Shown here one piece after another: positions 1-64,000 of a DNA stretch of 64,000 bases. The translations under genes and the position numbers were made by a program. The stretch lies in the IMG/VR virus record IMGVR_UViG_3300042465_005589, positions 186,001-250,000 of that record, one strand, 5' to 3'. The notes beneath the pieces were generated by a model. It was not told the origin of the DNA. It worked only from the letters and a program-made list of their open reading frames with translations, and made no database searches. Numbering within the stretch: the first letter of the stretch is position 1; each line of letters opens with the position of its first letter.

Positions 1-356
1 CCAATAGTACCACTAAAACCAGGATTAACACCCATTACTTTTTTAGCCTCTTCATAGTTTTGTCTCCATAAGTCGGATTTATTAGTAAGTAATACATTCC
101 AATTTACTTTATAAGTGGAACCATCACCACAATCAATATATAAATCAGTCAAAGACCAACCTTTAAGGGTTGCGAATTCTTTTCTATTTTGTTTTAATAT
201 TGAAACGTAATCACCAACTCGGGTTAGAATCAGTTTATCACCAACCTTCCAATTTTTACATTTTTTCTTTCTATAGTTATCTTTACCTGAACCGTTAACC
301 CCAATTATCATTAACACTACTAAAATAACCCCCAATATAATCCCTAATACTACCAT
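1..356 (-). CDS. Hypothetical protein with N-terminal membrane anchor (partial, runs off window start)
   Basis: Manual translation from ATG at 356: MVVLGIILGVILVVLMIIGVNGSGKDNYRKKKCKNWKVGD..., open to base 1; preceded by a host-type promoter at 379-409; not in the ORF track. Confidence 0.8.
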   Translation of the reverse strand, partial: MVVLGIILGVILVVLMIIGVNGSGKDNYRKKKCKNWKVGDKLILTRVGDYVSILKQNRKEFATLKGWSLTDLYIDCGDGSTYKVNWNVLLTNKSDLWRQNYEEAKKVMGVNPGFSGTI

Positions 357-378
357 AATTTAAGATTTAAATTCCCGA

Positions 379-409
379 CAAAGATAATACTATTTTTAAT
401 ATAAACAAA
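379..409 (-). promoter_or_regulatory. Bacteroidetes-type housekeeping promoter (-33 TTTG, 19 nt, -7 TATCTTTG)
   Basis: Plus-strand caaagata 379-386 and caaa 406-409; matches the TTTG-N19-21-TAnnTTTG consensus; about 23 nt before ATG 356. Confidence 0.7.
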
Positions 410-443
410 AAAAACCTCAACAAATTTTACTCTGTTGAGGTTT
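406..443 (-). terminator. Intrinsic terminator
   Basis: 11-bp stem aaacctcaaca (412-422) / tgttgaggttt (433-443), followed on the minus strand by a long U tract. Confidence 0.75.
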
Positions 444-486
444 CAATGTGTCCAACCGTAAGAAAGGGGTTGTTGGCTTATGAGAT
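412..486 (-). ncRNA. Candidate small non-coding RNA
   Basis: TATTTATA late motif at 487-494, then about 75 nt with no ATG, a CCAAC/GTTGG stem and a terminator hairpin. Confidence 0.35.
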
Positions 487-539
487 TATAAATATATCGT
501 AAAATTAAAAAAGTTAATCTTTTTTATAATTATATTTAC

Positions 540-576
540 AAAAGTATAACTTTTCATACTTTTCGTGATATTTATA
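540..576 (+). promoter_or_regulatory. Late-type promoter motif TATTTATA with upstream inverted repeat (candidate RHH operator)
   Basis: AAAAGTAT 540-547 / ATACTTTT 556-563 form a perfect inverted repeat; TATTTATA 569-576; ATG at 590. Confidence 0.5.
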
Positions 577-589
577 TATAAAGACAATT

Positions 590-742
590 ATGAAACCAAG
601 AAAAAACGAAGAAGATAAGAAAATTAAATTCGCTATTAGTTTAGACCCAAAACTTTTTAAGAGAATGGATAATGAAATGATAAACAAATCAAGATTGATT
701 GAAAATTTATTAAAAGAGTATTATGGAAAGAAAGATTTGTAA
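590..742 (+). CDS. Ribbon-helix-helix (CopG/MetJ-like) DNA-binding protein, 50 aa
   Basis: Manual translation MKPRKNEEDKKIKFAISLDPKLFKRMDNEMINKSRLIENLLKEYYGKKDL; alternating beta strand KFAISL followed by two helices (NKSRLIENLL); overlaps the start of the next gene. Confidence 0.75.
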   Translation: MKPRKNEEDKKIKFAISLDPKLFKRMDNEMINKSRLIENLLKEYYGKKDL

Positions 743-1397
743 AAAATGTGGTAAAGAAAAAAATGTTTGTGAATTTTATTCTGACAAAACAACCAAAGAC
801 GGTAAAAGAGGTTCTTGCAAACTATGTATGTCTTTATACGACAAAAATTGGAAAATAAATAACCCAAATAAGGTATTAGAATTGTCTCGTAAATATAACT
901 CTGAAAATAAAGAATTAGTAAATATAAAAACGAGAAAATGGCGAGAAAAAAATAAAACTTCAGAAATTATTAGAAATCGTGAGTGGAAAAAACTTAATAA
1001 TGAAAAAATAAAAGAATCAACAAAAAAATGGAGAGAAAAAAATAAAGAAAATATAAAAGAATATAAAAAAAATTATGAAAAATTAAAAATAAAAACAGAT
1101 ATATTATACAAATTAAAAAAAACATTACGAAATACAATATTACGATACCTTAAAAATAAAAGATTTACAACTACCGAAATTATTGGTTGTGATTATGATT
1201 CATTCAAGATTTATTTTGAATCATTATTTACCGAAGGTATGTGTTGGGACAAATTAGGTTCTGAAATCCATATTGACCACATTATTCCATTATCATCAGC
1301 AAAAACAGAAGATGAGTTATATAAATTAAATCATTATACTAATCTTCAACCATTATGGGCGAAAGATAATTTAATAAAAGGTAGTAAATTATTGTAA
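723..1397 (+). CDS. HNH homing endonuclease
   Basis: N-terminal CxxC...CxxC, Lys-rich KWRE repeats, C-terminal HIDHIIPL...NHYTNLQPLWAKDN HNH motif. Confidence 0.85.
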   Translation: MERKICKKCGKEKNVCEFYSDKTTKDGKRGSCKLCMSLYDKNWKINNPNKVLELSRKYNSENKELVNIKTRKWREKNKTSEIIRNREWKKLNNEKIKESTKKWREKNKENIKEYKKNYEKLKIKTDILYKLKKTLRNTILRYLKNKRFTTTEIIGCDYDSFKIYFESLFTEGMCWDKLGSEIHIDHIIPLSSAKTEDELYKLNHYTNLQPLWAKDNLIKGSKLL

Positions 1398-1808
1398 AAT
1401 TCTTTTAATTAAACGACATAGTTGGTCATTTTTGTCCTCAAATGGTAGGTTGTTAATATTGAAGTATGAGCACATAGAATGTTCATCACCATCGATAGCA
1501 TTTTCCAAGTCAGGGTTGATTCTCTCATCCGTCTCCATCATAAACACATACATCAATCCTTTAATCTCAGAACCATCACGATTATATCTTTTAACAAATC
1601 CAACTAAATTTAATTTATTATCTAACGTATAATTTGTTTCTTCTTTGAACTCTCTTTGGACCCCATCCATTGGATGTTCATCGTTTTCCAAATGACCACA
1701 AGGTATACTCCATTGTCCGGGCAAAGTACCTGTAGCATTTCTTTTACAAAGTAATACTTCATCACCACATTTAACAATTACACCGGAATATCGTTTAACT
1801 TCTTTCAT
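1389..1808 (-). CDS. Nudix hydrolase
   Basis: Nudix box G-x5-E-x7-RE-xx-EE (GHLENDEHPMDGVQREFKEET), preceded by LPGQWSIP. Confidence 0.9.
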   Translation of the reverse strand: MKEVKRYSGVIVKCGDEVLLCKRNATGTLPGQWSIPCGHLENDEHPMDGVQREFKEETNYTLDNKLNLVGFVKRYNRDGSEIKGLMYVFMMETDERINPDLENAIDGDEHSMCSYFNINNLPFEDKNDQLCRLIKRILQ

Positions 1809-1837
1809 TTTATATTTTTTTGTGTATTTATAAGTAT

Positions 1838-2185
1838 ATGGAACTAACTATAAACAAAAATAAATTCAAAGTCAAAACTGTTATATCTCCCAAAGACACT
1901 AGTCGTGGTATGATGAATAAAAGATTTGACGATACTTTTAATGGTATGTTATTTATTATGTCAGATGGTCATCACTGTTTTTGGATGAAGAATTGTATAA
2001 TTTCATTGGATATCATTATGATTGAAGACGATATTATAACAAAAATTCACCACAACTGTCCTCCTTGTAAAACCAAAGATTGTAGAAACTATTGTGGTGA
2101 AGGTGATATGATACTTGAACTTCAAGGTGGTACCTGTAAAAAATTAGGGATTAAGTCCGGAGACAAAATCATTCATTACGATTGA
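1838..2185 (+). CDS. DUF192 family protein
   Basis: RGMM...GMLF...FWMKNCIISLDIIMI...ILELQGG..KLGIKSGD; start moved to ATG 1838 (MELTINK), just after TATTTATA 1825-1832. Confidence 0.85.
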   Translation: MELTINKNKFKVKTVISPKDTSRGMMNKRFDDTFNGMLFIMSDGHHCFWMKNCIISLDIIMIEDDIITKIHHNCPPCKTKDCRNYCGEGDMILELQGGTCKKLGIKSGDKIIHYD

Positions 2186-3582
2186 TTTATCTTTTCCTGT
2201 AACAATTTCACAAACTCATTCTGAATCATTTTTGTAAACTTAATATAAGGAGCATCTTCCGATTCTCTATTATACCCACCACTTCCTTTTGGTGGACGAG
2301 TACTTCTACCCATAAAGTTTAATCCTGAGATATTTGTAATACATTTGTGTCCACCACTATTTGCTTGAATGAAATCCCAAGCGTTTACCTTAATATCATC
2401 TAACATTTGTCTATGTTCTTCTGGCAATTCAGAAAATGGTTTTTCCATCATCTCACCAATATGTGTTAGTTTTTCTCTACCATTATCCATAGTTTTGAAA
2501 TCTTTACCATATAACGCAACAAAGTCTTTAAATGTAAATCCTGTTGATTCAGGGTTAAAATCTTTTGAAGATTCCGATATCCACTTAATTGTTGAAAGGG
2601 ATATTTCTCTTTGTTTTAATTGGTCTTCCCATTTTGATAATACTTCTTGAGCAATCTCACCTAAGTTAACACCTTTCAATTGACGTTCACCTTTAAATGG
2701 GTTACAAGACGCTTGAACTAAACCTAAAGGCCAAGCAATTACAATAAAATCAGCGTCAGGATTGTTTTTAAATGGTGTATATCTATCGTATGAACCGGGT
2801 TTAAACATTGAACCACCTCCGTATTGAACAATAACATTACCTAATACCTTAACATTAGGATTTGTTTGCATTGATTTAACGTAATCTTCTTTATTTTTTT
2901 CAAGCTCTTCCGGTTTAGCATATCCCTTTTCAACCATTATTCGTTTAATAGTTTGAAGGATATTTAATAATGATGGCGTACATTCCATAACCAACGTTTC
3001 TAAGAACCCTGGCTTATTTTTAAATGCTAATAATAGTTTGTTTGCAACTAACCCCATTAACATTTTATTTTTCTCTAACGATTTGTCCTTATCCAATTTA
3101 AATAAATAAGAAATTACTTGGTCTACTGAAATTTCATTAACCGCATAATTTGCAGAATCCACTGTTGAAATAAGTAATATATCTGAAGACGGGAATAATT
3201 CTTTTGGAGAAACTACTTGAGATATTGTTTCAACATTTGAACGAGAACTTCTAAATGATGTGGATTTAGTTTCTTCAGCTCCCGCTTGTCTATCGTGGTG
3301 GTCCGTATGAATCACAAACATTGGTTTTCCGTGAGCAAAATCTACCAATACTGGCATAACATCACCGGTTGCGTCATTCTTCTTTACAGCAAACTCTTTA
3401 TCGCCATATTGAATAATATGAGCATCCACCACTTTAATACCGTTGTTCTCAAGATATTGTTTCATAGCAATTGCCGTCGTTACCCCATCCAAATCTTGAT
3501 GAAAATATATTTCAGCTTTGGGGTATCGTTTAGCAAGAGCATTAATATCTCTTAAACCACTTTCTTTTATAAGTTTTTTCAT
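2176..3582 (-). CDS. DHH/DHHA1-family phosphoesterase with putative head-targeting leader
   Basis: HQDLDG, VDFAH, TDHHD and C-terminal SGGH motifs; N-terminus MKKLIKES. Confidence 0.8.
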   Translation of the reverse strand: MKKLIKESGLRDINALAKRYPKAEIYFHQDLDGVTTAIAMKQYLENNGIKVVDAHIIQYGDKEFAVKKNDATGDVMPVLVDFAHGKPMFVIHTDHHDRQAGAEETKSTSFRSSRSNVETISQVVSPKELFPSSDILLISTVDSANYAVNEISVDQVISYLFKLDKDKSLEKNKMLMGLVANKLLLAFKNKPGFLETLVMECTPSLLNILQTIKRIMVEKGYAKPEELEKNKEDYVKSMQTNPNVKVLGNVIVQYGGGSMFKPGSYDRYTPFKNNPDADFIVIAWPLGLVQASCNPFKGERQLKGVNLGEIAQEVLSKWEDQLKQREISLSTIKWISESSKDFNPESTGFTFKDFVALYGKDFKTMDNGREKLTHIGEMMEKPFSELPEEHRQMLDDIKVNAWDFIQANSGGHKCITNISGLNFMGRSTRPPKGSGGYNRESEDAPYIKFTKMIQNEFVKLLQEKINQS

Positions 3583-3583
3583 A

Positions 3584-3937
3584 TTACATTGAAGGTAAAA
3601 TAGTTATTGCTATAACATCTCCACCTTTAAGACCTTTACCTAAATTACAACTTCTATTTGTTGCGATAATCTCATCAACACTCGAAACACCAGGATATTT
3701 TGATGCAATATCACTTAACGTATCACCTGATTTAACTTTATATAGTTTAACATTGTAACCATAAGTTGCTTGAAGTCGTTTTGGGTCACCAAAACAATAT
3801 TTACCCCCCATTTCAGGTTTAATTTTCCCCATTTGAACATCAACACCTTTTTGTTGATTCATTTGTTCATTAACTAATCCGTATTTTGAAAGGATATCGC
3901 CTTTTTCTTCTTCTGAAATTATAAATCTTTTTGCCAT
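3584..3937 (-). CDS. LysM-domain protein with putative head-targeting leader
   Basis: YKVKSGDTLSDIASKY...EIIATN...LKGGDVIAI; N-terminus KRFIISEEEK..DIL..YGLVNEQ; late motif at 3953-3960. Confidence 0.85.
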   Translation of the reverse strand: MAKRFIISEEEKGDILSKYGLVNEQMNQQKGVDVQMGKIKPEMGGKYCFGDPKRLQATYGYNVKLYKVKSGDTLSDIASKYPGVSSVDEIIATNRSCNLGKGLKGGDVIAITILPSM

Positions 3938-3968
3938 AATAAATCTTTTAGTTATAAATATACCGAAA

Positions 3969-3993
3969 ATAAAAAAGAGGTTATAACACCTCT
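3969..3993 (-). terminator. Intrinsic terminator overlapping the methyltransferase stop codon
   Basis: aagaggt / acctctt stem (3975-3993) with a U tract on the minus strand. Confidence 0.6.
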
Positions 3994-4844
3994 TCTTTTA
4001 ATTCTAATTTTGTTTGTTTATGTTCATCAATTAACGATTGGACTCTTTTTCTCGCAATCTCTGTATAGTCCGGAGATAACTCAATCCCAATCCATCGTCT
4101 ATCCAATAACTCAGCAGCAAATGCCGATGTTCCACTTCCCATAAAAGGGTCAAGAACTATATCATTTTTATATGATAATATCTTAATTGCTTTTGATGGA
4201 ATATCCATTGAGAATGTTGCTTTAGTTAACGACCTAGTATCTGCAAAATATTCCCATCTACCAAAAACCAAGTTCATAAACTCTTTCTTATCTTCGTCCT
4301 GATAAACCATTTTATTTTTAGTTTTACCATCTTCTGTAGTTACTTCAGTTGGTGTACCTAACCACTGAGACTCCCCTTTGGTTAATTTCTTATTAGTTTT
4401 CTTGTAAGCTAGAATAATACATTCCTTAGGATTATAGATGTAAGGACAACTTGCGCTCATCCAAGAACCCCAAGCTGTTTGTCTAACTCTATGTGGGCTA
4501 TCTTCTGTAAGGTCAACCATTCCATAAAATTTAAACCCAACCTCTTTCATTTTCATCCAAAACTCTGCGTTGAATAATATTCTACCACCTCTTTCCTGTA
4601 CGTTAATTTCTATAGGAACGTTGATTGCTATCCGACCATCATCTTTTAATACTCTATAAGATTCTGTTAACCACTGCGTTGTAAAATCCCAATATTCATC
4701 CATAGGAATACTATCATTATAAACATCATATTTGATGTTAACTCCGTAGGGTGGTGATGTCACCAATAAATCAATTGAACCTTCCGGGAAAGTTTTCATT
4801 ACCTCAATACAATCTCCATTAATTATCTTTCCTGTTTCTATCAT
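3981..4844 (-). CDS. DNA methyltransferase, N4-cytosine/N6-adenine beta class
   Basis: Catalytic TSPPY near the N-terminus; SAM-binding VLDPFMGSGT near the C-terminus. Confidence 0.92.
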   Translation of the reverse strand: MIETGKIINGDCIEVMKTFPEGSIDLLVTSPPYGVNIKYDVYNDSIPMDEYWDFTTQWLTESYRVLKDDGRIAINVPIEINVQERGGRILFNAEFWMKMKEVGFKFYGMVDLTEDSPHRVRQTAWGSWMSASCPYIYNPKECIILAYKKTNKKLTKGESQWLGTPTEVTTEDGKTKNKMVYQDEDKKEFMNLVFGRWEYFADTRSLTKATFSMDIPSKAIKILSYKNDIVLDPFMGSGTSAFAAELLDRRWIGIELSPDYTEIARKRVQSLIDEHKQTKLELKEEVL

Positions 4845-4848
4845 TTTA

Positions 4849-5154
4849 TTATTTTGCGTGGTATTCCCACTCGTTTTCTTTATTTTTAATTGGTTCTAAA
4901 CTTTGGTCCAAGAAAACCGCATTCTGTTCACCCGCGTATAACCCTAATATATTATAATCATAAAACTCTTCCGCTTCTCCATAAAGCATTAAATCCCTTT
5001 CTTGTAGAATATCTAATATTCTTTGTTTTGAATATAAGATTTTTCTTCCCGGAGAACCAAAGTCCTCAACAATACCTATAATAGCACTTTCTAACCCATC
5101 CAATAGAATCGCACCTTCCGCATATTGGTCAATATCGACAGTCACTTTACTCAT
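4849..5154 (-). CDS. Conserved phage hypothetical protein
   Basis: LDGLESAIIG...YSKQRILDIL...EAEEFYDYNILG pattern; start at 5154 (MSKVTV) overlaps the upstream stop. Confidence 0.7.
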   Translation of the reverse strand: MSKVTVDIDQYAEGAILLDGLESAIIGIVEDFGSPGRKILYSKQRILDILQERDLMLYGEAEEFYDYNILGLYAGEQNAVFLDQSLEPIKNKENEWEYHAK

Positions 5155-5329
5155 CAAGTAAATTAATTTCAGTTGGTATTGAATCCACATCCTCATCAAC
5201 TAATTCCCAATTTTCTTCAAACGTACTCCAAAACGCATCTTCGTCTTCTAAATATTGTTGATACTCGTCATCTGATAACTCATATTCATAAACATAAGTT
5301 GTTGTCTCAATTTTTTCTAATTTCGCCAT
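5147..5329 (-). CDS. Small acidic hypothetical protein
   Basis: 60-aa ORF tiled within the operon, D/E-rich. Confidence 0.65.
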   Translation of the reverse strand: MAKLEKIETTTYVYEYELSDDEYQQYLEDEDAFWSTFEENWELVDEDVDSIPTEINLLDE

Positions 5330-5334
5330 AATTT

Positions 5335-5574
5335 TTATATTTTGTTTTTTTCTAAATTTTCAATTTTACGATTTAAATACCATAAAGCTTTCTTCAAATC
5401 TTGTATTTCTTTATCCGAATCTTTTAATCCCGCTCTTGCAACATACTTTACGACATTGAAGATATAAGCATCGTGGTCAAGACCCCAAGCCTCACATACT
5501 TTAACAACCTCGTATGGGTTATCTTCACCACCATAATGTAATGGATGGTTCACCATTTCTTTATTTTCACTCAT
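5335..5574 (-). CDS. DUF3310 (SaV-like) protein
   Basis: VNHPLHY...NVVKYVARAG.K...QDLKKALWYLNRKI. Confidence 0.85.
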   Translation of the reverse strand: MSENKEMVNHPLHYGGEDNPYEVVKVCEAWGLDHDAYIFNVVKYVARAGLKDSDKEIQDLKKALWYLNRKIENLEKNKI

Positions 5575-5792
5575 AATTTTACTATATAATATTTACCCAA
5601 TTTAAGGGATTTTTTATAACCATTTCTAACAGAGAATAGTGGTTTTGTGGTTACATTAATTCCGAACCCACCATTAAATCTAATTGACCACCCAACAGGT
5701 GAAATACTAAACAATACGGAGTAATTAAAAATTTTAATTATTGTCTGACTACAACCACTACCGATGTAATATGTTTTTTTAGATAGCCACAT
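5571..5792 (-). CDS. Hypothetical protein
   Basis: Operon tiling; ATG 5792 overlaps the upstream stop (ORF track extends the start to 5825). Confidence 0.55.
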   Translation of the reverse strand: MWLSKKTYYIGSGCSQTIIKIFNYSVLFSISPVGWSIRFNGGFGINVTTKPLFSVRNGYKKSLKLGKYYIVKL

Positions 5793-5961
5793 AATACCCT
5801 TCACTAATACCACTTTCTTTAACATATCCTTCAGATATTAAAATATCCAATTGTTTTTTTGTTTCTTCAAGATTCTGTCTAAGAATATATTTTGAAACGT
5901 AACTAATATGAATTGGTCGTCTCAACTTATCCATTAATACTTTAATTTGTTTTTTGTCCAT
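5779..5961 (-). CDS. Hypothetical protein, possible winged-helix fragment
   Basis: Operon tiling; LDILISEGYVKES resembles a wHTH recognition helix and wing. Confidence 0.6.
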   Translation of the reverse strand: MDKKQIKVLMDKLRRPIHISYVSKYILRQNLEETKKQLDILISEGYVKESGISEGYYVAI

Positions 5962-6728
5962 TATGATAATAGTTTTCTTGTTATTTTGACATTTTGATTA
6001 ATATATGATAATATTTTTCTTTTAAAAATTGGAACTAATGTTTCCTTTAACGGAAAGATGTCACTACAAAAAACTTCAAATATTGGATAATCCATTTCGT
6101 TATTTTTTTCGTATGTTTTTGAAAATGTAGAGATAATTTCCGGAATAGTCAAACTACCCTGTTGTCCTTTGAAAATTAATTTTAAAGATGTTTTTGTTTG
6201 ATTTTTGGTCTTATACACCTTTCTTGTGGTATATTGCCATATAAACATTTCTTCAGGTAATTTAAAGTAAAAAAAACCTGATTTATTTTGTAAATTATTT
6301 TTGTTTTTCTTTACAACAACATCAATAGAATCATAAACAATACTCCATATTGATTTTGCAAAATTAAAATAGTCATGTAGTTGTGGTTGACTATTTTTTA
6401 ATATTTTTTGATATTCAATAATTTCCTCATCGTCAAGAACAGGAATATCTTTAACCTTTAAATCAGACAATACTAGTTCATCATCATTTGATGTTAATTT
6501 TTTATCAACATATAAAATTTTGTTTTGCGTTAGTAAGGTTTGTATATTACCCAAGTGTAATGAAAGCTCAATAAACATTGGGTAGACCTCCATCCTTTCA
6601 AGATGTTTGTTCATCTTTTGGAAGTAATCTAATAATACATATTGTTTTTGTTCAGCGTCTAAAATGCCGTCAAATAACCAATCGGTGTCCATTATAAATT
6701 TATTCTTATTTTTCTGTTTCATTTCCAT
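5961..6728 (-). CDS. Hypothetical protein
   Basis: 255-aa ORF abutting its neighbours. Confidence 0.75.
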   Translation of the reverse strand: MEMKQKNKNKFIMDTDWLFDGILDAEQKQYVLLDYFQKMNKHLERMEVYPMFIELSLHLGNIQTLLTQNKILYVDKKLTSNDDELVLSDLKVKDIPVLDDEEIIEYQKILKNSQPQLHDYFNFAKSIWSIVYDSIDVVVKKNKNNLQNKSGFFYFKLPEEMFIWQYTTRKVYKTKNQTKTSLKLIFKGQQGSLTIPEIISTFSKTYEKNNEMDYPIFEVFCSDIFPLKETLVPIFKRKILSYINQNVKITRKLLS

Positions 6729-6776
6729 ATTATATTATTTAAAATATACGGGAAAAGATTGGAAAAAGGAATAGTT

Positions 6777-8147
6777 TTAATTAATTCTCATTACGTAATA
6801 AGTCTCACCGGCAATATCAACACTATCATAATTACCATCATAACTATTCATAAAACCCCAACCTTCGGAATCAACTAATCCCTGAGCTAAAGCTGATTCA
6901 TCAACATATTCTTTAACAGGTAACCCATAATCATTAAGATACCCAATAGGGTCTCTTCTTACGTCTCTAACTAAACTCTCAACCATATTATCAATCATAT
7001 CTTCGGTTGGTTCAGTATCAACTTCAATATTATCTAATTCCTCTTGGAGTGCTTCAATTTGATTATCTAAATCTTCTTCGTAGTCATAATAATTTTCATC
7101 ATCCGAATCTAATTCAAGTTTTTGTTGTTCCAAATCCTCAATTTGAGATTCAAGTTGTTCTATTCTTTCTTCTTGCTCCGAAGTCAATTCATAATCATCA
7201 TCATTAAAATAACTTTCAGGATTCTCCCTCACTTGATATTCATAATCTTCTCTAGCAAATTCAACAATAGCATCTTCATCTAAATAATCATCAATAAAAC
7301 CTTTACTAAACCCATCAACACCAATATCATCAACATAACTTTCAGCATACTCTAATGCAGCTTTATCCATTTCATCGTGGGTTCCCACCGAATATTCCTC
7401 ATCTCTAAACCCATCAACTAAAACTTCGAATGAGGTTAAACCATAATGACTATATTTTGATACTGGATACATATCATATATGTCAGCAACATCCTCTGTT
7501 AATTCACTAATTCTCTCCTCAACATCTTCAATTTTATTTAATATTTCCACATTCTCATCTGGGTCACCATCTCTATGTTCATCATCATAATCCGCATTAA
7601 GTTCTTCTAATTGTTGAGTTAACAAACTTAATTCTTCTTTTTGTTCATCATTCAATACTGTAACTCTACCTTCACCTTCAAGCCATTCTAATAACGCCAT
7701 AGCCTTTAATCCCTCTTCATCATGGTTTTGAAAATTCCATTCATCATCTTCTCTTTTAGAATCCATCTCAGCTTGTTTACCCAAAAGTTCTTGTCTCTCT
7801 CTAATTTTCTCACGAGGAGTGTCCCTATCACTAATATATGATTTAACTCTCATATCACCAAGATTAGATACCTTAGTATTACTAATATTTAATGAACCAT
7901 CAACATAAGCAACATTTCCCAAGTTATCTGTTGGGGTTCCTTCAAGACTTAAATCTCCGGTTATCCATAATGGTTTACCTTCAAATCTTTTCATTTTAGT
8001 TATTGCTTTACCGTGATAACTACCTAACGACATTAATTGCAAATATTCTTCAGGAGATATTTTATAATATTCTTCCTCAACTTGTTCAACAATTTGTTTT
8101 ACAACTTGTAATAATTCTTTATTTGTTAAAATCATTTTCTTATTCAT
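6777..8147 (-). CDS. Highly acidic protein with short LRR-like beta repeats and putative head-targeting leader
   Basis: Leader LLQVVKQIVEQ; ITGDLSLEGTPTDNLGNVAYVDGSLNISNT repeats; long D/E-rich helical body; TATTTAT at 8152-8158. Confidence 0.75.
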   Translation of the reverse strand: MNKKMILTNKELLQVVKQIVEQVEEEYYKISPEEYLQLMSLGSYHGKAITKMKRFEGKPLWITGDLSLEGTPTDNLGNVAYVDGSLNISNTKVSNLGDMRVKSYISDRDTPREKIRERQELLGKQAEMDSKREDDEWNFQNHDEEGLKAMALLEWLEGEGRVTVLNDEQKEELSLLTQQLEELNADYDDEHRDGDPDENVEILNKIEDVEERISELTEDVADIYDMYPVSKYSHYGLTSFEVLVDGFRDEEYSVGTHDEMDKAALEYAESYVDDIGVDGFSKGFIDDYLDEDAIVEFAREDYEYQVRENPESYFNDDDYELTSEQEERIEQLESQIEDLEQQKLELDSDDENYYDYEEDLDNQIEALQEELDNIEVDTEPTEDMIDNMVESLVRDVRRDPIGYLNDYGLPVKEYVDESALAQGLVDSEGWGFMNSYDGNYDSVDIAGETYYVMRIN

Positions 8148-8237
8148 ATTAATAAATACCAGTAATTAAAAATAAATCTTTACAATTAACGTAAAAGGTA
8201 GATATTTATTGTTATAAACGTTTAAATAAAAATTATC

Positions 8238-8396
8238 ATGGGTTGCGGATGTAAAAACAAAGCACAACAAACACAAACGACACAACAATCAAGTCAATCT
8301 CAAACTCTACAGCAGGTTCAGGCTCAAGCACCAAAAACTCAGCCAATACAAGAATCTATTCGTAAAGTTGTTGAGAGATATTATACTAAAAAATAA
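8238..8396 (+). CDS. Small MGCGCK-motif protein, 52 aa
   Basis: Manual translation MGCGCKNKAQQTQTTQQSSQSQTLQQVQAQAPKTQPIQESIRKVVERYYTKK; own late motif (8203-8209) and terminator. Confidence 0.75.
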   Translation: MGCGCKNKAQQTQTTQQSSQSQTLQQVQAQAPKTQPIQESIRKVVERYYTKK

Positions 8397-8416
8397 TATT
8401 ATGTGTTTAAAAAAAT

Positions 8417-8440
8417 AAAGGGATTTTTTGTCCCTTTTTT
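8417..8440 (+). terminator. Intrinsic terminator
   Basis: aaaggga / tcccttt stem followed by a T run. Confidence 0.65.
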
Positions 8441-8489
8441 CATTTATAATTAAATTTAATTTGTATATCCTTTCATATAATTTAAAAAT

Positions 8490-9311
8490 ATGAAATACGT
8501 AAATGAAAATTCAAATAAAGGGATTGTAAACCTATTCGCAGACTTTTTAGTAAAAGAGATAAACAAAACCAATCAATATGATGTTGTTATTGAAGTTACC
8601 GATTGTGGTAAATTTTTCATAGTAAATGGATTAACCAATTCAGATAAAATATTGGATATGGTAATCATTAAAGAGGGATTCTATAAAGAATATCAATCCT
8701 TAATGGAAGAGTTTGGATATAAAAATTTAAATATTATTGATGTTATTATATATAATACTGAATTATCCAAAAAACTTGAATATATTTTTGATTTCCATAA
8801 TTCTTCACGACCAATATATCATTCAGGTATAATCAAAGATTTAATTGATAATCCCCAACCTAAATTTAATTCAATATCGTATAATAACAATAGATTAGAA
8901 TACGAATTAGATTATTCTGAAGATGACACCTCTAATTTAAATTATTACACATACTCACCATTAAATATTTCATCGGAGTTTCCTCACGGATATAGTTTAA
9001 GTATGGGTAGACAAGAGTTATACTATTCAGAATACATCTGTAATCAATTATTTGATGTACTACTAACAGACAAGTTAACTTTTAAATATTCTTCCGTTAA
9101 AGTGGACGATGATAATCAAATTGACATTGTTAGTAATTCAATACATCCGAAAAAAGATATCATATCAATGGTGTTAGATGTTTTTGATTTTGATATGTTG
9201 GTGTTTAATAATAAAATTGAAGATTACGATATAATTGAAGACACCACTTTACCATTTGATAAAAAACCTTGGCTAACAAGAGATAAAATTAAAGACCTTA
9301 TATTATTTTAA
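8490..9311 (+). CDS. Divergent S-adenosylmethionine synthetase (MetK)-like protein, truncated
   Basis: VNLFADFLV...VIEVTD....IVNG.T.S...LD parallels the MetK N-domain (DQISDAIL...ACET...V.GE.TT); FPHGYS parallels MFGYA; only 273 aa. Confidence 0.45.
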   Translation: MKYVNENSNKGIVNLFADFLVKEINKTNQYDVVIEVTDCGKFFIVNGLTNSDKILDMVIIKEGFYKEYQSLMEEFGYKNLNIIDVIIYNTELSKKLEYIFDFHNSSRPIYHSGIIKDLIDNPQPKFNSISYNNNRLEYELDYSEDDTSNLNYYTYSPLNISSEFPHGYSLSMGRQELYYSEYICNQLFDVLLTDKLTFKYSSVKVDDDNQIDIVSNSIHPKKDIISMVLDVFDFDMLVFNNKIEDYDIIEDTTLPFDKKPWLTRDKIKDLILF

Positions 9312-9313
9312 AA

Positions 9314-9342
9314 AGAAAATCCCCAATCAAGGGGATTTTTTT
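9314..9342. terminator. Bidirectional terminator between convergent genes
   Basis: aaaatcccc aatcaa ggggatttt with A/T tracts on both sides. Confidence 0.8.
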
Positions 9343-9625
9343 ATTTTCCAAAATGTTCTTTAATTATGTCAATACCTTCATCAATTTCATTAAAATCTCT
9401 TTCAGGTGCGAATAAATAACTCTTTGGTGATTCATCCGGAGATTCTACAATCATAAATGCCGGTACAAATTCGTTTTCAGTAATTTCAACAAACATATCG
9501 TATTCATCTTTGTGTTCGTTTATATCTCTTATAACAAACCCAATGTCATTTTTAATAAGTTGTTCCTTCATCATATCACAATATGGACAACCTTTCATCG
9601 TGAAAAGAATCAGTAACTTATCCAT
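9341..9625 (-). CDS. Glutaredoxin/thioredoxin-fold protein
   Basis: FTMKGCPYC active site; cis-Pro motif FVPAF. Confidence 0.85.
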   Translation of the reverse strand: MDKLLILFTMKGCPYCDMMKEQLIKNDIGFVIRDINEHKDEYDMFVEITENEFVPAFMIVESPDESPKSYLFAPERDFNEIDEGIDIIKEHFGK

Positions 9626-9941
9626 TGATTAAATTAGTCACTAATTGTTTAATTTGTGATTCCATTTGCATTCCCGGTTGAGAATAAACTTCTTTACCTG
9701 CGGAAAATGATTTAACTGTTGGAATTGCTCTAATACCTAATTGAGCGGCAAATTCTTTATTTTCCTCAACATTCAATGTGAATAATTGAACTTCTGAATT
9801 TTCATTTCTGTATTGTTCGGAAACTTTTTCAAACGCTGGTTTCATAACTTTACAAGGTCCACACCATGGCGCCCAAAAGTCCACTACTAATTTTTCACCA
9901 TTGTTAATTTTTTCCTGTAATAATTCTTGTGTAATTTCCAT
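9618..9941 (-). CDS. trxA: Thioredoxin
   Basis: VVDFWAPWCGPCK...GIRAIPT. Confidence 0.95.
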   Translation of the reverse strand: MEITQELLQEKINNGEKLVVDFWAPWCGPCKVMKPAFEKVSEQYRNENSEVQLFTLNVEENKEFAAQLGIRAIPTVKSFSAGKEVYSQPGMQMESQIKQLVTNLING

Positions 9942-9943
9942 TC

Positions 9944-10264
9944 TTAATCTTTTTTTGTTAATCGTTTTATTTGTAGTAATAAATACTCTACTACGTTTTG
10001 TTTATCCACCTTTGTTAAAATAAATATCTTGGTTTTTGACTTCCGTAAAATTAAAATACCAGTCGCATCATATTCATATAATCTATCTTTATAAACTATC
10101 TCATGTTCATTATTTACAAAATAGTCAAACCATAGTAAAAGTGATTTATTTAATAATTTATCTGTATCTTCATTAGACATATTTGGATACACCTCTACAA
10201 TATTAGGGTAACTCTTAAACCTTTCTTTAAAGGTATCTATACAATTTTGTGGTATTTCTATCAT
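9944..10264 (-). CDS. Hypothetical protein
   Basis: 106-aa ORF tiled within the operon. Confidence 0.7.
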   Translation of the reverse strand: MIEIPQNCIDTFKERFKSYPNIVEVYPNMSNEDTDKLLNKSLLLWFDYFVNNEHEIVYKDRLYEYDATGILILRKSKTKIFILTKVDKQNVVEYLLLQIKRLTKKD

Positions 10265-10265
10265 T

Positions 10266-12020
10266 TTAAAATCCTAAATCGTTCTCATCATTATAGACAG
10301 GAACAAGGTTATAATTATTATACGAATTTAATTTCATAATTGAATCGTTTTCCCAACATAACCCCAATTTAGTTACATCTTTTCCTGTCTTAGTCACCGA
10401 ATATGTTTTCACACTCATAGTACCCCAATCAGAGAACAATTCTTTATTTTTAAACTCACCCTTAATTTGTAAGGTATCAAACAAATCCTCATATTGGTAA
10501 ATTTTATTATCCAATTTGACTAACACTTCATTCCAACTCTCATCTAAACTACGATTGTGTTTACCCAAAGTTTGAACTCTCTCTAAATCAAAAGTATTAT
10601 GTAGTGAAGGTAAAGTTATACGATATTCAATTGACGCTCTCTCTTCCGTTTCACCCTCACCTCGTCTCATAGAGATTAATAAAGAATCCACTCGTCTAAC
10701 ATATGTCTTAACACAATTGGACTGGAATGATGACTCATTGTTGTATCGTTTGGATGTTGTCAATACCTCCGGGAAGTACGGACCATCTTTGGTTAAGATA
10801 ACCTCATTCACCTTATCCACAAACTCTTGGTTGTAAATTCTAGTAAAGTCACCATTGGTATAATGGTTGTATTTCTCCGACCAATCGTAGTGTTCTTGAA
10901 CAAACTCATCGTGAGTTCTTGATGTCCATTTAACTGTCTCCATTTGGTCTAACAAACGATAAAATCTAAAGTGGTCTTCAATCACATTGTAGTTAATCAA
11001 TCCTTTTTGAAATAATTTAAATATCTCAAAAAAATTGGAGAACTCTTTTTTAGTTAATAATCCTTTTCCAATATTATTATGAAATGTACTTTGTTTATTA
11101 TGTTCCAATAATAATTGGACAAACTCATCCGGTTGATTTAAAATAAACTTCTCACCAAATATTGAACAAGCGTTATTAAAATTAAGAACACCCTCAAATG
11201 ATTTAACGTTATGTAATACCCTTTTAACCTTATCCCCCTTTAATCCGTTAACCCTCATTAGAGCATCAATATACTTATAGTCACACTTCACCAAATCTTT
11301 CTTCTTTGGTTGGGGATAGACATTCATAAGTTCAAACCAATTGTTTGGAACTTTGGTTCCTTGAGCATCCAAATATCTTTTGTAGATTCTTTGTTCAGGA
11401 AGTAAGTCGGCATATAATTCAGTTCCGGGAATGGCATTCACAAAGGTTGAGATTACCTGATTAATAATTGTTGGGACATCCACCACTTTTTTATCAACTA
11501 TTGAGTTCAACGAATCTCGTAAATGTCGTCTCATATTATTAATAGGGTCACTATTAAATAAAACTCTTCTAATTTTTTTACGACATTTTGTTTTCAAATG
11601 ATAATTCTGTAATGAACCGGTATATAACGCATTTGTTTTATAGTTGAATGTAATGAACTGACATTTAGTTCTTAATTTAAACCACTTACCCGCAACACGT
11701 CTTGTTTTACTATAATCAAATATCTTAAAAGAAACTTTATCATTCTCTTTAGTCACACAAATAATTACCCTGTTCAAATATAATTGAGTCAGTGGGTTTC
11801 CGTAATGTTCTACGAATTTTTCTTCTGTATCATAATCCGCATTAAAAGTATAGTCACCCCAAGGCGTATAACTTGTATGTCTACCAGAACTTAAACTAGT
11901 TTCTATTGTCCCCCAAAAATCATCCTCAACTTCTTTTTTAAGAGGTCGAATAGGATTGGTATCCAAGTATTCAGATACTTGATACTTCTTTACGGTATAG
12001 TTAAATAATTCTTCTTTCAT
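10266..12020 (-). CDS. PcfJ-like domain protein
   Basis: C-terminal LTTSKRYNNESSFQSNCVKTYV...ASIEY...QTLGKHN resembles PcfJ (E...Q.[HN]CV..Y); start moved to 12020, after the promoter at 12039-12070. Confidence 0.6.
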   Translation of the reverse strand: MKEELFNYTVKKYQVSEYLDTNPIRPLKKEVEDDFWGTIETSLSSGRHTSYTPWGDYTFNADYDTEEKFVEHYGNPLTQLYLNRVIICVTKENDKVSFKIFDYSKTRRVAGKWFKLRTKCQFITFNYKTNALYTGSLQNYHLKTKCRKKIRRVLFNSDPINNMRRHLRDSLNSIVDKKVVDVPTIINQVISTFVNAIPGTELYADLLPEQRIYKRYLDAQGTKVPNNWFELMNVYPQPKKKDLVKCDYKYIDALMRVNGLKGDKVKRVLHNVKSFEGVLNFNNACSIFGEKFILNQPDEFVQLLLEHNKQSTFHNNIGKGLLTKKEFSNFFEIFKLFQKGLINYNVIEDHFRFYRLLDQMETVKWTSRTHDEFVQEHYDWSEKYNHYTNGDFTRIYNQEFVDKVNEVILTKDGPYFPEVLTTSKRYNNESSFQSNCVKTYVRRVDSLLISMRRGEGETEERASIEYRITLPSLHNTFDLERVQTLGKHNRSLDESWNEVLVKLDNKIYQYEDLFDTLQIKGEFKNKELFSDWGTMSVKTYSVTKTGKDVTKLGLCWENDSIMKLNSYNNYNLVPVYNDENDLGF

Positions 12021-12038
12021 CAGGTTTATTTTGAACCA

Positions 12039-12070
12039 CAAAAGTAAGACATTAAATTTAGATATACAAA
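12039..12070 (-). promoter_or_regulatory. Bacteroidetes-type promoter (TTTG-N20-TACTTTTG)
   Basis: caaaagta 12039-12046 and caaa 12067-12070. Confidence 0.7.
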
Positions 12071-12361
12071 TTAATTAAGGGAAAAGTGAGCGAATTTTGT
12101 GTGATAAATTATGGACTTAATCTTATCCATATCAACCTCATCGTTCTGAGATTGTTTAAGAGCCACAACTATAGATATGATTTGTTTTTGAGTTAAGGAA
12201 ACATCCTCACCATTATCAATATTATTTAAAGATTGTTGTTTTACTCTGTCGTAGAAGTCATCCTTCAAAACATCCCCAATTAACTCAAGTAAGTCATTGG
12301 GGTTGTTGTTAAAGAAAGTTATAAATTGATTAATGTAGATTTCAACGTCAACATTTTTCAT
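12071..12361 (-). CDS. Hypothetical protein
   Basis: 96-aa ORF. Confidence 0.7.
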   Translation of the reverse strand: MKNVDVEIYINQFITFFNNNPNDLLELIGDVLKDDFYDRVKQQSLNNIDNGEDVSLTQKQIISIVVALKQSQNDEVDMDKIKSIIYHTKFAHFSLN

Positions 12362-12384
12362 TTGTTTATTTTTAAGTATTAGTA

Positions 12385-13743
12385 TTAGTTAAAATAATAG
12401 AACCCCATTCCTTCATCTGTCAATCGTTCTTTTAATTTCTCAGGAATTTTAACATTCGGATTACTATCCTTTAAATTAATAAATGCCAATTCAGGTAAAG
12501 TCATTAAACATTCGGGCAACGATTCTAATTGTTTGTTATTTGGTAACGCCAAGAAATTTAATAATTTTAAATTACAGATTGAATCAGGAATACTTTTACA
12601 AATCTTCTCTAATTTTAACGCTTCTAAATTTTTAAATCTTCCAATAGATTCCGGAACCACCAACGCAATATCCTCGTTTGATTTATTACTAATTAATAAT
12701 CTTTCAATCGTGTCCGGTAAACTATCAAATAATTCATCAAAACCATATAACGCAATGAATTTACCGGCAGCATTATCAGGGTATGCAATATCCACAACAT
12801 TACCTGAACCACCTTTAACCAATCCTTTCGCAAACTGTGGTTTAAAATATTCTTTAAGTTCTTCACCTTTACCATTTAAAAATTCAACCAAATTAATTTG
12901 TCTGTCTCTCCTATCCATATATTGGTTTGAAGGGAAGTGAAATTGATATCTTTCTTTAGGTAATCCAGTCTTCTTACCAAATTCCGTAGCATTATTAGGT
13001 AAAATAACATATAATGGACCGTCTTTAATATAAGTGTAGAAATAACTACCACCAACGTTTGACGTACACCAATTAGTTTCATCAAACTCATCTCTCGTAT
13101 CGTAGTAACCACCAAAGTAATCAGCCGCAGCGTCACCAATTTTTGTTTTATCCTCTATTTTAACAATAGTCCAATTAGGACCAACGAAATCAATAGTAGA
13201 CCCTTCAAATTTATAAGGGTTTTCTTTAGTAATTCTTTCTTCTTTTGCCGATTTAGAATCTTTAGTTAATTTGAATTCATCAACCGCTAATGATAAAGTT
13301 TGAGGAGTATACTTATTAATGTCTCTTTCACCTACAGGTAATCTACTTTTAAATCTTTCAAATTTTAGTAAATCAACATTTAACTTATCCATATCTTCTA
13401 TGAATAAACGTCGATATTCTTTAGCGTTTTGCTTATATTCCGGAGTACCTACTTCATCTTCTAATTTAGGTTGAATAAAGTTCTTCAACATCCATTGAAC
13501 ATATTTACCAACATGTATTTTACCCATGTCTTCAAAAGTCGCACTTTCTTTATCAAACCCTTGAGGGACAGTTGTTGAAGGGTCCCCAAAGATAATATTC
13601 TTTAATGTTTCAAAATCCATAGCGCCTTTAGGTTTTTCACCAGGTTTTCTTGGTTTGTCAGAAGGTTTCACCAATTTGTCATATAAGACTTGGAAACGTG
13701 ATTGTTCTGTAATTAAAGTTGATAGTGTATTAGTTAGTCTCAT
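12385..13743 (-). CDS. Putative head-packaged protein with WCT-motif domain and C-terminal leucine-rich repeats
   Basis: Leader MRLTNTLSTLITEQ; TNWCTS...YFYTYIKDGPLYVI...RYQFHF; LRRs VPESIGRFKNLEALKL / IPDSICNLKLLNFLAL / LPECLMTLPELAFINL; late motif at 13759-13766. Confidence 0.75.
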   Translation of the reverse strand: MRLTNTLSTLITEQSRFQVLYDKLVKPSDKPRKPGEKPKGAMDFETLKNIIFGDPSTTVPQGFDKESATFEDMGKIHVGKYVQWMLKNFIQPKLEDEVGTPEYKQNAKEYRRLFIEDMDKLNVDLLKFERFKSRLPVGERDINKYTPQTLSLAVDEFKLTKDSKSAKEERITKENPYKFEGSTIDFVGPNWTIVKIEDKTKIGDAAADYFGGYYDTRDEFDETNWCTSNVGGSYFYTYIKDGPLYVILPNNATEFGKKTGLPKERYQFHFPSNQYMDRRDRQINLVEFLNGKGEELKEYFKPQFAKGLVKGGSGNVVDIAYPDNAAGKFIALYGFDELFDSLPDTIERLLISNKSNEDIALVVPESIGRFKNLEALKLEKICKSIPDSICNLKLLNFLALPNNKQLESLPECLMTLPELAFINLKDSNPNVKIPEKLKERLTDEGMGFYYFN

Positions 13744-13818
13744 TTTAATTGTTTTTATTATAAATATTTGTTTTTTCTAAATAATTCGCCAAAACCCATT
13801 TACTTTTGTTCAGCGGGA

Positions 13819-13826
13819 CAAAGATA
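13819..13826 (-). promoter_or_regulatory. Bacteroidetes-type -7 element TATCTTTG
   Basis: caaagata on the plus strand; only TTG at the -33 position. Confidence 0.5.
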
Positions 13827-13849
13827 ACGCTTATTTTTTGATATCCAAT

Positions 13850-14698
13850 TTATTTTCTATAATTCATAATTAGTAATTCTTCCCCCATGTTCTGAACTTT
13901 ACCTTTCTTAGCCGCAGCAGCTTTAGCAAATTCTTTCTTCTCCCAAACATATTGAAGAGGAGGGAACCAAGTATGTAATTGTGGGAAATCATAATACGAT
14001 AATGAGAACTTCCCCTGAATACCTTTTAGACAATCAGCTAATCTCTCGTGGTCTTTACTATCAAAGTCGTGGTTGTTATAATAGTTCTCTGTCTTCCAAT
14101 ATGGGGGGTCAGCGTAAACATAAGTAGATGGTCCATCATACTTTTGAATAACATCTTGAAAGTCTAAATTTTCAACTTTAGTAATCTTTAAGAAATGTTC
14201 CACCCAATCCGGTTTAGATAACTTATCTCTGAAGGTAAGATACTTTGATTTATATTTCCCTTTCAAGTCTATAAATGAACTTGTTTCCGGTTTAGACCCT
14301 GAGAATACCTGAGCTAGTACATAAGCGTATTTAGCTGCAACCTGATAATCGTAAGCCTCTACCCTGAAATCTGTTTTAAATATTTCAGCTTGGAAGCTGA
14401 TAAATTGTTCTTTATAGATGTCCGGTGTTGGGAACTCATCTCTTTGTTGACACGGAATTGAGTTAACAACCTCTAACAATCTCTCAGGATTCTGAAGACA
14501 TTGAAATAAATTATAATTAAGTGGATTGAAGTCGTTATATACAACTTCTTTTAAGTTTGGGTATTTGGTTAGGTCCATATTAAAGAACACCCAAAACATA
14601 CCTGAAAATGGTTCCACGTATGTTTCAATGTCTTGAGGTATGAATGGAACAATCCACTTACCTATTTTTGATTTTCCCCCGATGTATGATAATGCCAT
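13850..14698 (-). CDS. dam: DNA adenine methyltransferase (D12/Dam class)
   Basis: SYIGGKSK, YVEPFSG, YNDFN, YADPPY. Confidence 0.92.
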   Translation of the reverse strand: MALSYIGGKSKIGKWIVPFIPQDIETYVEPFSGMFWVFFNMDLTKYPNLKEVVYNDFNPLNYNLFQCLQNPERLLEVVNSIPCQQRDEFPTPDIYKEQFISFQAEIFKTDFRVEAYDYQVAAKYAYVLAQVFSGSKPETSSFIDLKGKYKSKYLTFRDKLSKPDWVEHFLKITKVENLDFQDVIQKYDGPSTYVYADPPYWKTENYYNNHDFDSKDHERLADCLKGIQGKFSLSYYDFPQLHTWFPPLQYVWEKKEFAKAAAAKKGKVQNMGEELLIMNYRK

Positions 14699-14790
14699 AA
14701 TTTTCTTTTTTTAAAGTATAAGAAATAAAAAGTGAAAAAGCAAGTTTCTCTTTCATTTTTTTTCACTATACTTATTTAAAATATATTATT

Positions 14791-14994
14791 ATGGAAACAA
14801 TCGAAGGACAAATTATTGAGGAAAAGGATATTATTTACGCCACTCCTGAACAACCTAAAAAAGAATGTAAATCTTGCAAACGTAAAACATTATCAAAAAC
14901 ACATTGGACGATGGTAATATCATCAGTTTATTTATTATTCGCATCAATATACGGGACTATTAAATTAGTTGAGAAAATAATAAGTCTTTTTTAA
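14791..14994 (+). CDS. Small membrane protein with CxxC
   Basis: KECKSC followed by one hydrophobic helix. Confidence 0.65.
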
Positions 14995-15908
14995 TTACGT
15001 TTAAATTTAACGTGTAACTTAACAAATAAGTCACCCGTATTATGAAACCCTTTAGATTTTACTCTAAGGGGTTTTTCTGTATCAAACTCTTCAGGTAATT
15101 TTATTGACATAACACCTTTAGGATGTTTCAAGTCTAATTTTTCATTTTTTAATGTATTCAAATCAAAATAAGCATTATAAATTAAATCATCCCCCGATTT
15201 TTCAAAATTATCTTCAGGAGCAACTTTAACTCTAATTACCAAATTACCATACACACCATTAACATAATCACCTTTACCCTGTAATTTTAAAAATTGACCC
15301 TCATCAATTCCATGTGGGAGTTTAATTGTAACTGTTTCAGTTTTAGTTGATGTTGTTTCACCATTACATGAACCACACACAGTTTTATATGAGAATCCTT
15401 TTCCACCACATGAATTACACGTTTGTCTTATAAGTTGGACAAATAATCCGGAACCCACTCTTTGAGTTATAAACCCTTCTCCACCACACGAAGTACAATT
15501 TATTCTTTCACCACCATTACCATTACATGGTTCACACTTATGTTTTCTATTATATGTAAAAGTTTTTTCCGAACCGTTATACGATTCTATAACACCTATT
15601 TTAACTTCAATAACCTTATCAGGTGCCGACCTTCTTCTTTGTTGGTGAAAATGATTCTGAAACATATCCTCAAAAGGATTAAATCCTCCACCACCCATAT
15701 TAGAAAATGGATTATTTTTTTGACTATCATATTGTCTTCGTTTATTATCATCACCTATCGTATCATAAGCTTCCGATATTTTTTTAAATGTCTCTTCATT
15801 ACCCCCTTTATCAGGATGGTGTTCAATCGCTAATTTACGATATGCCTTTTTAATCTCATCTTGAGTTGCGTTTTCATTTACACCTAGTGTTTGATAAAAA
15901 TTCTCCAT
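14991..15908 (-). CDS. dnaJ: DnaJ co-chaperone
   Basis: J domain with HPD, G/F-rich linker, four CxxCxGxG zinc-finger motifs, C-terminal domain. Confidence 0.95.
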
Positions 15909-15963
15909 ACTTATTTACTTATATTTAATATAAAACTAACTTATTTATTATTATATATCCAAC

Positions 15964-16605
15964 ATGAACTATCAGATAGTATTATTCAAAAATAAAACAA
16001 AAAAGAAAATAATCAATAAATTTAAGACTCATAAAAGGGCAAATAATTATTTTGAATCTCTAATAAATGTTAGCGATTCAGTAATTTTTGATAGGAAGTA
16101 CGAAAATGGTATTGAATGTAGTTATGAAATAGCATTAATTGAAAAAACTTCGGGAACTTTTCTTCCAATTTTTTTAAAAGATGAATTTGGTAGAAAAATT
16201 AAAGTGAGTTTGGATGATGATGATTTTACTATTTTAAAAATAATGAAATATCGAATTGAGGAATCATTTTTAGATTATTCAAAAAATAAAAAAATTACTT
16301 TAAATGAATTATTAAAAACTTATCTAAAACAAGATGGTCTTAAATTAATATCCAAATTGAACAATAAAATAATTATTCAAAATGATGATAAATTTAAATT
16401 ATTCACCTTTAAAAATAATGACGATGGTATAAGGTTTATAGATAATTTATCCAGTCATTTTATAAACGAAAAAAGATACGACTGTATGTTTGTTAAAGAT
16501 TATACAACATCACAAAGAAAATACCTGTATGATTTATTAGTTGAAAATGGGTTTTCTAAGAATTATTTGATTCGACATTCGACGACTCATCCAATAAAAA
16601 CATAA
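15964..16605 (+). CDS. Hypothetical protein
   Basis: 213-aa ORF; TATTTAT at 15942-15948. Confidence 0.75.
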   Translation: MNYQIVLFKNKTKKKIINKFKTHKRANNYFESLINVSDSVIFDRKYENGIECSYEIALIEKTSGTFLPIFLKDEFGRKIKVSLDDDDFTILKIMKYRIEESFLDYSKNKKITLNELLKTYLKQDGLKLISKLNNKIIIQNDDKFKLFTFKNNDDGIRFIDNLSSHFINEKRYDCMFVKDYTTSQRKYLYDLLVENGFSKNYLIRHSTTHPIKT

Positions 16606-16807
16606 ATTCATTACCCGATATCTCTATTTTAAATTGTTTGTGTAAACGGTCAATTTCTCTAAAATTTTCTTGAACTTTTTTAAACTCAACTTCTTTTAAT
16701 TCAAAAGCTATTGCCATTTTCCCATTAGGGAATAATTCATCAGCAGCATCTGCAATCATTGCTAATTTTTCAATTATCCCATCAATACTTTTTTGATTCT
16801 CTGCCAT
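16556..16807 (-). CDS. Hypothetical protein
   Basis: Operon tiling. Confidence 0.65.
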   Translation of the reverse strand: MAENQKSIDGIIEKLAMIADAADELFPNGKMAIAFELKEVEFKKVQENFREIDRLHKQFKIEISGNEFMFLLDESSNVESNNS

Positions 16808-16968
16808 AACGTTAATTTCTTAGGTGGTTTTGGAAGAATATCTTCCCTTTTTAATTTTTTAATATTTTCAATTAATTTTGATTTTTCTTGGTCAAGGACA
16901 ATTTTATCCTTTGTTAACTCATTCTGTAACCACTCGAGTTGTTGTAAGCTCTTCTTCATTATCTTCAA
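16774..16968 (-). CDS. Small coiled-coil protein
   Basis: Operon tiling; C-terminal KLTLWQRIKKVL amphipathic helix. Confidence 0.6.
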   Translation of the reverse strand: MKIMKKSLQQLEWLQNELTKDKIVLDQEKSKLIENIKKLKREDILPKPPKKLTLWQRIKKVLMG

Positions 16969-17356
16969 GTTTTAATTTAGTTAATTGTTTAGTCTTTAAA
17001 TCAAATTTTAAATTTTGTAAACTTTCTAAATTTTGTTTTTCAAAAATACTTTTTAATTCATCAACTTTGTTTTGAAACAATTTATCTTTTTCTTCTCTCT
17101 CAAGATTATACTTAATAATATTTTGTAAATTTTCTGTCACTTGTTCAATATCGTTTTCATTTATTTCAGCAACAAATGAAAAAGTACGATTACCAGGAAC
17201 CTTATTCTCCTGTTCCATTACTTTGTCTTCTTGGACATATTTTTTAGGTAGTTTCCACGATATCGGAAAACTAATATCAAACGATAAATATTTTTCAATC
17301 TTTCTTACTGATTGAATATAGGGTAATAACTCCGAAAATTCTTTATACAAACTCAT
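16919..17356 (-). CDS. Hypothetical coiled-coil protein
   Basis: 145-aa ORF. Confidence 0.7.
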   Translation of the reverse strand: MSLYKEFSELLPYIQSVRKIEKYLSFDISFPISWKLPKKYVQEDKVMEQENKVPGNRTFSFVAEINENDIEQVTENLQNIIKYNLEREEKDKLFQNKVDELKSIFEKQNLESLQNLKFDLKTKQLTKLKLEDNEEELTTTRVVTE

Positions 17357-17358
17357 AA

Positions 17359-17547
17359 TTAATTTTTAATAATATAGGTTAAACAATACGATATTGCCAA
17401 TCCAAGATAAATAAGTTCCCCTTTATTCCATAAGAATCTCTTTGGTGGGTTTGAGAACAGGGAACTTACCAATCTAGCAACTGTTCTAAAAACAGTTAAA
17501 ACTGAAAAGATAAATACAAATAAAAAAATTGTATCAATACTATCCAT
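17359..17547 (-). CDS. Small two-helix membrane protein
   Basis: Two hydrophobic segments. Confidence 0.65.
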   Translation of the reverse strand: MDSIDTIFLFVFIFSVLTVFRTVARLVSSLFSNPPKRFLWNKGELIYLGLAISYCLTYIIKN

Positions 17548-17723
17548 TACTCGTCTTTTTTTCTTTCAGATAAAATCTCTTTTCTCAAGACATCTAATAA
17601 TTTTTTCAAATCTTGTGCAGATTTTCGTGCTCTTGTTCCTGCACTTTTATTACCTCCAAAAAATTTTGAAGTATCGACTGATAACTCTTCGGTTAAAGAT
17701 TTAATTTGTTCTAATGTTTCCAT
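17547..17723 (-). CDS. Histone H1-like protein Hc1 family, 58 aa
   Basis: Manual translation METLEQIKSLTEELSVDTSKFFGGNKSAGTRARKSAQDLKKLLDVLRKEILSERKKDE; signature GNKSAGTRARK; missed by the ORF track. Confidence 0.85.
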   Translation of the reverse strand: METLEQIKSLTEELSVDTSKFFGGNKSAGTRARKSAQDLKKLLDVLRKEILSERKKDE

Positions 17724-17805
17724 TTCAAATTGTGTTAATTAATTTATTTTTAATACTTATAAAGTAATTTTTTTAATCGTATAGTAAACACTATAAAGGA
17801 TTTTT

Positions 17806-18273
17806 TTATTTTTTAAGATTTTTATCTAATGTTTTATAAATGGTTAAAATCATATCTAAATCTGATTTTGTAAAAGATTTCTTCATATTAAATAAATCTG
17901 TAAAAAAACTACTTATTGAATTTTTTATTTTATTTTCTATTTGATTATAAAATATTTCATCAAAAAATGATTGGAAGTAATCAAAATGTTCCCCTTTTTT
18001 GTGAAAAACAATATTTTCTTTTTGGAAGTTGTTAATAATTTTTATCCAACACCATTCAAAGTGTTTTTCATTATCATCATCTGTTAGCCTGATTTTAGTT
18101 TCCGTAGATACATTATCTTGACCTAAGTAGGTCTCATGTATTAAAATATATAATGTATGGCAAAAATCAGAATACAACTCCAATTTTTCAGAAGTTATAT
18201 TATTCATTTTAAACCAAATATCTATATCTTCCGGTTTTAAAGGTTTTGTTATGTAGTTAAAAAAATTCTCCAT
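17806..18273 (-). CDS. Hypothetical protein
   Basis: 155-aa ORF; start codon lies inside a hairpin. Confidence 0.75.
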   Translation of the reverse strand: MENFFNYITKPLKPEDIDIWFKMNNITSEKLELYSDFCHTLYILIHETYLGQDNVSTETKIRLTDDDNEKHFEWCWIKIINNFQKENIVFHKKGEHFDYFQSFFDEIFYNQIENKIKNSISSFFTDLFNMKKSFTKSDLDMILTIYKTLDKNLKK

Positions 18274-18292
18274 AGATGTTGTCTATGGAGAA
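18259..18292 (-). terminator. Terminator-like hairpin containing the downstream start codon
   Basis: Perfect 11-bp stem ttctccataga / tctatggagaa, 5-nt loop, followed by 7 U on the minus strand. Confidence 0.7.
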
Positions 18293-18320
18293 ATTATAAT
18301 TGAATTTATGTATTTGTAAA

Positions 18321-19685
18321 TTATTGAGTTTTTTGATTGTAACCAATTAATGATTTCATTCTTTCAAACTCTTCATTAATTTGTTTCGCTTTTTTAGGTT
18401 CAGTAGATTCTAATTTAGTCATAATATCGCTAGCTTTACTACCACCATCCTTATCATTAACCACAGGTTGTGGCGATTTATTATACGCCATTCTTTTAAG
18501 TTTTGCTAACATATTATCTTTTCTAATCTTATTACGTTTTTTGTTAACATCTGATTCTCCTGTATTCGCCCAATCAGGGTTATTACCTGTTTTGGAAGAA
18601 CCTTCAATATTATTTGTCACCCATTCCTCATTTGGATGGATTTCATCATAGTCTAAATTTTCTAAAGCCGCCGCAGTAAAATTATCAATATAATCTTCAA
18701 CAGCCTCTGATGGGACATACGCCTTTTTATCCATTTTAGCTAATTCACCATTTCCTTTTGGGAAAAATTTTGGATTTGTATTATATTCTCCTTTAGAACC
18801 ATCCTTTAAATAATCTTTCATTTTTTGAGCAACCGCCTTAAGACTATCTTCATTTTCTTTCCCATCTTTTTTATGGATTTGTTCATATTTGTTATATCCC
18901 GGAGTATTACCTATTATTTTTGAGTTGGTTTTTTCCGCTGGGTCTTTAACGTTTTTAGATTTTTGTTCTATTATAATTTTTTCAATTAAATTAACCATTT
19001 CACTTTCACTCATTCTAACAGAATTACTTTCTTCCATCCCATGTTTTGTAGAAATTTTATTTACTTTTTTAATAGATTTGTCAGATTTTGAATTTTTAAG
19101 TTTAACACCTCTACCAACTAAAACATCTTTACGAGTAACTTTACCATCACCGGTTAAATCAGGGAATTTTTTACCTTCCTTAGTTTCAAATTTTTTACCA
19201 TCAACCTCAAAATCTTTATCACCTGTTTTTCTAGCTTGAGATAATGCACCGGTAAAAGCATTTCCTTCATCTGTTTCAGATTTTTTACTTTGTCTTCTTT
19301 GACGACCTTTTAAAGATTCATTCATCGAATCACCACAAAATTGTTTTGTTCTATCATCATCCGGACCAAATTTATCCATATGGTATTTACAAGACTCTTC
19401 ATTCTCCACATTTGTTTCTGTTTCAATATCTTCTTCTTCTTGAACATAATCAAATTCATCTTTATTATTAATGTCTTCAACATCATAAATCCCTTCATCC
19501 ATCATTTTACTACCACATTCGGTACATTCCCCCTCATACATGTTACCACCACATTCACAAACTTCAGAATCTTCTTTGATTGATGTTTTAATTTTAGAAA
19601 CTAAAGTTTCGGCTTTCTCCCCTAAATTTTCTTTTAAAACTTTAGAAATCATTTTCTCTAAATAAGTTATATTTAATTTTTTCAT
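18321..19685 (-). CDS. Putative prohead core / internal head protein
   Basis: Several (L/I)-x-E motifs (ISKVLKE, IEKIIIEQ, QINEE), CECGG..GECTECG, EF-hand/dockerin-like DLTGDGKVTRKD; late motif at 19700-19707. Confidence 0.6.
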   Translation of the reverse strand: MKKLNITYLEKMISKVLKENLGEKAETLVSKIKTSIKEDSEVCECGGNMYEGECTECGSKMMDEGIYDVEDINNKDEFDYVQEEEDIETETNVENEESCKYHMDKFGPDDDRTKQFCGDSMNESLKGRQRRQSKKSETDEGNAFTGALSQARKTGDKDFEVDGKKFETKEGKKFPDLTGDGKVTRKDVLVGRGVKLKNSKSDKSIKKVNKISTKHGMEESNSVRMSESEMVNLIEKIIIEQKSKNVKDPAEKTNSKIIGNTPGYNKYEQIHKKDGKENEDSLKAVAQKMKDYLKDGSKGEYNTNPKFFPKGNGELAKMDKKAYVPSEAVEDYIDNFTAAALENLDYDEIHPNEEWVTNNIEGSSKTGNNPDWANTGESDVNKKRNKIRKDNMLAKLKRMAYNKSPQPVVNDKDGGSKASDIMTKLESTEPKKAKQINEEFERMKSLIGYNQKTQ

Positions 19686-19722
19686 TGTTGTTTTTTTATT
19701 ATAAATATATTAGTTTTTTACT

Positions 19723-20496
19723 TTATTTGTTTGATTTTAATTTTTCATACTCATATGAAATTATTGACTTGATAACATTTTCACTAATATTATGTCTTTC
19801 ACTAATATTTTTGATTGCTTTCTTAACTGTTTCATTCTCATATATTTTAAGAGCCTTAATATCACCTTGATTACAATATGGAAATTTTTTACATTTTTTC
19901 TTAACCTGAACAAATTTACCACCGGGTATTTGTGGTTTAGATTTACCTCTCCAATCTTTTTTACTTGTTGATTTTGCCCAAGCCGCTGTTGTCGAATATT
20001 GTCCCGATGAACCTGACCCTGTCGCCTCTGTAGCCTCAACTTTTTTAATCTCATCACCTGACTCTTCAACATTTTCTTTTACACAATTAGGAACCATTTT
20101 ACCATTTTTCTTTTTCATACCCTTTTGCTCATAATTGTTCCAACAATCTTCTTCCATTTCTTTTTTGGTTGTTGAAAATAATGGACCAACAAACCCTCCA
20201 GCAGAACTAGCCCCCTGTTCTTTAGTTTCTTCTTTCTCACCCATTATAGGTAGTGACGATGTCAATTTACCAATAGGTTTTTTAAGTTTAACATTACTAA
20301 CTATTTTATCCTTCATACCTTTTTTAATTGATTTTTTTACTATATCAGTTTTTTTATGTTTTTCTTCACCCAATGATTTTTTAAAATCATTAACTGCCAT
20401 CATACCTTCAACACCCTGACTAAAAACACCTACATTACTCATTTCATCCTCTATTTTGTTTTCTAAATCTGAAGACATATTTTCTTTAATTTTCAT
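19723..20496 (-). CDS. Putative internal head protein
   Basis: Charged low-complexity sequence with CWNNYEQKGMKKKNGKMVPNCV and CKKFPYCNQG motifs. Confidence 0.6.
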   Translation of the reverse strand: MKIKENMSSDLENKIEDEMSNVGVFSQGVEGMMAVNDFKKSLGEEKHKKTDIVKKSIKKGMKDKIVSNVKLKKPIGKLTSSLPIMGEKEETKEQGASSAGGFVGPLFSTTKKEMEEDCWNNYEQKGMKKKNGKMVPNCVKENVEESGDEIKKVEATEATGSGSSGQYSTTAAWAKSTSKKDWRGKSKPQIPGGKFVQVKKKCKKFPYCNQGDIKALKIYENETVKKAIKNISERHNISENVIKSIISYEYEKLKSNK

Positions 20497-20503
20497 AATT
20501 AAA

Positions 20504-20908
20504 TTATTTTAATAATAAAAGATAGGTTGAAGTTATGATTCCAACGTAAGTACCAACTTTCCAAAAAAAATTTTTTGTTCTTTGTTCTTTAAGTTCCTTA
20601 CGTAAATTGTTAGATAACTCATCTGAGGTTTTTAATTGTTCATCTTTTTTACCCATCATAAAATTATTATTTTTATCTTTATCTTCAAGCGATAAGATAT
20701 GACCATCTTTTTCTTTTTCTCTTTCTTCAGTTTTAATTAATTTTTCCTGAGTTAATTTTAACTCAAGTATACAACCATCACCTTTAATAATATCTTTTAT
20801 AGCCAATTTTGCAATTGGTGTACTAATTCGTACTTTTGTTGTATCTGTCTGTGAAAAACTGCTCAAGCTCGTTAGCAGTAAGAGTGTCAACACTATTAAC
20901 TTTTTCAT
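20504..20908 (-). CDS. Exported coiled-coil membrane protein (spanin-like candidate)
   Basis: Signal peptide MKKLIVLTLLLLTSLSSFSQ, coiled coil, C-terminal hydrophobic helix; overlaps the upstream gene. Confidence 0.6.
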   Translation of the reverse strand: MKKLIVLTLLLLTSLSSFSQTDTTKVRISTPIAKLAIKDIIKGDGCILELKLTQEKLIKTEEREKEKDGHILSLEDKDKNNNFMMGKKDEQLKTSDELSNNLRKELKEQRTKNFFWKVGTYVGIITSTYLLLLK

Positions 20909-21182
20909 TTGTTTGTTTTTTAATTATGGTTATATTATTATCTATGTGATTAATATCTTTAGTTATACTAATAACATTTTGTTTAATAGAATCAATTTTA
21001 ATATCAATAGTTTTATTAACTTTTTTTGACGAATCAATTTCTGTTTGAAGAGATTCTATTTTTTCTTTATAAGATTTAACATCAGTTTTAACATTATTGG
21101 TGGTAAAGATATTCCATCCCGCTAATACAATCACTATTATTAATAATATATTTTGAGTATTATTACCTACAACATCTTTCAT
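20823..21182 (-). CDS. N-terminal TM plus coiled-coil protein (i-spanin-like candidate)
   Basis: ILLIIVIVLAGWNIF followed by a heptad-rich region. Confidence 0.6.
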   Translation of the reverse strand: MKDVVGNNTQNILLIIVIVLAGWNIFTTNNVKTDVKSYKEKIESLQTEIDSSKKVNKTIDIKIDSIKQNVISITKDINHIDNNITIIKKQTNEKVNSVDTLTANELEQFFTDRYNKSTN

Positions 21183-21784
21183 TATTCAGGGGTATTACTT
21201 GTTTGTTTTCTTGATGCTAAAACTTTAGACCATTTTGATTTAAATTTTTCATAAAAAACTTTTAATTTATTAATCATTTCTAAAAACTCATCATCAGTTT
21301 TCAACATTTCTCCATTAATGTATACACCATTTTCCTCTCCAATAGTAAAAAAGAAATCTAAATCAAAATCAATTATTCTACCAGACCATTCAACATTGTT
21401 TGGATATAAATTTAATTTATTAAAATCTACTAAATCCGAAACTTCTTCCACAAACTCATTCATTGTTTCTTGGAAAGCAATTTTCTCATCAGTGGTCAAA
21501 TCTAAATCACTGTTCTCTTTACCATGTAAAACAATAATACCACCAACAACTCTATATCCTTGAGATTTATCCTCAGGTGTGTTAGTATCGTCTTCGATTT
21601 TATCTTCAACGTCTTTAGCAATGTTTGTTTTTTTAATAATATTATCGTCTGTTAAATCAACTTGTTCATTGATAATACCATGTTTTTCTCTAATACGATT
21701 GATATCTTCATTAATCGTACTATTTGACAACATCTTTCTAGACGCCTCCATTAATCTTTTTATTTCATCATGTGAATTGCTCAT
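21182..21784 (-). CDS. Putative internal head protein
   Basis: STINEDINRIREKHGIINEQ leader motifs; acidic body. Confidence 0.6.
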   Translation of the reverse strand: MSNSHDEIKRLMEASRKMLSNSTINEDINRIREKHGIINEQVDLTDDNIIKKTNIAKDVEDKIEDDTNTPEDKSQGYRVVGGIIVLHGKENSDLDLTTDEKIAFQETMNEFVEEVSDLVDFNKLNLYPNNVEWSGRIIDFDLDFFFTIGEENGVYINGEMLKTDDEFLEMINKLKVFYEKFKSKWSKVLASRKQTSNTPE

Positions 21785-22367
21785 ATTCTATTTTTTTTAA
21801 AAATTCTTCAAAATTAAATGCCGGACTAACATCAGTATAATCAGTATCAAAATTACTTTTACTAACTATTCCGTCATATTTTTCAATACCATTTATTTTT
21901 GTGTTGTGTCCAATTATTTGGGATTTAATATTCATTTCTTTTAATAATTTACTACATAATATTGAAGTTTTTTCAACTTGAACTGTAGTATATGGTTGCC
22001 AAAAATAATAGTCTCTCCATTTTTTTTCATACACATCACCTTTATAAATATCACCAATCCAGTTAACGTAATGATTAGTTAGTGGTTCTTTTTCTAACCA
22101 CCCTAAATTTTCCAAGCAAACAATTATAGAATTTCTATTTATGTTTGGCGATATAAAATAATTTGAATGTTCATTATTACCTAATAATTGGAGTATTCTA
22201 CCATCTCGAGTAATGATATAATTAGGTATTCTTTTAAATTTTCCATTAAATCTAAGTTTTAATGATTGTAAATAATCCCCAACATTTCTTGAGGAATGTG
22301 TGAGGATTATTTGATTTTTTTTCTTTTGTTTTCCACTTGGTTTAAAACCATTAATTATGTCTATCAT
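21768..22367 (-). CDS. N-acetylmuramoyl-L-alanine amidase (Amidase_2), probable endolysin
   Basis: IILTH, NYIITRDGRILQL, NSIIVCLE, IIGH, DVSP. Confidence 0.8.
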   Translation of the reverse strand: MIDIINGFKPSGKQKKKNQIILTHSSRNVGDYLQSLKLRFNGKFKRIPNYIITRDGRILQLLGNNEHSNYFISPNINRNSIIVCLENLGWLEKEPLTNHYVNWIGDIYKGDVYEKKWRDYYFWQPYTTVQVEKTSILCSKLLKEMNIKSQIIGHNTKINGIEKYDGIVSKSNFDTDYTDVSPAFNFEEFLKKIEYEQFT

Positions 22368-22385
22368 AACCTAACACTTTAAGTT

Positions 22386-23213
22386 TTATTTTATATAACT
22401 TAATCTATTTGGACGTGGTGGTTCGTGTATATCCATTCCCGGACTAACAAAATAGTCATTCTTTTCCGGTTCAATCATTTCAGGTAAATCAGAAATTTTT
22501 GTAGACTCAACAGATTGGGATTGATATACCGGCACTTCAATTATTTTTTCAACAATTTTTTCAACTTCAACCGGTACTTCAATTATTTTTTCAACAATTT
22601 TTTCAACTTCAACTATTTTTTCAACAATTTTTTCAACTTCAACAATTACTTCTTCAATTACCGGAACCTCAACAATTATTTCTTTGATAACTTCTTTTTC
22701 CACAATTATTTCTTTAACAACCTCTTTAACCTCACCAGTACTTGATTTTCCATCATCATACTTAGTAAAAAAGTGTAGAGATGTTAGTGAGATAACCGGA
22801 AGTAATCCACCCTCTAAGAATGCTAACCACCTTTTCATTGATATAACGTCATTTGGTTTTGAACCTAACATTTCCCACACTGGTCCGGTTAGTTCCATCC
22901 ACGATTTGAATAATTCCCCATTAGCATCAATTTGTTTATATGAATAGAAAATATTACCAATCATTTGGATGAAGGTAATTATCCCAAACATAAACCAAAC
23001 CCCACCTTTGATTTTGTTGGTTGCAGCAACTAATGCCGTCATAGCGCCTATCTCAATGGCTATAGATAAATAGATAGCCCAACTAATCGGATTAGCCAAG
23101 TTATACCAAGATACAACGTGGGATATCGATATTCCAGCAACCAATATAATTGGTACTAAAAACATTGCTCTATTTGGATGTTCCTTAATGGATGCCCATA
23201 ATGTCTTAATCAT
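22386..23213 (-). CDS. Multi-pass membrane protein with VEKIVE repeat tail (holin/antiholin-like candidate)
   Basis: About 4 hydrophobic helices, then (V/I)EK(I/V)(V/I)E(V)P repeats. Confidence 0.7.
   Translation of the reverse strand: MIKTLWASIKEHPNRAMFLVPIILVAGISISHVVSWYNLANPISWAIYLSIAIEIGAMTALVAATNKIKGGVWFMFGIITFIQMIGNIFYSYKQIDANGELFKSWMELTGPVWEMLGSKPNDVISMKRWLAFLEGGLLPVISLTSLHFFTKYDDGKSSTGEVKEVVKEIIVEKEVIKEIIVEVPVIEEVIVEVEKIVEKIVEVEKIVEKIIEVPVEVEKIVEKIIEVPVYQSQSVESTKISDLPEMIEPEKNDYFVSPGMDIHEPPRPNRLSYIK
22528..22735. repeat. Coding tandem repeat (VEKIVE / EKIIEVP)
   Basis: 42-bp unit starting at 22528, repeated at 22570 with one mismatch, plus degenerate copies. Confidence 0.9.
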
Positions 23214-23478
23214 TTGATATTTTACTTATTTCTTGGTCAATTTGAGTTTGTCTTGTTACATCTAATATTTTTCTATCAGATGCTTGAATAGCTCTTTTCT
23301 CAGATTTAAGACCTTCAATCTTTATTTCTCTACGAAGTTTTACAGATAATGAATCAACACTATCGTTAACGTCTTGGACTTTAGAATTTGTACTACAAGT
23401 TTTGAAGAATGTTATTACCACTAGGAAAAACATTATTCTAATACCCCAAGTATCAATAAAATTTAAAATTGGTTTCAT
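23206..23478 (-). CDS. Small TM plus coiled-coil protein
   Basis: IRIMFFLVVITFFKTCS followed by charged helices. Confidence 0.7.
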   Translation of the reverse strand: MKPILNFIDTWGIRIMFFLVVITFFKTCSTNSKVQDVNDSVDSLSVKLRREIKIEGLKSEKRAIQASDRKILDVTRQTQIDQEISKISND

Positions 23479-23507
23479 AATTTTTGTTTTAGTTTTATCA
23501 TAAAGGT

Positions 23508-23539
23508 AAAAAACCTTCTATTATAATAAATAGAAGGTT
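23508..23539 (-). terminator. Terminator after the sigma gene, overlapping a late motif
   Basis: aaccttctatt / aatagaaggtt stem, U tract on the minus strand; contains TATTTAT at 23526-23532. Confidence 0.7.
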
Positions 23540-23548
23540 CTGAAATTT

Positions 23549-24349
23549 TTACATATATTCATATAACACTGAACTATCATTCCTTAATTTTCGTAAGGCT
23601 TTCTCTTTAATTTGTCTAACTCGTTCCTTAGTTAGATTAAAATCACCTCCAATATCTTCAAGAGTTCTTGGTGTTCCTGTTAAACCAAAATAATCCTCAA
23701 CAATTACTTTTTCACGGTCATCTAAAACATTTAATAATGTAATTAGTTTAGCCTTTAATTGGTCCTTACTGTTGAAAGCCTCATCAGGCATATCAGCACC
23801 CTCATTTTTAATTATATCAATAAGGGTATCACCATCTTCATTGATGTTCATATCTAAATCAATCATTGATGGGAGATTTTGAAACTTATCTTCTAATTTA
23901 CCACCATTAGACTCAATTTCTTTTTTTGCTCTATGTAAATCTTGAACTACATTAACAGGTAGTCTGATTGTACGAGCATTGTCATTTAATGATTGAAGAA
24001 TTGATTGTTTAACCCACCACACCGCATAAGATATAAATCTAAGATTCTTTGACCAATCAAAATTATTAATTGCTTTCATCAAACCTAAATTTCCTTCAGC
24101 GATTAAATCAGGAAAATCTAACCCTTGATTTTGATACTGTTTTGCCACAGTAATAACAAATCTTAAATTACCTTCAAGTAATTCTTTATTAATCGCTTTG
24201 GTTTCATTTTCTGTAAGTGTCCCTGAAGATATCATTTTAGATAATTCACGTTCCCTCTCAGGGGTCATTACTTTAATCTTACGTATATCTTTTAGATATA
24301 ATTGAATCTCTTCTTGATTAATCGGAATACCCGAGTTTTTCTCTTTCAT
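23549..24349 (-). CDS. rpoD: RNA polymerase sigma-70 factor, Bacteroidetes RpoD-like (no region 1.1)
   Basis: YLKDIRK, NLRFVITVAKQYQNQGL, EGNLGLMKA, FISYAVWWVKQSI, IRLPVN, TLEDIG..FNLTKERVRQI. Confidence 0.95.
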   Translation of the reverse strand: MKEKNSGIPINQEEIQLYLKDIRKIKVMTPERERELSKMISSGTLTENETKAINKELLEGNLRFVITVAKQYQNQGLDFPDLIAEGNLGLMKAINNFDWSKNLRFISYAVWWVKQSILQSLNDNARTIRLPVNVVQDLHRAKKEIESNGGKLEDKFQNLPSMIDLDMNINEDGDTLIDIIKNEGADMPDEAFNSKDQLKAKLITLLNVLDDREKVIVEDYFGLTGTPRTLEDIGGDFNLTKERVRQIKEKALRKLRNDSSVLYEYM

Positions 24350-24350
24350 A

Positions 24351-24926
24351 TTAATTTGCGTATTTGTTTAATTGTATTAATTCTTTTTCTGTTAGCGAAT
24401 TTAAACCTTTTTCTTTAATCTTTTCTAATAAATAATCTAAAGATGGACTACGTTGTTTATTTTTAATTTCGTCAATGTCAGACCACTCATCTTCATCATA
24501 GTCAAAGTCAAAGTCTTCAATGTTTAACATAAAACTTTCTTTGATTTGGTCTTGTATCATTTTTCGTACCTCAAATTCACTTTTATCTGAAAGTTTTGAA
24601 TTATCTGACATAAAGTCACTAATACCATCGTTAAAAAGGTGTTCTGATATTTTTTTAGGTAGACCATATGACAAATTGTCAGATGTGTAAGGTAATAATA
24701 CGTACATAATATCACCAACACCTAAAATCATATCAACATAGTCTTTCACGTCCTGATAGGAATCCAATGTTGAGATTGTGAACACAGATGATTCTGGTCC
24801 AAAATAAAAATTAAGATTTGGTGTGTCTGAAATAACACATAATTCTTCTGCGATTTGTTCTGTAAATTCTTTTGGGTTGTCATTCTTAGCGAAGACAAAT
24901 AAAATGTATTTGGTTAAACCATCCAT
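24351..24926 (-). CDS. Hypothetical protein with DUF6576-like C-terminal helix pair
   Basis: C-terminal LDYLLEKIKEKGLNSLTEKE resembles the tail of Bacteroidetes rhomboid proteins. Confidence 0.65.
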   Translation of the reverse strand: MDGLTKYILFVFAKNDNPKEFTEQIAEELCVISDTPNLNFYFGPESSVFTISTLDSYQDVKDYVDMILGVGDIMYVLLPYTSDNLSYGLPKKISEHLFNDGISDFMSDNSKLSDKSEFEVRKMIQDQIKESFMLNIEDFDFDYDEDEWSDIDEIKNKQRSPSLDYLLEKIKEKGLNSLTEKELIQLNKYAN

Positions 24927-24957
24927 ACGTTATACGTTTAAGTTATATATTATGTTA

Positions 24958-24988
24958 CAAAGATACGATAAAAATTATGTTTCCCAAA
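24958..24988 (-). promoter_or_regulatory. Bacteroidetes-type promoter (TTTG-N19-TATCTTTG) driving the sigma operon
   Basis: caaagata 24958-24965 and caaa 24985-24988. Confidence 0.72.
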
Positions 24989-24991
24989 CTT

Positions 24992-27358
24992 TTATTGGGA
25001 AACATAACTAATATTTTCTTCTTTTCTAATTCTCACTACATTATCCGCCCAATTTGTTACTAATGGGTTGTGGGTAATAACGAATATCTTCTCAAAGTAT
25101 TCTTTAATTTTAGAGAAAAACTCCGATACCATCTCCAAGTTGTCATTGGATATTTTTCCGAAGACCTCATCGAATACAACCACATTCGCTCTTGGCAATG
25201 AACATATCTTACTTAACACGGCTCTCAATGCTAGTGAAGCGATACTTCGTTCATATCCGGACCCGGATGCCATCGGTTTCTCAACCTGAGTGTTGTTATC
25301 AATCATAAGGAAGTCAACTTCATTCTTATCATTAATCTTAACTTCTAATCTAAAGTGGCAACTATCCTCTAACAATCTTTGAAGTTCACTATTAATAAGT
25401 GGCATCATCGTTTTCATAATAAGTTTGGTCACACCGTTCTTACCAAAGATTTCCAAATAGATTTTATAGATTCTTTCTCTCTCAGCTTCCTCAGCAATTT
25501 TTCTAATTGTTTCCAAGTTAGAAGTTATCTTGGTGGTTAAATTAGTCATTGTAAACTTATTATTTGAGATACTAGTTTCAATAGTTTTCTTCTCACCCTC
25601 AAGTTCATCAATTCTAATTCCCGCTTTAATCAACAATCCATCTGTCTTATTGTTTTCAATAATTTTGTCCTGAACTTCAGAGTATCTTTCCAATTTGGTT
25701 TTCAACGCATCAATCATCAATTGAAATCGTTCAACACTTAATTCATATTTCTCTTTGATAAGTTTGTTTTTCTCATACTCATCAAATTCCTTTTTAAGAT
25801 TAACAAAACCTTCTTCTCTGCCGGTTAACTCACGCATTAACCCCAATAATTCCTCTTTGTGCGTGATAAGTCCGGCAAGTTCTCCAATTTTAGCGTTAGT
25901 AATTGCAGCATTCATCAGTTCAATACCACAGTGCTCACATTTGATTCCACCATCAACCGAACTCTTCAGTTCTTCAATACTTTTAATCTTCGCATTGTTC
26001 TCCGCTTGTTTGGTAATCAAATCTTTAATCTCTTGTTTTACCTCATCGTGTTTATCCTCGTGGTAAAATTCAGATGGTTCAACAACCTTAACACCATCTC
26101 TATCTGAAATAGCTTTAGCTTTCTGTAAGTCCAACCCATTAATTTCCTCTTGGACTTTGTCCGGTGATACTAGTGTTAAATCTCTATCAATATTATGTTT
26201 GGAGTTTAATAACCCATCACGATATTCCTGACCCTTAAGGATTCTTGTTTTAGCATCTTCCAACTGAATATCTAATGTAAGATTAGTTTCTGTTAGGGTA
26301 TCAATTGTTTCTTGACTAGTTTGATTATCCGTTTTAAGTTCTTCAGAGTTATAGATGTTTGACAACATTCCTTTGGAGAAGTCACTATAAATTTCTTTGG
26401 CAGCTTCTTCCTTACGTTTAAGGAAATCCAACCCCATAAATCTTGAAAGAACTTGACCCCTCGCCGTAGGTTTGGCATCAATTAGTTCTTCCAAGTTGGT
26501 GGCAGTTGTTAGGATGGTCATTAAGAAGTCCTCTTTGGTCCCGATAGACGTTTTGATAAACGCCTCGGTCTCTCTTCGTTGTTCTCCGGTGAAGTTTTGT
26601 AAACTACCATCAGACAATCTTTTATAGAAGTCCAACTCGGTCTTAACCGTCCATTCGCCTTTTTTTGATAACTTTCTTTCAATATTTCTCAATATGATAT
26701 ACTCCTCACCATCAATTGTAATCTCACCTTTCACGGCAACTTTGTTTCTCTCTGTAAACCTGTTGAATATCTCCTCCGCTTTTGATGTCTTGGTTGTTTC
26801 ATTAAAGAATAAGAACATAAGTAAATCTACAGTAAGAACTGTCTTACCCCCAAAGTTAGGCGGGTTTGACTCCACAACCGTAATCCCATCACACTTCTCA
26901 AAATCTATCTTCTGATTCTCACCATACGATAGGAAGTTTGAGAACTCGATGTTCTTAATGTACCATCTCTTAAACGGAGTGGCATCGGTTTGGTCCTGTA
27001 ACAATTTGTTATCCACAATACTATTAAGTTGGTAGATATCATCGTAGTGTTCCATATTCCCTTTTGACTCCAAGAATGAACGAACTAACTCTAATTGATA
27101 GTTCTCATCCAAAATGTTAAATGATATGTCTACGGTATGTGTGGTGTCGTCAGCAACCTTTGTCTTCGTGATTACGTTGACGTTGGTTGTGTTATACTTC
27201 TTTTGAAAGTAATGACGAACACTCTTTATTTTTTCTTGTGTAAAATTCTCAGCATAATCCTCCCATACAACCTGTAGGTAAGGATTATCCAAGTTTACAA
27301 TATCTAAATCTTCCATTATTGTGTAATTAAATTGTGGTGGGGGATTAAATAAATCCAT
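24992..27358 (-). CDS. sbcC: SbcC/Rad50/gp46-like recombination ATPase with about 130-aa N-terminal extension
   Basis: IEFSNFLSYG, NFGGKT P-loop, coiled coils around zinc hook CEHC, ASGSGYE signature, VVFDEVFG Walker B, ITH. Confidence 0.93.
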   Translation of the reverse strand: MDLFNPPPQFNYTIMEDLDIVNLDNPYLQVVWEDYAENFTQEKIKSVRHYFQKKYNTTNVNVITKTKVADDTTHTVDISFNILDENYQLELVRSFLESKGNMEHYDDIYQLNSIVDNKLLQDQTDATPFKRWYIKNIEFSNFLSYGENQKIDFEKCDGITVVESNPPNFGGKTVLTVDLLMFLFFNETTKTSKAEEIFNRFTERNKVAVKGEITIDGEEYIILRNIERKLSKKGEWTVKTELDFYKRLSDGSLQNFTGEQRRETEAFIKTSIGTKEDFLMTILTTATNLEELIDAKPTARGQVLSRFMGLDFLKRKEEAAKEIYSDFSKGMLSNIYNSEELKTDNQTSQETIDTLTETNLTLDIQLEDAKTRILKGQEYRDGLLNSKHNIDRDLTLVSPDKVQEEINGLDLQKAKAISDRDGVKVVEPSEFYHEDKHDEVKQEIKDLITKQAENNAKIKSIEELKSSVDGGIKCEHCGIELMNAAITNAKIGELAGLITHKEELLGLMRELTGREEGFVNLKKEFDEYEKNKLIKEKYELSVERFQLMIDALKTKLERYSEVQDKIIENNKTDGLLIKAGIRIDELEGEKKTIETSISNNKFTMTNLTTKITSNLETIRKIAEEAERERIYKIYLEIFGKNGVTKLIMKTMMPLINSELQRLLEDSCHFRLEVKINDKNEVDFLMIDNNTQVEKPMASGSGYERSIASLALRAVLSKICSLPRANVVVFDEVFGKISNDNLEMVSEFFSKIKEYFEKIFVITHNPLVTNWADNVVRIRKEENISYVSQ

Positions 27359-27359
27359 T

Positions 27360-27536
27360 TTATTTTTTGTCTAAATCATTCCCGAATAAATCGTGATAAA
27401 ATGTTGGTGTTCTCATAATTACCGGTTCAGCATTGGGCTCAATGTCTTTATATTTATCAAAGATTTCTTTTCGTTTCTTGTTTAAGACCCTCATTTGATT
27501 AATCACCTCAATATATTCTTCATTTAACTTCTCCAT
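27360..27536 (-). CDS. Small hypothetical protein, 58 aa
   Basis: Manual translation MEKLNEEYIEVINQMRVLNKKRKEIFDKY...; exactly fills the gap between its neighbours. Confidence 0.6.
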   Translation of the reverse strand: MEKLNEEYIEVINQMRVLNKKRKEIFDKYKDIEPNAEPVIMRTPTFYHDLFGNDLDKK

Positions 27537-27541
27537 TTGTT

Positions 27542-28054
27542 TTAGTTCAGTTCTTCTACGTCTTCTTGAATGACTTCACCACCGTCTCTTCTTTCTTGAG
27601 CCTCCAATACAGTATCTAAATTCCAACCATCATACGCAGTAAGTTTCTCACAACCTCTACCCATCCAATAGAACTCAGACATCCACTCTTCCCATTTGGA
27701 ATCAACCAACTTAATAAAGTTCTCGTCATTACCTCTATCTCGGTATCGTTGGATAAATTCCTCTTTTCTATTGTCATCCGGATAAACTAAATAAAAGAAA
27801 AGACAATTATCTAATAATGCGTCTCTAACTTCTTTATGTGATGACACAAAAATGTATTTATATTTACCTATACAATTTTTAATATGGGTAATGTAGTTCT
27901 GTGGAAACTCAGGATTTCTTACCTTTTCTCCATTCTCATTAACAACCCAACTGAAATTACTTGAATCCGAATCCAATGTAGTCCCTGTGTTGTTTTTATG
28001 ATACGTTGTTTTTCCAACACCAGGAAACGCAGATACTATCTTAGTTCTCAACAT
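27542..28054 (-). CDS. P-loop NTPase, nucleotide kinase-like
   Basis: IVSAFPGVGKTT, LDSDSSNF, IFVSSH. Confidence 0.8.
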   Translation of the reverse strand: MLRTKIVSAFPGVGKTTYHKNNTGTTLDSDSSNFSWVVNENGEKVRNPEFPQNYITHIKNCIGKYKYIFVSSHKEVRDALLDNCLFFYLVYPDDNRKEEFIQRYRDRGNDENFIKLVDSKWEEWMSEFYWMGRGCEKLTAYDGWNLDTVLEAQERRDGGEVIQEDVEELN

Positions 28055-28298
28055 CAGGAGTTATTACTTCAGCATCTGTTACATTAACCTCATTAACGTC
28101 ACCAAGAACCTCAGTATTTAATTCAGTTGTTTCACCATTTTCATTTTGGTATTGAGCTTTCAACTCTTCCATTTGTTTCTCAAACATTTCAGTATACTCT
28201 GCTTGAGCTTTCTTTCTTAATCCATTAAGGTTTTGATTTCTTAATGTAACTCTTTTTTTGTGAGCTTTTGCTCCACCACGTAATTTTGACTTTGGCAT
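28041..28298 (-). CDS. Hypothetical protein, basic N-terminus and acidic C-terminus
   Basis: Operon tiling. Confidence 0.7.
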   Translation of the reverse strand: MPKSKLRGGAKAHKKRVTLRNQNLNGLRKKAQAEYTEMFEKQMEELKAQYQNENGETTELNTEVLGDVNEVNVTDAEVITPDVEN

Positions 28299-28310
28299 AA
28301 TTGTTTTTAT

Positions 28311-28943
28311 TTAATTGTTATTTCTAATTTCATTTATTTGTTCTTCAGTAATATCCGGAGCATTTCTTAATTGTTCTAACATTTCATTAGTCATACCAAA
28401 ACCCTGACGAATAGTATTCATAACATTCATTTCATCATTAATTTCTATTCGGATTTCATCTAAAGTCATTCCCGGTTCATTCTCAATTTTTTCTTTAATC
28501 TCATTAGTCAATCTGTCAATAATGTCTTGACCCAAATTTTTATCTCTATCCGATGTTGGCTTACCATTAACATTTGTTTCATCTTCATCATCCTCATTTT
28601 TATAATAATCCAACCAATCCGGTCTCTCTTCAATTTTAATACTTTCAACCTTCTCAATCATTTTTTGAACTTCAGTTTTAGAACCTATTAACATTTTAGA
28701 CATCTGAACTTTTCGTTCAATATTTCTAAACCTATTATAATAATCTTGAGTGTTAGCTTTATGAAAATTTATATCTGTATCATTATCTTCCAAATAATTT
28801 ATAATACTTATAATTTCATCACTATCATCAGTAATACCCATATCATTTATTAACTGAAAAAAGTCATCACACTTAATAATCTTTCTTGTCTCTGTTTTAT
28901 TTTGTAAAAACTTAATAACAAAATCACCTAATTTAGTTTCCAT
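28311..28943 (-). CDS. Hypothetical protein; N-terminus resembles sigma-70 region 1.1
   Basis: QLINDMGI and DSDEIISIINYLED segments. Confidence 0.7.
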   Translation of the reverse strand: METKLGDFVIKFLQNKTETRKIIKCDDFFQLINDMGITDDSDEIISIINYLEDNDTDINFHKANTQDYYNRFRNIERKVQMSKMLIGSKTEVQKMIEKVESIKIEERPDWLDYYKNEDDEDETNVNGKPTSDRDKNLGQDIIDRLTNEIKEKIENEPGMTLDEIRIEINDEMNVMNTIRQGFGMTNEMLEQLRNAPDITEEQINEIRNNN

Positions 28944-28946
28944 ATT

Positions 28947-29297
28947 TTAATTTTTTGATGGTTTATTTTCTTCAAACCATTCAATTATTGCATTGATTGC
29001 CCATACCGCTCCAGATGATAGAATTCCATCAAAGAACCAACTAATCCATATTGGTGTACCAAACAATACAAATGTTGGTGAAAATACGGTTAATGATAAA
29101 AACCAACCTCCGTGAAAACTAAAACACATCGGACAAGTTATTATACCCGAGATAAAGTTAGCAATACCATTAAATGGTAATAATTTATTATTTCCCCATT
29201 TTTGGAAGAAATCTCTGAATCCCTGAAAGATTGACCCGTAAACCATAATATTCATAAGCCCGTAGCTTAAGATGAACCAAGTTAAAATGTTAATCAT
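28947..29297 (-). CDS. DUF1360-like membrane protein
   Basis: Three hydrophobic helices with ITCPMCFSFH. Confidence 0.7.
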   Translation of the reverse strand: MINILTWFILSYGLMNIMVYGSIFQGFRDFFQKWGNNKLLPFNGIANFISGIITCPMCFSFHGGWFLSLTVFSPTFVLFGTPIWISWFFDGILSSGAVWAINAIIEWFEENKPSKN

Positions 29298-29298
29298 A

Positions 29299-29907
29299 TT
29301 ACATCATTTCGTTTAAGTTAGAACCTTTCATAAAAATAGCCCCTTGACTAACTTTAACAGATTCCAATTGTTTATTTATTTTTTCAAGGTCTTCAATCCT
29401 TGTGTTCTTTAAAGATAGTTCTTTTCTAAGTTTCTGTAAAGTTTCTTGAAGAAGTAATGTCTTATCATTTGATTTTTCTATCTCAACAATCTTCTCGACT
29501 TCAATTATTCTCTCAATAATTATTGGTTCAGGTTTGTCACAAATGTTGTCTAAATTTGTGACAGGGATTTCCACCCTCACTTCTTTGATAACTTCTTTAT
29601 CAACATATTTAATAACCTCAACTTCTCGGATTATTTCTTTAATTACCTCAATCTCTTTGATAACTTCAACCGGAACTTCAACCCGTATTTCACGGATTAC
29701 TTCAATTTCTACCTGTTTTTCACCAACAATACCCGTTTTTCCCAAATCATCACCAAGTAACCCATATTTCGTAATGTTAAACCCTTCGGTATAACATTTG
29801 GTTATGAACTTGTCCACATCCTCAATATTATTTAATTTACAATACTCGTTGACGCTACTTAATTGACTAGCCGTTAGTTTTATTTGTGACACGTTCTTTG
29901 TTTTCAT
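29299..29907 (-). CDS. Protein with VEVIKE / VEVPV repeats and a coiled coil
   Basis: IEVIREIRVEVPVEVIKEIEVIKE repeats at about 29545-29720. Confidence 0.75.
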   Translation of the reverse strand: MKTKNVSQIKLTASQLSSVNEYCKLNNIEDVDKFITKCYTEGFNITKYGLLGDDLGKTGIVGEKQVEIEVIREIRVEVPVEVIKEIEVIKEIIREVEVIKYVDKEVIKEVRVEIPVTNLDNICDKPEPIIIERIIEVEKIVEIEKSNDKTLLLQETLQKLRKELSLKNTRIEDLEKINKQLESVKVSQGAIFMKGSNLNEMM

Positions 29908-30124
29908 TATACGTTATCCATTGGTCAACTTTGGAACAATCGTGACTATCAATACCACATTTCTTTAACTTCTTTTTAAGTTTTTTTAATTGTTTAATAG
30001 TCAATTTATCCACCCAAACCGTAATATGTCCGTGTTGCGGTTTTCCCAATAATCTATCTCTTTTAATCTGATTCTCCATTTCATCCCACTCTTCGTTGGT
30101 GTATTTGTCACTAAGATTTCCCAT
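29867..30124 (-). CDS. Hypothetical protein
   Basis: Operon tiling. Confidence 0.6.
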   Translation of the reverse strand: MGNLSDKYTNEEWDEMENQIKRDRLLGKPQHGHITVWVDKLTIKQLKKLKKKLKKCGIDSHDCSKVDQWITYNENKERVTNKTNG

Positions 30125-30899
30125 AATTAATTAATTTTTCAGTTCCATTAATTATATCATCAAATGATTTCATCTTAAATGATAAGAAAGGTTTTGGATT
30201 ATCTAAATCAACAAATGAATATTCATCAGATTCTAAATTGTAAATTCCAAATCCGTGTTTGGTTATTGTCTCCCCATAGTTCTGTTGGATTGTTGAACCC
30301 ACCATATATGCTTTCTTTCCTCCCGGAATGTTAAAGATTTGTCTTTTGTGAATATCACCACATAATACCAAGTCACAACCATCAAACTTATCAGTTTCAA
30401 ATCCGGTTTCAAACTTATATCCGATATCGGTTGTTAATCCCTGAACTGGTCCGTGGAACAATCCAATCTTTAATCTACCCGTTTTTTCAATCTCAGGCGG
30501 AATGTTATGGTCAAGTAATGAATACACCACCCAATCAACATTATCATCCTCGTATTCACCTCTATTCTTCAAATAAACGATGTTGTCGTCCTTTAACGAA
30601 TCAATTACCGGTGTAAGAGCGTCCAATCTTGATGAATTACTCTCCAAAAAATCATGGTTTCCAATTATAACAATAGTTTTGGCAATCTGAGAACACTCCG
30701 TAAGAATCCAAGCAACGAACTCAATAAGTTCAGGTGTCATTTGGTTCTTGGAATGAACTAGGTCTCCCGAAAACACGATTCTACAAGGTTTAATATCTCT
30801 AAATTGTTCCAACATATCATTCAAAATTAACCTATAAAGGTCGTGGTCTTTGAATAATCTTATATGTAAGTCACTGAAGTGGACTATTTTTTTAATCAT
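30111..30899 (-). CDS. sbcD: SbcD/Mre11/gp47-like metallophosphoesterase nuclease
   Basis: SDLH, GDLVH, GNHD, FHG, GDIH motifs; start moved to 30899 (MIKKIVH). Confidence 0.92.
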   Translation of the reverse strand: MIKKIVHFSDLHIRLFKDHDLYRLILNDMLEQFRDIKPCRIVFSGDLVHSKNQMTPELIEFVAWILTECSQIAKTIVIIGNHDFLESNSSRLDALTPVIDSLKDDNIVYLKNRGEYEDDNVDWVVYSLLDHNIPPEIEKTGRLKIGLFHGPVQGLTTDIGYKFETGFETDKFDGCDLVLCGDIHKRQIFNIPGGKKAYMVGSTIQQNYGETITKHGFGIYNLESDEYSFVDLDNPKPFLSFKMKSFDDIINGTEKLINYGKS

Positions 30900-30909
30900 A
30901 TTTTTTTTA

Positions 30910-31131
30910 TTAGTGAGTCCCATTTGTTAATGAAATTCCGTGTTTAATACCTGAAATAAAATCTTGAGTTTCATCTTCAGTCATATTCTTATATTTATAT
31001 CCAACTATAATTCCAATCTCATTACCACAGTCACTCAAGTCACCGGTATAGTTCATTCTCCCAACATTTTCTTTTAATGAGTTGGCAATCCAATTTAAAT
31101 CATTTGTATCAAAAGTTCTTTCAGTAATCAT
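30910..31131 (-). CDS. Hypothetical protein
   Basis: Operon tiling. Confidence 0.65.
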   Translation of the reverse strand: MITERTFDTNDLNWIANSLKENVGRMNYTGDLSDCGNEIGIIVGYKYKNMTEDETQDFISGIKHGISLTNGTH

Positions 31132-31346
31132 TACTTATCAAATAATTTAAATTCCTCATTTACGTGACTACAATCATCACATCTGTAAGTCGGAAAAGGT
31201 ACAATAGTGTCTTCTTGACTTCCCGTTAACAACTTGTTAACTTTTTTTATCATCGTAACTTCTTTGAAATAGATACTATCGCACTGCTCACATACTAATG
31301 TAGGTTGTTTCTTTAAATCAATCTTTGGTTGTAATAAATCGTCCAT
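31131..31346 (-). CDS. Zinc-ribbon protein
   Basis: CEQC...CDDC. Confidence 0.75.
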   Translation of the reverse strand: MDDLLQPKIDLKKQPTLVCEQCDSIYFKEVTMIKKVNKLLTGSQEDTIVPFPTYRCDDCSHVNEEFKLFDK

Positions 31347-31374
31347 ATTCTTTTTTTATAAATTTAGTTTATTT

Positions 31375-32238
31375 TTATTTCTTTGTCAAATACTTTGACA
31401 TATCCATTTCCAAGATAGTGTCTTGAACTGTCTTTGGTATTCTAAATTCTTCAAATGTTCCATTATCTTTAACAAGAACAATAATACATCCATATACTTT
31501 AATGTTTTCGTATTTAGACCCTTTCAACATCTTTAATAATAGCTTACAATAAAATGGTAATTGTGTTGAATAATGTCCAAGAGCGGTATCGTCTAACTTT
31601 TCAAAAGGATATTTCATTTTTTTGGTAAAATAACTCGCCTCAAAGTTTTTTGGTTTATTAGTTTTATAATCAGTACATATTATGCCAATCTCAGTTTTAT
31701 CTTTATTCTCAATTAACCACATTTTATCCGGAGCTCCGGTATAACCATACTCATCATCACCAAGAATTAACTCGGTATCTAATAACAACGCACCACGCTC
31801 TTTCATAGTTTCTAAAAAGTTAGTTCCGGCAGATACCATAGAATCACTACGTAATATCTGCTCAAAATTACACTCAAATTCAGGTTGTCTAACCTCCTTA
31901 TCCAACTCAAACATCTCTAAAGATTTTTTCTCCAATAAAAAGTGAGTTCTACTTCCCACATTTATTGAATAGTCTGCCGCGGCTTTCCATTCATCTAATA
32001 ATTGTTGTTGAACATCGGGGTCACCATTTGCCTTTTTTAATGATATCCCTTCAGAATCAAATTCTGTGTAAAATAATTTCATCACTTTACTCACCGAAGG
32101 CCAATCACTTTTTAATTCACCTTTGGCGTTTTTCATCGTGTAGGTATGTGTGTCCTCCACAAATGTAAGTTCAAGTTCTTGTCGTCTTTTTTCTAAAATA
32201 TCTAATATTTCAGTTGCAACATTTTTTAATTTATTCAT
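31375..32238 (-). CDS. PD-(D/E)XK exonuclease (Cas4/RecB-like phage family)
   Basis: PSVSKV, GSRTH, GAPDK, TDYKT, HYSTQLPFY. Confidence 0.85.
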   Translation of the reverse strand: MNKLKNVATEILDILEKRRQELELTFVEDTHTYTMKNAKGELKSDWPSVSKVMKLFYTEFDSEGISLKKANGDPDVQQQLLDEWKAAADYSINVGSRTHFLLEKKSLEMFELDKEVRQPEFECNFEQILRSDSMVSAGTNFLETMKERGALLLDTELILGDDEYGYTGAPDKMWLIENKDKTEIGIICTDYKTNKPKNFEASYFTKKMKYPFEKLDDTALGHYSTQLPFYCKLLLKMLKGSKYENIKVYGCIIVLVKDNGTFEEFRIPKTVQDTILEMDMSKYLTKK

Positions 32239-33138
32239 TTATTTCATTGTATAAAAGTAATCACTGATATCACCCCTTAAATCGGCAACATCGGCATCAC
32301 CCGTTAATTTTATTATTTTAACCTTACCATATAATCTCCCACCATTTAAGTTGTGGAATAGTTTTACACCATCGTTCCAAGCATCACTATCCAAACAAAT
32401 AATTATATTCCCATTTGCTTTCTCGTATAATGTATTAAGTAATAACTCTGACATATGTTTTCCCAACATAGAAATACTATTAGGTAGGAAGATTGCATCA
32501 AACGCTCCCTCACAAAGATGAATGTCCTCATTCCAATTGATTGTACTTTCAAAGAATATTATTTCATCCTTTGAAGCTTCGGGGTTTTTATATTTGGCAC
32601 GACTATTTGGGTCCCAACTTCGGGCTATGAAATAATTTAATTTATTTTTACTATCGTAAGATGGGATTATTATCCTTCCCGAAAACGCTCCTTTATCACA
32701 GAACCCAATACCATATTTTTCAATAATATTATCAGTAATCCCACGTTGAGTTAAATAATTATAAGCTTGACGACGAACAGGGTAAACTAAACTGCTGTCC
32801 TTGAATAGGGTAAACCCATCTGGCAGTTTTAATATATCTTTTCGTTTCTCTTTTGGTTTATGTTGTTCAGGTTGAAGTAGGTTATATATTTTTTTCTGTT
32901 TCTTATTACCAAAATTATCTATAAGTTTTCCCAAAGGTCCTTTGGTGTTATTCTCATCACCACAACTCCAACACTTGTAAACGTGTTCAAAGTAGTTTAC
33001 CTCAAGGTTTCCTTTGTGTTGTTCTTCATCGCATATTGGACAATCAAAAGATATTTGACCTTTTGATTCATAGTGAAGTTTTTCATCTCCCAATATATCG
33101 TGTAGTATTTCTAGTAAAATTTCGGCATCATCTGACAT
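32239..33138 (-). CDS. dnaG: DNA primase (zinc finger plus Toprim)
   Basis: CPIC...CWSC, RIIIP, KYKNP, LCEGAFDA, CLDSDA; start moved to 33138 (MSDDAE), directly after the -7 element. Confidence 0.9.
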   Translation of the reverse strand: MSDDAEILLEILHDILGDEKLHYESKGQISFDCPICDEEQHKGNLEVNYFEHVYKCWSCGDENNTKGPLGKLIDNFGNKKQKKIYNLLQPEQHKPKEKRKDILKLPDGFTLFKDSSLVYPVRRQAYNYLTQRGITDNIIEKYGIGFCDKGAFSGRIIIPSYDSKNKLNYFIARSWDPNSRAKYKNPEASKDEIIFFESTINWNEDIHLCEGAFDAIFLPNSISMLGKHMSELLLNTLYEKANGNIIICLDSDAWNDGVKLFHNLNGGRLYGKVKIIKLTGDADVADLRGDISDYFYTMK

Positions 33139-33142
33139 ATAG

Positions 33143-33173
33143 CAAAGATAAGAAAAAATAATATAACAGTCAA
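33143..33173 (-). promoter_or_regulatory. Bacteroidetes-type promoter heading the replication operon
   Basis: caaagata 33143-33150, caa 33171-33173; implies an almost leaderless mRNA. Confidence 0.6.
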
Positions 33174-33199
33174 TCTTCACAAGTTTTTCATTCCTATTA

Positions 33200-33206
33200 T
33201 ATTTAT
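33200..33206 (+). promoter_or_regulatory. Late motif TATTTAT heading the rightward structural block
   Basis: The same motif precedes many structural genes. Confidence 0.6.
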
Positions 33207-33223
33207 TGAGATAACCTAGAGAA

Positions 33224-33439
33224 ATGAGCACACAAATAACTATAAGTAATATTACCGGAGTATCTCCTTTTAAAGTGTATCTATGTGATAACCCTATTAC
33301 TTTATCAATATATATAGACACAATTTCAACGTTTCCATATAATGTGGTTATACCTCCTATTTGGAGTACGTTGACATCATTTAATATAAAAGTTATAGAT
33401 AATAATAATTGTGAATCAATTTTAAATTTAACATTATAA
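33224..33439 (+). CDS. Small beta-rich structural protein (paralogue of 36568-36873)
   Basis: ITISNITG.SPF.VYLCD...IKVIDNNNCE. Confidence 0.75.
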   Translation: MSTQITISNITGVSPFKVYLCDNPITLSIYIDTISTFPYNVVIPPIWSTLTSFNIKVIDNNNCESILNLTL

Positions 33440-33440
33440 T

Positions 33441-34343
33441 ATGCCTTGTAGTTCTACATATTGCCTTTCAAACACTGGTTACCCAACATTCGACGATGTA
33501 TACTTTAGTGCCGGAACACATAATTCTCAACTATATTGGACCGGTCAAACTAATAGTTTATTTATCTATTATAATACCGGGTCAACCCAATGGTGTTTAT
33601 CAACCGTTTTAGATGGAGTTTGTTTATTATCAGGTCAATCACCTTGTTTTAACCCATGTCCGGATTTAGACGATGTTTATTTCTCTAGCGGAACATGTCC
33701 CACTCCGACCCCAACCCCAACAGCATATTGTTCTAGTTTAAATTTTTCAGCAATTTTTGATTGTGATGTTGACACACCAACTCCCACACCTACACCCACA
33801 TCCACTCCAACCTCAACGCCAACTCCAACCCCTACCAACCCATGTAATGTTGTTATAAGTGCAACAATTCAAAATATCCCAAATACTCCCACACCAACAC
33901 CAACATTAACACCTACACCTACTCCACCTGTTGCTCGTACTTGTACTTTTGAGGGAGCGGTAACTTTCAACACAATAGATGATAGTATTGTATGTCCGTA
34001 TAGTTATCAATTCCAAAGTTGTTATAATGGTATGATGTATTACACAACAAATCAAATTGTAACTCCAGGTAATATTCCAATTGAAAAGTTTCACGTTTAT
34101 CAAGCCAATGTTAATGGAATTGTTATGTGTGTTGGATATATTGGAGTTAATAATAACACTATTGGTAAAGACGATATTACACTATTATTAGGACCATACG
34201 GATTTTTAGATGATGGTGATTGTATATTATGTTCTCAATCAATAGTCCCTACACCAACACCAACACCGACACCAACAGAAACCATACTCCCATCAGAATG
34301 TACTGACTGTGGAATGGAAGGTTACTTATATAATAAAACTTAA
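33441..34343 (+). CDS. Cys-rich tail-associated protein with four Pro-Thr tracts
   Basis: PTPTPTPT linkers separating Cys-containing modules. Confidence 0.8.
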   Translation: MPCSSTYCLSNTGYPTFDDVYFSAGTHNSQLYWTGQTNSLFIYYNTGSTQWCLSTVLDGVCLLSGQSPCFNPCPDLDDVYFSSGTCPTPTPTPTAYCSSLNFSAIFDCDVDTPTPTPTPTSTPTSTPTPTPTNPCNVVISATIQNIPNTPTPTPTLTPTPTPPVARTCTFEGAVTFNTIDDSIVCPYSYQFQSCYNGMMYYTTNQIVTPGNIPIEKFHVYQANVNGIVMCVGYIGVNNNTIGKDDITLLLGPYGFLDDGDCILCSQSIVPTPTPTPTPTETILPSECTDCGMEGYLYNKT

Positions 34344-34353
34344 AAATTAAAAT

Positions 34354-36564
34354 ATGCCATTTTCAGCATCAACTTGTTTAACAAATTCAGGAACTGTCGC
34401 TTTAGGAGGGACATTTAACATATATTCAAATGTTGATGGATATACCACTCCTTTCCAAACTAACGTAAGTTATACTAGTTTATTTGGTCCGTTATGCCCA
34501 TATGTTATGGGTAATGTACCTAATGGGACTAATACAATTAGAATTATTGATATCACAACCACATGTTGTGCAACTATTGAATTACTATCTAATGATTTAT
34601 GTACAACTTGCGATTTATCATTTGATTCATATCAAACTAATAATGTTGGGATAATTGTTGCCGGAGAATTAACAGGTAGTTGTGAAAATGACATCACCGA
34701 TTATAGAATATTTTGGTATGGTCCAAATTCGTCAACTAATCTTGCATTTACATCAGGTTATGGAAGCTCCTTTGTACCATACAATTTAACACATCCATTA
34801 GTAGGAATTAACTCACCAATGGTTGAAGCCGGAACATATATTCCAGTTATTGATAAGGTAAAACTAAATGGTCTTAATTATTCTCAAACAGGTGGAACAG
34901 GTTATATTCAAGCAGAATTAGAATGTTTTAACGCGACAACAGTTAATGTCCAACCTTTTACTTGTGATAATGGAACAGTACCGTTACCGAACGATTATAC
35001 TCATAGGGTTAATTTTTCTGCAGCAGCCGCAGGTACCACTCCATTAACATTACAATCAACTTTTGATTTAGACATTACAACTAATTATTTTTCGTGGAAA
35101 TTTAAAGGGGATGCAATTCCGGATTTTCTTAAAATAACATTCTATGGTTCAGATTATTCCGACCCAATTATTTTAGAATATTGGGAAATTGGGGGAAACA
35201 TTTCAATTTCCAATGCGGAGTATTTGACATTTCCAAAATCCGCTAGCACCACAGATTATTTTTCAAAAGTAACCTCATTAACCTCATTATCAAGAAATGT
35301 TGGCGATTATCTAATTTTAGAAGTAATTCCAAACCAATTTAACTCACAAACAAATTGGGATTTTTATTTTACTTGTATGAATAGTTTTGATTGTGATTTA
35401 TGTTTATATGATTATTTAAATACACCATATAAAATAAAATCATCATCTATTACAGGTATTACGGGTTCGTGTTCTTCAATTGAGGTCAAATTTGATGTAT
35501 CCGGATGTACCGAAAGTTCAATAATAAATAGCGATATTTACAAATATCAAAAAACAGACGCAAATCCACTCTCAACAACAAGTTTTAATACTAATACATA
35601 TACAGATGATATCACGGGATTAAGAAATAGAACAACAGGTAGTTTGGATTGGGACGCAACATCCTGCAGTATGCTTTTTGGTATAAATGTTCCTCCAATT
35701 TGTTCACCTATACCTAACACAAACATAATATCTTTTAAAAAAGAAAATACCGGACCATCAGGACAAGGTGTAATTAAAATGGAATTTAGTAGTTTAAGTG
35801 ATTTAGTTGATTATAAATCGTCTTATGATTTGACATTACCTTATTCAGGAACACCATTTAATTCTGCCGACCCAAATTATTATAGATATTTTCAATTATT
35901 TATACCAAAAAACTTAACTCCAAATACTAATTGTGGTGATGGAACGTCTCTTTTAACGTATTATTTACATTATTCTAGTATAGTAACAACAGGAACTACC
36001 GGAGGAAATTATACTTTAAACATAACAATGCCAACAATATCTGACGATATCGCACCGTTTGACCCTTGTGACATAAATTGTCAATTAAATATTAATAGTG
36101 TTGTAACAACAGTTAATAATTCTTCAACAGGTGCAACAAATGTTGAGGATTTTACTTCTAACACCGGTTCTAAATACGTTGTACCTTTTGGAGTAACAAA
36201 ATATTTTGTTGAGTTTCCTCCTGTCACTAACAGTGCTAGTACTATTCAAGGAGTATATTATCTTAACAATTATCTTAATGCAACAGTACCTTTTTCAGGT
36301 AGTAGTTCTCCCTATACTCGAATACCTTCGTTATCCGCAGTAACTTGTAATAATTTCACATCTATTGGGGTATCATATACCCAAGTACAATTTGTATACA
36401 TATATAATTATAAAGTTGAATTGACCGACCAAAATAATTTTAAGTCTTTTAGAATTTTAGCAACACCTATAGTTAACGGAGCACCTAGTGGTATATTCAG
36501 TGATATCGTCGCAACGGTGGTTAATGGTTCATTAACGTACGCAAACCCATCATATACTTTTTAA
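34354..36564 (+). CDS. Large tail-associated structural protein
   Basis: 736 aa, S/T/N-rich, beta-type, many Cys; located in the tail cluster. Confidence 0.75.
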   Translation: MPFSASTCLTNSGTVALGGTFNIYSNVDGYTTPFQTNVSYTSLFGPLCPYVMGNVPNGTNTIRIIDITTTCCATIELLSNDLCTTCDLSFDSYQTNNVGIIVAGELTGSCENDITDYRIFWYGPNSSTNLAFTSGYGSSFVPYNLTHPLVGINSPMVEAGTYIPVIDKVKLNGLNYSQTGGTGYIQAELECFNATTVNVQPFTCDNGTVPLPNDYTHRVNFSAAAAGTTPLTLQSTFDLDITTNYFSWKFKGDAIPDFLKITFYGSDYSDPIILEYWEIGGNISISNAEYLTFPKSASTTDYFSKVTSLTSLSRNVGDYLILEVIPNQFNSQTNWDFYFTCMNSFDCDLCLYDYLNTPYKIKSSSITGITGSCSSIEVKFDVSGCTESSIINSDIYKYQKTDANPLSTTSFNTNTYTDDITGLRNRTTGSLDWDATSCSMLFGINVPPICSPIPNTNIISFKKENTGPSGQGVIKMEFSSLSDLVDYKSSYDLTLPYSGTPFNSADPNYYRYFQLFIPKNLTPNTNCGDGTSLLTYYLHYSSIVTTGTTGGNYTLNITMPTISDDIAPFDPCDINCQLNINSVVTTVNNSSTGATNVEDFTSNTGSKYVVPFGVTKYFVEFPPVTNSASTIQGVYYLNNYLNATVPFSGSSSPYTRIPSLSAVTCNNFTSIGVSYTQVQFVYIYNYKVELTDQNNFKSFRILATPIVNGAPSGIFSDIVATVVNGSLTYANPSYTF

Positions 36565-36567
36565 GAT

Positions 36568-36873
36568 ATGACAGCTATTAACATACAGTCAATCACAGGT
36601 TCAAATTTTCCATATACAATTTACGCTTGTGATGTCTATGGAAATCAATGTGCGTTAATCGCCACAATCGTAACATCTGTACCCCCTGACAATATTATTG
36701 TATTACCATCTCAATTTAATAGTGTAGCCGCTGTCGGTATTAAAGTTATTTATGGAGATGGTTGTGAAAGATTTGAAGTTGTACTTTGTAACTTATTACC
36801 TCCGGTACCAAAACAATTCCAAGATTATCAATATTTTGAATTTATGGATTTTGATATATACGATTTCCAATAA
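36568..36873 (+). CDS. Small structural protein (paralogue of 33224-33439)
   Basis: INIQSITG..FPYTIYACD...IKVIYGDGCE; C-terminal KQFQDYQYFEFMDFDIYDFQ. Confidence 0.75.
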   Translation: MTAINIQSITGSNFPYTIYACDVYGNQCALIATIVTSVPPDNIIVLPSQFNSVAAVGIKVIYGDGCERFEVVLCNLLPPVPKQFQDYQYFEFMDFDIYDFQ

Positions 36874-36904
36874 CAAACTATTTATATTATAAAACAAAAA
36901 ACCA

Positions 36905-39900
36905 ATGAGATTAACAGATAGAAATTTTCCACCTTACATATCACCAGACGCATTAGTTCACATTGTATTAACAGGTGATACGACAGATAGCCCTCAAGGT
37001 TCATCCTTTAAAGCTACGATTGGTTCATTAGATAATGCCGTAATCATAACAGGAACCGGAATTAATTCGTCAGTTAGAAAATCAGTAGGGAATATTGCAT
37101 CAGGCAATTATTCAGCTGTTTTAGGTGGACAAAATAATTCAGGGACAACATACTTTTCAACCGTAGTTGGGGGATTTTGTAATATATCATCAGGTTACAA
37201 CTCATTTATTGGTGGCGGTAAATACAATACCTCTTCTGATTATATTTCAACAATTGGTGGTGGTAAATGTAACATTGCCTCTGGTAATACATCAACAATT
37301 GGGGGTGGTAGTGGTAATTTTTCTTCTTATTGTCGTTCAACAGTTGGGGGAGGCTCATATAACACCGCTTCCGGTAAAGCATCAGTAGTTAGTGGTGGTC
37401 AATCTAACACTTCTTCCGGTTTTTATTCAACAATTGGTGGTGGTAGTGTTAACACAGCGAGTAGTATATCATCAACAGTTGGTGGGGGGCAATATAATAT
37501 TGCTTGTGGTCAATTTTCTACAATTGGAGGAGGGGGAGGTTCATATTCATTAATTAGTAATAAAGCGTACGGTATTGGTTCTACAGTCGCAGGTGGGATG
37601 AGTAATCAGTCATTAGGTAATTATAGTACAATTGCCGGAGGTGCTAGTAATTTTAGTCTTTCCGGTACATCTACAATTGGAGGAGGGAGTAACAACTGTT
37701 CTACAAATTGTGGTTCCACAATTGGAGGGGGTGGTTTTAATACAAGTTCAGGATGTTACTCAACAATTGGTGGTGGAAATAGTAATTTATCAAACGGTAA
37801 TTGTTCAACAGTTAGTGGTGGTCATTTTAACAAAATATGTCAATCTCAAAATTATAATAATAATTATTTTTGTTTAGGCGATGTTATTGGGGGAGGAAAT
37901 TGTAACACCATAAATACAAATACTTATGTTGGTTATACTTGCACCGGTGGTAACACAATTGGTGGTGGTTACACAAATATTATAACACCATACCTTAACT
38001 TTAACACGATTGGTGGTGGTCAAAAAAATAAATCTTACGGTAATAGTTCAACAATTGCCGGTGGACAGGAAAATATAACTTCCTTTGGTTGTTCAACAAT
38101 TGGTGGGGGAATTTTAAATGTTGCAACAGGAAATACATCAACTATTGCGGGTGGTTGTGGAAACCAAGCAATAAATAGTTTCTCAACAATTGGTGGTGGT
38201 ACAAATAATATATCATGTTTTCAATCATTTGTTGGTGGAGGTAGATGTAATAAATCTTTAGGTAGTTATTCCACAATATCAGGAGGTCAAAATAATTGTA
38301 ATGTTCTCAGCCATTCTGTTATTGGTGGAGGATTTAATAATAAAATAACTTGTACATATTCAACAATTGCTGGTGGTAGAAATAATTGTGTATGCGGAAC
38401 AGATTCTTCAATAGTTGGTGGTTCCGGTAATAGCATCAATAGTAATGTATTGAATCCATTTAGGTCAGTAATTGCCGGTGGTGTGAATAATAAATTATGT
38501 CAATCATACGGGTTTATTGGAGGTGGTAGAGGCAATCAAATATCAGGTACAACTGGTATTGGTGAAGATTCTGTTATTGTCGGTGGATTCTATAATAAAA
38601 CATATGGTGTTAGAGCAGCAATCTTAGGGGGAGCACTTAACTGTTTAGGTTCAAACACTTATGGTAGTGGTCTTGTAAGTGGTAATAATAATAGAATTTC
38701 TGTACCATTTGGTATAATTGGTGGAGGACAAGTTAATGTAATATGTGGTGACCACTCAATTATTGGTGGTGGTGCGTTAAACTTTATTGGTAATTCATCA
38801 GTAACAAACTCATATTACGCAAATAATTGTTCAATAACTTTATATGGTAATCAGACATCGTCATTTAATGTTAACGACCTTTTACTAACATGGGATTTTA
38901 GTTGTTCAAGAAATGTTGTTATAACTGCATCTACGTATTCGGGCGGATATACTTATTTGGATGTTAGTGGGTCAACAATATTTGTAAATCCATTCACATC
39001 GTCCGCTCCAATAATTAGAAATTTAACAGATAGTTTACCAGGATTCCAAAATAGTTTTATTGGTGGTGGTTACGCAAATACCGTATCCGGAATTACAGGG
39101 TTTATAGGTGGAGGAGGTTATAATAAAGTCTCAGGAAATGGAGGAGTTATTGGTGGTGGTCGTTGTAATATATCAAGTGGTAATCAATCATCGATAACCG
39201 GAGGATATGATAACAAATCTATTGGGTGTCAATCATCAATCGTTGGTGGTGGTCGTAATTGCTCTATTGGACATTGTTCCTTTATTGGAGCTGGTTCATT
39301 CAACACCACATGTAATTATCATTCAACACTTACCGGTGGTAAGTGCAATATATCATCAGGTAATTATTCATTTATTGGTGGTGGTTCTGGAAATACCGTT
39401 TCCGGTGGTGTGTCATTTATTGGTGGGGGTCAATTTAATAGCGTACAAGGAATTAAATCAACAATTGGTGGAGGATGTAATAATATAATCTTTACATCCG
39501 GTTCAACTATAGGTGGTGGTATTACTAACACAATTTGGTCGCCTAATTCAACAATTACCGGTGGTCTTTCAAATATTATTTGTGCTGCCGCTAGTGATTC
39601 CTTTATCGGTGGTGGTGGTTGTAACATTGCATATAGTGGTAACTCAACAATTAGCGGAGGTTTTCAGAACAAAACATGTAATTGGGTTGCAACAATTGGT
39701 GGAGGTTTTAAAAACACTGCGTCAGGTGGTTGTTCAACAATTGGAGGTGGTTATAATAACTGCTCAATTGGTGCTTGTTCATTTGTTGGGGGAGGTAGTC
39801 AACACAGTGTCGCAGGGTGTGGTTCATCAATAGTTGGTGGTTCACTTAATATAATTTCGGGGAACTGTTCAACAATTGGCGGAGGAAATGGAAATATAAT

Positions 39901-40795
39901 TTGCAGCAACATGTCAACAATTGGTGGTGGTTGTCAAAATACAACTTGTGTAAGGTTTTCATTTATAGGAGGTGGTTATAAAAACTGTATAATTTGTCAA
40001 ACAGCGTATGGATACTCAACAATTGTAGGTGGATGGACAAATAGAACTCACGGTGAATCTAACTTTATTGGTGGTGGTCAATTCAACTGCATTGGAACAC
40101 CTGCGTTATCAGGTTCATCATTCTTATCTGTAATTGTTGGTGGAAATACAAATGGTGTATGTGATACAGCTTCTTTTATTGGTGGTGGTGATGGAAATGT
40201 CGTATTTAGCGGTTCTTCGGCAATAGTTGGTGGAGCCAGTAATATTTCATGTGCTGAACATTCTTTTATTGGAGGTGGGTGTGCAAACACTGTCACAGGT
40301 TGTTATTCATCAATTCTTGGTGGAGCCTATGGATGTGCACCTCGTTTTGGACAAAGGTCATTTGCTTCAGGTACTTGGGCTGGCGCTGGTTCAAGAGGTG
40401 CGTCACAACAAATTGATTTAGTAGGTAGAAATAAAACAACAAGTGGAAGTGCTGTCAACATATTTTTAGATGGGGCAAGTCAACGTATATCCGTAATTGC
40501 AGGAACTGCAATGTTTGTTACAATAAATATTGGTGGTATTAAATCAGATGGTTCTGCAGGAGCTCACTATATAAGAAAAGTCGCAATTAAAAATGTAGGT
40601 GGTGCAACTTCTTTAATTGGTGCGAGTCCGGTATCAGTTATTGGAACTGATGTGGAAGATAACGCATCTTATGACGTTGCAATTAGTGCTGACAATACTA
40701 ACGATGCTTTAGATATACAAGTCACAGGAGCTGTTGGTGAAACTTTAAGATGGACTGTCCATATTGAAGGTGTAGAAATAGTTTACGGAATATAA
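36905..40795 (+). CDS. Gly/Cys-rich repetitive tail fibre (beta-solenoid adhesin-like)
   Basis: 15-aa repeat STIGGGxxNxASGxx over about 1000 aa; globular C-terminal domain; late motif at 36879-36886. Confidence 0.8.
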   Translation: MRLTDRNFPPYISPDALVHIVLTGDTTDSPQGSSFKATIGSLDNAVIITGTGINSSVRKSVGNIASGNYSAVLGGQNNSGTTYFSTVVGGFCNISSGYNSFIGGGKYNTSSDYISTIGGGKCNIASGNTSTIGGGSGNFSSYCRSTVGGGSYNTASGKASVVSGGQSNTSSGFYSTIGGGSVNTASSISSTVGGGQYNIACGQFSTIGGGGGSYSLISNKAYGIGSTVAGGMSNQSLGNYSTIAGGASNFSLSGTSTIGGGSNNCSTNCGSTIGGGGFNTSSGCYSTIGGGNSNLSNGNCSTVSGGHFNKICQSQNYNNNYFCLGDVIGGGNCNTINTNTYVGYTCTGGNTIGGGYTNIITPYLNFNTIGGGQKNKSYGNSSTIAGGQENITSFGCSTIGGGILNVATGNTSTIAGGCGNQAINSFSTIGGGTNNISCFQSFVGGGRCNKSLGSYSTISGGQNNCNVLSHSVIGGGFNNKITCTYSTIAGGRNNCVCGTDSSIVGGSGNSINSNVLNPFRSVIAGGVNNKLCQSYGFIGGGRGNQISGTTGIGEDSVIVGGFYNKTYGVRAAILGGALNCLGSNTYGSGLVSGNNNRISVPFGIIGGGQVNVICGDHSIIGGGALNFIGNSSVTNSYYANNCSITLYGNQTSSFNVNDLLLTWDFSCSRNVVITASTYSGGYTYLDVSGSTIFVNPFTSSAPIIRNLTDSLPGFQNSFIGGGYANTVSGITGFIGGGGYNKVSGNGGVIGGGRCNISSGNQSSITGGYDNKSIGCQSSIVGGGRNCSIGHCSFIGAGSFNTTCNYHSTLTGGKCNISSGNYSFIGGGSGNTVSGGVSFIGGGQFNSVQGIKSTIGGGCNNIIFTSGSTIGGGITNTIWSPNSTITGGLSNIICAAASDSFIGGGGCNIAYSGNSTISGGFQNKTCNWVATIGGGFKNTASGGCSTIGGGYNNCSIGACSFVGGGSQHSVAGCGSSIVGGSLNIISGNCSTIGGGNGNIICSNMSTIGGGCQNTTCVRFSFIGGGYKNCIICQTAYGYSTIVGGWTNRTHGESNFIGGGQFNCIGTPALSGSSFLSVIVGGNTNGVCDTASFIGGGDGNVVFSGSSAIVGGASNISCAEHSFIGGGCANTVTGCYSSILGGAYGCAPRFGQRSFASGTWAGAGSRGASQQIDLVGRNKTTSGSAVNIFLDGASQRISVIAGTAMFVTINIGGIKSDGSAGAHYIRKVAIKNVGGATSLIGASPVSVIGTDVEDNASYDVAISADNTNDALDIQVTGAVGETLRWTVHIEGVEIVYGI
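37080..40370. repeat. Degenerate 45-nt coding repeat array
   Basis: Recurrent tcaacaattggtggtgg core; about 65-70 units estimated from length; non-repeat insert at about 38790-39040. Confidence 0.9.
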
Positions 40796-40797
40796 AA

Positions 40798-40968
40798 TTA
40801 TTCCGTTTTTTTACCTAAACCCTCATATATCCTTAAAAGTTTTAAAGATTCATTGTAGTTTTTTTCTAATCTATCTAATTCTTTTTCGTTGACACCTTTT
40901 TCACATGCGTCCTCGTAAATTTTTTTAGATTCAGTTACCAAATTCGATATTGTTCTAATCAGTTTCAT
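40798..40968 (-). CDS. Small protein with putative head-targeting leader, 56 aa
   Basis: Manual translation MKLIRTISNLVTESKKIYEDACEKG...; TATTTATA at 40973-40980; missed by the ORF track. Confidence 0.7.
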   Translation of the reverse strand: MKLIRTISNLVTESKKIYEDACEKGVNEKELDRLEKNYNESLKLLRIYEGLGKKTE

Positions 40969-41046
40969 ATTATATAAATATCATCATCTTTACCATTTAT
41001 TACATTTGATTGTCATTTATATTTAATTAAAAACGTTTTATATAAT

Positions 41047-42027
41047 ATGATTTTTGTTACAGCACAACCTGATGTACCTTATTTCCATTGGCAAATAATG
41101 GTGTATATACACAACTTTATTGAACATGGTGTTCCTCCAAATCAAATCCACGTATTACTTGGAATAATAAATGAAGATGGTAAACCAACTGAAGAATCTT
41201 TAAAATTAAAAGATTCCGGAGTTAACGTACATTATTATATCGATAATAGACCTCAAAAACATTACATCCCAACAGTTAAACCCTTTTTAATTTCAAAATG
41301 GTTAAAAGATTTTCCTGAACATGGTAAATGTTTCTTCTTACATGACTCTGACATTATATTCAGAAAATTACCAAATTTTGATAGTTTATTAAATGATGAT
41401 ATTACATATTTATCCGACACAATAGGATATATTGGTTATAGATATATTATGGATTGTTGTGAACGTTATGAAAATGCTCACCCAACATCAGGTAAAGGTC
41501 AATTATTAGAAGAAATGACCGATGTTGTTGGCGTTTCAGTTGAGTGTATTGAATGTAATCAAGAAAATTCGGGAGGTGGTCAATACTTAATTAAAAACAC
41601 CGATTGGTTATTATGGGAAAAAATATACGCAGATTGCGTTCCACTGTATGACCAAATGTTAGACTATCAAAAAAGATTTCCAATTAGTCCAGGCGAAATT
41701 CAATTTTGGACCGCCGAGATGTGGTCACTATTATGGAATTTGTGGTTACATGGAATTGAGACAAAAATAACCCCTGAATTTGATTTTTCATGGGCAACAG
41801 ATTCAATAAAAATATATGAAGATAAACCTATTCTTCACATGGCAGGAGTAACAGATAATCAAAAACAAGATAAATTTTATAAAGGAGATTTTATTAATCT
41901 TAACCCATTAGACAAATTAAAAGAGAATATTAATTTTTTCGATTATGTCAGTTCTCAGAGTTCAACAAAAAAATATGTAGAAGTTATGAAATCTTTGGTG
42001 AAAAAACAAATAAAGGATTATTTATAG
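41047..42027 (+). CDS. GT-A glycosyltransferase resembling plant peptide O-glycosyltransferases SGT1 (GT96) / HPAT (GT95)
   Basis: YFHWQ, KPFLISKWL, LHDSDIIFR (DxD), GGGQYL, WTAEMW and ILHM occur in the same order as the motifs I recall for SGT1/HPAT. Confidence 0.7.
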   Translation: MIFVTAQPDVPYFHWQIMVYIHNFIEHGVPPNQIHVLLGIINEDGKPTEESLKLKDSGVNVHYYIDNRPQKHYIPTVKPFLISKWLKDFPEHGKCFFLHDSDIIFRKLPNFDSLLNDDITYLSDTIGYIGYRYIMDCCERYENAHPTSGKGQLLEEMTDVVGVSVECIECNQENSGGGQYLIKNTDWLLWEKIYADCVPLYDQMLDYQKRFPISPGEIQFWTAEMWSLLWNLWLHGIETKITPEFDFSWATDSIKIYEDKPILHMAGVTDNQKQDKFYKGDFINLNPLDKLKENINFFDYVSSQSSTKKYVEVMKSLVKKQIKDYL

Positions 42028-42047
42028 TATAACAGAAACAAATTATA

Positions 42048-44291
42048 ATGATATATTATTTTCAAACATGTTGTGTCAAATTTAACGAATCCGACAATTA
42101 TTTCGGAGTAAATGACATTACATTAATATTACCTATTTTAGGGGAAGTTTATTCTATTGAAACCCTTTCATTTAGTGGGTGCGCTTATTTAATATCAGGA
42201 CCAATCCCATCAGGGTCGTTAATTTACGCAGGGAATAAAACTATCTCAACATTATATAACGATTGTCAAGATTGTTTGGATAACGCTTATGGTTGTTTTC
42301 CTCCTCCTCCTCCACAGCCAGCAATTAGTTATATTCAATCCAATGAATGTGATGTAATTACATTATTTCCAATGACTGTTGAATGTGATGTTATTAATCC
42401 TTCAACTGCAGGTAGTCGTGATGGTAGAGCATCTATATCTATAACAGGAGGAACACCTCCATATACAGTTACTTGGGGTGATGGTAGTATTTCACCTGCT
42501 ATCATGGATTTACAATCGGGTTCATATCCAGCAACTATTGTTGATTATTATGGTGATTTTACCGCCAATACAATATGCGTATTAACAGGACCAACCGCAA
42601 CACCAACACCTACATTAACCAAAACCCCAACACTAACACCAACACCAACACTAACGGTTACACCAACATTAACTAGAACTCCAACACTAACACCTACATT
42701 AACTACAACACCTACGGTTACACCTACATTAACACCTACATTAACATCAGGAATACCACCAACACCAACAATTACCCAAACTATAACACCTACATTGACT
42801 ATAACACCTACATTAACCAAAACACCAACACCTACCCCAACACCAACAATAACAATAACACCAGAAGTACCATCATACAACGAAACATTCACAATGATTG
42901 CAAGAAGTTTGAATAGTTTTGCCCCTGTTAGTGGTTTTGAATTTAGAATTGACGCATCACTGCCATTTAGAATTGTTTGGGGTGATGGTAATACAGATAA
43001 TTACCCTTCAGGTATTAATTATATATCACACATATATTCAACACCTTATACTGGAAATATATTAATTCAAACATCAAATTTAACATCTATAACCCAAATT
43101 ATACCTAAAAATGTTAACCCTCAAATAAATGAGAATAGTGTTAGATATTTAGAAATTGAAACTTCTCAATTAAATCTTTTAGATGGGTTAGTTGGAATGG
43201 GTGACGGTAATGGACTAAATTATTTTTTATCAGGTGATATAAGTTTATTACCGACAACATTATTATCATTAATTTCACGGTGGTCTAATTGTTCAGGTAA
43301 TATTGCAAATTTACCACCTAATATACAATATTTTCATATTAATTTGTTCTTTAATAATTATCCAAACCAATTAAATACTATTTCAGGAAATGTTTCTAAT
43401 TTACCAACAACATTAAAAACTATTATTTTAGGTGGTATAAATACCATAACAGGTAATATAAATAATATTCCTTGCCCATCACTTGAAAAAATTATGATTG
43501 CTGGTTCAAACACTATTACCGGTGATATATCATTAATGTCGACACCTAATTTAGATACCATAAATATATATGGTAATAACACAATATTTGGTGATTTAGG
43601 CGGATTATCAAATAGTGTTATGGATATAAGATTGGCTGGTGGAAATACTGTTACTGGTGATATATCAACATTACCAACAAGTTTATCACACATTTATGTT
43701 GAAGGTACTAATACTCTTTATGGTAATATTAACACATTAAACTATTCAATATTATCAACTTTACAAATTTATGGAAATAATAATATTACTGGTAATATTA
43801 GTTCATTAAATTTAAAACTAGGAGCGATTTTTGAGTTAAAGGGTAACAATACATTAACTGGTAATATTGGTAGTATAGGTAGTACTTATAACTATAACCA
43901 ACTAGCTATATACGGTAACAACACAATTTATGGTAATATTCAAGATTTACCTTCTAATTCAAAAAATGTTAGAATACAAGGTAATAACGTCATTTCAGGT
44001 GATTTATCATTAGTTCATTTAAATATCCAATATTTATATATATACGGTAACAACACAATATCAGTATTCTCAAATAGTACAAGAATTTTTACAGATTTAA
44101 GAATAATTGAAATAGTGGGAAGCGGCTTTAATAGTACTAATGTTGATAAATTATTAACAAGTTATGCTAATTCAACTTGGGTTAGTAGTAAATTATTAAA
44201 AATAAAAGGCACATCATCACCTAAATACACAAACACTTCATCATACAACACACTTCAAACAACAAAAGGAGTGGGAATAACAATATCATAA
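42048..44291 (+). CDS. Modular tail appendage protein: Cys domain, SprB repeat, Pro-Thr linker, PKD-like domain, LRR solenoid
   Basis: DGRASISITGGTPPYTVTWGDG; about 90-aa TPT tract; IVWGDG..HIY; repeats IYGNNTITGNISSL; late motif at 42019-42026. Confidence 0.8.
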   Translation: MIYYFQTCCVKFNESDNYFGVNDITLILPILGEVYSIETLSFSGCAYLISGPIPSGSLIYAGNKTISTLYNDCQDCLDNAYGCFPPPPPQPAISYIQSNECDVITLFPMTVECDVINPSTAGSRDGRASISITGGTPPYTVTWGDGSISPAIMDLQSGSYPATIVDYYGDFTANTICVLTGPTATPTPTLTKTPTLTPTPTLTVTPTLTRTPTLTPTLTTTPTVTPTLTPTLTSGIPPTPTITQTITPTLTITPTLTKTPTPTPTPTITITPEVPSYNETFTMIARSLNSFAPVSGFEFRIDASLPFRIVWGDGNTDNYPSGINYISHIYSTPYTGNILIQTSNLTSITQIIPKNVNPQINENSVRYLEIETSQLNLLDGLVGMGDGNGLNYFLSGDISLLPTTLLSLISRWSNCSGNIANLPPNIQYFHINLFFNNYPNQLNTISGNVSNLPTTLKTIILGGINTITGNINNIPCPSLEKIMIAGSNTITGDISLMSTPNLDTINIYGNNTIFGDLGGLSNSVMDIRLAGGNTVTGDISTLPTSLSHIYVEGTNTLYGNINTLNYSILSTLQIYGNNNITGNISSLNLKLGAIFELKGNNTLTGNIGSIGSTYNYNQLAIYGNNTIYGNIQDLPSNSKNVRIQGNNVISGDLSLVHLNIQYLYIYGNNTISVFSNSTRIFTDLRIIEIVGSGFNSTNVDKLLTSYANSTWVSSKLLKIKGTSSPKYTNTSSYNTLQTTKGVGITIS

Positions 44292-44292
44292 A

Positions 44293-45318
44293 ATGGAATA
44301 TAATTTTTGTCTAAATATTAGTATTAATAACTTACAAATTCATTTTAACCCAAATGGATTAGATGTTAATGGATATAATCAATGGGTATCTGATGATTAC
44401 ACATATTCAATTAATTGGGACACCTCATTAAGTAGATGGAAATTGAATGGTGGTAATCTAACTTATTTGGTGTTTTCTTCTTTACCATCTTCTGTACCCC
44501 CTCTTAACTCTTGGTATGTATTAGGTGCTAACGGAACTGTTTATGCTAACGAAGGTGTTTGTAATCCATTAGGTATTAATTCATTAACCTATAGTGTTAA
44601 TCAACCAATATGTTCATGTGATGGTAATTTAATGGTAACTGTTTCAGGTGGTTACCCACCATATCAATATTCAATTGATAATGGTGTTACGTATTATAAT
44701 TCACCAATGTTTAGTCAATTATGTTCAGGAATTTATAGCGTTAAAGTTATTGATGTAAGTGGAAACACTAATAGTGATAATGTAACATTAAATGAACCTA
44801 CACCACCAACAGTTTATAGTGTAAAATTAACAACAACATCAACAAATCCGGTTAATAATAATACAACGTTGACTAATCAATATACAACAACGGTTAGTGT
44901 ATCACCTGAATTACCAAGTGGTACTGTAATCAATTTTAACATATCACACAATAACAAATTTTACTATTCTCCAAGTGGTATAACTGCAAGTTTGGTTACT
45001 AGTAGTGCCTTATATAAAAATGATAATTTAATACTAACCACATCAAACGGTACTGTAACATCAGATGCAAATTTTAATACAATTCAAGGATGTCAAAACT
45101 TAATAAAGTATTTAGATTTCTATACCGAAACTTGGAACTCATTAACCTTTACAAATTCAGATTCAATTGTTATTAACACGGTTACAACAATAACTAACAA
45201 TGGACCATTAACACCTTGTACGTATACATTAAGTGAGGACTTATATAATATATACAACGCAACTATAAGTGGTTGTGGATGTTGTGTAGTAGAAATTATT
45301 AACGTTAATCAAAAATAA
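44293..45318 (+). CDS. Tail-associated protein with an SprB-like repeat
   Basis: CSCDGNLMVTVSGGYPPYQYSIDNG...LCSGIYSVKVID; C-terminal CGCC. Confidence 0.78.
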   Translation: MEYNFCLNISINNLQIHFNPNGLDVNGYNQWVSDDYTYSINWDTSLSRWKLNGGNLTYLVFSSLPSSVPPLNSWYVLGANGTVYANEGVCNPLGINSLTYSVNQPICSCDGNLMVTVSGGYPPYQYSIDNGVTYYNSPMFSQLCSGIYSVKVIDVSGNTNSDNVTLNEPTPPTVYSVKLTTTSTNPVNNNTTLTNQYTTTVSVSPELPSGTVINFNISHNNKFYYSPSGITASLVTSSALYKNDNLILTTSNGTVTSDANFNTIQGCQNLIKYLDFYTETWNSLTFTNSDSIVINTVTTITNNGPLTPCTYTLSEDLYNIYNATISGCGCCVVEIINVNQK

Positions 45319-45343
45319 AAAAAAATAAGAATATTTATATCAC

Positions 45344-47809
45344 ATGGGATACATATTAAAAAATACACAAGGTTTACTTAGTACAAGACTAACTGATACC
45401 GGAAGACAAAAATTATCACAGGGTAGTTTTAATATCTCTTATTTTCAAGTAGGAGATAGTGAGGTTTCTTACAATACATTAACAGGAACGTCATACAACC
45501 AATTTACCACAAAAATTCTTGAACCAGCCTTTAACGCTCAAAATTCGACAGGAGCACCTGAATATAACAAACAAAACGTTAAATACCCATACTATATTGA
45601 TGGAATAACAGGTAACACTTATGGAATCCCATACATGGCGTCTATCCCTCAATCGGTATATAATAGAGCCGCAATGAGAGGATTTTTCACCGGAGACACA
45701 ACCGCAACAACTTTCACATGGAGCGCATTAACAAATAGCCAATATACAATTAATTCTAACTATCTCGTAGATATGTCTACATTAACGGGTGGTAGTGTTA
45801 TTCAATTAGTATATTCAGGGTGTAATTCAAATATTGTAAGATTACCATCTATTGGTGACTTTGTTACAATATATTATGATGGTCAAGGAGAATACAATTG
45901 TTATTGTGAACCAGGATTAACACCTACCCCAACCTATACCCCAACATCAACTTACCAAGTCACTAATACACCAACACCAACTCCAACACCAACATATACA
46001 GGATGTGAAACACCAACTCCAACACCAACCCCAACAATAAGTTGTTCTACAACACCTGTACCTACCCCAACACCACCAAATTGTGAGATGTCAATGAGTA
46101 GTTGTTATTCAATCTTAACTTATAAAATTGTAGATATTTGTAACGGTAACTATACATTAGATAGACCTACACCTGATTTTTCAAACTTTTCAAGTGGATG
46201 TTTTGCCAGAGTATTAGTATATCCGCCAAACATGACAACATTATATGACAGTATCACACCTAACTCACATTGGAATCAAAATGTTATTAATTTTGAATCT
46301 TTATGTAGTACAGATGAATCAGATGTTAAAATTTGGAATATGAACATTCCCTGGTCTGAAGACCCTGCCGGTTTATATAATTCAACATATAAAGGTTATC
46401 CTTACTTTGGTTCGGCGTCTTATATGGGTAGTAAAGAATACTTTGGATATATGTCCGATAGTGGTCAAACAGATACTGGAGTTGTTTATTACTATAACTC
46501 ATTTGACGAGACAGTAGTTGTTCAACCTAGTGAACAAAAATCTATAGCAATTATTCATTATACTAATCAAGCGATTGATTTCTTTTATGGTGAAAAATTC
46601 GCCTTTGAACCTTACGACCCGGCAAACCCTTCTGATACAACAGGAGAAGCCCGCAATTTTAGATTACACTTGCCGTGGTTAATGTGGCATAAAAATCCAA
46701 ATTGTTGTAAAGGTCAAACATTTTGGGTTGACCCACCAGGATTTGATGAATATCTATTATTCCAACCATATTACATTGAGTCAACTAAAAATAGTGATAT
46801 GAATACTCCCGGTATTAGATATTACCAACTATGGGACACTAATGCGAATGATAATGGATTACCAAGTAGAATCGGTAAAGTATTCCCTGATTCACAAATT
46901 ATTGTAATTGATGATGAAGAAATTATTGCCGCTATGTCTTACAAGTCAAATCGTAATTGGACATTACCGGCACCTAAGGTTTCATTAACAACACCAAATA
47001 CTTGTGTGGTTGAAAATAATCAACCTGTTGTAAAAGGTATTTTAAGTGCTAACACTGAATATATGTACGTTACTTACAGATTTAGTAATACCGATATTTT
47101 TACAAATTCATTACACTGTAATTATTATACTAAAATTCAAGGACCTAACATTGATTGTGGTTCAGTTGCGTCACAAAACGTTTCCATTAGATTTGGTGCG
47201 GAATTCCCTTGTTTAAATCAACCTGTTGTTATCCCAACAACTACAACAACAACTACAACAACCACAACATTATGTCCATCATGTGATATAATAACAGGGT
47301 TCTACGCAGACACATTACAAATTATTTGTCAAAAAGTTATTGGTACAAGTAGACCTGACCCAGCTGAATGGAAAATTATTGATTTTACCTCACAGATAAG
47401 CGCAACAACAATTAATGGATATCTAACCGTAGATAGTTTAACAGGAACCACATTTACAATCACTGAAGAAAACTACGCAGCCGCTGACGATTATGATTTA
47501 AACGATTTTATTCCATTAGTACCTAACGGAACAACAACACCTTCATTAAATTTTGGAGATGAATATTATTTCTATGGTTCATTAGAAACCGATATCCAAG
47601 CAACCATTTATGAAATGAAATATAAAATAAATCTTGGACAAGCCGAGTTTCAATCAACCTCAAACCCTACATGGACTAAGGGGACAAATTCATATATTAC
47701 AGAAATTGGTCTTTACGATTCTGATATGAACCTTATGATTGTATCAAAGCTACAATCCCCTGTATTAAGACAAGGTATTCAACAGTTTTTAGTTAAATTT
47801 GATTTCTAA
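45344..47809 (+). CDS. Tail-collar / baseplate fibre-attachment protein with Pro-Thr and poly-Thr inserts
   Basis: N-terminal LTDTGRQKL..GSFNISYFQVGDSEVSY; C-terminal YITEIGLYD..MIVSKLQSP; late motif at 45332-45339. Confidence 0.7.
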   Translation: MGYILKNTQGLLSTRLTDTGRQKLSQGSFNISYFQVGDSEVSYNTLTGTSYNQFTTKILEPAFNAQNSTGAPEYNKQNVKYPYYIDGITGNTYGIPYMASIPQSVYNRAAMRGFFTGDTTATTFTWSALTNSQYTINSNYLVDMSTLTGGSVIQLVYSGCNSNIVRLPSIGDFVTIYYDGQGEYNCYCEPGLTPTPTYTPTSTYQVTNTPTPTPTPTYTGCETPTPTPTPTISCSTTPVPTPTPPNCEMSMSSCYSILTYKIVDICNGNYTLDRPTPDFSNFSSGCFARVLVYPPNMTTLYDSITPNSHWNQNVINFESLCSTDESDVKIWNMNIPWSEDPAGLYNSTYKGYPYFGSASYMGSKEYFGYMSDSGQTDTGVVYYYNSFDETVVVQPSEQKSIAIIHYTNQAIDFFYGEKFAFEPYDPANPSDTTGEARNFRLHLPWLMWHKNPNCCKGQTFWVDPPGFDEYLLFQPYYIESTKNSDMNTPGIRYYQLWDTNANDNGLPSRIGKVFPDSQIIVIDDEEIIAAMSYKSNRNWTLPAPKVSLTTPNTCVVENNQPVVKGILSANTEYMYVTYRFSNTDIFTNSLHCNYYTKIQGPNIDCGSVASQNVSIRFGAEFPCLNQPVVIPTTTTTTTTTTTLCPSCDIITGFYADTLQIICQKVIGTSRPDPAEWKIIDFTSQISATTINGYLTVDSLTGTTFTITEENYAAADDYDLNDFIPLVPNGTTTPSLNFGDEYYFYGSLETDIQATIYEMKYKINLGQAEFQSTSNPTWTKGTNSYITEIGLYDSDMNLMIVSKLQSPVLRQGIQQFLVKFDF

Positions 47810-47815
47810 TAAAAT

Positions 47816-48415
47816 ATGAAAAAAACACTTAAAGAAAGTCCTAAAGTATTAGGACTTGATGTTTCAACTAAAACTATTGGTTGGGCATTATTTGATATAC
47901 AAAGTAGAGAATTACTCGAATTAACACATATATCTCCCGTACCAAAACCAAAAGAAGAAAACAAAATAAAAGAGTTACTTCTAAAAGGAGAAATTTTCAG
48001 AAGTAAACTTTTAGAATACAAAGATATGGGTATCACTAAAGTAATTATCGAGGAACCTTTATTAAACTCAAACAATGTTTATACAGTTCAAACGTTATTA
48101 AGATTCAACACTTTAATTACAAAAGAAATATATGACGTTTTAGGTGTAGTACCTGATTTCATATCAACATACAATTCTCGTAAGTTCGCCTTTCCGGAAT
48201 TAACTCAATTAAATGATAAAGGTAAATACGTACTATTTGGAGGTCTTCCTAAAGACATTGATAAGAAAATGATTATATGGGACCTAATTGCAAAAAGAGA
48301 ACCTCAAATCACTTGGTTATACACAAGAAACAATACCCTTAAAAAAGAAAACTTTGACCAAACAGATGCTTATTGTTGTGTTATAGGTCATATGAAACAA
48401 GAAAAAATATGGTAA
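47816..48415 (+). CDS. ruvC: RuvC-like Holliday junction resolvase
   Basis: VLGLDVSTKTIGWA, VIIEEP, DQTDA. Confidence 0.85.
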   Translation: MKKTLKESPKVLGLDVSTKTIGWALFDIQSRELLELTHISPVPKPKEENKIKELLLKGEIFRSKLLEYKDMGITKVIIEEPLLNSNNVYTVQTLLRFNTLITKEIYDVLGVVPDFISTYNSRKFAFPELTQLNDKGKYVLFGGLPKDIDKKMIIWDLIAKREPQITWLYTRNNTLKKENFDQTDAYCCVIGHMKQEKIW

Positions 48416-48449
48416 AATAAAAAACCCCTCTTAACGGAGGGGTTTTTTA
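48416..48449. terminator. Bidirectional terminator between the convergent blocks
   Basis: aaaacccctc ttaacg gaggggtttt. Confidence 0.85.
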
Positions 48450-51400
48450 TTATTGACATACTCCTGAATTTACATGAATTTCTAATGTTGATGTTGCTGC
48501 AACAGTAACATTATAAAATTGAACTTGATAATAACCGGGAGTTGTAATTGGGGCGATTTCACTCGCATAAAGTGAAGCATCCACATATAATAAAACACAT
48601 TGTGAGTTTGCCACACTAGATAAGAGTGTCACAGTTAAATTTTGATTAACTAACCCTAATTGAGCACCCAATAAAGGATTTGACACAGTTACTGGGAAAC
48701 TATATGAACTATCATATAGATAAAACGTCTGTGGTTGGATATTTGTAACTTGAGATTCTTCTTTTTGAATACTAACAAGGAAATTTCTTGGTTTTTCAAT
48801 ATTAATATCACTCTCACATTCTAGACAACAATCTTCAGATGAATAAATTGTATTACTAATTGTTGTGAAATAATTAGTATTATAAATCTGAACATTTAAT
48901 TGAGGTGGTAATGTTGGTTCTCCATTATAAATATTTTTTAATTTCCAACACGATACATCACCTCTAACGTCAGTAGAACTAAATCCATCACCAATTAATA
49001 AATTAGGTAATACTAATATAGGTTGTAATATATAATATGGCTCACCATCCTCTCCAAGAATACACGATGCGTATAAATACCACAATGGTAATGGTGTTGG
49101 TGTAACCGTTGGTGTAACAGTTATTGTTGGCGTAACAGTTATTGTTGGTGTAACAGTTGGGGTTGATGTAGGGGTTGGTGTTAATGTTAATGTTGGAGTT
49201 ATAGTTGGCGTTACAGTTATTGTTGGTGTTGGAGGTAATCCAGGTGTCCACGTCGGGGTTAATGTTGGTGTAACAGTTAATGTTGGTGTCACAGTTAATG
49301 TTGGAGTTATAGTTAAAGTTGGTGTTATAGTTATTGTTGGTGTTGGTGTAGGAGCTAAACCACAATATTGACATGAGATATTATACTCAATAAACACATT
49401 AACATTAACATCTGTTGCTACCAAATATTGTTCTTCACATTTTGCAATTATTTGAATCCCATTATTTAATGGGTCAATATTAACTTGAGCAACTTGGTCA
49501 AAACTTTCTAATAAAGCAACTAAAGCGTTAAAATATTCTTCATCAGTTGGATAATGGTTTAAAGCATAACTTGTATAAAATTCTGAAGTTTCTGTTACAC
49601 TACCAATAGTTGCAACAATATTAAAGATTGCTTGATTAAGTAAACAATTAGTATAACCGGAAGTTAAATCATAATAACCCTCATTTAACATTTCTTTTGG
49701 ACCTTTTTTAACTAATTCGTTAATATTTTCAAAATCACTATTACAAATATTAAACGTTTGAAATGATGATATTGAATCAAATCCATCAATTATCACTTGT
49801 CTAATTTTAACACATCCATCACTATCTGTCACTTGTAAACTATAAGTTCCAGCACTTAAGCTATTTAAATAATACCCTGTCTGCCCATTTACATTATTAC
49901 TCCATAATAAAGTAAAAGGTGGTGCACCATTTGTAATATATGCAGATACCGTACCATCATTACCATTATTGGCATCAGTACTAGATAATAAAAAATCAAC
50001 ATTTTCAGAGGTATCAATTACAAAATTAATAATTTGTGCACAACCCGGAACCGCATCATCAATTTCTGCTGCGTACACACCTGAAAATAAATTATTAAAT
50101 GTCGTTGCACTAGTTTGAATTATTTGTAATTCACTACCAATATTAACGGTATAAGGTGGTGTACCACCTGAAATACTAATCTCCACTGAACCATTTTGTA
50201 AATCACAAGTTGTACCTGTTGTACTCGCACTTAAAGTAAAAGGTGACGTAGATACTATTGTATATGAATTAGTATATACACAAGCACCATTATCAGATAT
50301 TGTTAAATCGTAAGTATCAGCCGCCAAATTAGTAAATTGCCAAACAGAAGAATTAGTTACTTGTGTTTGAGTGTCTCCATTTGAATTTACTAGTGTATAT
50401 GTGTAAGGAGATTGACCACCTAATAGAGTCATTTTTATTTTTCCATTATTTCCACAATCCGCATTAATTGTGTCAATAGTAATAATTGAAAACCCATTTG
50501 GCGTTAAGACCGATATTGACCCAACAACAGAACATAAAGCAGCATCAGTCACTTTTATAGAAAATAATCCTGAACCAATATTTTGAAAAGTTTGTGAAGA
50601 ACTAAATGAAACATTAATTTGACCTGTAGACGCAGAATAATAATATGGTCCTGTCCCTCCTGATATAGTTACCGTAACTTCACCATCAGATGAAAAACAA
50701 GACGGTGGTACGCTCGTTAAAATTGCCGCAACACCTAATGCCGGTACCAACCCTACTGTCGCACTTTGAGATAACGTACAATTAGTACTATCGGTTATAG
50801 TTACACTATACGTACCATTTGTTAACCCTGTAATAAAGTCAGTTGTTTCGTTATTTGACCATAAATAAGTAAACGGTGGGTTACCTGTTAAACCCGTCAC
50901 ATATATTTTACCAGATTCAACGCTATTACACCCCGAATCTTCAACAACATAAAAACCCCAAGTAAGAGATGATGACGATTTTATAATAATAGTTTCTGAC
51001 ATTCCTGTACAACCTCCACCATCATCGGCAACAACATAATAAATACCTGGCGATAACGCCGGTGGGGTTGTGAATGTATTATAACCCGTTGTAGCAGATG
51101 TTACAAACCCTGTTAATGTATTATATAAATAAAAATCAGCAGAACCATAGAAACTACTTGTTTGAGCCGTCAACGCCCCATTATTAAAACTACAGGTAGT
51201 ATTTTGTTGACCTATAATACTTACACATGTACCACTAGAAATATTAACATTTACCGGTAAGACATTTTGAGATGGTGATGAACAAGAATCGATAACATTA
51301 AAGGTATATGTACCCGCAGATAATGTTGTTGCGGTATATCCTGTCACACCAGAACCTAACGCTATTGTCCCTAAAGCGGGACTTATCCATTGTATAGTAT

Positions 51401-51500
51401 AATCCGGAGCAGTACCGTAGATATCTACACTAAAAACCCCTGAGTTTGTATTTGAACAATCTCCCGTTATACTTAAATTTACACTTAAACTACAAGCCAT
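48450..51500 (-). CDS. SprB-repeat tail protein with Pro-Thr linker and Cys-rich C-terminal domain
   Basis: Roughly eight C...G.I.V...GG..PY.Y.WS....L.AGTY...VTD units; TPT tract at about 49085-49350. Confidence 0.82.
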   Translation of the reverse strand: MACSLSVNLSITGDCSNTNSGVFSVDIYGTAPDYTIQWISPALGTIALGSGVTGYTATTLSAGTYTFNVIDSCSSPSQNVLPVNVNISSGTCVSIIGQQNTTCSFNNGALTAQTSSFYGSADFYLYNTLTGFVTSATTGYNTFTTPPALSPGIYYVVADDGGGCTGMSETIIIKSSSSLTWGFYVVEDSGCNSVESGKIYVTGLTGNPPFTYLWSNNETTDFITGLTNGTYSVTITDSTNCTLSQSATVGLVPALGVAAILTSVPPSCFSSDGEVTVTISGGTGPYYYSASTGQINVSFSSSQTFQNIGSGLFSIKVTDAALCSVVGSISVLTPNGFSIITIDTINADCGNNGKIKMTLLGGQSPYTYTLVNSNGDTQTQVTNSSVWQFTNLAADTYDLTISDNGACVYTNSYTIVSTSPFTLSASTTGTTCDLQNGSVEISISGGTPPYTVNIGSELQIIQTSATTFNNLFSGVYAAEIDDAVPGCAQIINFVIDTSENVDFLLSSTDANNGNDGTVSAYITNGAPPFTLLWSNNVNGQTGYYLNSLSAGTYSLQVTDSDGCVKIRQVIIDGFDSISSFQTFNICNSDFENINELVKKGPKEMLNEGYYDLTSGYTNCLLNQAIFNIVATIGSVTETSEFYTSYALNHYPTDEEYFNALVALLESFDQVAQVNIDPLNNGIQIIAKCEEQYLVATDVNVNVFIEYNISCQYCGLAPTPTPTITITPTLTITPTLTVTPTLTVTPTLTPTWTPGLPPTPTITVTPTITPTLTLTPTPTSTPTVTPTITVTPTITVTPTVTPTPLPLWYLYASCILGEDGEPYYILQPILVLPNLLIGDGFSSTDVRGDVSCWKLKNIYNGEPTLPPQLNVQIYNTNYFTTISNTIYSSEDCCLECESDINIEKPRNFLVSIQKEESQVTNIQPQTFYLYDSSYSFPVTVSNPLLGAQLGLVNQNLTVTLLSSVANSQCVLLYVDASLYASEIAPITTPGYYQVQFYNVTVAATSTLEIHVNSGVCQ

Positions 51501-54500
51501 TAATTACATAAAATTTCAAAATTTATTCCAACATTCAATTTAAAATTGATTCCCGAATCATTTACAGAACAAATTGAACTATAAACCATAACATTAGTAT
51601 CATTTAAAATATACTCAAAACCATACAAATCTAAACCATTTAAAGCGGGTATCAACGCCTCGTTCCATTGTTCTGTTGTTGGTGAACTCAAACCTGTATT
51701 AAGATAACCAATACCACTAAAAAATTCATATTGAACAATGTTAACATCATCAAGACTTAACACTACATACCAAGTACTAATTAAAGTATTTTGTAAACAA
51801 TCATTTAATTCATAACCTTGTGATGTTAAATAATTCCCTAACAAATAACCTAACACTGATTCAAATGATTGTAATTGTGGGTTACTTTGCCATGGATAAA
51901 TAGAACATTGAACTGATTGAACATAACAATCATAAGTGAAAAGATTACTAGTCATTGAACATGGGTTACATGGTACCGGAATTAATTGACAACCTTCTTG
52001 TCTTCTCCAAACAAATTTTTGTCTGTGAAATATTGAATTCTCATATTTAACACCTGTATTCCAAATAGTACTTGCTGGAATCATTTGTTCCACAAGTCTT
52101 ACCCAATAATCACCCATTCCGTCAACATATTCAATCATTTTACTATAATTGAAACTACCGTCAGGTACCCCCGCTAATTTCTGAGCATCTAAATATTTCC
52201 AATAAATCGACTGAAGAGTTGGATATCCCATAGTCTTACCATCAGTTGAAAATTGTCTATTTCTAACATTAATCATGTTTTTCCAAAATGTTTGAGCAAA
52301 CTCAAAAAATGTTTTACGTTTTGGTTGTGGATTTATTTCAGTCCAATCCACACCACCTCTCATCGGATAATTTGATATTGGATTTGGGTCACAATAAGTT
52401 GGTTGAACATAATTTAAACCCTCATTAGGGATTGGGAAATTATATTCTCTTGACATAACCCACACATCATAGGATAAACCTTGAGCCGGGTTTAAAAATA
52501 AATCGGTGTTTTTGGCATTAAGTACTAACGCATCGTTTGTTGTGTAATATCTCGCATTGTACCCCCCATCTAAATTTGAACGTAACCCAACTTCGGTATC
52601 AACCCAACTTTTATTATTATCAATAGTTTGTGTTAAGTTATACCCTAAATTCATAAAAGGGAACTGAGCAAACCTATCAAAATATTCTTGACCATAAGTA
52701 TATGGTGTCAAAACTGTTTGGTAATTAGGATTTGCACCTGTAAACACACTATTAGTATAACTGACTTCTTCCGGTGCTCGATGTTTTGGTGTCTGTTCAA
52801 ACCATCCACTACCTTTTTCAAAAAAATAATCATCAGTATTAACAGGGGCTTTAGGGAACCCTAAATCATCCATCGGATATTCATCTTTAGTTATGTTCAC
52901 ATCTTGAATTACTGTTGTCGTAGTAAATCCTGTATACGTATCTTGTCTAAACTTATATGTGTTACCAGCCTCTAATGTCGGTAATTCTTGAACATAAGTA
53001 CCACCTGATATTTGAGCAAATTGACTATTAAATTGATTAACATTAATTCTTTGGTCAGCCAAATAAATATACTCGTTAAATTCAACTAAAGCATCGGGAG
53101 CACCAATTAAAGCCATTAAAGTCTCTATTGATTTTCTAGTCCCCTTTGATTTAAACAAATAAGCCGAGTTTAATATTAAATTTCTATAGTATTGATAATT
53201 TAATTCATCAGGAGTAGTAGCGTCTGAAACACCAGGGTATTGAGATTTATCAGTATTTGTTTGACCAAAAACTGAACTTAAAAAATCATCGGTAGATACC
53301 GGAGACATATTTGTTTGCCAACCTAATGTTTGAGATAAATTTTTAAGTAACTGAGATGGTATATCATCACCCGGATTATAATGAACCGAATTCATAAACG
53401 CCAACGCACTTATAAATTTATTAGTTTCGTCAAAACTTCTACCATAAATTTGTAGAACTTTTTCCATTTTTTGACCTAACGTATCAAATTCTTGGAATGC
53501 CCCCGTAACTAAAAATCTTGAAATAATATTTGTTTTATAACCATCTAGTGATACACCAATATCATTTAATTGAATTAGATAATTAGTGAAAGCCTTTGTT
53601 ACAATATCTAAATTCCAAGACCCATTTAATGGAAATGTAATAAACTCTTGTGAAGAAAAATAGGTCCCGTCATCAGCCTCTCTCGGGACATTAAAACTTG
53701 CCGTATACTTTGGTGTAACATTCCTATTTAATAAGAAATTCTCAACTTCATCTAAATCTTCATTAAAAACTCTATTAACTTGATAATCATTTGGTCGAAT
53801 AACTAAATCATCAAACGTAAATGTTTGATTTGGAAAAGGGTCACCACTAACAGTAACATTTAAAGTTCCTGATGTAATAGACGTTGTTGGAATAATTGCC
53901 GTTACATCATAACCAATACCTTTATAGTATAAACTATAATAAGCATACTGAACTGTCATATCTCTAAGCGCCGATACTTGAATCTCTTTTAATGCAAGAT
54001 TTCTAGTTGAATTAATTGTAAAATCAATCGCAAATGGGTTTCTTAATCTAGAAACATCTAAATCAAAACTAGTTATATTATCAATTTGATTATAACTAAT
54101 ATTCGTTGCCGTCTCACCCTTAACATAATTTTCCCCCATTATCGTCGCCTCAAGAGCCGCAGGGAATTTGGATATAATTGTTTCAACAGAAGTTGAAAGT
54201 CTTTTAACTAATGAACCATATTGAGTAAAATTTGTAATTTGACTCAAATCAAAATTAGGGTAAACTTTAAAGTTATTTTCAAAAATTGCTCTTGATTGGA
54301 AAGTACTTTCTAAACCTAATCCTTCTAAACTAATTGGTTCCGAAAATGTTCCGGTATTAAAAGTTCTATTAGTCTTTTCATTAAAAGATGTCGCAAATTC
54401 AAAATTACCCTGTGTTAAACCACCCCCCGTAACTAGTTGGAAACCAACTAAGTCATCAGAGAATGAACTTGCACCGGAAGCACCTTGTGGTGGACATGTA

Positions 54501-54517
54501 AATTTTTGTAACGCCAT
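51500..54517 (-). CDS. Baseplate wedge-like structural protein
   Basis: YLFKSKGTRKSIETLMALIG resembles the baseplate wedge (P2 gpI / T4 gp7) motif. Confidence 0.65.
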   Translation of the reverse strand: MALQKFTCPPQGASGASSFSDDLVGFQLVTGGGLTQGNFEFATSFNEKTNRTFNTGTFSEPISLEGLGLESTFQSRAIFENNFKVYPNFDLSQITNFTQYGSLVKRLSTSVETIISKFPAALEATIMGENYVKGETATNISYNQIDNITSFDLDVSRLRNPFAIDFTINSTRNLALKEIQVSALRDMTVQYAYYSLYYKGIGYDVTAIIPTTSITSGTLNVTVSGDPFPNQTFTFDDLVIRPNDYQVNRVFNEDLDEVENFLLNRNVTPKYTASFNVPREADDGTYFSSQEFITFPLNGSWNLDIVTKAFTNYLIQLNDIGVSLDGYKTNIISRFLVTGAFQEFDTLGQKMEKVLQIYGRSFDETNKFISALAFMNSVHYNPGDDIPSQLLKNLSQTLGWQTNMSPVSTDDFLSSVFGQTNTDKSQYPGVSDATTPDELNYQYYRNLILNSAYLFKSKGTRKSIETLMALIGAPDALVEFNEYIYLADQRINVNQFNSQFAQISGGTYVQELPTLEAGNTYKFRQDTYTGFTTTTVIQDVNITKDEYPMDDLGFPKAPVNTDDYFFEKGSGWFEQTPKHRAPEEVSYTNSVFTGANPNYQTVLTPYTYGQEYFDRFAQFPFMNLGYNLTQTIDNNKSWVDTEVGLRSNLDGGYNARYYTTNDALVLNAKNTDLFLNPAQGLSYDVWVMSREYNFPIPNEGLNYVQPTYCDPNPISNYPMRGGVDWTEINPQPKRKTFFEFAQTFWKNMINVRNRQFSTDGKTMGYPTLQSIYWKYLDAQKLAGVPDGSFNYSKMIEYVDGMGDYWVRLVEQMIPASTIWNTGVKYENSIFHRQKFVWRRQEGCQLIPVPCNPCSMTSNLFTYDCYVQSVQCSIYPWQSNPQLQSFESVLGYLLGNYLTSQGYELNDCLQNTLISTWYVVLSLDDVNIVQYEFFSGIGYLNTGLSSPTTEQWNEALIPALNGLDLYGFEYILNDTNVMVYSSICSVNDSGINFKLNVGINFEILCN

Positions 54518-55431
54518 TATTCAGTTATGTTTGTAAAGTTTTTACTAAAATCAATATTATCTCCTCTATTTTGTCTAACTTCGTATAACAATGTATTAAA
54601 TTGGTCTCTAATTTCGTATAGATTATATTGTTGGTAAATGTTGTTATTTGTATCATAAATCGTGTAAATACCATCATCCATAGATTTAGTCTGATTACCA
54701 TAAAGAGCAATAGCCAATGTTGAGAAATCTTGGTCTGCAATCTCGATATCAAGAGTGATAGGATTAAAGAAGGTATTAGACATTATAATATTTTGATTTG
54801 GCTGTCCAATATATGGTGTCGCATTTGGTTTGTTTGTCGGAGATGACGACGGAGAAACTGTACAAAAGATTATATTTGTATTATTGTCTGTATATCTATA
54901 TCTTATTGCTTTTTGTGATGTATTTGTCAAATTTTGAACAACTGGTTCACAAAAGAATGATGATGTAACAATTCTAAAGAAATTAGGTATTTTTGTTCCA
55001 TCAGAGTTTAAATACTCAATTCTAAAACCAACTAAACCTTGATTAACAAATTTATTTCTAAATTGACTTGGGACATCGTTCAAATCAATTATAATTCCTT
55101 TTACGTTAGGTAATGATGATAACACACCACAATCTAAAATACTCGTTCTAATCTCCGCTGGTCTAATATATAAGGTGTAGATACCCAATTGGTTAAATTG
55201 TTCTGCAGGCAGTCTTAAATTGTATAACCCACCTAATATTTCTACATTAGGGTTTGGACTTGAACTCGTTTGTTGATTATTAAAATAAGGTCTTAATATT
55301 GATACAGCATCTAATTTTGTTAATACAAAATTATCTGTTTCATCTCTTGATGGTGTATAATTAAGAATGATGTCCACATCTTCTGGTGATACATCTGCGG
55401 GTCTTATTGTACCATAGGTGCCAGTACTCAT
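54517..55431 (-). CDS. Structural protein (baseplate region)
   Basis: 304-aa ORF translationally coupled within the tail operon. Confidence 0.7.
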   Translation of the reverse strand: MSTGTYGTIRPADVSPEDVDIILNYTPSRDETDNFVLTKLDAVSILRPYFNNQQTSSSPNPNVEILGGLYNLRLPAEQFNQLGIYTLYIRPAEIRTSILDCGVLSSLPNVKGIIIDLNDVPSQFRNKFVNQGLVGFRIEYLNSDGTKIPNFFRIVTSSFFCEPVVQNLTNTSQKAIRYRYTDNNTNIIFCTVSPSSSPTNKPNATPYIGQPNQNIIMSNTFFNPITLDIEIADQDFSTLAIALYGNQTKSMDDGIYTIYDTNNNIYQQYNLYEIRDQFNTLLYEVRQNRGDNIDFSKNFTNITE

Positions 55432-56210
55432 ATAATTTCTTTTTTTATAATTTTATTTTTTCTTTTATCAACAACAATAATTTCAACAGGTAAAACATTT
55501 TCATTGACCCATTTTATTTTCATTAATTGATTAGTTTCTATTAGATTAGTAAAACGACTTTTTTCAACACCAATTAAAATATTATAAGTGTAATCAGATT
55601 TAATTTCTATTAATTTATTACCATATGAAAAATCAGGATAATAAACACCATAAGGTGTTATAATAGGTTCACAATTTTTGGGATATAAAATATTTTCATT
55701 GATTAATTTTTCAATGTAAAATTTTTCATAAGTACCCTGACATTTAATACCGTCAACATTAAAAATTTTACAAACACCACCGGTTTGTTTTCTATTACCA
55801 CTTTTACTCAATTTTTGTTGAGCAATTTTCATATTATTTTTAGTTTTTTGAGGTAATTTTTTACCTTTTCTATATTCAGAATTGGCTTCACTTTTACTTC
55901 TTCTATAATTAACTGTCCCAAGATATTTATTAATAAATGATTCTGTAAGATTTAGAGTATCACCAATTTCTTTACAATTTTTTTTCTCAATTATATATAA
56001 ATTTTTAATTATTTTTTTTTGTTCATTAGTTAATATAATTTTTTTTCCATTACTATAACCTTTTTTCAATAACCCTTCCTGCTTTAATATCTTAATAATA
56101 GGTGTTTTACTAACATCAAAAATTTTCCCAATGTGTGAGCAACTTAAACTATTAGAATAAAATTCTTTAATTTTTCCAATATCTTTTAATGTAAAAACAA
56201 TTTGTTTCAT
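55428..56210 (-). CDS. Putative homing endonuclease (HTH repeats plus PD-(D/E)XK)
   Basis: Two HTH-like segments, Lys-rich linker, QGTYE...YYPDF...LIEIKS; start at 56210. Confidence 0.75.
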   Translation of the reverse strand: MKQIVFTLKDIGKIKEFYSNSLSCSHIGKIFDVSKTPIIKILKQEGLLKKGYSNGKKIILTNEQKKIIKNLYIIEKKNCKEIGDTLNLTESFINKYLGTVNYRRSKSEANSEYRKGKKLPQKTKNNMKIAQQKLSKSGNRKQTGGVCKIFNVDGIKCQGTYEKFYIEKLINENILYPKNCEPIITPYGVYYPDFSYGNKLIEIKSDYTYNILIGVEKSRFTNLIETNQLMKIKWVNENVLPVEIIVVDKRKNKIIKKEII

Positions 56211-56235
56211 ATTGATAAATATCAATTTTATATTT

Positions 56236-57459
56236 TTAATCTACTTTTATTATATTAAAAAACTTATACCCATATTTTTCAAGGTCTCCCAAATTATCAA
56301 CTTCACCTAATCGTTCCATCGATTCTAATCCAGAAACTTTCCCCCGTTCAATGAACACATTAGATTGAACTTCTGGCTCATCAATTACATTTAATAATGC
56401 TTCATTTTTTACAATTGGTTCACATACCGTATCTATTGGTGTAACACCACTAACAACAAATAGAGTCGTACCATCATTATAATCATAATAATCAACACCA
56501 TTAATTGTATATCCGGTATATAATTGATTACCATTTGCACTTCCGCCCCAATATGTACCGACAACACCTGTCGTACCTGTCACTTGGACACCTATTTTAT
56601 AATTACCATTATCTAAAGTAGATTTATTACCATAAACCTTTAAATCAGACACCGATGATTGTGTATATCCTGTTACAACTAATGGGACAGTTAAATAAGG
56701 GTTAACACCACTTTGATATGTTTGACAACTAGCATCTCCACTATAAATAAAATCATAACAAACTGAAGTTGCCGACCAATTACCACCCATAGGTGTAAAA
56801 CAAGTCCTTCCTTTTGGGTCTAATATTGTCACATTAGTAAATGGTACATATATTGTTTTCTTCACCACATTGGAACCCCACGGACTCATGCCTGACATAC
56901 TAATAGTAAACCCACTAGAAGGACTTGGCGGATAAGTATGTGAATAAAAACTAGGACTAGTAGAAGTTATTATTTGTTTTGGGGAACCATCACCCCAATC
57001 AATTTCATAATTTGAAAATGATAAGTATTTTTTAAATTCAACGTCCGAAGTATTATAAAAATTATAAGTATATGGGTCGATTGTATTGGCTGAGAACAAA
57101 AAGTTAGTCATAACCTCTTGTTGTAATACCATTCCATCAAAAACTGAATAATATCCAACATCTACCGTATTTTCAGTAATTAATATTGGAATCGTTAAAC
57201 CTGTTAATAATGATGTACCAGGTTTGAGTGTTGCTTTTGAAATATTAGAAGTGTTTGTTCCTCCTGTTAATATTTGAGTCATTGACGAATATACATAAGC
57301 ATTCCCATCAATATATTTGGTTACCTCACGAGTATAGATATCACAACAAAATGGTATTTTTTGTTCTTCAAGATACGGGTCTCCGATATAACTAATTTTA
57401 AAAACATCACCATTAATTACTTCAGGAGATATTCTTATACGATATGTGTTTGCACTCAT
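56236..57459 (-). CDS. Structural protein with a PKD-like domain
   Basis: YEIDWGDGSP...YSHTY. Confidence 0.7.
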   Translation of the reverse strand: MSANTYRIRISPEVINGDVFKISYIGDPYLEEQKIPFCCDIYTREVTKYIDGNAYVYSSMTQILTGGTNTSNISKATLKPGTSLLTGLTIPILITENTVDVGYYSVFDGMVLQQEVMTNFLFSANTIDPYTYNFYNTSDVEFKKYLSFSNYEIDWGDGSPKQIITSTSPSFYSHTYPPSPSSGFTISMSGMSPWGSNVVKKTIYVPFTNVTILDPKGRTCFTPMGGNWSATSVCYDFIYSGDASCQTYQSGVNPYLTVPLVVTGYTQSSVSDLKVYGNKSTLDNGNYKIGVQVTGTTGVVGTYWGGSANGNQLYTGYTINGVDYYDYNDGTTLFVVSGVTPIDTVCEPIVKNEALLNVIDEPEVQSNVFIERGKVSGLESMERLGEVDNLGDLEKYGYKFFNIIKVD

Positions 57460-58259
57460 TATGGATTAATATATTCATACCATTTTATGGAACTTGCCGT
57501 TCCAGCTCTAACATTTAAATCATCTAAAATCTCATACGTTTTATTAACGTAATCCAAATTTACTTTATAATAAAAATACTTCGACTCAAAATTAAAAACA
57601 CTTGGAATCAATGGAGATGATTGCGGTACTTTCATCATTTTAACATAAACACCTAATCTTCCATCAAAAAATTTTGCACTCATGTAAAAAGTTGTTAAAT
57701 TGTAAAATTTAACATTTTTTAACCAATAAATGAAAAACCCTTCTTTATCCCCAACAAAATCTAATTTATACGATGGCTTTTTAATTAAAACATCAGGTAT
57801 ATATGGAGATAAATTAGCCAATTCCGTAAACCCCTGTTGAACCGGTATAATTATTGTGAAATAATTGGTTTGAGATTTACCATCCATCGTATCATAAAAA
57901 TCTAATTTGAAAAACGATTTGGTAAAAGGTTTTTCAAAATAGTAAATTTCAGTTTTAGTAAAACCTTCCGGTAAATAACTAGTCACCCAATCATTATTAG
58001 TCGCCGTTGTTACATTAGTAGGATTACCACTATAAAAATGAAAATCATATTTAACGTCAGTTTTTGTATCATTATCATATGGTGCGTGTGAAAACCTCAG
58101 TAATTCAAAATCTTCAGCAACACCTATTATCTCCTTTATGACATCCTCTTCATAAAGTTCAATACTATCTTCTTGACCATACATATCCCATTTAAGTTCA
58201 ATCGGTAAAAGAATGTACTGTTCATCATTTGGGATTACAAATCTAAATTTATTACTCAC
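57459..58259 (-). CDS. Structural protein (tail operon)
   Basis: Aromatic-rich 266-aa ORF coupled to its neighbours. Confidence 0.7.
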   Translation of the reverse strand: MSNKFRFVIPNDEQYILLPIELKWDMYGQEDSIELYEEDVIKEIIGVAEDFELLRFSHAPYDNDTKTDVKYDFHFYSGNPTNVTTATNNDWVTSYLPEGFTKTEIYYFEKPFTKSFFKLDFYDTMDGKSQTNYFTIIIPVQQGFTELANLSPYIPDVLIKKPSYKLDFVGDKEGFFIYWLKNVKFYNLTTFYMSAKFFDGRLGVYVKMMKVPQSSPLIPSVFNFESKYFYYKVNLDYVNKTYEILDDLNVRAGTASSIKWYEYINP

Positions 58260-60075
58260 AATCGTCTATTATTGGTTCTGCGGTTATGTTTTGTTCACTA
58301 TAATTAGTTCCTTCCGGTATTATTCTAAAAATAATTGTCTCATTTGGATAATGAACACCATTTAAAAATGGATAATTAACTCCAACATTATCCGAATCTA
58401 TATAACCATAACTATATAAATCTTTCCACAAGAAGGCATCTTTACTTGACGAGAAATACGAATAATTCGGAACATCAACAACATTTTTCTTATTACCTTC
58501 TTCAACATACGGAGAAAAAGACCTAATAGTTAAACCTTGATGAGGTTGATAATAATAACCATAAGGATTACCTGATGACATATTAAGTCCCGCAGGTTTT
58601 GGTGTTCCTATATTAAACACTTGTGGATTATATGTGATTTTATGGTACAATTTTGAAATAACTCTTTCAGTTTGTTCAAAATTATTCCATTCACAATAAT
58701 CACCGTCTAACGTATCACCTTCTTTTAATGGTAAAACATATGTAAAATTAATTTTTTGACCAGCTGGCGATAACAAAACCCCCAATGGTGTTTGATAAGT
58801 ACCTAAAGGAAAATTAGTGTTTGATTTTGAGTTATTATCACCCCACCAAACAGATGGTAGTTTAGTTACAGGGTCTAAAGGTAAATTAAACTCATAACCT
58901 TGTTTTAAACCATAATACCCTAATCCAGCACCTTTTGGTCTTCCAAGAGTTAATCCGAAATAACCTTTCCAAATAGTTGTAAAAAATAACTCTGTAATTG
59001 GTCGTTGTAAATTGTCTAATAATGGATTTATTTTAATATCTTTACTAAAAGATAATGTGTAATTTTGTGAACCTTCCTTTATTGAAACTCTCGAAATTCT
59101 GTTAGGTGTATAACCACTACTTTCATATTTTTTCTTAATACCAAAAATATTTTGGTCAAATCCCGCGTTAACTAAAACCGCATCATCAACATTAGTTAAA
59201 ATCTTATGTTTTCTAACATAATACATTGATGTAGTATCATTAGGATTATCTGAATTAATAACTCTTTTAAACGTACCCTCAACACCATCATCAAATGTTG
59301 TACCTGTAAATCCAACATTAAAAATATTAAAAATATATAAATCACTACCCGCAAACCCATCGCCTAATGAATATACTGTAAAAGTGTCATTATTATTGTA
59401 TGAAAAATTTAACTTAACCGATTCACCCGCAGTTAAACCATGTTTAACCGGACATCTAAATGCCACAATATTTTGTCCATTATTTTCATCGTTTTCAATG
59501 ATAAATGGTATACCGGACGATGCCACCCAAGTTAAAGTTTCAGTTGTTTTTTTCTCAATTGCCTCTAATTGTTGGTTATAATCATTTTCAAAAGGATAAC
59601 TTATAAAATGATTCCAATTATATGTTGAAGCACTTTTGCTTACAAAATTAACATGACTATAACCACTAACATCCAAAACAGTATAACCCGAAACATTGTA
59701 ATCACTTCTAATAAAATCAAATTCATGATATTGGGGGAATCCTGTCCACGCAATCTTTGGGTCTATGGGACAATTTGCCTTTGCCGCTGCCACCTCATTT
59801 ACATAATACAAATTATTTTCTAACGGAACATAATTTGTAAATCCGGTGTACGAATTATTAAATAACACGGAAAATTTACATGTAGGTCTAAATATATCAG
59901 ATTTTTGTCTTTCATCATCAAACACTTGTTCTAAATTCACATCAATATTCCTATCAAACTCAACATTTTGTTGCGCTGTTTGTACTAAAGGTACATTAAA
60001 CATCAGATTAGTATCCGGAGCCGACTTATACCTTAATGAACCTAAAATTACTCTTGTATCTATTCTATTACCCAT
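58252..60075 (-). CDS. Structural protein (tail operon)
   Basis: 607-aa ORF coupled to its neighbours. Confidence 0.7.
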   Translation of the reverse strand: MGNRIDTRVILGSLRYKSAPDTNLMFNVPLVQTAQQNVEFDRNIDVNLEQVFDDERQKSDIFRPTCKFSVLFNNSYTGFTNYVPLENNLYYVNEVAAAKANCPIDPKIAWTGFPQYHEFDFIRSDYNVSGYTVLDVSGYSHVNFVSKSASTYNWNHFISYPFENDYNQQLEAIEKKTTETLTWVASSGIPFIIENDENNGQNIVAFRCPVKHGLTAGESVKLNFSYNNNDTFTVYSLGDGFAGSDLYIFNIFNVGFTGTTFDDGVEGTFKRVINSDNPNDTTSMYYVRKHKILTNVDDAVLVNAGFDQNIFGIKKKYESSGYTPNRISRVSIKEGSQNYTLSFSKDIKINPLLDNLQRPITELFFTTIWKGYFGLTLGRPKGAGLGYYGLKQGYEFNLPLDPVTKLPSVWWGDNNSKSNTNFPLGTYQTPLGVLLSPAGQKINFTYVLPLKEGDTLDGDYCEWNNFEQTERVISKLYHKITYNPQVFNIGTPKPAGLNMSSGNPYGYYYQPHQGLTIRSFSPYVEEGNKKNVVDVPNYSYFSSSKDAFLWKDLYSYGYIDSDNVGVNYPFLNGVHYPNETIIFRIIPEGTNYSEQNITAEPIIDDCE

Positions 60076-60077
60076 AA

Positions 60078-63000
60078 TTAATTAACAAATGTTGTTGTAT
60101 CAATCCATTTAGTTGTAAACCTATCAAACGCAGACGCACCTTTCTTTAAACCAAAGTAAAAATGAAACGGAGCCCCAACAGTTACTGAGTCTGGTTCCGG
60201 ATTATTTTTATCCCAATTTGAAATATTTTCATCTATTTGACCGAGATTGTTAACCGCGAATATATAACCTTTATAATAATTAGTTTCAGATGAATTATTT
60301 GCCGTACCTCTAAAATATCTTGATGTTGTTTCTATTCTATCCATTGATTGATATTTTAACGAAAGAAAACTACCATCACCATTAATTGGGTCTGTATTCC
60401 AACCATTATCTTCTTTTCCAAATATTGACGGTTTACTTGACAATTCTTCAATTCTCCATTGATAGAATGGAACTGTTTGACTAAACGCATCAAAATAACT
60501 AAACCCACAAGGCGAATTGGCTGGTACAGTATTATCAACAATCGTTCTTTTTGGTGTAATAAAATCTCTAGTTTGAGTATCCGAACTAAAGAAAATCCCT
60601 ATAACCGCACTATCCGAAGCAAATCCATTCCAATAAACAGGATTTTGTTGAGGAAATGGATTATCAGGATAATTTAAAGATTCAAAAGGAGATACCCCAA
60701 GTTCTGAATTGATTGAAATCAATTGAGAATAATCACCATCAACTTTGTATTTAACACGACTAAAATATGCCGTAATATTAGACCCTACTAAAAATTGTAA
60801 CATTTGGTCAATAAAACTTTTATTTATTAATCGACTAATAATCAATAAATTTAATATTTCTGTCACATTACCATACGTAGTTGTCGATAATTTATTTGCA
60901 ACATACCCATCGTATGCGTCCGACATAACTAATTCTTGTAAATAAGCACTTCTTGGTCCTAAATCAATTAAAGTTGTTGGAGTTAATAAATAATTAAAAT
61001 TATCTCCTTGAGCATTACTAAAACTAGAAGATGATGGTCTATCTTTACCAATAAAAATACCTGTAGAATCTTTATATGGACTACATCTATAATAAAAATT
61101 ATTAGTTGGGTGTAACACTAACGTATCTGTACAAAATTCACTATTTGGAACATTTGGTTGGTTCCCAAATGGGCTACCATACGTAACGTCATTATGGAAG
61201 GAATACGCGTATAAAGTACCATTTATCCAATTATTTGCAAATATATGTGACCAAACATTTCTACACGCACCAAGATTAATACTACTTCTAGATATCCACT
61301 CAGTTAATAAACCAAAATCTCGAAGTAATGAAACAAAAACTGTTGTTACAACAATATAACAACCTCCTTGAAAGATTGTTTCTCCATTATATTCTTCACA
61401 CCCACCATGATTTATTACAATATTACCATTACCATCATCCCCATAACACTCTAATGGTACAGACCCACTACAAGTAAATGAATCAATAACACTATTTGTG
61501 AAATTTTGAGTATCCCCCGTTAAATCTTGGGATGCTCCTCCCCCACCTGTAGATGCCGCACTAACAGCTGTATCAATACCCACTAAACCTTCATCAGGAA
61601 TATCATACATCATAAAAGATGAATTATGTTGTAACGAAAATCCATTACAACAAGTTTGTTCAACAGTAGTTGAGGTCGGTAATCTATCCGACCTCATAAC
61701 CATTCTATTATTATCGTTTGACGTTAATATATAAGTTAAAGTATTTCCTGTTGTATCATATATTGGTGCAAAATAATTACCTGTCCAATCATAACTATAA
61801 TTTGTTGGTAGACCAACAGTTAATCTCATATACGCCAACGACCCACCTTCAACTATTTCTCCAACATAATAACCTCTATTTGTATTAGTATCTGAACCAT
61901 TACCATTACTTACAGGGTTATAAGATGTACATTCTGGCGAGCTAGGATAAGGATATATATTCACCGTTACAGGAGCATTCCATTCCTTTGTAAAATCATT
62001 TTGACCAATAACGTTTAAACCATATACACTACTTGCTTGAGCACCATAAGAAACTGGTAATGGGTCTTCAAGACCATTCGGAGGTGGAGGACAACTTGGT
62101 TTATAAGTTAACGCATTGTTATCTAATTTAGAATAATAACTAAATAATGGTGATGTAAATGATGAAAATGAAGGGGTGTCCGCTGTAAAATCAAACGTAT
62201 CGAAATATAATTTTTCCCCAGAATATGAATCTGTCGCTAAATTATTTGGTAAATTATTTTCATCGTGACTTACATTCTTAAATTTACCCTGAATTGGATA
62301 ATTCATTTTATAATTCCCTTCAATAATTAATGATGGGTCACTTCCTAAATTTTTACCAAATAAAATATTTAAATCGTATCTAATTTTTACTCTCGGTACA
62401 TTAGGGTCAACACCTCTATTTAAGATTAAAACACATTGTTGGTCAGGGTCTTTTAAATAATTTATTGGTTTTTTTAATATCGGAAAATCTTGACTACCAT
62501 CTTTAGTGTAATCACCAACCCAACAACCCGGAGTTATTTGACCTCCACCTGCCCATCTTTGAAGAAACATTTCATTAAATAAAAATCGTTCATTAAGAGA
62601 ATTAGGTATTGATGTCCCACATTGACCACTAAATTCAGAATAAGTCATACCTGTTATAACTTGGAAATACTCCAAATCCATCGGGAATTTATAATAATTA
62701 TTATAACCATTTGTTGTACCAGTAAATTCCGTTGAACCTGTTAACATAACATTATAATTAATCTGTACAGGTGTCCCCGCGAGATTAGGGTTAGCATAAT
62801 AGAAAGAAACCTGAGTCATTCCTGTTGATGTAAATCCACTAATCGCTTGATTACCATAAGAATTTGTTACACCACTAAATAAATTAATATCTTTGGTTAA
62901 TGTAGGATTTTGGAATGAAATCATTTGACCAACACTTAAACTACTTAAACTATTTTTATCACATAAAATGACTATAGTGTTATCATAATGAAAATTAGTA

Positions 63001-64000
63001 GTTTGAGTTGGTGGATTATTATCTGGGTCAAATGTCACTTTTATTCTATTAACACCACCTCCCGGATTTACGCCAGGTGAGTTATCAAAATATTTCGCTT
63101 TTGTATTAAATAAATTTATTCTTTCCGCCAAAGTTAAATTAGATGAAAATATATAATCATTTTCTTGACTACCATTAAGTTCATAAACTATTTCCTGTAC
63201 TTTGGGAATACCAACACTATTATCGCTATCACCAGCAGGTATTTTACCTGAATATATTGATGTAACAGCATTTTTTATATAAGATTCTACTGAATTACCT
63301 GGAATTTTATATAAAGGACTACTAACACCTAACAAAACTAAAGATGACGATAACGCATTATCCGGTTTAGGGTCAAGATATATATACGGACAAGGAAATT
63401 CCTCAGTTGAATCACCTGAAATATCTGAAACGGAAGCCGTGGCATCTTCACTCACAGTACCTTCAGTACTTGGTGTTTGACCAACAGAACAATCGCATAA
63501 ATCACAATCCGGATAAGTCAACATAGGCAATGAAATACCTTTTAAATCCATCTTCCATAATTCCTTTAATATAATAACAAAAGCCGCAATAAGTAATATA
63601 TAAAGAATAATTTGAAGAAGATACCCAACAATTAAACCTAACGCATATGGTACCGTTCCAACAACTAAAATTGCCGTATTAATTATTTGTACAGTATAAT
63701 AAAGTATTAACGCAGGTATCACTAATATTCTAAGCAACATTATTGTAAAATATAATAAGTGCATAGTTATTAATAATCCATACAGTACGGGTCTAAATAC
63801 CATCATTAAAAATGAGTATAAAATATAAATTATATCAAATCTCATATTGGAATCGTTTGTTGGAAATTTGTTGTTTTCACTATTACAACTATCATCTAAT
63901 ATATTTTTAATCCCAATAAATCTATCAGGTGTTATACCTTTTCTAAATTTATCAACTAACTGAGATACCGTATAAACTTTATTGTATTGCATTACATAAA
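60078..64000 (-). CDS. Very large tail/baseplate protein with a long hydrophobic segment (partial, 5' end beyond window)
   Basis: Frame stays open upstream of ATG 63992 to the window edge; about 90-aa hydrophobic stretch followed by CDLCDC. Confidence 0.75.
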   Translation of the reverse strand, partial: YVMQYNKVYTVSQLVDKFRKGITPDRFIGIKNILDDSCNSENNKFPTNDSNMRFDIIYILYSFLMMVFRPVLYGLLITMHLLYFTIMLLRILVIPALILYYTVQIINTAILVVGTVPYALGLIVGYLLQIILYILLIAAFVIILKELWKMDLKGISLPMLTYPDCDLCDCSVGQTPSTEGTVSEDATASVSDISGDSTEEFPCPYIYLDPKPDNALSSSLVLLGVSSPLYKIPGNSVESYIKNAVTSIYSGKIPAGDSDNSVGIPKVQEIVYELNGSQENDYIFSSNLTLAERINLFNTKAKYFDNSPGVNPGGGVNRIKVTFDPDNNPPTQTTNFHYDNTIVILCDKNSLSSLSVGQMISFQNPTLTKDINLFSGVTNSYGNQAISGFTSTGMTQVSFYYANPNLAGTPVQINYNVMLTGSTEFTGTTNGYNNYYKFPMDLEYFQVITGMTYSEFSGQCGTSIPNSLNERFLFNEMFLQRWAGGGQITPGCWVGDYTKDGSQDFPILKKPINYLKDPDQQCVLILNRGVDPNVPRVKIRYDLNILFGKNLGSDPSLIIEGNYKMNYPIQGKFKNVSHDENNLPNNLATDSYSGEKLYFDTFDFTADTPSFSSFTSPLFSYYSKLDNNALTYKPSCPPPPNGLEDPLPVSYGAQASSVYGLNVIGQNDFTKEWNAPVTVNIYPYPSSPECTSYNPVSNGNGSDTNTNRGYYVGEIVEGGSLAYMRLTVGLPTNYSYDWTGNYFAPIYDTTGNTLTYILTSNDNNRMVMRSDRLPTSTTVEQTCCNGFSLQHNSSFMMYDIPDEGLVGIDTAVSAASTGGGGASQDLTGDTQNFTNSVIDSFTCSGSVPLECYGDDGNGNIVINHGGCEEYNGETIFQGGCYIVVTTVFVSLLRDFGLLTEWISRSSINLGACRNVWSHIFANNWINGTLYAYSFHNDVTYGSPFGNQPNVPNSEFCTDTLVLHPTNNFYYRCSPYKDSTGIFIGKDRPSSSSFSNAQGDNFNYLLTPTTLIDLGPRSAYLQELVMSDAYDGYVANKLSTTTYGNVTEILNLLIISRLINKSFIDQMLQFLVGSNITAYFSRVKYKVDGDYSQLISINSELGVSPFESLNYPDNPFPQQNPVYWNGFASDSAVIGIFFSSDTQTRDFITPKRTIVDNTVPANSPCGFSYFDAFSQTVPFYQWRIEELSSKPSIFGKEDNGWNTDPINGDGSFLSLKYQSMDRIETTSRYFRGTANNSSETNYYKGYIFAVNNLGQIDENISNWDKNNPEPDSVTVGAPFHFYFGLKKGASAFDRFTTKWIDTTTFVN

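Follow-up and report, generated by a model that had tools for sequence, protein, structure and literature searches.

We found that roughly 45 unrelated, probably late proteins of an uncultured 318-kb T4-like jumbo phage, whose host probably belongs to Bacteroidota, bear short, interchangeable N-terminal tags that end in (Leu/Ile)-x-Glu and look, by analogy, like the head-loading signals of phage T4. These leaders are real, modular, interchangeable and phage-specific, and they are under selection at the protein level; moreover, they are linked to late-type promoters, fit the signature of the gp21 cleavage site and are found together with a gp21-type protease that is intact. Judged by its genes, the phage is a distant relative of T4 with a gp21-type serine prohead protease. 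We consider it fairly probable that the leaders are capsid-targeting propeptides of the T4 type, present in much larger numbers than in T4. Below, "the window" is the whole 64,000-nt stretch analysed (IMGVR_UViG_3300042465_005589:186001-250000), and coordinates marked "genome" refer to the entire phage.

The tightest class of leaders (class A), MK(I/L/V)IITE-SQY-xx-L-x-E, has no member in the window. It begins 25 proteins of the phage that otherwise bear no relation to one another and occurs in at least 119 stretches in IMG/VR. In prokaryotes it is hardly ever seen, with 6 matches in 596 Gb of genomes, all on short MAG contigs. After removal of 17 residues, 118 class-A proteins fell into 52 BLAST clusters, and the matches between class-A paralogues span residues 1-16 or 1-23 only. 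Position 7, which was left free, was Glu in 140 of 140 class-A matches, and a looser class-A set gave 263 Glu vs. 1 Asp and 1 Gln. The conserved residues of the leader reach positions 13-16. The leader codons show synonymous variation and the upstream DNA is not conserved (many members are operon-internal), thus indicating that selection acts at the protein level; on the codon evidence, a DNA-level explanation of the shared start was rejected.

The module has a beta-strand-like h-x-h-(T/S)-E shape; in many cases an amphipathic helix comes next and terminates in a second (L/I)-x-E. In different phages, the same cargo domain is joined to leaders of different classes, always with h-h-x-E at one junction. 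When orthologues are compared, the leaders reproduce the exact gp21 signature, i.e., a hydrophobic P4, L/I at P3, a free P2 and an invariant P1 Glu. The sequence-only reading had merged several leader classes into one family and proposed a genome scan with an HMM of the leaders; the scan was run with a class-A HMM, which missed the window genes, so that the idea of a single family was dropped and the leaders were handled as several classes. The cargo domains recognised include DHH, LysM, PG_binding_1, LRR, lysozyme and M78, and class-A cargo in relatives includes phage lysozymes and ECF-like sigma factors. Most cargo had no annotation in Pfam and PHROGs, and a phmmer comparison of the window sigma factor with class-A cargo gave no match.

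Table 1. Leader-bearing genes, an internal module and late-type promoter motifs in the window (the arrow marks the putative cut)
Feature	Position in window	Strand	Leader or location	Leader encoded at
DHH-family phosphoesterase gene	2176-3582	-	MKKLIKE↓S	3562-3582
LysM-domain protein gene	3584-3937	-	24 residues, MAKRFIISEEEKGDILSKYGLVNE↓Q (...YGLVNE↓Q)	3866-3937
TATTTAT late-type promoter motif	3954-3960	-	23 nt upstream of LysM ATG	
Acidic 456-aa protein gene	6777-8147	-	MNKKMILTNKELLQVVKQIVE↓Q (...VKQIVE↓Q)	8085-8147
TATTTAT motif	8152-8158	-	11 nt upstream of acidic protein gene ATG	
Gene for protein with C-terminal leucine-rich repeats (LRR)	12385-13743	-	MRLTNTLSTLITE↓Q	13705-13743
TATTTAT motif	13760-13766	-	23 nt upstream of LRR protein gene ATG	
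454-aa protein gene	18321-19685	-	MKKLNITYLEKMISKVLKE↓N (...ISKVLKE↓N)	19629-19685
Internal leader-like module of the 454-aa protein	18963-19022	-	SVRMSESEMVNLIEKIIIEQ, residues 222-241, containing ...MVNLIEKIIIEQ	
TATTTAT motif	19701-19707	-	22 nt upstream of 454-aa protein gene ATG	
257-aa Lys-rich protein gene	19723-20496	-	claimed MKIKE↓N, doubtful	
200-aa protein gene, conserved across clade	21182-21784	-	40 residues, ending ...INRIREKHGIINE↓Q	21665-21784
56-aa protein gene	40798-40968	-	MKLIRTISNLVTE↓S	40930-40968
TATTTAT motif	40974-40980	-	12 nt upstream of 56-aa protein gene ATG	

All eight leader peptides quoted in the sequence-only reading were found at their genes (Table 1), and seven of them gain support from their conservation in orthologues or from a late-promoter setting. 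The eighth, KIKEN of the 257-aa Lys-rich protein, did not hold up as a leader: orthologue N-termini are not conserved (MRKIKLTEN in only 2 of 14), and no TATTTAT precedes the gene. A late motif had been claimed directly before most genes, and TATTTAT does lie 11-23 nt before the ATG in five of the eight; the DHH gene, which starts 1 nt downstream of the LysM gene, thus shares the promoter of the latter. The 200-aa protein gene lacks a separate TATTTAT; 17 nt of it are shared with the gene upstream. For the window, it is fair to describe the set as scattered among early genes; the greater part of the members, however, lies in arrays at genome 100-185 kb.

Comparison of orthologues clearly showed the constancy of the putative P1 Glu. 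The 200-aa protein, whose leader contains ...STINE.../...GIINE↓Q, has P1 Glu, P3 I/L and P4 L/I/M/V in 55 of 55 distinct orthologues, along with a variable P2 and P1' Gln in 50 of them. P1 Glu and P3 L/I are likewise kept in all 17 distinct orthologues of the 454-aa protein, and P1 Glu and P3 Ile in 13 of 13 for the LRR protein (weak Pfam LRR_14 match), with P2 variable (T/V/L). For the acidic protein, where Pfam and PHROG searches gave no informative match, orthologues start with M(G/R)RKLRLTESELYKVIKKIVE↓Q; Glu occupies the aligned P1 column in 9 of 11, the site being one residue off in the other 2, and the position of TATTTAT is kept at all orthologous loci. The 56-aa and LRR proteins share a leader type, M(K/R)Lxxxhxxhh-x-E, which also occurs on homologues of the cargo domain encoded within genome 115146-116306. 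The internal module of the 454-aa protein has the conserved form (R/K)LTESE(L/M)xxLIExIxxE, and in L187 it links the same C-terminal half to another N-terminal part.

The DHH gene product gave a weak Pfam DHH match from residue 25. Its orthologues in four IMG/VR relatives (499 aa) begin with MKIIITESQYKMLIKE↓SGIRD, and its homologues in 635-642-kb phages with M(L/I)xKYxQFINE↓EVG, the junction being identical. Because the orthologues carry complete class-A and other leaders at the same junction, we ruled out that the DHH leader is the native N-terminal helix of the fold. In relatives, no LysM gene separates the methyltransferase gene from the DHH gene, so that the LysM gene (Pfam LysM, E = 5e-7) appears to be an inserted cassette; its leader is similar to the leader MSKKLIITEEEKDEIKSLHNINE↓Q of a paralogue-less protein (genome 124880-125470).

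Genome-wide, hydrophobic-hydrophobic-x-Glu is about 5-fold enriched at N-termini (5- to 18-fold in per-position rates, residues 1-10 vs. internal), and about 46 proteins carry N-terminal h-h-x-E beyond chance. The strict pattern [LIVM][LIVMT]xE[QSN], searched in the first 45 residues, matched 53 of 388 genes in the whole genome vs. 15.8 expected (p = 2.5e-14). In the interval that holds the quoted peptides, the same pattern matched 9 of 53 genes vs. 2.2 expected (p = 2.7e-4); three of the nine matches (9341-9625, 27542-28054 and 31131-31346) lack a late motif and appear to be due to chance. Leaders were present in 44 of 188 late (TATTTAT) units vs. 9 of 200 others (odds ratio 6.5, p = 3.6e-8), so that the leaders are not equally common in early genes; a control with residues 60-105 gave no such link with late units. 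TATTTAT also stands upstream of the portal, scaffold, protease, tail sheath and tail tube genes, and its "late" timing is deduced from these structural genes downstream of it.

The gp21-like protease that the sequence-only reading had proposed to look for was found at genome 43090-43815 (Peptidase_S77, PF03420, E = 1.5e-24), within a head module of T4 order comprising the portal, an acidic scaffold and a gp23-like capsid protein. It is 36% identical to T4 gp21, retains ELNHP and GxSSRG, and matches PDB 5jbl (E = 9e-15). Its ELNH94P and GIS157SRG align with two Ala positions of the solved T4 gp21 chain 5jbl, which we read as inactivating substitutions; in the phage protease the aligned catalytic His and Ser are intact. 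Among IMG/VR records with class A that are at least 90% complete, S77 was present in 3 of 3. The major capsid protein has a site ..ASFLINE↓ATSDG that aligns with the T4 gp23 cut ..GSFLTE↓AEIGG, as does ..KQIVSE↓ANVTG in the capsid protein of Flavobacterium phage immuto; where T4 gp23 is cut, the capsid propeptide thus has a homologous terminal (L/I)-x-E. A complex model of the protease with a leader scored 0.63 vs. 0.00 for the best control. Of 78 solved complexes, 51 attained this mark, as did 2 of 108 mismatched pairs; the runs agree in at least 77% of contacts, and the partner pLDDT is at least 48. In the model, leader residues 1-10 touch H94, S157, S158, R159 and R65, and Glu7 lies beside S157, R65 and R159, so that Glu7 is predicted at the catalytic Ser, the partner fold being of low confidence. 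In T4, Asp at P1 blocks processing (PMC9026906).

On the model of the T4 internal proteins and Alt, the module would carry a protein into the assembling prohead core; the protease would then cut after Glu, freeing the mature protein within the head, and at least some proteins would leave with the DNA at infection, a delivery that would far exceed that of T4 in scale. Sequence logic and the one complex model argue for the cleavage, the T4 precedent suggests localisation in the head, and injection and effector roles are put forward purely by analogy. The capsid-tag proposal of the sequence-only reading is partly supported in silico by the site signature, the protease, the capsid site, modularity and late promoters, with one of its eight examples lost.

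As in T4, unrelated and rapidly evolving proteins begin with leaders that comprise about 10-20 residues and terminate in (L/I)-x-E, the genome encodes a gp21-family protease, and the leader genes, located away from the head cluster, have late-type promoters of their own. In contrast to T4, many of the leaders are bipartite and contain two sites; the set comprises several interchangeable classes as well as internal copies, and its cargo includes recognisable enzymes. About 45 genes carry predicted tags here vs. 3-4 in T4. The consensus (MKIIITE-SQYxxLxE and other classes) shows no likeness to the T4 IPIII targeting sequence MKTYQEFIAE, which weighs against our reading; T4's own leaders differ mutually (PMC9026906), so that such likeness is not strictly a defining feature. 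The N-terminus of T4 Alt, MELITE-LF, resembles class-A MK(I/L/V)IITE-S in the leader only. A propeptide of roughly 7 residues is removed from Alt by gp21 (PMC9026906), and the enzyme is delivered with the DNA; Alt differs in being processed at the C-terminus as well.

The phages phiKZ, 201phi2-1 and SPN3US are likewise jumbo phages with a prohead protease; phages of this type have about 50 head proteins, many of which are ejected into the host, and cleavage occurs after Glu in propeptides with redundant sites (PMC5694885, PMC10052503). Their motif is S/A/G-x-E and their propeptides often exceed 100 residues, whereas here P3 was L/I/V in every family examined and the leaders have 7-40 residues. 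Furthermore, the phiKZ-type protease is only distantly paralogous, and the remainder of the head in those phages does not resemble that of T4. Phage P1 also loads defence-countering proteins, the Dar anti-restriction proteins, into its head via DarA/Hdf and injects them, but its loading logic differs, being a hierarchy of packaging proteins.

Some observations weigh against packaging. The lysozymes and ECF-like sigma factors among class-A cargo may act late in the cytoplasm, where packaging is not clearly required, about 45 different proteins in one head have a precedent only in phages of the phiKZ/SPN3US type and none of T4 type, and short look-alikes occur on probable non-members (e.g., MKKTLKES, gene 47816-48415, without a late motif). 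The leaders might also be cleaved on proteins that serve as transient accessories of the prohead core or scaffold and are degraded, expelled or kept as structural parts, not injected as effectors. T4 gp22, gp67 and gp68 bear the same sites and are destroyed (PMC9026906), leader proteins are encoded inside the head module (genome 37993-39174, 44593-45312, 49736-51103, 51106-52098 and 52495-53808), and several, including the acidic 456-aa protein, are very acidic and scaffold-like. We nevertheless regard this as rather unlikely, as many cargoes consist of folded enzymatic or binding domains for which a function as scaffold is not evident, and the turnover of cargo and exchange of leaders recall the hypervariable internal proteins of T-even phages (PMC3012670).

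The occurrence of leader-like modules inside proteins, where they link domains, suggests perhaps a binding helix and not strictly an N-terminal signal. The module could then be an uncleaved docking or oligomerisation tag (beta-strand plus helix) for a common phage hub such as the capsid exterior, a tail/baseplate adaptor, a chaperone or a chaperonin; it is predicted to bind by strand addition, and the T4 gp23 N-terminus targets fusion proteins to GroEL (PMC3012670). This appears improbable to us: the absolute Glu, with almost no Asp or Gln, and the free P2 resemble a protease site more than a packing helix, the leader site coincides with the capsid maturation site, and the protease, the sole partner modelled, passed as a predicted partner. 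The peptide might even have no role, if the shared start were a leaderless-mRNA start or a recombination handle for cassettes. In 33 genes TATTTAT is only 10-13 nt before the ATG, so that many mRNAs would be nearly leaderless, and the LysM cassette apparently entered exactly at the DHH leader. However, synonymous sites vary freely, upstream DNA is unrelated in operon-internal members, amino acids are conserved far into the leader, and the same peptide module is found internally, all of which makes this explanation highly improbable; a role as recombination handle would in any case be compatible with peptide function.

Among cultured phages, neither megablast of the structural region nor tblastn with the 386-aa class-A protein (genome 115146-116306) and the 200-aa window protein gave a match; the only cultured relatives that turned up were distant, such as immuto, with a capsid protein 40% identical. 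In the literature, we found no report of large-scale families of targeting leaders outside T-even phages. A broader reading, which we offer tentatively and with some doubt, is that an entire clade of T4-like phages of roughly 280-320 kb, with Flavobacteriia or other Bacteroidota as probable hosts, uses more than 10% of its genes for proteins with interchangeable head-loading tags that the protease can remove. Each virion would then bring in dozens of different enzymes and binding proteins along with its DNA, among them DHH phosphoesterases, cell-wall binders, lysozymes, M78 peptidases and sigma-like factors, and the conserved tag together with the late promoter would also act as a plug-in site for the exchange of cargo cassettes. 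If so, the combination of a late promoter, N-terminal h-h-x-E and a gp21-type protease would predict the packaged and injected proteome of a large uncultured clade and point to dozens of unannotated candidate host-takeover or anti-defence proteins, and T4 tag-and-cut loading would be ancient and scalable, not a peculiarity of T-even phages. The leaders would also offer new short targeting tags and a well-defined candidate protease-substrate pair. Finally, leader swapping on one cargo, together with a cassette inserted exactly at a leader, suggests how such arsenals turn over.

Every peptide that the sequence-only reading had quoted as a leader ending in (L/I)-x-E was found at the gene to which it had been ascribed, and the motif stands at N-termini much more often than chance predicts. 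The per-position rate of [LIV][LIV]xE was 0.016 at residues 1-10 vs. 0.0033 internally, and the N-terminal enrichment of [LIV]I[TNSIK]E was 18-fold. A strict pattern occurred in 53 of 388 proteins (15.8 expected, p = 2.5e-14) and in 9 of the 53 proteins of the interval where the family had been described (2.2 expected, p = 2.7e-4). Two patterns taken together gave 74 matches where 28 were expected, so that about 46 proteins are in excess. The family is larger than originally proposed. In its clearest class (A), which is found outside the window, 22 proteins begin with MK(I/L/V)IITE(S/N/T/D)(Q/R/K)(Y/L/F)xx(L/I), and a few more do so once mis-called starts are allowed for. The further classes are ..(S/T)EEEKxxIxxxH....h-h-x-E-Q, with the LysM protein of the window among its members, MKELIRRILRE.., M(K/R)Lxxxhxxh-h-x-E (the LRR and 56-aa proteins), and xRLTES(E/D)LxxhIxxIhxE(Q), found in orthologues of the acidic protein and as an internal module of the 18321-19685 product; class A is the N-terminal form of this last module. 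Among the eight window genes noted at the outset, the leaders of the LysM, acidic, LRR, 21182-21784 and 56-aa proteins are well supported, as are, for 18321-19685, the N-terminal site and the internal module; the DHH leader is supported via its orthologues, and that of 19723-20496 is unsupported. How short look-alikes can mislead is shown by MKKTLKES (cf. the DHH leader), at the start of a 199-aa protein.

Coordinates of the features discussed (window positions unless marked as genome, i.e., whole contig)
Feature	Coordinates	Remarks
Repeated gene pair	590-1397	50-aa ORF (MxxPKxxEDxKKxKxxISxxxEL...), then Cys-rich ORF ending HNH-like HIDHIIP
Paralogues of the pair	genome 66590-67352, 261076-261946
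Methyltransferase, LysM cassette, DHH	2176-4844
TATTTAT, long spacing	3954-3960, 13760-13766, 19701-19707
TATTTAT, short spacing	8152-8158, 40974-40980
Acidic protein	6777-8147
LRR protein	12385-13743
Tagged or proposed as tagged	18321-19685, 19723-20496, 21182-21784
56-aa protein	40798-40968
Proteins with shared repeat runs	22386-23213, 29299-29907
Sigma-70-like factor	23549-24349	among DNA-metabolism genes
Probable structural block	33224-51500	Cys-abundant, (Thr-Pro)n linkers
1296-aa protein	36905-40795	Gly/Ser-rich repeats; structural block
1016-aa and 1005-aa proteins	48450-54517	structural block
199-aa protein (MKKTLKES)	47816-48415	no late motif
Head module	genome 36-54 kb	T4 order; portal (PHROG portal, E = 6e-66), Peptidase_S77 prohead protease (E = 1.5e-24), scaffold-like protein (very acidic, 516 aa, genome 41145-42695), gp23-type major capsid protein (E = 1.9e-65)
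S77 protease	genome 43090-43815
Class-A genes	genome 107-181 kb, 286-288 kb	chief locations; often tandem arrays
386-aa protein	genome 115146-116306
Class-A gene	genome 140250-140621
Hairpin-TATTTAT class-A genes	genome 140-152 kb; L013:618-12373

Scanned for MKxIITExQY, IMG/VR gave at least 119 stretches, many on 200-320-kb contigs. At positions left free in the scan, 92 of 94 class-A proteins among the matches listed had L or I at residue 13, and 63 of the 94 had Glu at residue 15 or 16, so that the class-A leader holds two (L/I)-x-E sites. When residue 7 was left free in a rescan, the same matches were returned, with Glu in 140/140 of those listed; a looser set of ORF starts had 263 Glu, 1 Asp and 1 Gln at this residue. 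Among orthologues of the window genes, P1 was Glu in 55/55 (21182-21784), 17/17 (18321-19685), 13/13 (LRR) and 9/11 (acidic protein), the site being displaced by one residue in the other two. Without exception, P3 was L or I in the first three of these families, and it was I, L or M in the fourth; P4 was nearly always hydrophobic and P2 variable. Judging from these alignments, the predicted site matches the T4 gp21 rule, and in T4 Asp at P1 prevents processing (PMC9026906).

The window covers bases 186001-250000 of a single viral contig, which is 318,164 bp long and about 30% G+C, with 388 genes in our own gene call, and the genome is that of a distant T4 relative. Its head module lies outside the window; the closest cultured relatives of the capsid protein are Flavobacterium phage immuto and a Microcystis phage (about 40-43% identity). 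The gp21-like protease which the sequence-only reading had advised looking for is present there, sharing 36% identity with T4 gp21. It has retained His94 (ELNHP) and Ser157 (GISSRG); since the corresponding positions are both Ala in the solved chain of T4 gp21 (5jbl), we read these two residues as the catalytic pair. In the capsid protein, FLINE/A (a slash marks the predicted cut) aligns with the T4 gp23 cut FLTE/A, and phage immuto has IVSE/A at the same place; the N-terminus of T4 Alt is MELITE, and its lost propeptide comprises about 7 residues (PMC9026906). When protease residues 30-205 were modelled in complex with the first 40 residues of a class-A protein, the score was 0.63, vs. 0.00 for the best control; of 78 solved complexes 51 attained this mark, and of 108 mismatched pairs 2 did. 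Contacts agreed by at least 77% among runs, with a partner pLDDT of at least 48. In the model, the protease contacts only leader residues 1-10, Glu7 adjoins Ser157, Arg65 and Arg159, and residues 3-5 run along strand 160-164, which supports leader binding by the protease. S77 was encoded in all three class-A-bearing IMG/VR records at least 90% complete.

The class-A codons for Ile, Thr, Gln and Tyr differ synonymously among members, and the DNA upstream is unrelated, many members being operon-internal without their own promoter; this indicates selection on the protein rather than on the DNA. Once stripped of 17 residues, 118 class-A proteins (25 of this genome, the rest among the IMG/VR matches listed) fell into 52 BLAST clusters, and the 25 alone into 20. 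Between members without paralogues, the BLAST alignment was confined to residues 1-16 or 1-23. The cargo domain of the 386-aa protein has homologues with class-A, EEEK-, ELIRR-, MKLxxL- or FDLKKFL-type leaders, nearly all read finishing h-h-x-E about 11-14 residues before a conserved K(Y/F)V, and one homologue with an internal linker in place of the leader. The cargo encoded at genome 140250-140621 has a class-A leader here and IESIIRRVLVEE in a relative. Three leaders meet the DHH junction: MKKLIKE/SGLRD here, MKIIITESQYKMLIKE/SGIRD in 4 relatives, and MLRKYGQFINE/EVGFKN in 635-642-kb phages. These comparisons show the leaders to be modular and interchangeable. In relatives (loci L024, L078, L094) the DHH gene adjoins that of the methyltransferase; in the window the LysM cassette has come in between them, precisely at the DHH leader, itself cut down from MKIIITESQYKMLIKES to MKKLIKES.

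The late motif invoked by the sequence-only reading proved real: ATATTTATA is the top enriched upstream 8-mer family, and TATTTATA precedes 61 genes, about 10-fold above expectation. The late-type motif stands upstream of the scaffold, protease, portal, tail sheath and tail tube genes. Genome-wide, the spacing of TATTTAT(A) to ATG is bimodal, 10-13 nt (33 genes) and 20-26 nt (39 genes), the shorter implying mRNAs with little or no 5' untranslated region. Also enriched is a second motif, TATCTTTG, which fits the TAnnTTTG element of Bacteroidota promoters. TATTTAT directly precedes 5 of the 8 noted window genes, DHH using the copy of the LysM gene. Of 188 transcription units with TATTTAT, 44 had leader-positive proteins, vs. 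9 of 200 others (odds ratio 6.5, p = 3.6e-8), which speaks against the refuting condition named at the outset, a motif equally common in early proteins; the pattern at residues 60-105 had no association with these units. This promoter context suggests late timing of the tagged genes. At genome 140-152 kb, a hairpin (C5-6...G5) with a T-run, then TATTTAT, precedes many class-A genes, which look like self-contained terminator-promoter-gene cassettes. The sigma-70-like factor encoded in the window might read TATTTAT promoters.

The window cargo includes DHH and LRR (both weak matches) and LysM; four cargo proteins there had no informative match. Elsewhere in the genome we found PG_binding_1, DUF5872 and, by eye, HExxH-motif proteins, and in relatives class-A cargo comprised phage lysozyme (4 proteins), ECF-like sigma factors (2), Peptidase_M78, LysM and DUF5872. 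No replication enzymes were among the identified cargo. The lysozymes and sigma factors call for caution, since a cytoplasmic role in late infection is conceivable for them. Among known systems, the capsid targeting sequence of T4 comes nearest; there, IPIII needs no more than its first 10 residues for packaging, and gp21 cuts them off (PMC9026906). Unlike in T4, the leaders here have a different consensus, a two-site architecture, several interchangeable classes and internal copies, and about 45 genes are tagged vs. 3-4. The phiKZ/SPN3US systems are alike in scale, with about 50 head proteins, but differ in their S/A-x-E sites and long propeptides (PMC5694885). Our literature search found no such leader families described outside T-even phages, which is weak evidence for novelty. 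The original observation was confirmed and extended, and its interpretation is supported in part: sequence logic and one model lend good support to the reading of the leaders as cleavage signals, and head loading and injection of the tagged proteins may be proposed by analogy with T4.

The cultured distant relative vB_FspM_immuto (NC_055915; L020-L022) has its own recurrent leaders of the same tag logic, MENFDLKKFLVENKL..LLxE, with MENFDLKKFLVENKLT..LLxE on 4 proteins and MKKQILSEQFxRMQxLAGIITE/S on 2; as it also encodes an S77 protease, it offers a practical test system. In 596 Gb of prokaryote genomes the class-A pattern had 6 matches, all on short MAG contigs (L296-L301), most likely mis-binned phage DNA; four were binned as Bacteroidota (Flavobacterium twice, Dokdonia, Saprospiraceae), a hint at the phage host.

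Apart from the leaders, the window contains a repeated gene pair with TATTTAT upstream, which may be a homing-endonuclease-like cassette, and a block of probable structural genes. Two other window proteins share EVIKEIIVEV / VEKIVEKIIEVPV-type repeat runs.

What the first reader, a model, noticed from the sequence alone, without database searches (positions are those of the whole stretch)
2176..3582. DHH/DHHA1 phosphoesterase that may be injected as an anti-signalling enzyme
The protein has complete DHH-family motifs (DxDG, DHH, GGH) behind a putative head leader, and a Nudix hydrolase lies two genes away. Bacterial DHH/DHHA1 enzymes hydrolyse c-di-AMP, pApA, pAp and nanoRNAs. A virion-delivered copy could destroy nucleotide second messengers of CBASS or type III CRISPR systems before phage genes are expressed. 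The substrate is inferred only.
Basis: inference. Interest (0 to 1): 0.6.

Follow-up and report, generated by a model that had tools for sequence, protein, structure and literature searches.

The report
Late-made phage DHH phosphodiesterase, probably virion-delivered
A 318-kb lake-water jumbo phage encodes a very divergent but catalytically intact DHH/DHHA1 phosphodiesterase whose promoter, N-terminus, gene neighbours and domain fusions in relatives all hint that it is made late, packed into the virion and injected, although its substrate is still only guessed.

Summary

The "injected" idea gains indirect support from four observations:
- The gene is the second cistron of a LysM-DHH operon. 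That operon sits behind a terminator and an AT-rich promoter motif shared with the scaffold, prohead protease, portal and tail-tube genes.
- This arrangement is conserved in 64 of 64 related loci, while the slot upstream swaps cassettes.
- Relatives fuse the DHH module to peptidoglycan hydrolases (M23, GH19-like, TseH-like), SET or SAM-lyase-like domains.
- The genome has a T4-type prohead protease and about 20 unrelated proteins sharing an MKxIITE leader. The DHH N-terminus resembles that leader only weakly, though a marine relative carries a clearer version.

The substrate is untested. The anti-signalling idea is already published as a prediction. Verdict: partly supported; a new variant of a known kind.

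The parts
2176..3582 (-). DHH/DHHA1 phosphodiesterase gene (P0001, 468 aa). DHH domain is about residues 21-145, a helical insert about 146-243, DHHA1 about 244-420 with a further helical insert at 340-400, a loop at 421-444, and a C-terminal helix at 445-467.
   Evidence: ORF and translation; invariant catalytic residues; AF2 model pLDDT 89.8, pTM 0.90; Foldseek and VIA matches only to DHH-family structures.
3562..3582 (-). Codons 1-7 (MKKLIKE, followed by SG): leader-like N-terminus ending in hydrophobic-x-Glu, a possible prohead-protease site.
   Evidence: PWM score 14.2 bits, rank 18 of 421. Family N-terminal extensions of 0-30 aa end in [LIVF]-x-E before the conserved SG. The 22-aa HMM does not retrieve it. 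A real leaderless variant exists.
3584..3937 (-). Upstream cistron: 117-aa protein with a leader-like N-terminus (MAKRFIISEEEK...) and a C-terminal LysM peptidoglycan-binding domain. Its stop codon lies 1 nt before the DHH ATG.
   Evidence: Pfam LysM 30 bits; sequence. In relatives the first 25 aa are kept while the body is swapped for PG_binding_1 or other modules.
3953..3962 (-). Promoter-like motif A (TATATTTATA), 15 nt upstream of the LysM ATG.
   Evidence: The 8-mer TATTTATA is found upstream of 54 ORFs against 4.6 expected. It lies 20-48 nt upstream of the scaffold-like, protease, portal and tail-tube genes. It is conserved in position in 64 of 64 related loci.
3971..3998 (-). Intrinsic-terminator-like hairpin plus T-run at the end of the methyltransferase gene; it separates the LysM-DHH operon from upstream genes.
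   Evidence: Terminator scan. The hairpin is present in related loci with different, still complementary stems.
3981..4844 (-). N6/N4 DNA methyltransferase, the conserved left border of the variable slot.
   Evidence: Pfam N6_N4_Mtase 120.9 bits; synteny.
1820..2185 (+). DUF192 gene, convergent with the DHH gene and overlapping its 3' end by 10 nt; the conserved right border.
   Evidence: Pfam DUF192 76.7 bits; synteny in 65 of 80 loci and in two further contigs.
1389..1808 (-). Nudix hydrolase gene, a separate unit preceded by the Bacteroidota-type TAnnTTTG motif.
   Evidence: Pfam NUDIX 63.5 bits; motif B 54 nt upstream.

Best explanation
P0001 is an active, metal-dependent DHH/DHHA1 phosphodiesterase of the stand-alone NrnA/PggH type. 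It belongs to a large, very divergent clade found only in phages. In this T4-headed, 318-kb lake-water jumbo phage (host probably a Bacteroidota) it is the second gene of a two-gene operon, LysM protein then DHH. The operon is driven by the same AT-rich promoter element as the head and tail genes, so the enzyme is probably made late. I infer that it is then packed into the virion. A short N-terminal leader, cut after Glu7 by the gp21-type prohead protease, may do the targeting. The enzyme would enter the next host with the DNA, alongside peptidoglycan-directed partners. There it would hydrolyse small phosphodiester nucleotides before any phage gene is expressed. Candidate substrates are immune or stress messengers such as c-di-AMP, CBASS di- and trinucleotides, cyclic oligoadenylates or SAM-AMP, or their linear products. 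What is shown: the ORF, the fold, intact catalytic residues, the operon structure, the promoter motif shared with structural genes, and the fusions and neighbours in relatives. What is inferred: late timing, packaging, cleavage and substrate.

For: Phage-specific clade. There are 376 clusters at 50% identity and more than 4,000 at 90%. ESM Atlas neighbours are 100% viral. At least 577 IMG/VR loci encode a relative. It is the best-conserved gene of its neighbourhood, with median identity 79% against 65-72% for the others.

Timing. After the methyltransferase gene come a terminator hairpin, the TATATTTATA motif and, 15 nt later, the LysM ATG; the LysM stop and the DHH ATG are 1 nt apart. The same motif lies 20-48 nt upstream of the scaffold-like, S77 protease, portal and tail-tube genes and of most large putative structural genes. 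It is absent at that distance from the primase, SbcC, methyltransferase and Nudix genes. The hairpin-motif-ATG order is kept in 64 of 64 distinct related loci, with different, still complementary stems.

Packaging. The genome encodes a T4 gp21-type prohead protease (Peptidase_S77, 84 bits). These proteases cut after Glu, and T4 uses 10-20-aa N-terminal targeting peptides (PMC5694885). About 20 otherwise unrelated ORFs start with MK[LIV]IITE. All 9 six-frame matches to a strict pattern lie at ORF starts, codons vary synonymously, and there is no similarity beyond residue 20. DHH N-termini in relatives fall in the same sequence space: MKQIITESG in L031 and MKNIVITEKQ... in the marine P0139.

Association with entry-type modules. 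Close relatives (66% identity) fuse the same module to Peptidase_M23 or to PG_binding_1 plus a GH19-like domain. L085 and L087 fuse it to a TseH-like hydrolase and L075 to a SET domain, in frames that are uninterrupted in the DNA. A 67-member viral cluster is the DHH+SET fusion. The upstream gene is LysM here, PG_binding_1 in L011 and L023, and a leader-bearing T4-type lysozyme in the marine L099. Fusion of an enzyme to a wall-lytic domain is the published signature of proteins injected with the DNA (PMC5512222).

Against: - There is no proteomic, transcript or biochemical evidence; no RNA run holds this sequence.
- The 7-residue leader is short, and the 22-residue leader HMM does not retrieve the DHH N-terminus.
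- MKK-type N-termini are common in AT-rich genomes. A probable RuvC-like enzyme in the window starts MKKTLKES.
- Several family members start directly at MSG with no leader, and one was verified in the DNA.
- The gene lies 145 kb from the head module.
- That motif A is a late promoter rests on four annotated structural genes, because most motif-A genes have no annotation.
- Its neighbours are nucleotide- and DNA-metabolism genes (Nudix, DNA methyltransferase, HNH; CTP synthase in a relative), which also fits a salvage role.
- High conservation and universal presence in the lineage are unusual for accessory counter-defence genes.
- Fold similarity cannot separate messenger hydrolysis from nanoRNase or pAp phosphatase activity.
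Confidence: 0.4

Rival explanations
1. A cytoplasmic nucleotide-salvage enzyme: a nanoRNase or pAp phosphatase (NrnA-like, functionally like T4 exonuclease A). It would finish the breakdown of host RNA and DNA fragments to mononucleotides for phage DNA synthesis and would not be packaged.
For: The best structural matches are exactly such enzymes: PggH, a pAp phosphatase, NrnA and TM1595. The neighbourhood holds nucleotide-metabolism genes (Nudix; CTP synthase in a relative). Strong conservation and universal presence fit a housekeeping role. Other jumbo phages carry DHH enzymes annotated as oligoribonuclease (AR9 NrnB).
Against: It shares an operon and promoter motif with leader-bearing wall-binding cassettes and with structural genes, not with replication genes. 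Repeated fusions to peptidoglycan hydrolases, SET and SAM-lyase-like domains make no sense for salvage. The clade is far more divergent from cellular NrnA than the AR9-type phage enzymes are.
Confidence: 0.25
2. A RecJ-like 5'-3' single-strand DNA exonuclease used in phage recombination, repair or DNA-end processing.
Confidence: 0.12
3. An envelope-directed phosphodiesterase that works with the LysM, PG_binding or lysin partners at entry or lysis. It would cleave phosphodiester-linked wall, capsule or lipid-linked polymers rather than nucleotides.
For: The association with peptidoglycan-binding and peptidoglycan-cleaving modules, as neighbours and as fusions, is persistent across at least six architectures.
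Against: No DHH-family enzyme is known to act on such polymers (own knowledge). The DHHA1 GGH nucleotide-binding motif is invariant. There is no signal peptide or membrane segment. Other fusion partners (SET, GNAT, SAM-lyase-like) act on cytoplasmic targets.
Confidence: 0.08

Closest known systems
Stand-alone DHH/DHHA1 phosphodiesterases: NrnA, PggH, TM1595, Rv2837c/CnpB, DhhP, and the CRISPR-associated NrN
   Different: Only 10-16% identity. There is no significant sequence or profile match to any PDB chain. It has about 170 extra residues (helical inserts at 146-243 and 340-400, and a C-terminal helix). It occurs only in phages. It sits in a late-type operon with wall-binding cassettes, and relatives are fused to effector-type domains.
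DHH-superfamily phosphodiesterases of jumbo phages, predicted to counter SMODS/CBASS and type III CRISPR signals (Iyer et al. 2021, PMC7824862), and the Sulfolobus membrane-associated DHH-DHHA1 nuclease that degrades cA4
   Same: Same superfamily, same proposed role, and a jumbo-phage setting.
   Different: The published phage examples (such as AR9 NrnB or PhiEaH1) are recognisable by sequence and match this protein only at fold level (TM 0.3-0.35). Virion delivery, the operon and the fusions described here are not part of that proposal. No phage DHH enzyme has been tested on messengers, as far as my searches show.
T4 internal proteins and Alt: late-made proteins targeted to the prohead by a 10-20-aa N-terminal sequence, cut by gp21 after Glu, and injected with the DNA
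   Same: The genome has a gp21-type protease, MCP and portal. About 20 unrelated proteins share an N-terminal leader ending in Glu. A hypervariable cassette slot keeps the leader and changes the body. A late-type promoter motif precedes these genes.
   Different: The leader sequence is unrelated to T4's. Cleavage and packaging are untested. The DHH N-terminus matches the leader only in its first 8 residues.
Polyvalent proteins of phages and conjugative elements (Iyer et al. 2017, PMC5512222)
   Same: Relatives combine the DHH module with disparate enzymatic domains (M23, GH19-like, TseH-like, SET, GNAT, SAM-lyase-like) in one polypeptide. This is the pattern interpreted as proteins injected with the DNA.
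   Different: The window's protein is a single module. Its partner (LysM) is a separate, translationally adjacent gene. 'DHH' does not occur in that paper's main text.

Membership tests
DHH superfamily (DHH + DHHA1 phosphoesterases) | Motifs I-IV of the DHH domain (DxD, D, DHH, D) | tested here: met
   D30, D32, D81, D94-H95-H96 and D142 are invariant in 38 relatives.
DHH superfamily (DHH + DHHA1 phosphoesterases) | DHHA1 domain with the GGGH motif | tested here: met
   S409-G410-G411-H412 is invariant or nearly so. The DHHA1 fold aligns to PggH, NrnA and RecJ. There is no Pfam DHHA1 hit.
DHH superfamily (DHH + DHHA1 phosphoesterases) | Two alpha/beta domains joined by a linker, matching solved members | tested here: met
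DHH superfamily (DHH + DHHA1 phosphoesterases) | Score above the curated Pfam or NCBIfam sequence cut-off | tested here: not met
   Pfam DHH 23.8 bits against 28.1; NCBIfam RecJ 14 bits against 397. Membership rests on motifs and fold.
DHH superfamily (DHH + DHHA1 phosphoesterases) | Mn2+/Mg2+-dependent phosphoester hydrolysis | not testable with these tools
   Needs an enzyme assay.
RecJ exonuclease | RecJ-specific sequence model; an extra OB-fold or C-terminal domains forming a ssDNA hole | tested here: not met
GdpP-type c-di-AMP phosphodiesterase | N-terminal transmembrane helices, PAS and degenerate GGDEF domains before DHH/DHHA1 | tested here: not met
   The DHH domain starts at residue 21, with no such domains.
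T4-type capsid-targeted, protease-processed injected proteins | A gp21-type prohead protease in the genome | tested here: met
   Peptidase_S77 at 84 bits, next to the portal, scaffold-like and MCP genes.
T4-type capsid-targeted, protease-processed injected proteins | A short N-terminal targeting peptide ending in hydrophobic-x-Glu, shared among unrelated proteins | tested here: inconclusive
   The leader family is clear for about 20 ORFs. The DHH matches only over 8 residues (14 bits) and is missed by the 22-aa HMM. Relatives P0139 and L031 carry a closer match, and some members lack any leader.
T4-type capsid-targeted, protease-processed injected proteins | Late transcription | tested here: inconclusive
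   The promoter motif is shared with the head and tail genes and conserved in 64 of 64 loci. No expression data exist.
T4-type capsid-targeted, protease-processed injected proteins | Presence of the processed protein in virions and its ejection | not testable with these tools
   Needs virion mass spectrometry; the phage is uncultured.
Polyvalent proteins | Two or more disparate enzymatic domains in one polypeptide | tested here: not met
   P0001 is a single module. The feature is met only by relatives P0122, P0123, P0177, L075 and L085.
Known phage anti-signalling nucleases (Acb1 2H, Apyc1 MBL, AcrIII-1 DUF1874) | The fold of the respective family | tested here: not met
   The fold is DHH/DHHA1. 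It could work like them but is not a member.

The most novel reading that the evidence does not exclude
The LysM-DHH operon is the conserved anchor of a T4 'internal-protein'-like system in lake and marine jumbo phages of Bacteroidota. Twenty or more unrelated proteins carry a shared MKxIITE-type N-terminal leader. They are made from a late promoter, loaded into the head through that leader, trimmed by the gp21-type protease and injected. Hypervariable cassettes (LysM, PG_binding_1, lysozyme, unknown 370-aa helical proteins) sit next to a constant DHH phosphodiesterase. On arrival the DHH enzyme destroys host immune nucleotides; SAM-AMP of CorA-type type III CRISPR, cyclic oligoadenylates, CBASS signals and c-di-AMP are the candidates.
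Probability: 0.22. Interest if true: 0.8.

Novelty: new variant of a known kind. Interest (0 to 1): 0.6.

Why it matters
Known phage enzymes that destroy immune messengers (Acb1, Apyc1, AcrIII-1, SAM-AMP lyase) must first be expressed, which leaves a window in which the host alarm can fire. A pre-packed phosphodiesterase delivered with the DNA would close that window. It would be the first DHH-family counter-defence enzyme and the first injected one.

Whatever the substrate, the work defines three things:
- a large, unannotated, phage-only DHH/DHHA1 clade that standard family scans miss;
- a conserved promoter-operon-cassette architecture in abundant lake-water jumbo phages;
- a recurrent N-terminal leader on about 20 proteins, which could give a sequence handle for predicting virion-delivered proteins in uncultured phages.

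All of these can be tested with an enzyme panel and virion proteomics.

Tried and rejected
Searches and steps that gave nothing:
- Sequence searches of P0001 against PDB chains, as a single sequence and as a profile.
- PHROGs and PADLOC. NCBIfam gave only faint RecJ hits.
- Megablast of 8 kb against cultured and deposited phages. tblastn found only four huge uncultured phages.
- PDB sequence searches with the SAM-lyase-like fusion proteins P0177 and P0200, so that domain call rests on Pfam alone.
- A 22-residue HMM of the MKxIITE leader did not retrieve the DHH N-terminus. I therefore do not claim the DHH is a canonical member.
- AF2 of the 370-380-aa leader-bearing family that precedes the DHH gene in most relatives gave a low-confidence all-helical model (pLDDT 64). 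I did not search with it.
- PHROG annotation of ten large motif-A genes returned nothing except a DNA polymerase, whose motif lies at an atypical 68 nt. The 'late promoter' label therefore rests on the scaffold-like, protease, portal and tube genes.
- The look-up of sequencing runs found only DNA runs, lake-water metagenomes from 24 studies, so read laying was not used and there is no expression evidence.
- No tRNA or Rfam match in the window.
- A literature search for the leader peptides found nothing.

Points considered and set aside:
- Single fusions of the DHH module to FtsH-like and sigma-70 domains were not checked against DNA and may be gene-calling artefacts.
- Alternative genetic code was rejected: coding density is 92.6% under table 11.
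- Read-through as the origin of the M23 fusion was rejected: the residue at the position of the window's stop codon is Lys.
- The Nudix gene as a functional partner was rejected: it has a different promoter motif and is a different transcription unit.
Full report
**1. The observation**

The minus-strand ORF at 2176-3582 is open under the standard bacterial code and encodes 468 residues. The window is bases 186001-250000 of a 318,164-bp IMG/VR virus record that CheckV rates complete. The genome has 31% G+C and is 92.6% coding under table 11, so no other code is called for. In an alignment of 38 full-length relatives at 27-91% identity, the invariant columns include H28, D30, D32, G33, D81, D94-H95-H96, D142 and G410-G411-H412. 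The Nudix gene two genes away is also real (1389-1808).

**2. Family and fold**

By sequence the protein is nearly invisible.
- Pfam DHH scores 23.8 bits, below the cut-off of 28.1, and there is no DHHA1 hit.
- There is no PHROG.
- NCBIfam gives only faint RecJ hits.
- No PDB chain matches, even with a family profile.

Because the family scans left it open, I ran the exhaustive representative search. It found 376 clusters at 50% identity. The word search had found more than 4,000 clusters at 90%.

The protein is therefore a real DHH/DHHA1 enzyme with an intact active site. Its core is nearest the small-substrate stand-alone type. It carries about 170 extra, mostly helical residues. The nearest structural neighbours in BFVD and the ESM Atlas are uncharacterised viral proteins. 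Annotated phage DHH enzymes (AR9 NrnB, PhiEaH1, PaBG) match only at fold level.

**3. The phage**
- The head module at 36-48 kb has a T4-type major capsid protein, a gp21-type prohead protease (Peptidase_S77, 84 bits) and a portal.
- The large terminase, tail sheath and tail tube are also found.
- The sequence occurs in lake-water metagenomes from 24 studies.
- The only deposited phages with a homologue are four uncultured 635-735-kb genomes.
- One of two 8-mer families enriched upstream of ORFs is TATCTTTG. It fits the TAnnTTTG -7 element of Bacteroidota promoters (my own knowledge), so the host is probably a Bacteroidota.

**4. Operon and promoter**

On the coding strand the order is as follows:
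- the end of the methyltransferase gene;
- an 11-bp hairpin with a T-run (3998-3971);
- TATATTTATA (3962-3953);
- 15 nt of spacer;
- the ATG of a 117-aa LysM protein (3937);
- its stop codon (3584);
- one base;
- the DHH ATG (3582).

The gene ends against a convergent DUF192 gene. The motif TATTTATA is the most enriched upstream word: 54 ORFs against 4.6 expected. It peaks 20-25 nt before start codons. It precedes the scaffold-like, protease, portal and tail-tube genes and most very large ORFs. The primase, SbcC-like, methyltransferase and Nudix genes lack it at that distance. I read it as the late promoter; this is inference.

In 64 of 64 distinct related loci the order methyltransferase stop, hairpin plus T-run, GATATTTATA-like motif, ATG is kept. 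The hairpin stems differ between loci but stay complementary. The DHH gene is therefore always expressed from this element.

**5. The variable slot and the leader**

Across 80 IMG/VR loci at 72-100% identity the order is constant: p456, p255, p116, methyltransferase, slot, DHH, DUF192 (opposite strand), Nudix. The slot varies from 240 to 2,350 nt. Its ORFs nearly all begin with similar N-termini, such as MAKRFIISEEEK, MKKTIKESELKE, MKILVTESQYF and MTKIIRLTESDL. Their bodies differ:
- LysM, in the window;
- PG_binding_1, in L011 and L023;
- a 370-aa family present in 38 distinct slot variants;
- others.

In the window's own genome about 20 ORFs begin MK[LIV]IITE.
- All nine six-frame matches to a strict pattern lie at ORF starts.
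- The proteins share nothing beyond residue 20.
- Codons vary synonymously and the upstream DNA is not conserved, so the signal is in the peptide.
- An HMM separates these ORFs cleanly from internal control windows.

T4 uses 10-20-residue N-terminal capsid-targeting sequences, and gp21-type proteases cut after Glu (PMC5694885). The parallel with the T4 internal-protein loci is close, but it is untested.

The DHH N-terminus (MKKLIKE, then SG) fits only the first eight leader positions: 14 bits, rank 18 of 421. The longer HMM misses it. Within the family, N-terminal extensions of 0-30 residues end in [LIVF]-x-E before a conserved SG. The N-termini of relatives vary:
- L031 starts MKQIITESG.
- The marine P0139 starts MKNIVITEKQ, a closer match to the leader. 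It is preceded, 15 nt upstream, by a T4-type lysozyme gene that itself starts MQIIVTESQL.
- Several members start directly at MSG. In one the DNA shows no possible upstream start.

**6. Fusions**
- The closest 50%-cluster representatives (66% identity) are longer. P0122 adds Peptidase_M23, and P0123 adds PG_binding_1 plus a GH19-like domain.
- The residue at the position of the window's stop codon is Lys, so these are real fusions, not read-through.
- P0122 sits in the same synteny.
- In IMG/VR DNA the frame runs on without a stop into a SET domain (L075) or a TseH-like hydrolase (L085, L087; 26 bits against a cut-off of 27).
- A 67-member all-viral Atlas cluster is the SET fusion.
- Other partners are DUF3293/SAM-lyase-like (P0177, P0200), GNAT and DUF5661.
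- Single FtsH-like and sigma-70 fusions were not verified.

Enzyme-plus-lysin architectures are the published signature of proteins injected with the DNA (PMC5512222). Peptidoglycan-directed modules accompany this DHH in at least six independent arrangements.

**7. What it most likely does**

The data fit a late-made enzyme that travels in the virion and acts at the start of the next infection on small phosphodiester nucleotides.

The substrate cannot be read from sequence or fold. Two hints point to immune messengers.
- NrN-family phosphodiesterases and SAM-AMP lyases both degrade SAM-AMP, the type III-B CRISPR signal of Bacteroides, and a phage SAM-AMP lyase is a candidate anti-CRISPR (PMC12255297). 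NrN structures in complex with SAM-AMP are among the fold matches. Some relatives of this DHH carry a SAM-lyase-like domain.
- A DHH-DHHA1 nuclease degrades cA4 in Sulfolobus. Iyer et al. (2021) already proposed that jumbo-phage DHH enzymes counter SMODS and type III signals (PMC7824862).

Against this reading:
- The gene is the best-conserved in its neighbourhood.
- It lies among nucleotide-metabolism genes.
- There is no expression or proteomic evidence.

Salvage (nanoRNase or pAp phosphatase), a RecJ-like role and an envelope-directed role remain open. I put the packaged counter-defence reading at about 0.4.

**8. Novelty**

The enzyme class and the anti-signalling idea are known. New here are:
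- the size and divergence of this phage-only clade;
- its conserved late-type operon next to a cassette slot;
- the effector-type fusions;
- the link to a recurrent leader in a phage with a T4-type prohead protease.

I class it as a new variant of a known kind, with moderate to high interest that depends on experiments.

Noticed in passing
G000:C1, outside the window: ORF starts at 116306, 116542, 115141, 140621, 141457, 139038, 146640, 147340, 148075, 151996, 152373, 161223, 161831, 162139, 180645, 287240 and 287542 (all minus strand): About 20 otherwise unrelated ORFs of 79-386 aa begin MK[LIV]IITE followed by x-Q/K-Y/L. The signal is in the peptide, not the DNA. One of them (L003:2965-4038) ends in a PG_binding_1 domain. 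Other leader classes also recur, such as ..KLTESDL..IV.RV..EQ and ..ISEEEK..I...Y.L..EQ. This is a possible capsid-targeting or processing signal.
   Followed up: partly
Related loci L009-L088, between the methyltransferase and DHH genes (window equivalent 3583-3980): A hypervariable cassette slot of 240-2,350 nt. The N-terminal 25 aa of the first ORF are kept while the body is exchanged (LysM, PG_binding_1, a 370-aa helical family, DUF5856 and others). This resembles the T4 internal-protein loci.
   Followed up: partly
Whole genome G000; in the window, for example upstream of 1808 (Nudix) and of 47816: A second upstream word, TATCTTTG (22 ORFs against 2.4 expected), fits the Bacteroidota -7 promoter element TAnnTTTG. 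It marks a different gene set from the TATTTATA motif. This points to a Bacteroidota host and two temporal gene classes.
   Followed up: partly
L035:4857-5996 and 37 related slot ORFs (alignment A3): A family of 300-400-aa leader-bearing proteins lies directly upstream of the DHH gene in most relatives but is absent from this genome. Its invariant residues (L035 numbering) include W62, N64, D68, G71, D74-P75-T76, G91 and P114. The AF2 model is all-helical but of low confidence (pLDDT 64). Function unknown.
   Followed up: partly
L099:2426-2986 (TARA marine scaffold): A T4-type lysozyme (PF00959) carries the canonical leader MQIIVTESQL at its N-terminus and lies immediately upstream of the DHH homologue P0139.
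   Followed up: partly
window 47816-48415 (+): A 199-aa ORF starting MKKTLKES has an LGLDVSTKTIGWALFD stretch that looks like a RuvC-type nuclease motif I. It is preceded by the TAnnTTTG motif. Not annotated further.
   Followed up: no
window 24992-27358 (-), 32239-33321 (-), 13850-14698 (-), 723-1397 (+): An SbcC-like ATPase, a DNA primase, a second DNA methyltransferase and an HNH/endonuclease VII-like gene. The left two thirds of the window is a DNA-metabolism region. The right third (36905-63992) holds very large unannotated ORFs, several of them preceded by the TATTTATA motif.
   Followed up: partly
G000:C1:39256-41112 (-) and window 3555-3582: The pattern [LIVMF]-x-E-S-G-[LIV] occurs six times in the proteome. 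Two of these are at N-termini: the major capsid protein (MGALLESGL) and the DHH protein (MKKLIKESGL).
   Followed up: no
window 2176-2185: The 3' ends of the DHH gene and the convergent DUF192 gene overlap by 10 nt. This pairing is conserved in freshwater and marine relatives.
   Followed up: no

Follow-up and report, generated by a model that had tools for sequence, protein, structure and literature searches.

In phage T4, CTS propeptides are 10-20 residues long and are cut off by gp21; Alt, for example, is cut at ITE-6 (PMC5694885). The Ip proteins of T-even phages have only such a leader in common, and they are injected anti-restriction proteins (PMC12373910). Giant phages resembling phiKZ and SPN3US contain many head-internal proteins, grouped in paralogous families, that are trimmed at x-x-E by a gp21-related protease (PMC5694885). 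In the jumbo phage PA5oct, the protein gp205 (EST35_0205) is annotated as a structural (virion) protein based on ESI-MS/MS (PMC7318152).

The locus described here belongs to an uncultured phage from lake water with a genome of 318 kb, a member of the bS21 clade of freshwater, Bacteroidetes-infecting huge phages. The window, i.e., the whole stretch of DNA that was analysed, is 64 kb long and contains a gene for a 452-aa protein that is conserved and syntenic within the bS21 clade. No alternative genetic code is needed. The genome also encodes a T4-type prohead protease (PF03420, E 1.5e-24, 84 bits) and a Gp23-like capsid protein (PF07068, E 1.9e-65, 218 bits), both above the Pfam cut-off. The capsid protein contains an I-N-E↓A site (I-x-E type) near its N-terminus, and a smaller head-module protein with a similar N-terminus contains I-K-E↓A near its own. 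In other words, the protease, the capsid protein, and the matching cleavage sites that mark a T4-type CTS genome occur together in this phage. The parts of the gene and of its surroundings are listed in Table 1.

Table 1. Features of the locus, numbered by position in the window.
Feature	Position	Strand	Remarks
Coding sequence P0001	12385..13743	-	452 aa; stop codon 12385-12387 included
Leader, aa 1-13 (MRLTNTLSTLITE), with (L/I)-x-E end	13705..13743	-	Putative capsid-targeting propeptide; E13 invariant
Aa 14-41, conserved helix continuation, then basic P/K-rich linker (pI 10)	13621..13704	-	
Helical region, aa 42-175, with blocks VGKYxQWMLKNF and DLLKFERFK...RDINK	13219..13620	-	AF2 helices
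WCT domain, aa 176-312, alpha/beta, b-b-a-a-b-b-b-a-a	12808..13218	-	AF2 and conservation
Conserved cap or linker, aa 313-345 (KFxALYGFDELFDSLP), running into the LRR solenoid	12709..12807	-	
Four LRRs (24, 23, 24, 25 aa) and C-terminal beta-hairpin cap, aa 346-452	12388..12708	-	
Acidic 96-aa ORF, co-oriented, start 23 nt past the stop codon	12071..12361	-	
Candidate host (Bacteroidetes) sigma-A-type promoter	13819..13848	-	-33 TTG at 13848-13846, 19-nt spacer, -7 TATCTTTG at 13826-13819, 83 nt before the ATG
Phage-specific promoter-like motif TATTTATA (extended ATATTTATAA)	13759..13766	-	23 nt before the ATG

No other start codon lies between the upstream stop and the ATG, and the same N-terminal M-[RK]-[ILF]-T opens every full-length homologue. 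The searches found 2,494 homologues; those of full length measure 452-460 aa. A preliminary description of this DNA had proposed the open reading frame and its features. All of them are present, and the domain order that it gave (leader, helical region, WCT domain, LRR) is correct, with WCTS at aa 225-228, YF..Y at 234-238, GPLYVI at 242-247, and YQFHF at 266-270. The helical region is the constant companion of the WCT domain and is kept in family representatives.

The leader consists of 13 residues, ends in L-I-T-E (consensus M-[KR]-L-x6-8-L-I-x-E), and is better conserved than any other part of the protein. The leader pattern occurs at the start of 12 of the 409 ORFs of the genome, compared to a background of 0.1%. 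Of the 92 family representatives (50% identity), 69 carry it, compared to a background of 7.5%; the position of the Glu peaks at 13. Among the 12 ORFs are a second WCT protein and a weak PcfJ-like one, and the others are for the most part mutually dissimilar. BLAST of the 452-aa protein against the other leader ORFs found similarity past the leader in the second WCT protein only, and a PHROG scan of the other leader-bearing proteins yielded only a weak metallo-protease match, in the 152-aa o114683. Thus, a leader with the traits of a T4 CTS propeptide, 10-20 residues long, ending in (L/I)-x-E, and shared by unrelated proteins, is found in this genome. The N-terminal leader of the preliminary description is therefore genuine and shared, which is consistent with the T4-type head protease of the same genome.

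The likeness to T4 Ip1-3 and Alt extends beyond the (L/I)-x-E end of a short leader, which reads I-T-E in Alt and L-I-T-E here. In both cases the leader is common to unrelated proteins of one phage whose protease and capsid protein are of T4 type, and an AT-rich late-type promoter lies near the start codon. By analogy, the fate proposed for the 452-aa protein would also be the same, namely ejection with the DNA and action on host proteins. However, its sequence and fold are unrelated to those of the Ip proteins and of the Alt ADP-ribosyltransferase. Its leader of 13 residues has a different consensus, its predicted mature form is acidic, has a mass of ~50 kDa, and carries an LRR, and its gene lies outside the head module and has an extra host-type promoter motif. 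The propeptides of phiKZ and SPN3US differ more strongly, as they are mostly >100 residues long and end in A/S-x-E, and no homology of those phages' propeptide proteins to the 452-aa protein was detected.

Because the protein joins a leader of this type to a catalytic-looking domain and four LRRs, it may well be shipped in the capsid, ejected, and directed at a specific host protein. In this model, the leader would bring the protein into the assembling prohead core, as for T4 Alt and the Ip proteins, and a gp21-like protease would cut the leader off after E13. The mature protein would then ride in the head and leave with the DNA. Once in the cell, the LRR would bind a single host protein, of which a defence protein or an object of host takeover is the most plausible kind, and the WCT domain would act on the bound protein as an enzyme that depends on a thiol or a metal. 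The chance that the 452-aa protein is such a capsid-targeted, protease-trimmed, and ejected effector, with the LRR picking the target for a putatively catalytic WCT domain, is put at about even. If the leader works as in T4, an abundant lake-phage clade packages a whole set of leader-tagged proteins, and the at least 12 ORFs represent a predictable "ejectome" for uncultured huge phages.

Does the leader have to be a targeting signal? In the AF2 model, residues 3-24 form a single helix, and therefore the LxE could be merely structural. This observation favours a different reading, in which the protein is a non-packaged takeover or anti-defence protein of the cytoplasm, made early from the host-type promoter and again later, whose N-terminal helix would mediate oligomerisation or partner binding. 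Such a role is considered unlikely, because an invariant-Glu leader recurs across unrelated proteins in a phage with a T4-type protease, and because LxE recurs at the unit borders of polyproteins. In multi-unit relatives, an LxE heads each unit (LLTE/LLTE/LLNE, VLNE/ILTE/LIKE, and ILNE/QLNE). A complex prediction for aa 1-200 of the prohead protease with aa 1-40 of the leader end scored 0.00, which gives no answer either way.

Indirect evidence for a place in the virion comes from PA5oct, a jumbo phage that also has a PF03420 protease. PA5oct gp205 shares the helical region and the WCT domain with the 452-aa protein (26% identity over aa 80-284, the alignment beginning inside the helical region at aa 80). 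Its WCT domain is recognised by the HMM with E 2e-21 and by Foldseek with E 1.5e-6 and TM 0.59, and orthologues are found in MIJ3, Callisto, Paride, and others. The virion link that had been suggested for the protein thus finds support in a WCT-domain homologue that carries a mass-spectrometry virion annotation, and this annotation also argues against a purely cytoplasmic protein. The two proteins are not equivalent, however. The C-terminal half of gp205 is not an LRR, and host and phage lineage differ. The N-terminus of gp205 (MKLFEVFTLYE) fits only the loose L-x-E rule, and the strict leader pattern is essentially absent from the ORFs of PA5oct.

The gp205 gene lies within a run of structural-annotated genes, a setting that would also suit an external virion protein, such as a tail, baseplate, or fibre accessory, whose LRR would adhere to the host surface. 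Bacteria commonly have adhesins with LRRs, and the fold matches of the 452-aa protein include internalin and Leptospira LRR proteins. Nevertheless, a surface role is highly improbable for a protein that has only four repeats and neither fibre-like nor beta-helix parts. Its leader is of the head-processing type, the tail genes are distant, and relatives exchange the LRR for Ank, LRV, and other repeats of intracellular type.

The LRR itself is well defined. Its units span aa 346-369, 370-392, 393-416, and 417-441 and are followed by the C-terminal hairpin. Tandem LxxLxLxx(N/C)xL units in a curved solenoid, the hallmarks of an LRR, are present, and AF2 predicts the LRR solenoid with pLDDT >90. 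A Foldseek search of the PDB with the full model returned LRR proteins only (among them LRRC8A, SHOC2, Leptospira LRRs, and Rsu1), with E values from 2.6e-4. The 3-4 typical LRRs claimed for the C-terminus thus prove to be four, backed by both AF2 and Foldseek. The Pfam gathering scores were not reached by either LRR_14 (22.9 vs 40 bits) or LRR_8 (10.3 vs 27 bits) because so short an array scores poorly. The LRR_14 match is real, and many orthologues have a precomputed PF23598 match. The x positions of the LRR are the variable ones within the repeats. In contrast, the view that LRRs are rare in phages fails in this lineage, where the gene combining WCT and LRR is conserved and has ~2,500 relatives and where the genome holds a second LRR protein.

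A short target-recruiting LRR beside a separate effector domain, delivered into another cell, is also the design of the type III effectors XopL, XopAE, and XopAC/AvrAC, to which the 452-aa protein may be compared by analogy. NCBIfam models of XopAE, XopL, and XopAC match the LRR part weakly (E 1e-6 to 1e-4), but these matches are far under the family cut-offs and reflect no more than the general scaffold of the repeats, and the effector domains have no relationship to each other. Furthermore, the Xop effectors use a secretion system, whereas a phage capsid is proposed here.

The WCT domain spans ~135 aa. It was refolded alone because the full-model Foldseek search of the PDB had given LRR matches only, and AF2 predicted it with pLDDT 94.7 and pTM 0.89. 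Structure prediction of this domain, which had been proposed as a check, thus yielded a confident alpha/beta fold but no significant PDB match (Foldseek best E 0.07, best Z 5.2). Among the best 50 rows of the VIA comparison, >30 were GNAT-fold enzymes, the best with an rmsd of 5.0 Å over 101 residues and Z 5.2, which is below the noise level of Z 7-8; Foldseek gave no GNAT match. The GNAT acetyl-CoA motif A, (R/Q)-x-x-G-x-(G/A), is absent from aa 176-312. Searches of Pfam, PHROGs, and NCBIfam with aa 1-345 gave no match, and a profile search of the PDB gave chance-level matches only. In short, the WCT domain is an undescribed domain, represented by no Pfam model, solved structure, or literature.

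What does the WCT domain do? Residues W225, C226, T227, Q267, H269, D277, and D280 are 90-100% conserved among 135 divergent copies of the domain, the last two conserved positions being Asp or Asn, and C226 is the sole Cys within the first 312 residues. Judging by this sequence pattern, C226, T227, Q267, H269, D277, and D280 form a putative active or metal site. Because no solved structure resembles the WCT fold significantly, the idea of catalysis comes from conservation alone. A non-enzymatic WCT domain, which would serve as a structural anchor or adaptor holding the repeat modules on a virion or core component, with Cys, His, and Asp binding a structural metal, is judged quite unlikely. Cys, His, Asp, and Asp are typical Zn ligands, and no known catalytic fold was matched, but Thr227 and Gln267 are also near-invariant in the 135 copies, which is more typical of an active site. 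Likewise, the scaffold-like presence of swappable binding repeats in all cases and of 2-3 WCT copies in some long proteins would suit an anchor, although the conserved helical region would then be superfluous.

Those relatives of the WCT domain that were found are viral only and are spread over hundreds of viral protein clusters. In a search of all ORFs of this genome with the WCT HMM, only the 452-aa protein and o115146 were detected. The tail attached to the domain is an LRR in 47 of 106 cases; other tails are Ank, DUF4116, BspA-LRR, WG, and LRV. The combination of one domain with interchangeable target-binding repeats in hundreds of viral clusters is a pattern typical of arms-race effectors. 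A broader proposal is that WCT defines a large family of modular enzymes, confined almost entirely to viruses and delivered by the capsid. Its one catalytic domain, with a Cys/His/Asp centre, would be a remote branch of the PcfJ or GNAT-like proteins and would be aimed at different host proteins by the exchangeable repeats; in some phages, polyproteins of 2-3 units would be cut at LxE into separate effectors by the prohead protease. This proposal is tentative and somewhat unlikely as a whole. If true, the family would be a phage counterpart of the effector repertoires of secretion systems.

The WCT motif had been said to resemble the PcfJ motif of the gene two positions downstream. This resemblance did not survive profile-profile comparison, and the neighbour (591 aa) is itself a sub-threshold PcfJ match. 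The hhalign comparisons of the WCT profile with the neighbour, with the alignment of its four orthologues, and with the o170451 family were all negative; the PcfJ side of these comparisons consisted of the weak PcfJ-like proteins of this genome. The Pfam model PF14284 (gathering score 25 bits) did not match the 452-aa protein and matched 1 of 82 copies of the domain with E 0.09. In P0261, one WCT copy overlaps a PcfJ match that is below the cut-off (E 0.0022). Of the 30 nearest named protein-language-model clusters, 27 carry PcfJ, and a BFVD fold search returned about ten PcfJ-like viral proteins in the twilight zone (E 0.01-0.6, TM 0.33-0.40). Together these signals hint, if only diffusely, that among named proteins the PcfJ-like ones are most closely related to the WCT domain. 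Both have x-C-x followed by strands, but the motif is W-C-T here and [HN]-C-[VG] in PcfJ. PcfJ-like proteins (PF14284) occur on conjugative plasmids and in phages. A literature search on them found nothing functional, and surveys of jumbo phages and of polyvalent proteins mention neither LRR nor PcfJ. The WCT domain may offer a first functional handle on these uncharacterised proteins of plasmids and phages.

Sigma-A promoters of Bacteroidetes have a -7 element TAnnTTTG and a -33 element TTTG ~19 nt upstream of it. The host-type element of this gene has an exact -7 match (TATCTTTG) at a spacing of 19 nt, but its -33 element is TTG and not TTTG. An extended consensus of the same type, TTTG(G)-N~19-TATCTTTGT(A/C)C, has ~45 intergenic sites in the genome, and the element fits this consensus of the phage's own intergenic DNA. 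The second motif, TATTTATA, is comparable to the T4 late promoter TATAAATA. It has 130 copies genome-wide, 82 of them in intergenic DNA, which makes up 8.6% of the genome, and of the 73 upstream copies, 50 are followed by a start codon after 10-29 nt. Short-pattern counts in the 64-kb window alone showed no clear excess over shuffles. Both motifs are kept at equivalent positions upstream of orthologues with 74% and 65% protein identity; an orthologue with 59% identity has just a 33-bp spacer with a late-like motif. Thus the two promoter-like motifs that had been noticed before the gene are above chance genome-wide, specific in position, and kept in two of three orthologues.

The two motifs bear differently on the alternatives. 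A strong Bacteroidetes-type motif that is kept upstream would suit a cytoplasmic takeover or anti-defence protein, but TATTTATA is common to head genes, as it is also found ahead of the scaffold-like/MCP operon and of a 239-aa head-module gene. No enrichment of TATTTATA before leader genes was found (4 of 12, compared to 87 of 397; p = 0.31). For the capsid-delivered effector, the TATTTATA promoter would be the source of packaged copies, and the upstream host-type promoter would provide fresh cytoplasmic copies early in infection. The earlier statement that the protein is "made early and also packaged" is overstated, drawn as it is only from motifs and analogy. A pair of host-type and phage-specific promoters would nevertheless make a simple model of one gene that feeds both incoming and newly made protein pools.

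The genes around the locus are non-structural and syntenic (DnaJ, Dam methylase, thioredoxin, and glutaredoxin), and the head module is far away, a setting that again suits a cytoplasmic protein. Likewise, the homologue P0099 has a DnaJ J-domain inserted in the P/K-rich linker, and a J-domain after the leader suggests work alongside the cytoplasmic Hsp70. Metatranscriptome contigs of relatives (85-97% identity) overlap in part with the neighbour gene, the 96-aa ORF, the LRR, and the methylase; these contigs tell neither the start nor the strand nor the level of transcription, and they may stem from carried-over DNA. The 96-aa ORF is the next gene in all three related contigs and is probably co-transcribed with the 452-aa gene.

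The 452-aa minus-strand protein studied here (P0001, the target) agrees with the ORF of the preliminary description and consists of a leader, a helical region, a WCT domain, and leucine-rich repeats (LRRs). A word search returned 2,494 relatives. Close relatives of 452-460 aa align with the target end to end, and the contigs carrying them reach 332 kb. The leader proposed earlier proved to be real: M-R-L-T-N-T-L-S-T-L-I-T-E is the most conserved part of the target, and E13 is invariant. In a representative set of 92 full-length family members at 50% identity, hydrophobic-hydrophobic-x-E was found within the first 25 residues of 69, compared to a background of 7.5%, with a Glu peak at position 13. 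Of the 409 ORFs in the genome, 12 begin with the pattern M-[KRN]-[LIFVM]-x5-9-[LIVM]-[LIVM]-x-E, as opposed to 0.1% at internal methionines. These ORFs include a second WCT protein (o115146), a protein from a large conserved family with 1,136 matches (o170451), and small proteins without an assigned function.

PF03420 (84 bits) identifies a T4-type prohead protease in the phage, and PF07068 (218 bits) a major capsid protein of the Gp23 type. I-N-E occurs near the N-terminus of the capsid protein and I-K-E near that of another head-module protein, each followed by A. In T4, gp21 cuts off capsid-targeting propeptides of 10-20 residues at sites of this kind; in Alt, the cut falls at I-T-E (PMC5694885). 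Such a propeptide is the sole feature shared by the Ip proteins of T-even phages, which are injected anti-restriction proteins (PMC12373910). The target resembles T4 proteins with a capsid-targeting sequence (CTS) in both its leader and its cleavage-type site, and from this close analogy we infer that its leader is a T4-type cleaved capsid-targeting propeptide. The principle of CTS-led internal proteins in T4-type heads is already known. In the literature searched, no description was found of the protein family, of its WCT domain, of its architectures with swapped repeats or as polyproteins, or of the arrangement with two promoter motifs.

A comparison with the Pseudomonas jumbo phage PA5oct, which like the target's phage encodes a PF03420 protease, bears on packaging. 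Its protein gp205 (N-terminus MKLFEVFTLYE) aligns with target aa 80-284 at 26% identity (pairwise E 2e-11; domain HMM E 2e-21) and is annotated as "structural protein, ESI-MS/MS", an annotation derived from 93 virion-linked products (Lood et al. 2020, PMC7318152). The chances appear evenly balanced that the target is a capsid-packaged, ejected LRR-WCT effector with dual promoters. The leader would steer it to the prohead core and be removed after E13, and the mature acidic protein of ~50 kDa would be ejected along with the DNA. The LRRs would then pick a host protein, which the WCT domain would modify or block.

What kind of domain is WCT? The motifs WCTS, YF..Y, GPLYVI, and YQFHF described earlier are present at aa 225-270. 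An AF2 model of aa 175-312 by themselves, built on an alignment of 82 sequences, was confident (pLDDT 94.7, pTM 0.89) and showed the order b-b-a-a-b-b-b-a-a. It had no convincing match among solved structures (best Foldseek E 0.07; best in VIA was HAT1 at Z 5.2). GNAT-fold acyltransferases made up over 30 of the top 50 VIA rows, all under the tool's noise level, and the GNAT CoA-binding motif was absent from the domain. Over 135 WCT copies, conservation was 100% for W225, 99% for C226 and T227, 95% for Y238, 98% for Q267, 90% for H269, and 98% for D277 and D280 (both D/N). C226 is the only cysteine ahead of the LRR region. The pattern suggests a putative active or metal-binding site. That the domain is instead a non-enzymatic anchor is considered improbable.

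An exhaustive phmmer search with target aa 1-345 matched 862 clusters. The tails that follow the WCT core were LRRs in 47 of 106 cases and otherwise Ank, DUF4116, or BspA-type LRRs. In the ESM Atlas, the fold occurs in viral clusters with LRRs (TM 0.91), WG repeats, and DUF4116 or LRV repeats. In BFVD, it occurs in uncultured phages, bins labelled Marseillevirus LCMAC, Caulobacter phage CcrBL9, and the PA5oct structural protein (E 1.5e-6). Four BFVD matches (A0A481YZT2, A0A481Z016, A0A481YW50, A0A1V0SEJ3) are from bins labelled Marseillevirus LCMAC201/202 and Indivirus; one LCMAC protein has ankyrin repeats and the Indivirus protein has FNIP repeats. Either the fold exists in giant eukaryotic viruses as well or these contigs are misbinned phages.

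Relatives of 1,250-1,600 aa contain 2-3 copies of the WCT core. Full helical-WCT-tail units are repeated two to three times in P0221, P0260, P0231, P0236, P0238, P0251, P0261, and P0269. LxE heads each unit in three of the four long relatives examined (P0221 LLTE/LLTE/LLNE, P0260 VLNE/ILTE/LIKE, P0236 ILNE/QLNE) and is lacking at the unit heads of P0231. The prohead protease may cleave these multi-unit relatives as polyproteins.

The LRRs described earlier were found as four units at aa 346-441. Their Pfam score falls under the cut-off because the array is short. The C-terminal 110 residues form a solenoid in the AF2 model (pLDDT >90), whose Foldseek matches were only LRR proteins (LRRC8A, SHOC2, Leptospira LRRs, and Rsu1). 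It is very unlikely that the target is an external adhesin. A second LRR protein of the phage lacks a WCT domain, and TATTTATA stands 29 nt upstream of its gene.

Coordinates of features in the window and, where marked G000:C1, in the full record (L014, contig of a relative)
Feature	Location	Strand	Remarks
Target ORF (P0001), 452 aa	window 12385-13743	-	
Acidic 96-aa ORF	window 12071-12361	-	starts 23 nt past target stop
DnaJ, complete	window 14991-15908		two genes upstream of target
Sigma-70 family factor	window 23549-24349	-	regions 1.2, 2, 4 (Pfam E 1.5e-16, 6.8e-15)
Second LRR protein, 747 aa	window 42048-44291	+	LRR_4 E 1.5e-5 (genome search)
bS21 gene	G000:C1:44411-44560	+	PF01165, 38.9 bits
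Second WCT protein (o115146), 386 aa	within G000:C1:114683-116306	-	ICT...YQFHY; leader MKLIITE-x-QY
152-aa protein adjoining o115146	within G000:C1:114683-116306	-	leader variant MKLIITE-x-QY; weak PHROG 87 metallo-protease match (E 2e-4)
o170451, 534 aa	G000:C1:170451-172055	-	type-A leader MKLIESIRQIITE; GHCG motif; weak PcfJ match (13 bits)
Composite motif TATTTATATCTTTG	near G000:C1 152443-153042 and 156006-156158		two promoter motifs overlap
DUF932 gene	L014:6724-7473		

Both promoter motifs reported upstream of the target are present. TATTTATA has 130 copies genome-wide, of which 82 are intergenic although intergenic DNA makes up 8.6% of the genome, and 50 of the 73 upstream copies lie 10-29 nt ahead of a start codon. 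It precedes the scaffold-like gene heading the capsid operon and a 239-aa head-module gene, which makes it a plausible counterpart of the late promoter of T4 (consensus TATAAATA). In the target, it lies 23 nt ahead of the ATG. The Bacteroidetes promoter consensus is TTTG at -33 and TAnnTTTG at -7, and the pattern TTTG(G)-N~19-TATCTTTGT(A/C)C was found at ~45 intergenic sites of the genome; upstream of the target, TTG-N19-TATCTTTG is located at window 13848-13819. Both boxes are kept at identical positions upstream of orthologues with 74% and 65% identity, while the 59% orthologue has a spacer of just 33 bp, in which a late-like box lies. The two motif types are paired at just nine genes, including o170451 (TATTTATA 13 nt ahead of the start, TAnnTTTG inside 120 nt). 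In the packaged-effector model, the host-type promoter would provide extra copies in the cytoplasm early on, while the packaged pool would come from the TATTTATA promoter. The composite sites suggest competition or a hand-over of host and phage sigma factors at a single site, and the phage's sigma-70 factor is a candidate reader of TATTTATA promoters.

The window comprises bases 186001-250000 of an IMG/VR virus record of 318,164 bp. The bS21 gene lies inside the head module (~36-50 kb of the full record) on the opposite strand, flanked by the prohead protease and the 239-aa gene and adjoined by a portal-sized 618-aa gene (candidate only). Chen et al. 2022 (PMC9723584) described such a layout for the bS21 huge phages, which live in freshwater and infect Bacteroidetes, and this placement assigns the phage to that clade. 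Many lake-water metagenomes contain near-identical DNA; the one RNA library among the sources is represented by contigs of relatives.

Is the target packaged at all? The main alternative, a non-packaged cytoplasmic effector, is unlikely, though less so than the anchor. It draws on the non-structural nature of the neighboring genes, on leader genes without late-motif enrichment, and on P0099, a 515-aa homologue from an NCBI record that is 55% identical to the target. Its P/K-rich linker is interrupted, just after the leader, by a J-domain of DnaJ (PF00226), a hint that host Hsp70 may cooperate with it.

The observations of the preliminary description stood, and its interpretation received partial support. 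Not supported was the WCT likeness to a PcfJ (PF14284) protein two genes downstream. The PcfJ match of that neighbor is sub-threshold (13.7-16.6 bits; cut-off 25), and profile-profile comparisons of the WCT alignment with it and with o170451 were negative. A looser relationship to the PcfJ family is possible: among the 30 named language-model clusters nearest to the target, 27 bear PF14284, a single WCT copy overlaps a PcfJ match (E 0.002), and ~10 PcfJ-like proteins lie in the twilight zone of the BFVD fold search (E 0.01-0.6). The searched literature gave no function for PcfJ.

The gene order DnaJ, D12 methylase, target, 96-aa ORF, ~577-aa ORF, ~105-125-aa ORF, thioredoxin, glutaredoxin is kept in the three related contigs carrying the above orthologues. 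The 96-aa ORF follows the target in all three and had no family match; candidate roles for it are those of a partner, a chaperone, or an inhibitor. In one relative, a gene of DUF932, a family frequent on conjugative elements, separates it from the weakly PcfJ-like ~577-aa gene.

What the first reader, a model, noticed from the sequence alone, without database searches (positions are those of the whole stretch)
33441..49350. Mucin/extensin-like Pro-Thr and poly-Thr linkers in four tail proteins
(PT)n or TPT(L/I)T tracts occur at about 33700-34280 (four tracts), 42590-42865, 45920-46080 and 49085-49350, with a run of 11 Thr at about 47236-47270. In cellulases and mucins such linkers are O-glycosylated, which stiffens them and protects them from proteases. 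Their concentration around a glycosyltransferase gene marks them as likely substrates. The repetitive DNA also allows length tuning.
Basis: partly seen in the sequence, partly recalled or inferred. Interest (0 to 1): 0.65.

Follow-up and report, generated by a model that had tools for sequence, protein, structure and literature searches.

The report
Thr-rich tracts beside a phage glycosyltransferase
A freshwater jumbo phage links the modules of several large repeat proteins with Pro-Thr tracts and carries a glycogenin-like sugar-transferase gene; in many unrelated phages that gene sits next to capsid or tail proteins ending in threonine runs, so the threonine run, not the Pro-Thr linkers, is the likelier sugar-attachment site.

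Summary
Four ORFs carry (PT)n or TPT(L/I)T tracts at the stated coordinates, and one also has a run of 11 Thr. The window is part of a 318-kb lake-water jumbo myophage.

- **Unrelated phages:** in 15 of 15 sampled phages with this gene, it lies within 1.7 kb of a protein carrying poly-Thr or Thr-repeat tails, in the head/tail module wherever the record is annotated. Nine of nine capsid or tail-tube homologues from phages without the gene lack that tail.
- **Jumbo-phage relatives:** the poly-Thr site of the 821-aa protein is present only where the gene is present (40/0/4/20). This rests on only about four evolutionary changes.
- **PT linkers:** they persist in complete relatives that lack the gene.

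Virion O-glycosylation is plausible, but the acceptor best supported is poly-Thr. The PT tracts look like ordinary disordered linkers between modules whose length drifts between lineages. The label "tail proteins" is unverified. No glycan has been demonstrated.

The parts
33441..34343 (+). 300-aa Cys-rich protein with four short PT tracts (about 33699-33728, 33774-33842, 33885-33932, 34248-34283) between small conserved segments
   Evidence: Homologues in L005/L006 keep the tracts in place but with different sequence and a 2-aa length difference. No Pfam or PHROG match.
36905..40795 (+). 1296-aa Gly-rich repeat protein without a PT tract. It belongs to the same variable cluster and lies directly upstream of the transferase.
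   Evidence: Length varies in relatives: 689 aa, and over 1336 or 1491 aa in cut copies. No family match.
41047..42027 (+). 326-aa GT-A fold, glycogenin/GT8-like glycosyltransferase of phrog_4417. Proposed protein O-glycosyltransferase acting on poly-Thr blocks.
42048..44291 (+). 747-aa protein: N-terminal domain plus an SprB-like repeat, a 91-aa TPTLT-type linker (42591-42863), and a C-terminal leucine-rich-repeat-like domain
   Evidence: In L005/L007 the homologue is 186 aa and stops exactly where the linker would begin.
44293..45318 (+). 341-aa SprB-repeat protein in the cluster. It has no PT tract.
   Evidence: Pfam SprB E 3e-5, below the curated cut-off.
45344..47809 (+). 821-aa conserved protein with a PT linker (45908-46081, aa 189-246)
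   Evidence: The linker has pLDDT below 50. A PT linker is present in 119 of 121 homologues.
47237..47269 (+). T11 run (aa 632-642 of the 821-aa protein): the best-supported candidate glycosylation site in the window
   Evidence: Codons are ACA x8, ACT x2 and ACC x1. Homologues have one to six blocks of T4-T12 at this site, or none. Presence goes with the transferase in the locus.
48450..51500 (-). 1016-aa SprB-repeat protein with a 92-aa TPT(L/I/V)T linker (49083-49358) between the repeat region and a C-terminal domain
   Evidence: Pfam SprB E 7.8e-15. Linker length differs in relatives, which are 996-1024 aa.

Best explanation
Two features are mixed in this finding.

1. **PT tracts.** The (PT)n and TPT(L/I)T tracts are disordered, extended linkers that join the folded modules of large, fast-evolving, repeat-bearing proteins (SprB/Ig-like, LRR-like). 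These are probably virion-surface or adhesin-like proteins of a lake-water jumbo myophage. Modules are gained, lost or swapped at these linkers, and linker length drifts between lineages. The linkers do not depend on the neighbouring enzyme.

2. **Transferase and poly-Thr.** The 326-aa gene at 41047-42027 encodes a cytoplasmic, metal-dependent, retaining-type GT-A glycosyltransferase of the glycogenin/GT8 kind (phrog_4417). Its likely job is to put a sugar from a nucleotide sugar on the hydroxyl of threonines in poly-Thr blocks of virion proteins before or during assembly. Candidate acceptors are the T11 run at 47237-47269, the T-blocks in four further proteins of the genome (T5 to T7), and possibly the Thr/Ser tract of the tail sheath. 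The many other transferases of the genome could extend the glycan.

**Shown:** the tracts, the fold, the motifs, the synteny and the co-occurrence.
**Inferred:** that the acceptor is protein, that it is poly-Thr, the donor sugar, and any benefit such as protease protection, stiffening, solubility or surface masking.
For: **Fold**
- AF2 model with pLDDT 93.
- More than 300 Foldseek hits, the listed top 50 all GT-A transferases.
- Invariant D100-x-D102 directly after a beta strand, and invariant H264.

**Synteny in unrelated phages**
- 15 phages were sampled, with hosts Enterococcus, Lactobacillus and relatives, Lactococcus, Staphylococcus, Clostridium, Arcanobacterium and Chryseobacterium.
- In the 11 loci whose records name structural genes the transferase lies in the head/tail module beside annotated or probable capsid or tail genes; 4 loci have no such annotation.
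- 13 have T6-T12 blocks within 1.7 kb, 11 of them in the gene directly upstream.
- The two most divergent have Thr-repeat C-termini directly upstream instead.

**Controls**
- 5 homologues of the phiFL1A major tail protein and 4 homologues of the 4995_1 major capsid protein come from phages without the family.
- Absence was checked on whole records (0/5 and 0/4), with a positive control of 5/5.
- All nine end without the poly-Thr tail.

**Jumbo-phage family**
- Counts are 40 loci with both poly-Thr site and transferase, 0 with poly-Thr only, 4 with transferase only and 20 with neither.
- Complete relatives G001 and G004 lack the gene and have no T6 or longer run, while this genome has four such proteins.
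- Mixed Thr codons argue for selection on the residue rather than pure DNA slippage.

**PT tracts as linkers**
- pLDDT is below 50.
- A homologue is truncated exactly at the linker.
- A PT linker is present in 119 of 121 homologues and in relatives that lack the transferase.
Against: - No glycan has been seen on any of these proteins. All evidence is by association.
- Pfam's GT8 model does not match the protein.
- In the jumbo family the correlation rests on only 4-5 state changes. Three to four independent pairs go the same way or show no change, and the sign test cannot reach significance.
- Four loci have the enzyme but no poly-Thr at this site.
- Absence of the gene from a 10-kb flank is not absence from the genome; that was checked only for five records, two of them complete.
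- Known GT8 enzymes often act on lipo-oligosaccharide rather than on protein.
- The 15 phages were chosen by me from 77 records, not sampled exhaustively.
Confidence: 0.55

Rival explanations
1. One reading: the PT linkers themselves, together with the T11 run, are O-glycosylated by the neighbouring transferase. This would stiffen them and protect them from proteases, as in cellulase linkers.
For: - Four of the nine tract-bearing proteins lie within 10 kb of the gene.
- PT tracts offer many exposed threonines in disordered segments.
- One relative (L057) has a PT/ST tract in place of the poly-Thr block and keeps the enzyme.
- The genome has many further transferases.
Against: - PT linkers occur in 18 related loci without the gene.
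- They also occur in two complete genomes without it, with 12 and 8 PT proteins.
- One of those genomes, G004, also lacks any GT2 or GT1 Pfam match.
- In the 15 unrelated phages the tracts next to the enzyme are poly-Thr or Thr repeats, never (PT)n.
Confidence: 0.17
2. There is no protein glycosylation. The enzyme modifies something else, such as host envelope polysaccharide, teichoic acid, lipo-oligosaccharide or phage DNA. Both PT and poly-Thr tracts are then plain flexible spacers.
For: - Many GT8 enzymes act on lipo-oligosaccharide; LgtC is among the structural matches.
- The window's cluster is flanked by DNA-metabolism genes: primase, exonuclease, SbcCD and a RuvC-like gene.
- Nothing here demonstrates a glycoprotein.
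- The complex prediction gave no answer.
Against: - The gene sits in the head/tail module directly after the Thr-tailed capsid or tail gene in 11 of the 15 phages, and within 1.7 kb of a Thr-rich tract in all 15; some of them, by my own knowledge of their genera, are lytic.
- The Thr tail is missing from 9 of 9 homologues in phages without the gene.
- Poly-Thr and the gene are lost together in the jumbo-phage family.
- A target other than protein would not predict these patterns.
Confidence: 0.2
3. The gene and the poly-Thr coding stretch travel together as one mobile cassette for reasons unrelated to catalysis. For example, the Thr run could be a docking or assembly tag for the protein rather than its substrate.
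For: The gene looks like an insertion between conserved structural genes, for example between the major tail protein and the tail chaperones in phiFL1A.
Against: - The Thr tract is fused to non-homologous proteins: capsid, tail tube, portal, small decoration-like ORFs and an internal loop of the 821-aa protein.
- That pattern fits a portable acceptor tag better than one cassette.
- The enzyme keeps its catalytic motifs.
Confidence: 0.06

Closest known systems
Mycobacteriophage virion glycosylation (Che8 and relatives; Freeman et al. 2023, Cell Host Microbe 31:1216, known to me only through citing papers PMC11256854 and PMC12691614)
   Same: Phage-encoded glycosyltransferases are thought to decorate major virion subunits in the cytoplasm and build a glycan coat.
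   Different: - The enzyme family here is a glycogenin/GT8-like PHROG of unknown function.
- The proposed acceptor is a homopolymeric Thr block.
- The hosts differ: Bacillota, Bacteroidota, one actinomycete, and an uncultured lake jumbo phage.
- Here it is only a prediction. I could not read the original paper.
Glycogenin and other GT8 retaining transferases (LgtC, the Skp1 alpha-galactosyltransferase, GlyE of the pneumococcal serine-rich-repeat protein pathway)
   Different: Sequence identity is only 8-13%. Pfam's Glyco_transf_8 model does not match. Donor, acceptor and stereochemistry are untested.
Pro-Thr linkers of cellulases and other modular secreted enzymes
   Same: (PT)n tracts lie between folded modules, are predicted disordered, and vary in length between homologues.
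   Different: Those linkers are glycosylated during secretion by host machinery. Phage proteins fold in the cytoplasm, and here the PT tracts persist without the phage enzyme.
Serine-rich-repeat adhesin glycosylation of Gram-positive bacteria (GtfA/B followed by GT8-type extenders)
   Same: Cytoplasmic O-glycosylation of long hydroxy-amino-acid repeats. GlyE is a structural match.
   Different: No GtfA/B-like initiating pair was sought or found. The tracts here are short Thr blocks on virion proteins, not kilodalton-scale Ser repeats on secreted adhesins.

Membership tests
phrog_4417 (phage protein family, function unknown) | Full-length match to the family HMM | tested here: met
   E 5.2e-69, residues 1-317 against profile positions 1-291 of 293.
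GT-A fold glycosyltransferases | Single Rossmann-like alpha/beta/alpha domain superposable on solved GT-A enzymes | tested here: met
GT-A fold glycosyltransferases | DxD metal/nucleotide-sugar motif at the end of a central beta strand | tested here: met
   D100 and D102 are invariant in 20 homologues and follow strand E95-99 of the model. Their equivalence to the catalytic DxD is inferred from position, not from a residue-level superposition.
CAZy GT8 / Pfam Glyco_transf_8 | Match to the family sequence model | tested here: not met
   No Pfam family at E 0.01 or better. PF01501 finds nothing in the whole genome, although it rings in 5 control genomes.
CAZy GT8 / Pfam Glyco_transf_8 | Third metal ligand His in a late strand, and retaining chemistry | tested here: inconclusive
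   H264 is invariant in a short strand. No residue-level alignment or assay was available.
Phage virion O-glycosylation system (mycobacteriophage type) | Phage-encoded transferase genetically linked to the modified virion subunits | tested here: met
   Synteny in 15 of 15 sampled phages. Controls 9 of 9. Co-occurrence in the jumbo family.
Phage virion O-glycosylation system (mycobacteriophage type) | Glycan covalently attached to virion proteins | not testable with these tools
   Needs glycan staining or mass spectrometry of particles.
   - No Pfam, PHROG or NCBIfam structural match.
- BFVD and the Atlas give only uncharacterised phage proteins.
- The one proven tail protein with a Thr tract is the sheath, outside the window.
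Interdomain PT linkers | Low-complexity Pro/Thr segment between independently folding modules, tolerant of length change | tested here: met
   pLDDT below 50 for residues 190-244. A homologue ends at the linker start. Linker lengths run from 44 to 426 aa in 121 homologues.
SprB repeat proteins | Pfam PF13573 above the curated cut-off | tested here: met
   The 1016-aa ORF scores 54.7 bits against a cut-off of 28. The 341-aa ORF scores only 24 bits.

The most novel reading that the evidence does not exclude
phrog_4417 defines a widespread and so far unrecognised virion O-glycosylation system in which a short poly-Thr block acts as a portable glycosylation tag. The tag is fused to capsid, tail-tube, sheath or fibre-like proteins in phages of Bacillota, Actinomycetota and Bacteroidota and in freshwater jumbo phages. 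Such a tag could be moved to other proteins.
Probability: 0.45. Interest if true: 0.78.

Novelty: new variant of a known kind. Interest (0 to 1): 0.62.

Why it matters
Glycosylated phage particles are so far documented, in the literature I could reach, only for mycobacteriophages. If this reading holds, a protein family listed as "unknown function" in at least 77 sequenced phages would get a function. Several of those phages infect Enterococcus or Staphylococcus, groups used in therapy work, and others infect dairy Lactococcus and Lactobacillus.

Capsid and tail surfaces of those phages would then carry sugars. That bears on antibody recognition, clearance, stability and adsorption.

The prediction is simple and testable: a Thr run next to the gene is the acceptor. 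It can be checked in cultivated phages with a glycan stain and an intact-mass measurement. For the jumbo phage, it also separates a probable modification site (T11) from ordinary PT linkers.

Tried and rejected
- **Near-identical DNA in sequenced phages:** none found.
- **Sequence and profile search of the transferase against PDB, Pfam and NCBIfam:** nothing.
- **Structure of the 821-aa protein:** the model was poor (pLDDT 53). Fold searches in BFVD and PDB gave only an uncharacterised phage protein or matches with Z at or below 7.4, so no structural role could be assigned. The Atlas feature search returned unnamed viral clusters.
- **Pfam and PHROG scans of the neighbouring large ORFs (51500-63992):** nothing except an HNH endonuclease.
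- **Complex prediction of the transferase with residues 605-675 of the 821-aa protein:** no answer (score 0.01). This is not evidence either way.
- **Reads.** Only Logan contigs were available.
  - Contigs of four lake samples bridge the C tract and the T11 run without gaps.
  - The B tract is not bridged.
  - The tract regions collect pile-ups and false joints from other repeats.
  - Polymorphism within a population therefore could not be judged.
  - The stretch laid was 6000 letters.
- **Whole-record searches of ENA/JGI contigs:** I used IMG/VR loci instead.
- **Profile comparison of two ORFs near 296-297 kb with the transferase:** no relation.
- **Original mycobacteriophage paper:** not held.
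- **Not used:** the large representative-protein search, and any alternative genetic code.
Full report
**Source.** The window is bases 186001-250000 of a 318,164-bp IMG/VR virus record that CheckV rates complete. GC content is about 31%. Near-identical DNA occurs in at least 24 lake-water metagenome runs. The genome encodes a tail sheath (genome 281741-285127, phrog_23 E 2.5e-55, Pfam sheath domains), so it is a jumbo myophage. No sequenced phage is close at the DNA level. The host is unknown. SprB repeats, and the fact that the nearest isolate homologue of the transferase is in a Chryseobacterium phage, hint at Bacteroidota. That is only an inference.

**Observation.** Tracts of this kind occur in 9 of 422 ORFs, against a mean of 1.4 after shuffling residues within proteins. 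Four of the nine lie in the 16 kb of the finding. The others lie at genome 7.6-10.4 kb (two ORFs), 47.2 kb, the tail sheath, and 301.6-303.6 kb, which holds the largest tract. The tracts are real and non-random, and they are enriched here without being exclusive to this place.

**What the PT tracts are**
- In the 821-aa protein the PT segment (aa 190-244) and the T11 segment (aa 630-646) are the parts the AlphaFold model leaves below pLDDT 50, flanked by better-predicted sheets.
- In close relatives the tracts stay at the same positions but differ in sequence and length.
- In 121 homologues the first linker ranges from 44 to 426 residues, and 119 keep at least (PT)3.
- The 747-aa protein is only 186 aa in two relatives and ends exactly where the linker would start.
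- Some homologues of the 821-aa protein carry a whole beta-propeller-type domain inserted between Thr blocks.

The tracts therefore mark module boundaries in proteins that exchange modules. This fits fast-evolving surface or adhesin-like proteins. Their folded parts are SprB repeats (54.7 bits for the 1016-aa ORF) and a weak leucine-rich-repeat signal.

**The enzyme**
- ORF 41047-42027 has no Pfam, NCBIfam or PDB sequence match.
- It belongs to phrog_4417, annotated "unknown function" (E 5e-69).
- With 20 homologues it folds confidently (pLDDT 93, pTM 0.91).
- Foldseek returns more than 300 matches at E 0.001 or better; the listed top 50 are all GT-A glycosyltransferases.
- D100 and D102 are invariant and follow a central strand, and H264 is invariant. 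This is the GT8-like metal-site pattern by position, which is an inference.
- Pfam's GT8 model itself does not match.

I therefore call the protein GT8-like in fold, not a member of that sequence family.

**Test in unrelated phages.** tblastn finds the family in 77 sequenced phages. I fetched 15 from different genera.
- In the 11 loci whose records name structural genes, the gene lies in the head/tail module beside annotated or probable capsid or tail genes (a structural protein in LP65), usually directly after the major capsid or major tail protein. The Chryseobacterium, Staphylococcus DH5, Iacchus and ENFP1 loci carry no such annotation.
- In 13 of them, an ORF within 1.7 kb carries blocks of six to twelve threonines, mostly as a C-terminal tail. 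In 11 this is the gene directly upstream.
- The two most divergent members (Levilactobacillus ENFP1 and Lactobacillus LP65) have Thr-rich short repeats at the C-termini of the upstream ORFs instead.
- The carriers of the tail are not homologous to each other. They include capsid, tail tube, portal and small ORFs.

**Controls.** Five homologues of the phiFL1A major tail protein and four homologues of the Enterococcus 4995_1 major capsid protein come from phages whose whole records lack the family. The absence searches gave 0/5 and 0/4, and the same search found 5/5 known carriers. All nine end without the Thr tail, stopping where the carriers' tails begin.

**Test within the jumbo-phage family.** Eighty IMG/VR loci encode the 821-aa protein. 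Among the 64 with at least 6 kb upstream:

| | Transferase in locus | No transferase in locus |
|---|---|---|
| Thr block at the T11 site | 40 | 0 |
| No Thr block at the T11 site | 4 | 20 |

The raw Fisher p is 5e-13. This is not independent evidence 64 times over. On a tree built without the tract columns, the two traits change only four and five times. The three to four independent pairs go the same way or show no change, never the opposite way, and no sign test can be significant with so few.

Two complete relatives (322 kb and 257 kb) have no homologue of the enzyme anywhere. They keep 12 and 8 PT-tract proteins but have no run of six or more threonines, whereas this genome has four proteins with T6 to T11. 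The 257-kb relative also has no Pfam GT2 or GT1 match. PT linkers are present with or without the enzyme (44 against 18 loci).

**Other context in this genome**
- There are at least four GT2 genes, a GT1 domain in a 1456-aa ORF at 306 kb, and a GT25-family gene at 298.5-300 kb.
- Two genes downstream of the GT25 gene lies a 281-aa protein with three blocks of six, six and seven threonines.
- The tail sheath carries a 36-residue Thr/Ser tract in its insertion region.
- The T11 run uses three different Thr codons, so the residue is maintained, not merely a slipped DNA repeat.

**Mechanism proposed.** During late infection the GT8-like enzyme, in the cytoplasm, transfers a sugar from a nucleotide sugar to threonine hydroxyls in exposed poly-Thr blocks of virion proteins. 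Other phage transferases may extend the glycan. The PT tracts act as extended spacers between modules, whether or not they are modified. Possible benefits are protease resistance, stiffness, solubility and surface masking, all of them speculative.

The fold, motifs, synteny and co-occurrence are shown. The acceptor, donor and effect are inferred.

**Literature.** Full-text searches for phage virion, capsid or tail glycosylation, for threonine-rich tracts and for poly-threonine found only the mycobacteriophage case and reviews that cite it. The original paper is not held. I found no description of this family or of poly-Thr tails as acceptors. The library is incomplete, so this is not proof of novelty.

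**Limits**
- There is no biochemical evidence.
- My sample of 15 carriers and 9 controls was hand-picked.
- The jumbo-family correlation rests on few events.
- The read-laying result used contigs only and says little about polymorphism.
- The complex prediction gave no answer.

Noticed in passing
window 42048-44291; L005:11002-11562 and L007:2494-3054: The 747-aa protein exists in close relatives as a 186-aa form that ends exactly at the start of the PT linker. The whole LRR-like C-terminal module is therefore gained or lost at the linker.
   Followed up: partly
window 36905-40795: A 1296-aa protein is made almost entirely of Gly-rich repeats of about 14-15 residues, with no family match. Its length differs widely in relatives (689 aa to over 1491 aa).
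   Followed up: no
homologues P0144, P0201, P0215, P0231 of window 45344-47809: Some homologues carry a large inserted domain (Pfam PF25174, PF21783 or PF10282, beta-propeller type) at the poly-Thr site, flanked on both sides by Thr blocks. The site looks like a display loop.
   Followed up: partly
G000 genome 281741-285127 (outside the window): The tail sheath protein (1128 aa) has a 36-residue Thr/Ser tract at aa 304-339 in its extra N-terminal region.
   Followed up: partly
G000 genome 295650-300000 (L157): A 281-aa protein with three Thr blocks (T6, T6, T7) lies two genes downstream of a GT25-family transferase gene. The two ORFs between them have DxD-like motifs but no family match. With the 657-aa PT protein at 301.6 kb and a GT1 domain at 306.3 kb, this looks like a second glycosylation island.
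   Followed up: partly
G000 genome 18.0, 27.8, 89.7 and 170.0 kb: There are at least four GT2-family glycosyltransferase genes elsewhere in the phage genome, an unusually rich set.
   Followed up: no
window 47816-48415: A 199-aa RuvC-like resolvase gene (phrog_159, E 1e-4) sits inside the cluster of repeat proteins and is conserved there in relatives.
   Followed up: no
window 47200-47399: In four lake metagenomes, contig depth summed over the (ACA)n stretch reaches 3,000-23,000 in three of them against 10-100 beside it. Very many other sequences in these lakes therefore carry poly-Thr-coding repeats.
   Followed up: no
window 22528-22684: A tandem array of 30- and 42-nt units (up to 97% matches) lies in the minus-strand ORF 22386-23213. 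It is unrelated to the PT tracts.
   Followed up: no
window 55428-56225: An HNH endonuclease gene (phrog_8446, E 1.5e-6) is inserted among the large unannotated minus-strand ORFs.
   Followed up: no
window 33441-36564: The 300-aa and 736-aa proteins share an N-terminal motif (MP-x-S-x(3)-C-L-x-N-x-G) and are very Cys-rich. Several proteins of the cluster start with Cys-containing N-termini.
   Followed up: no
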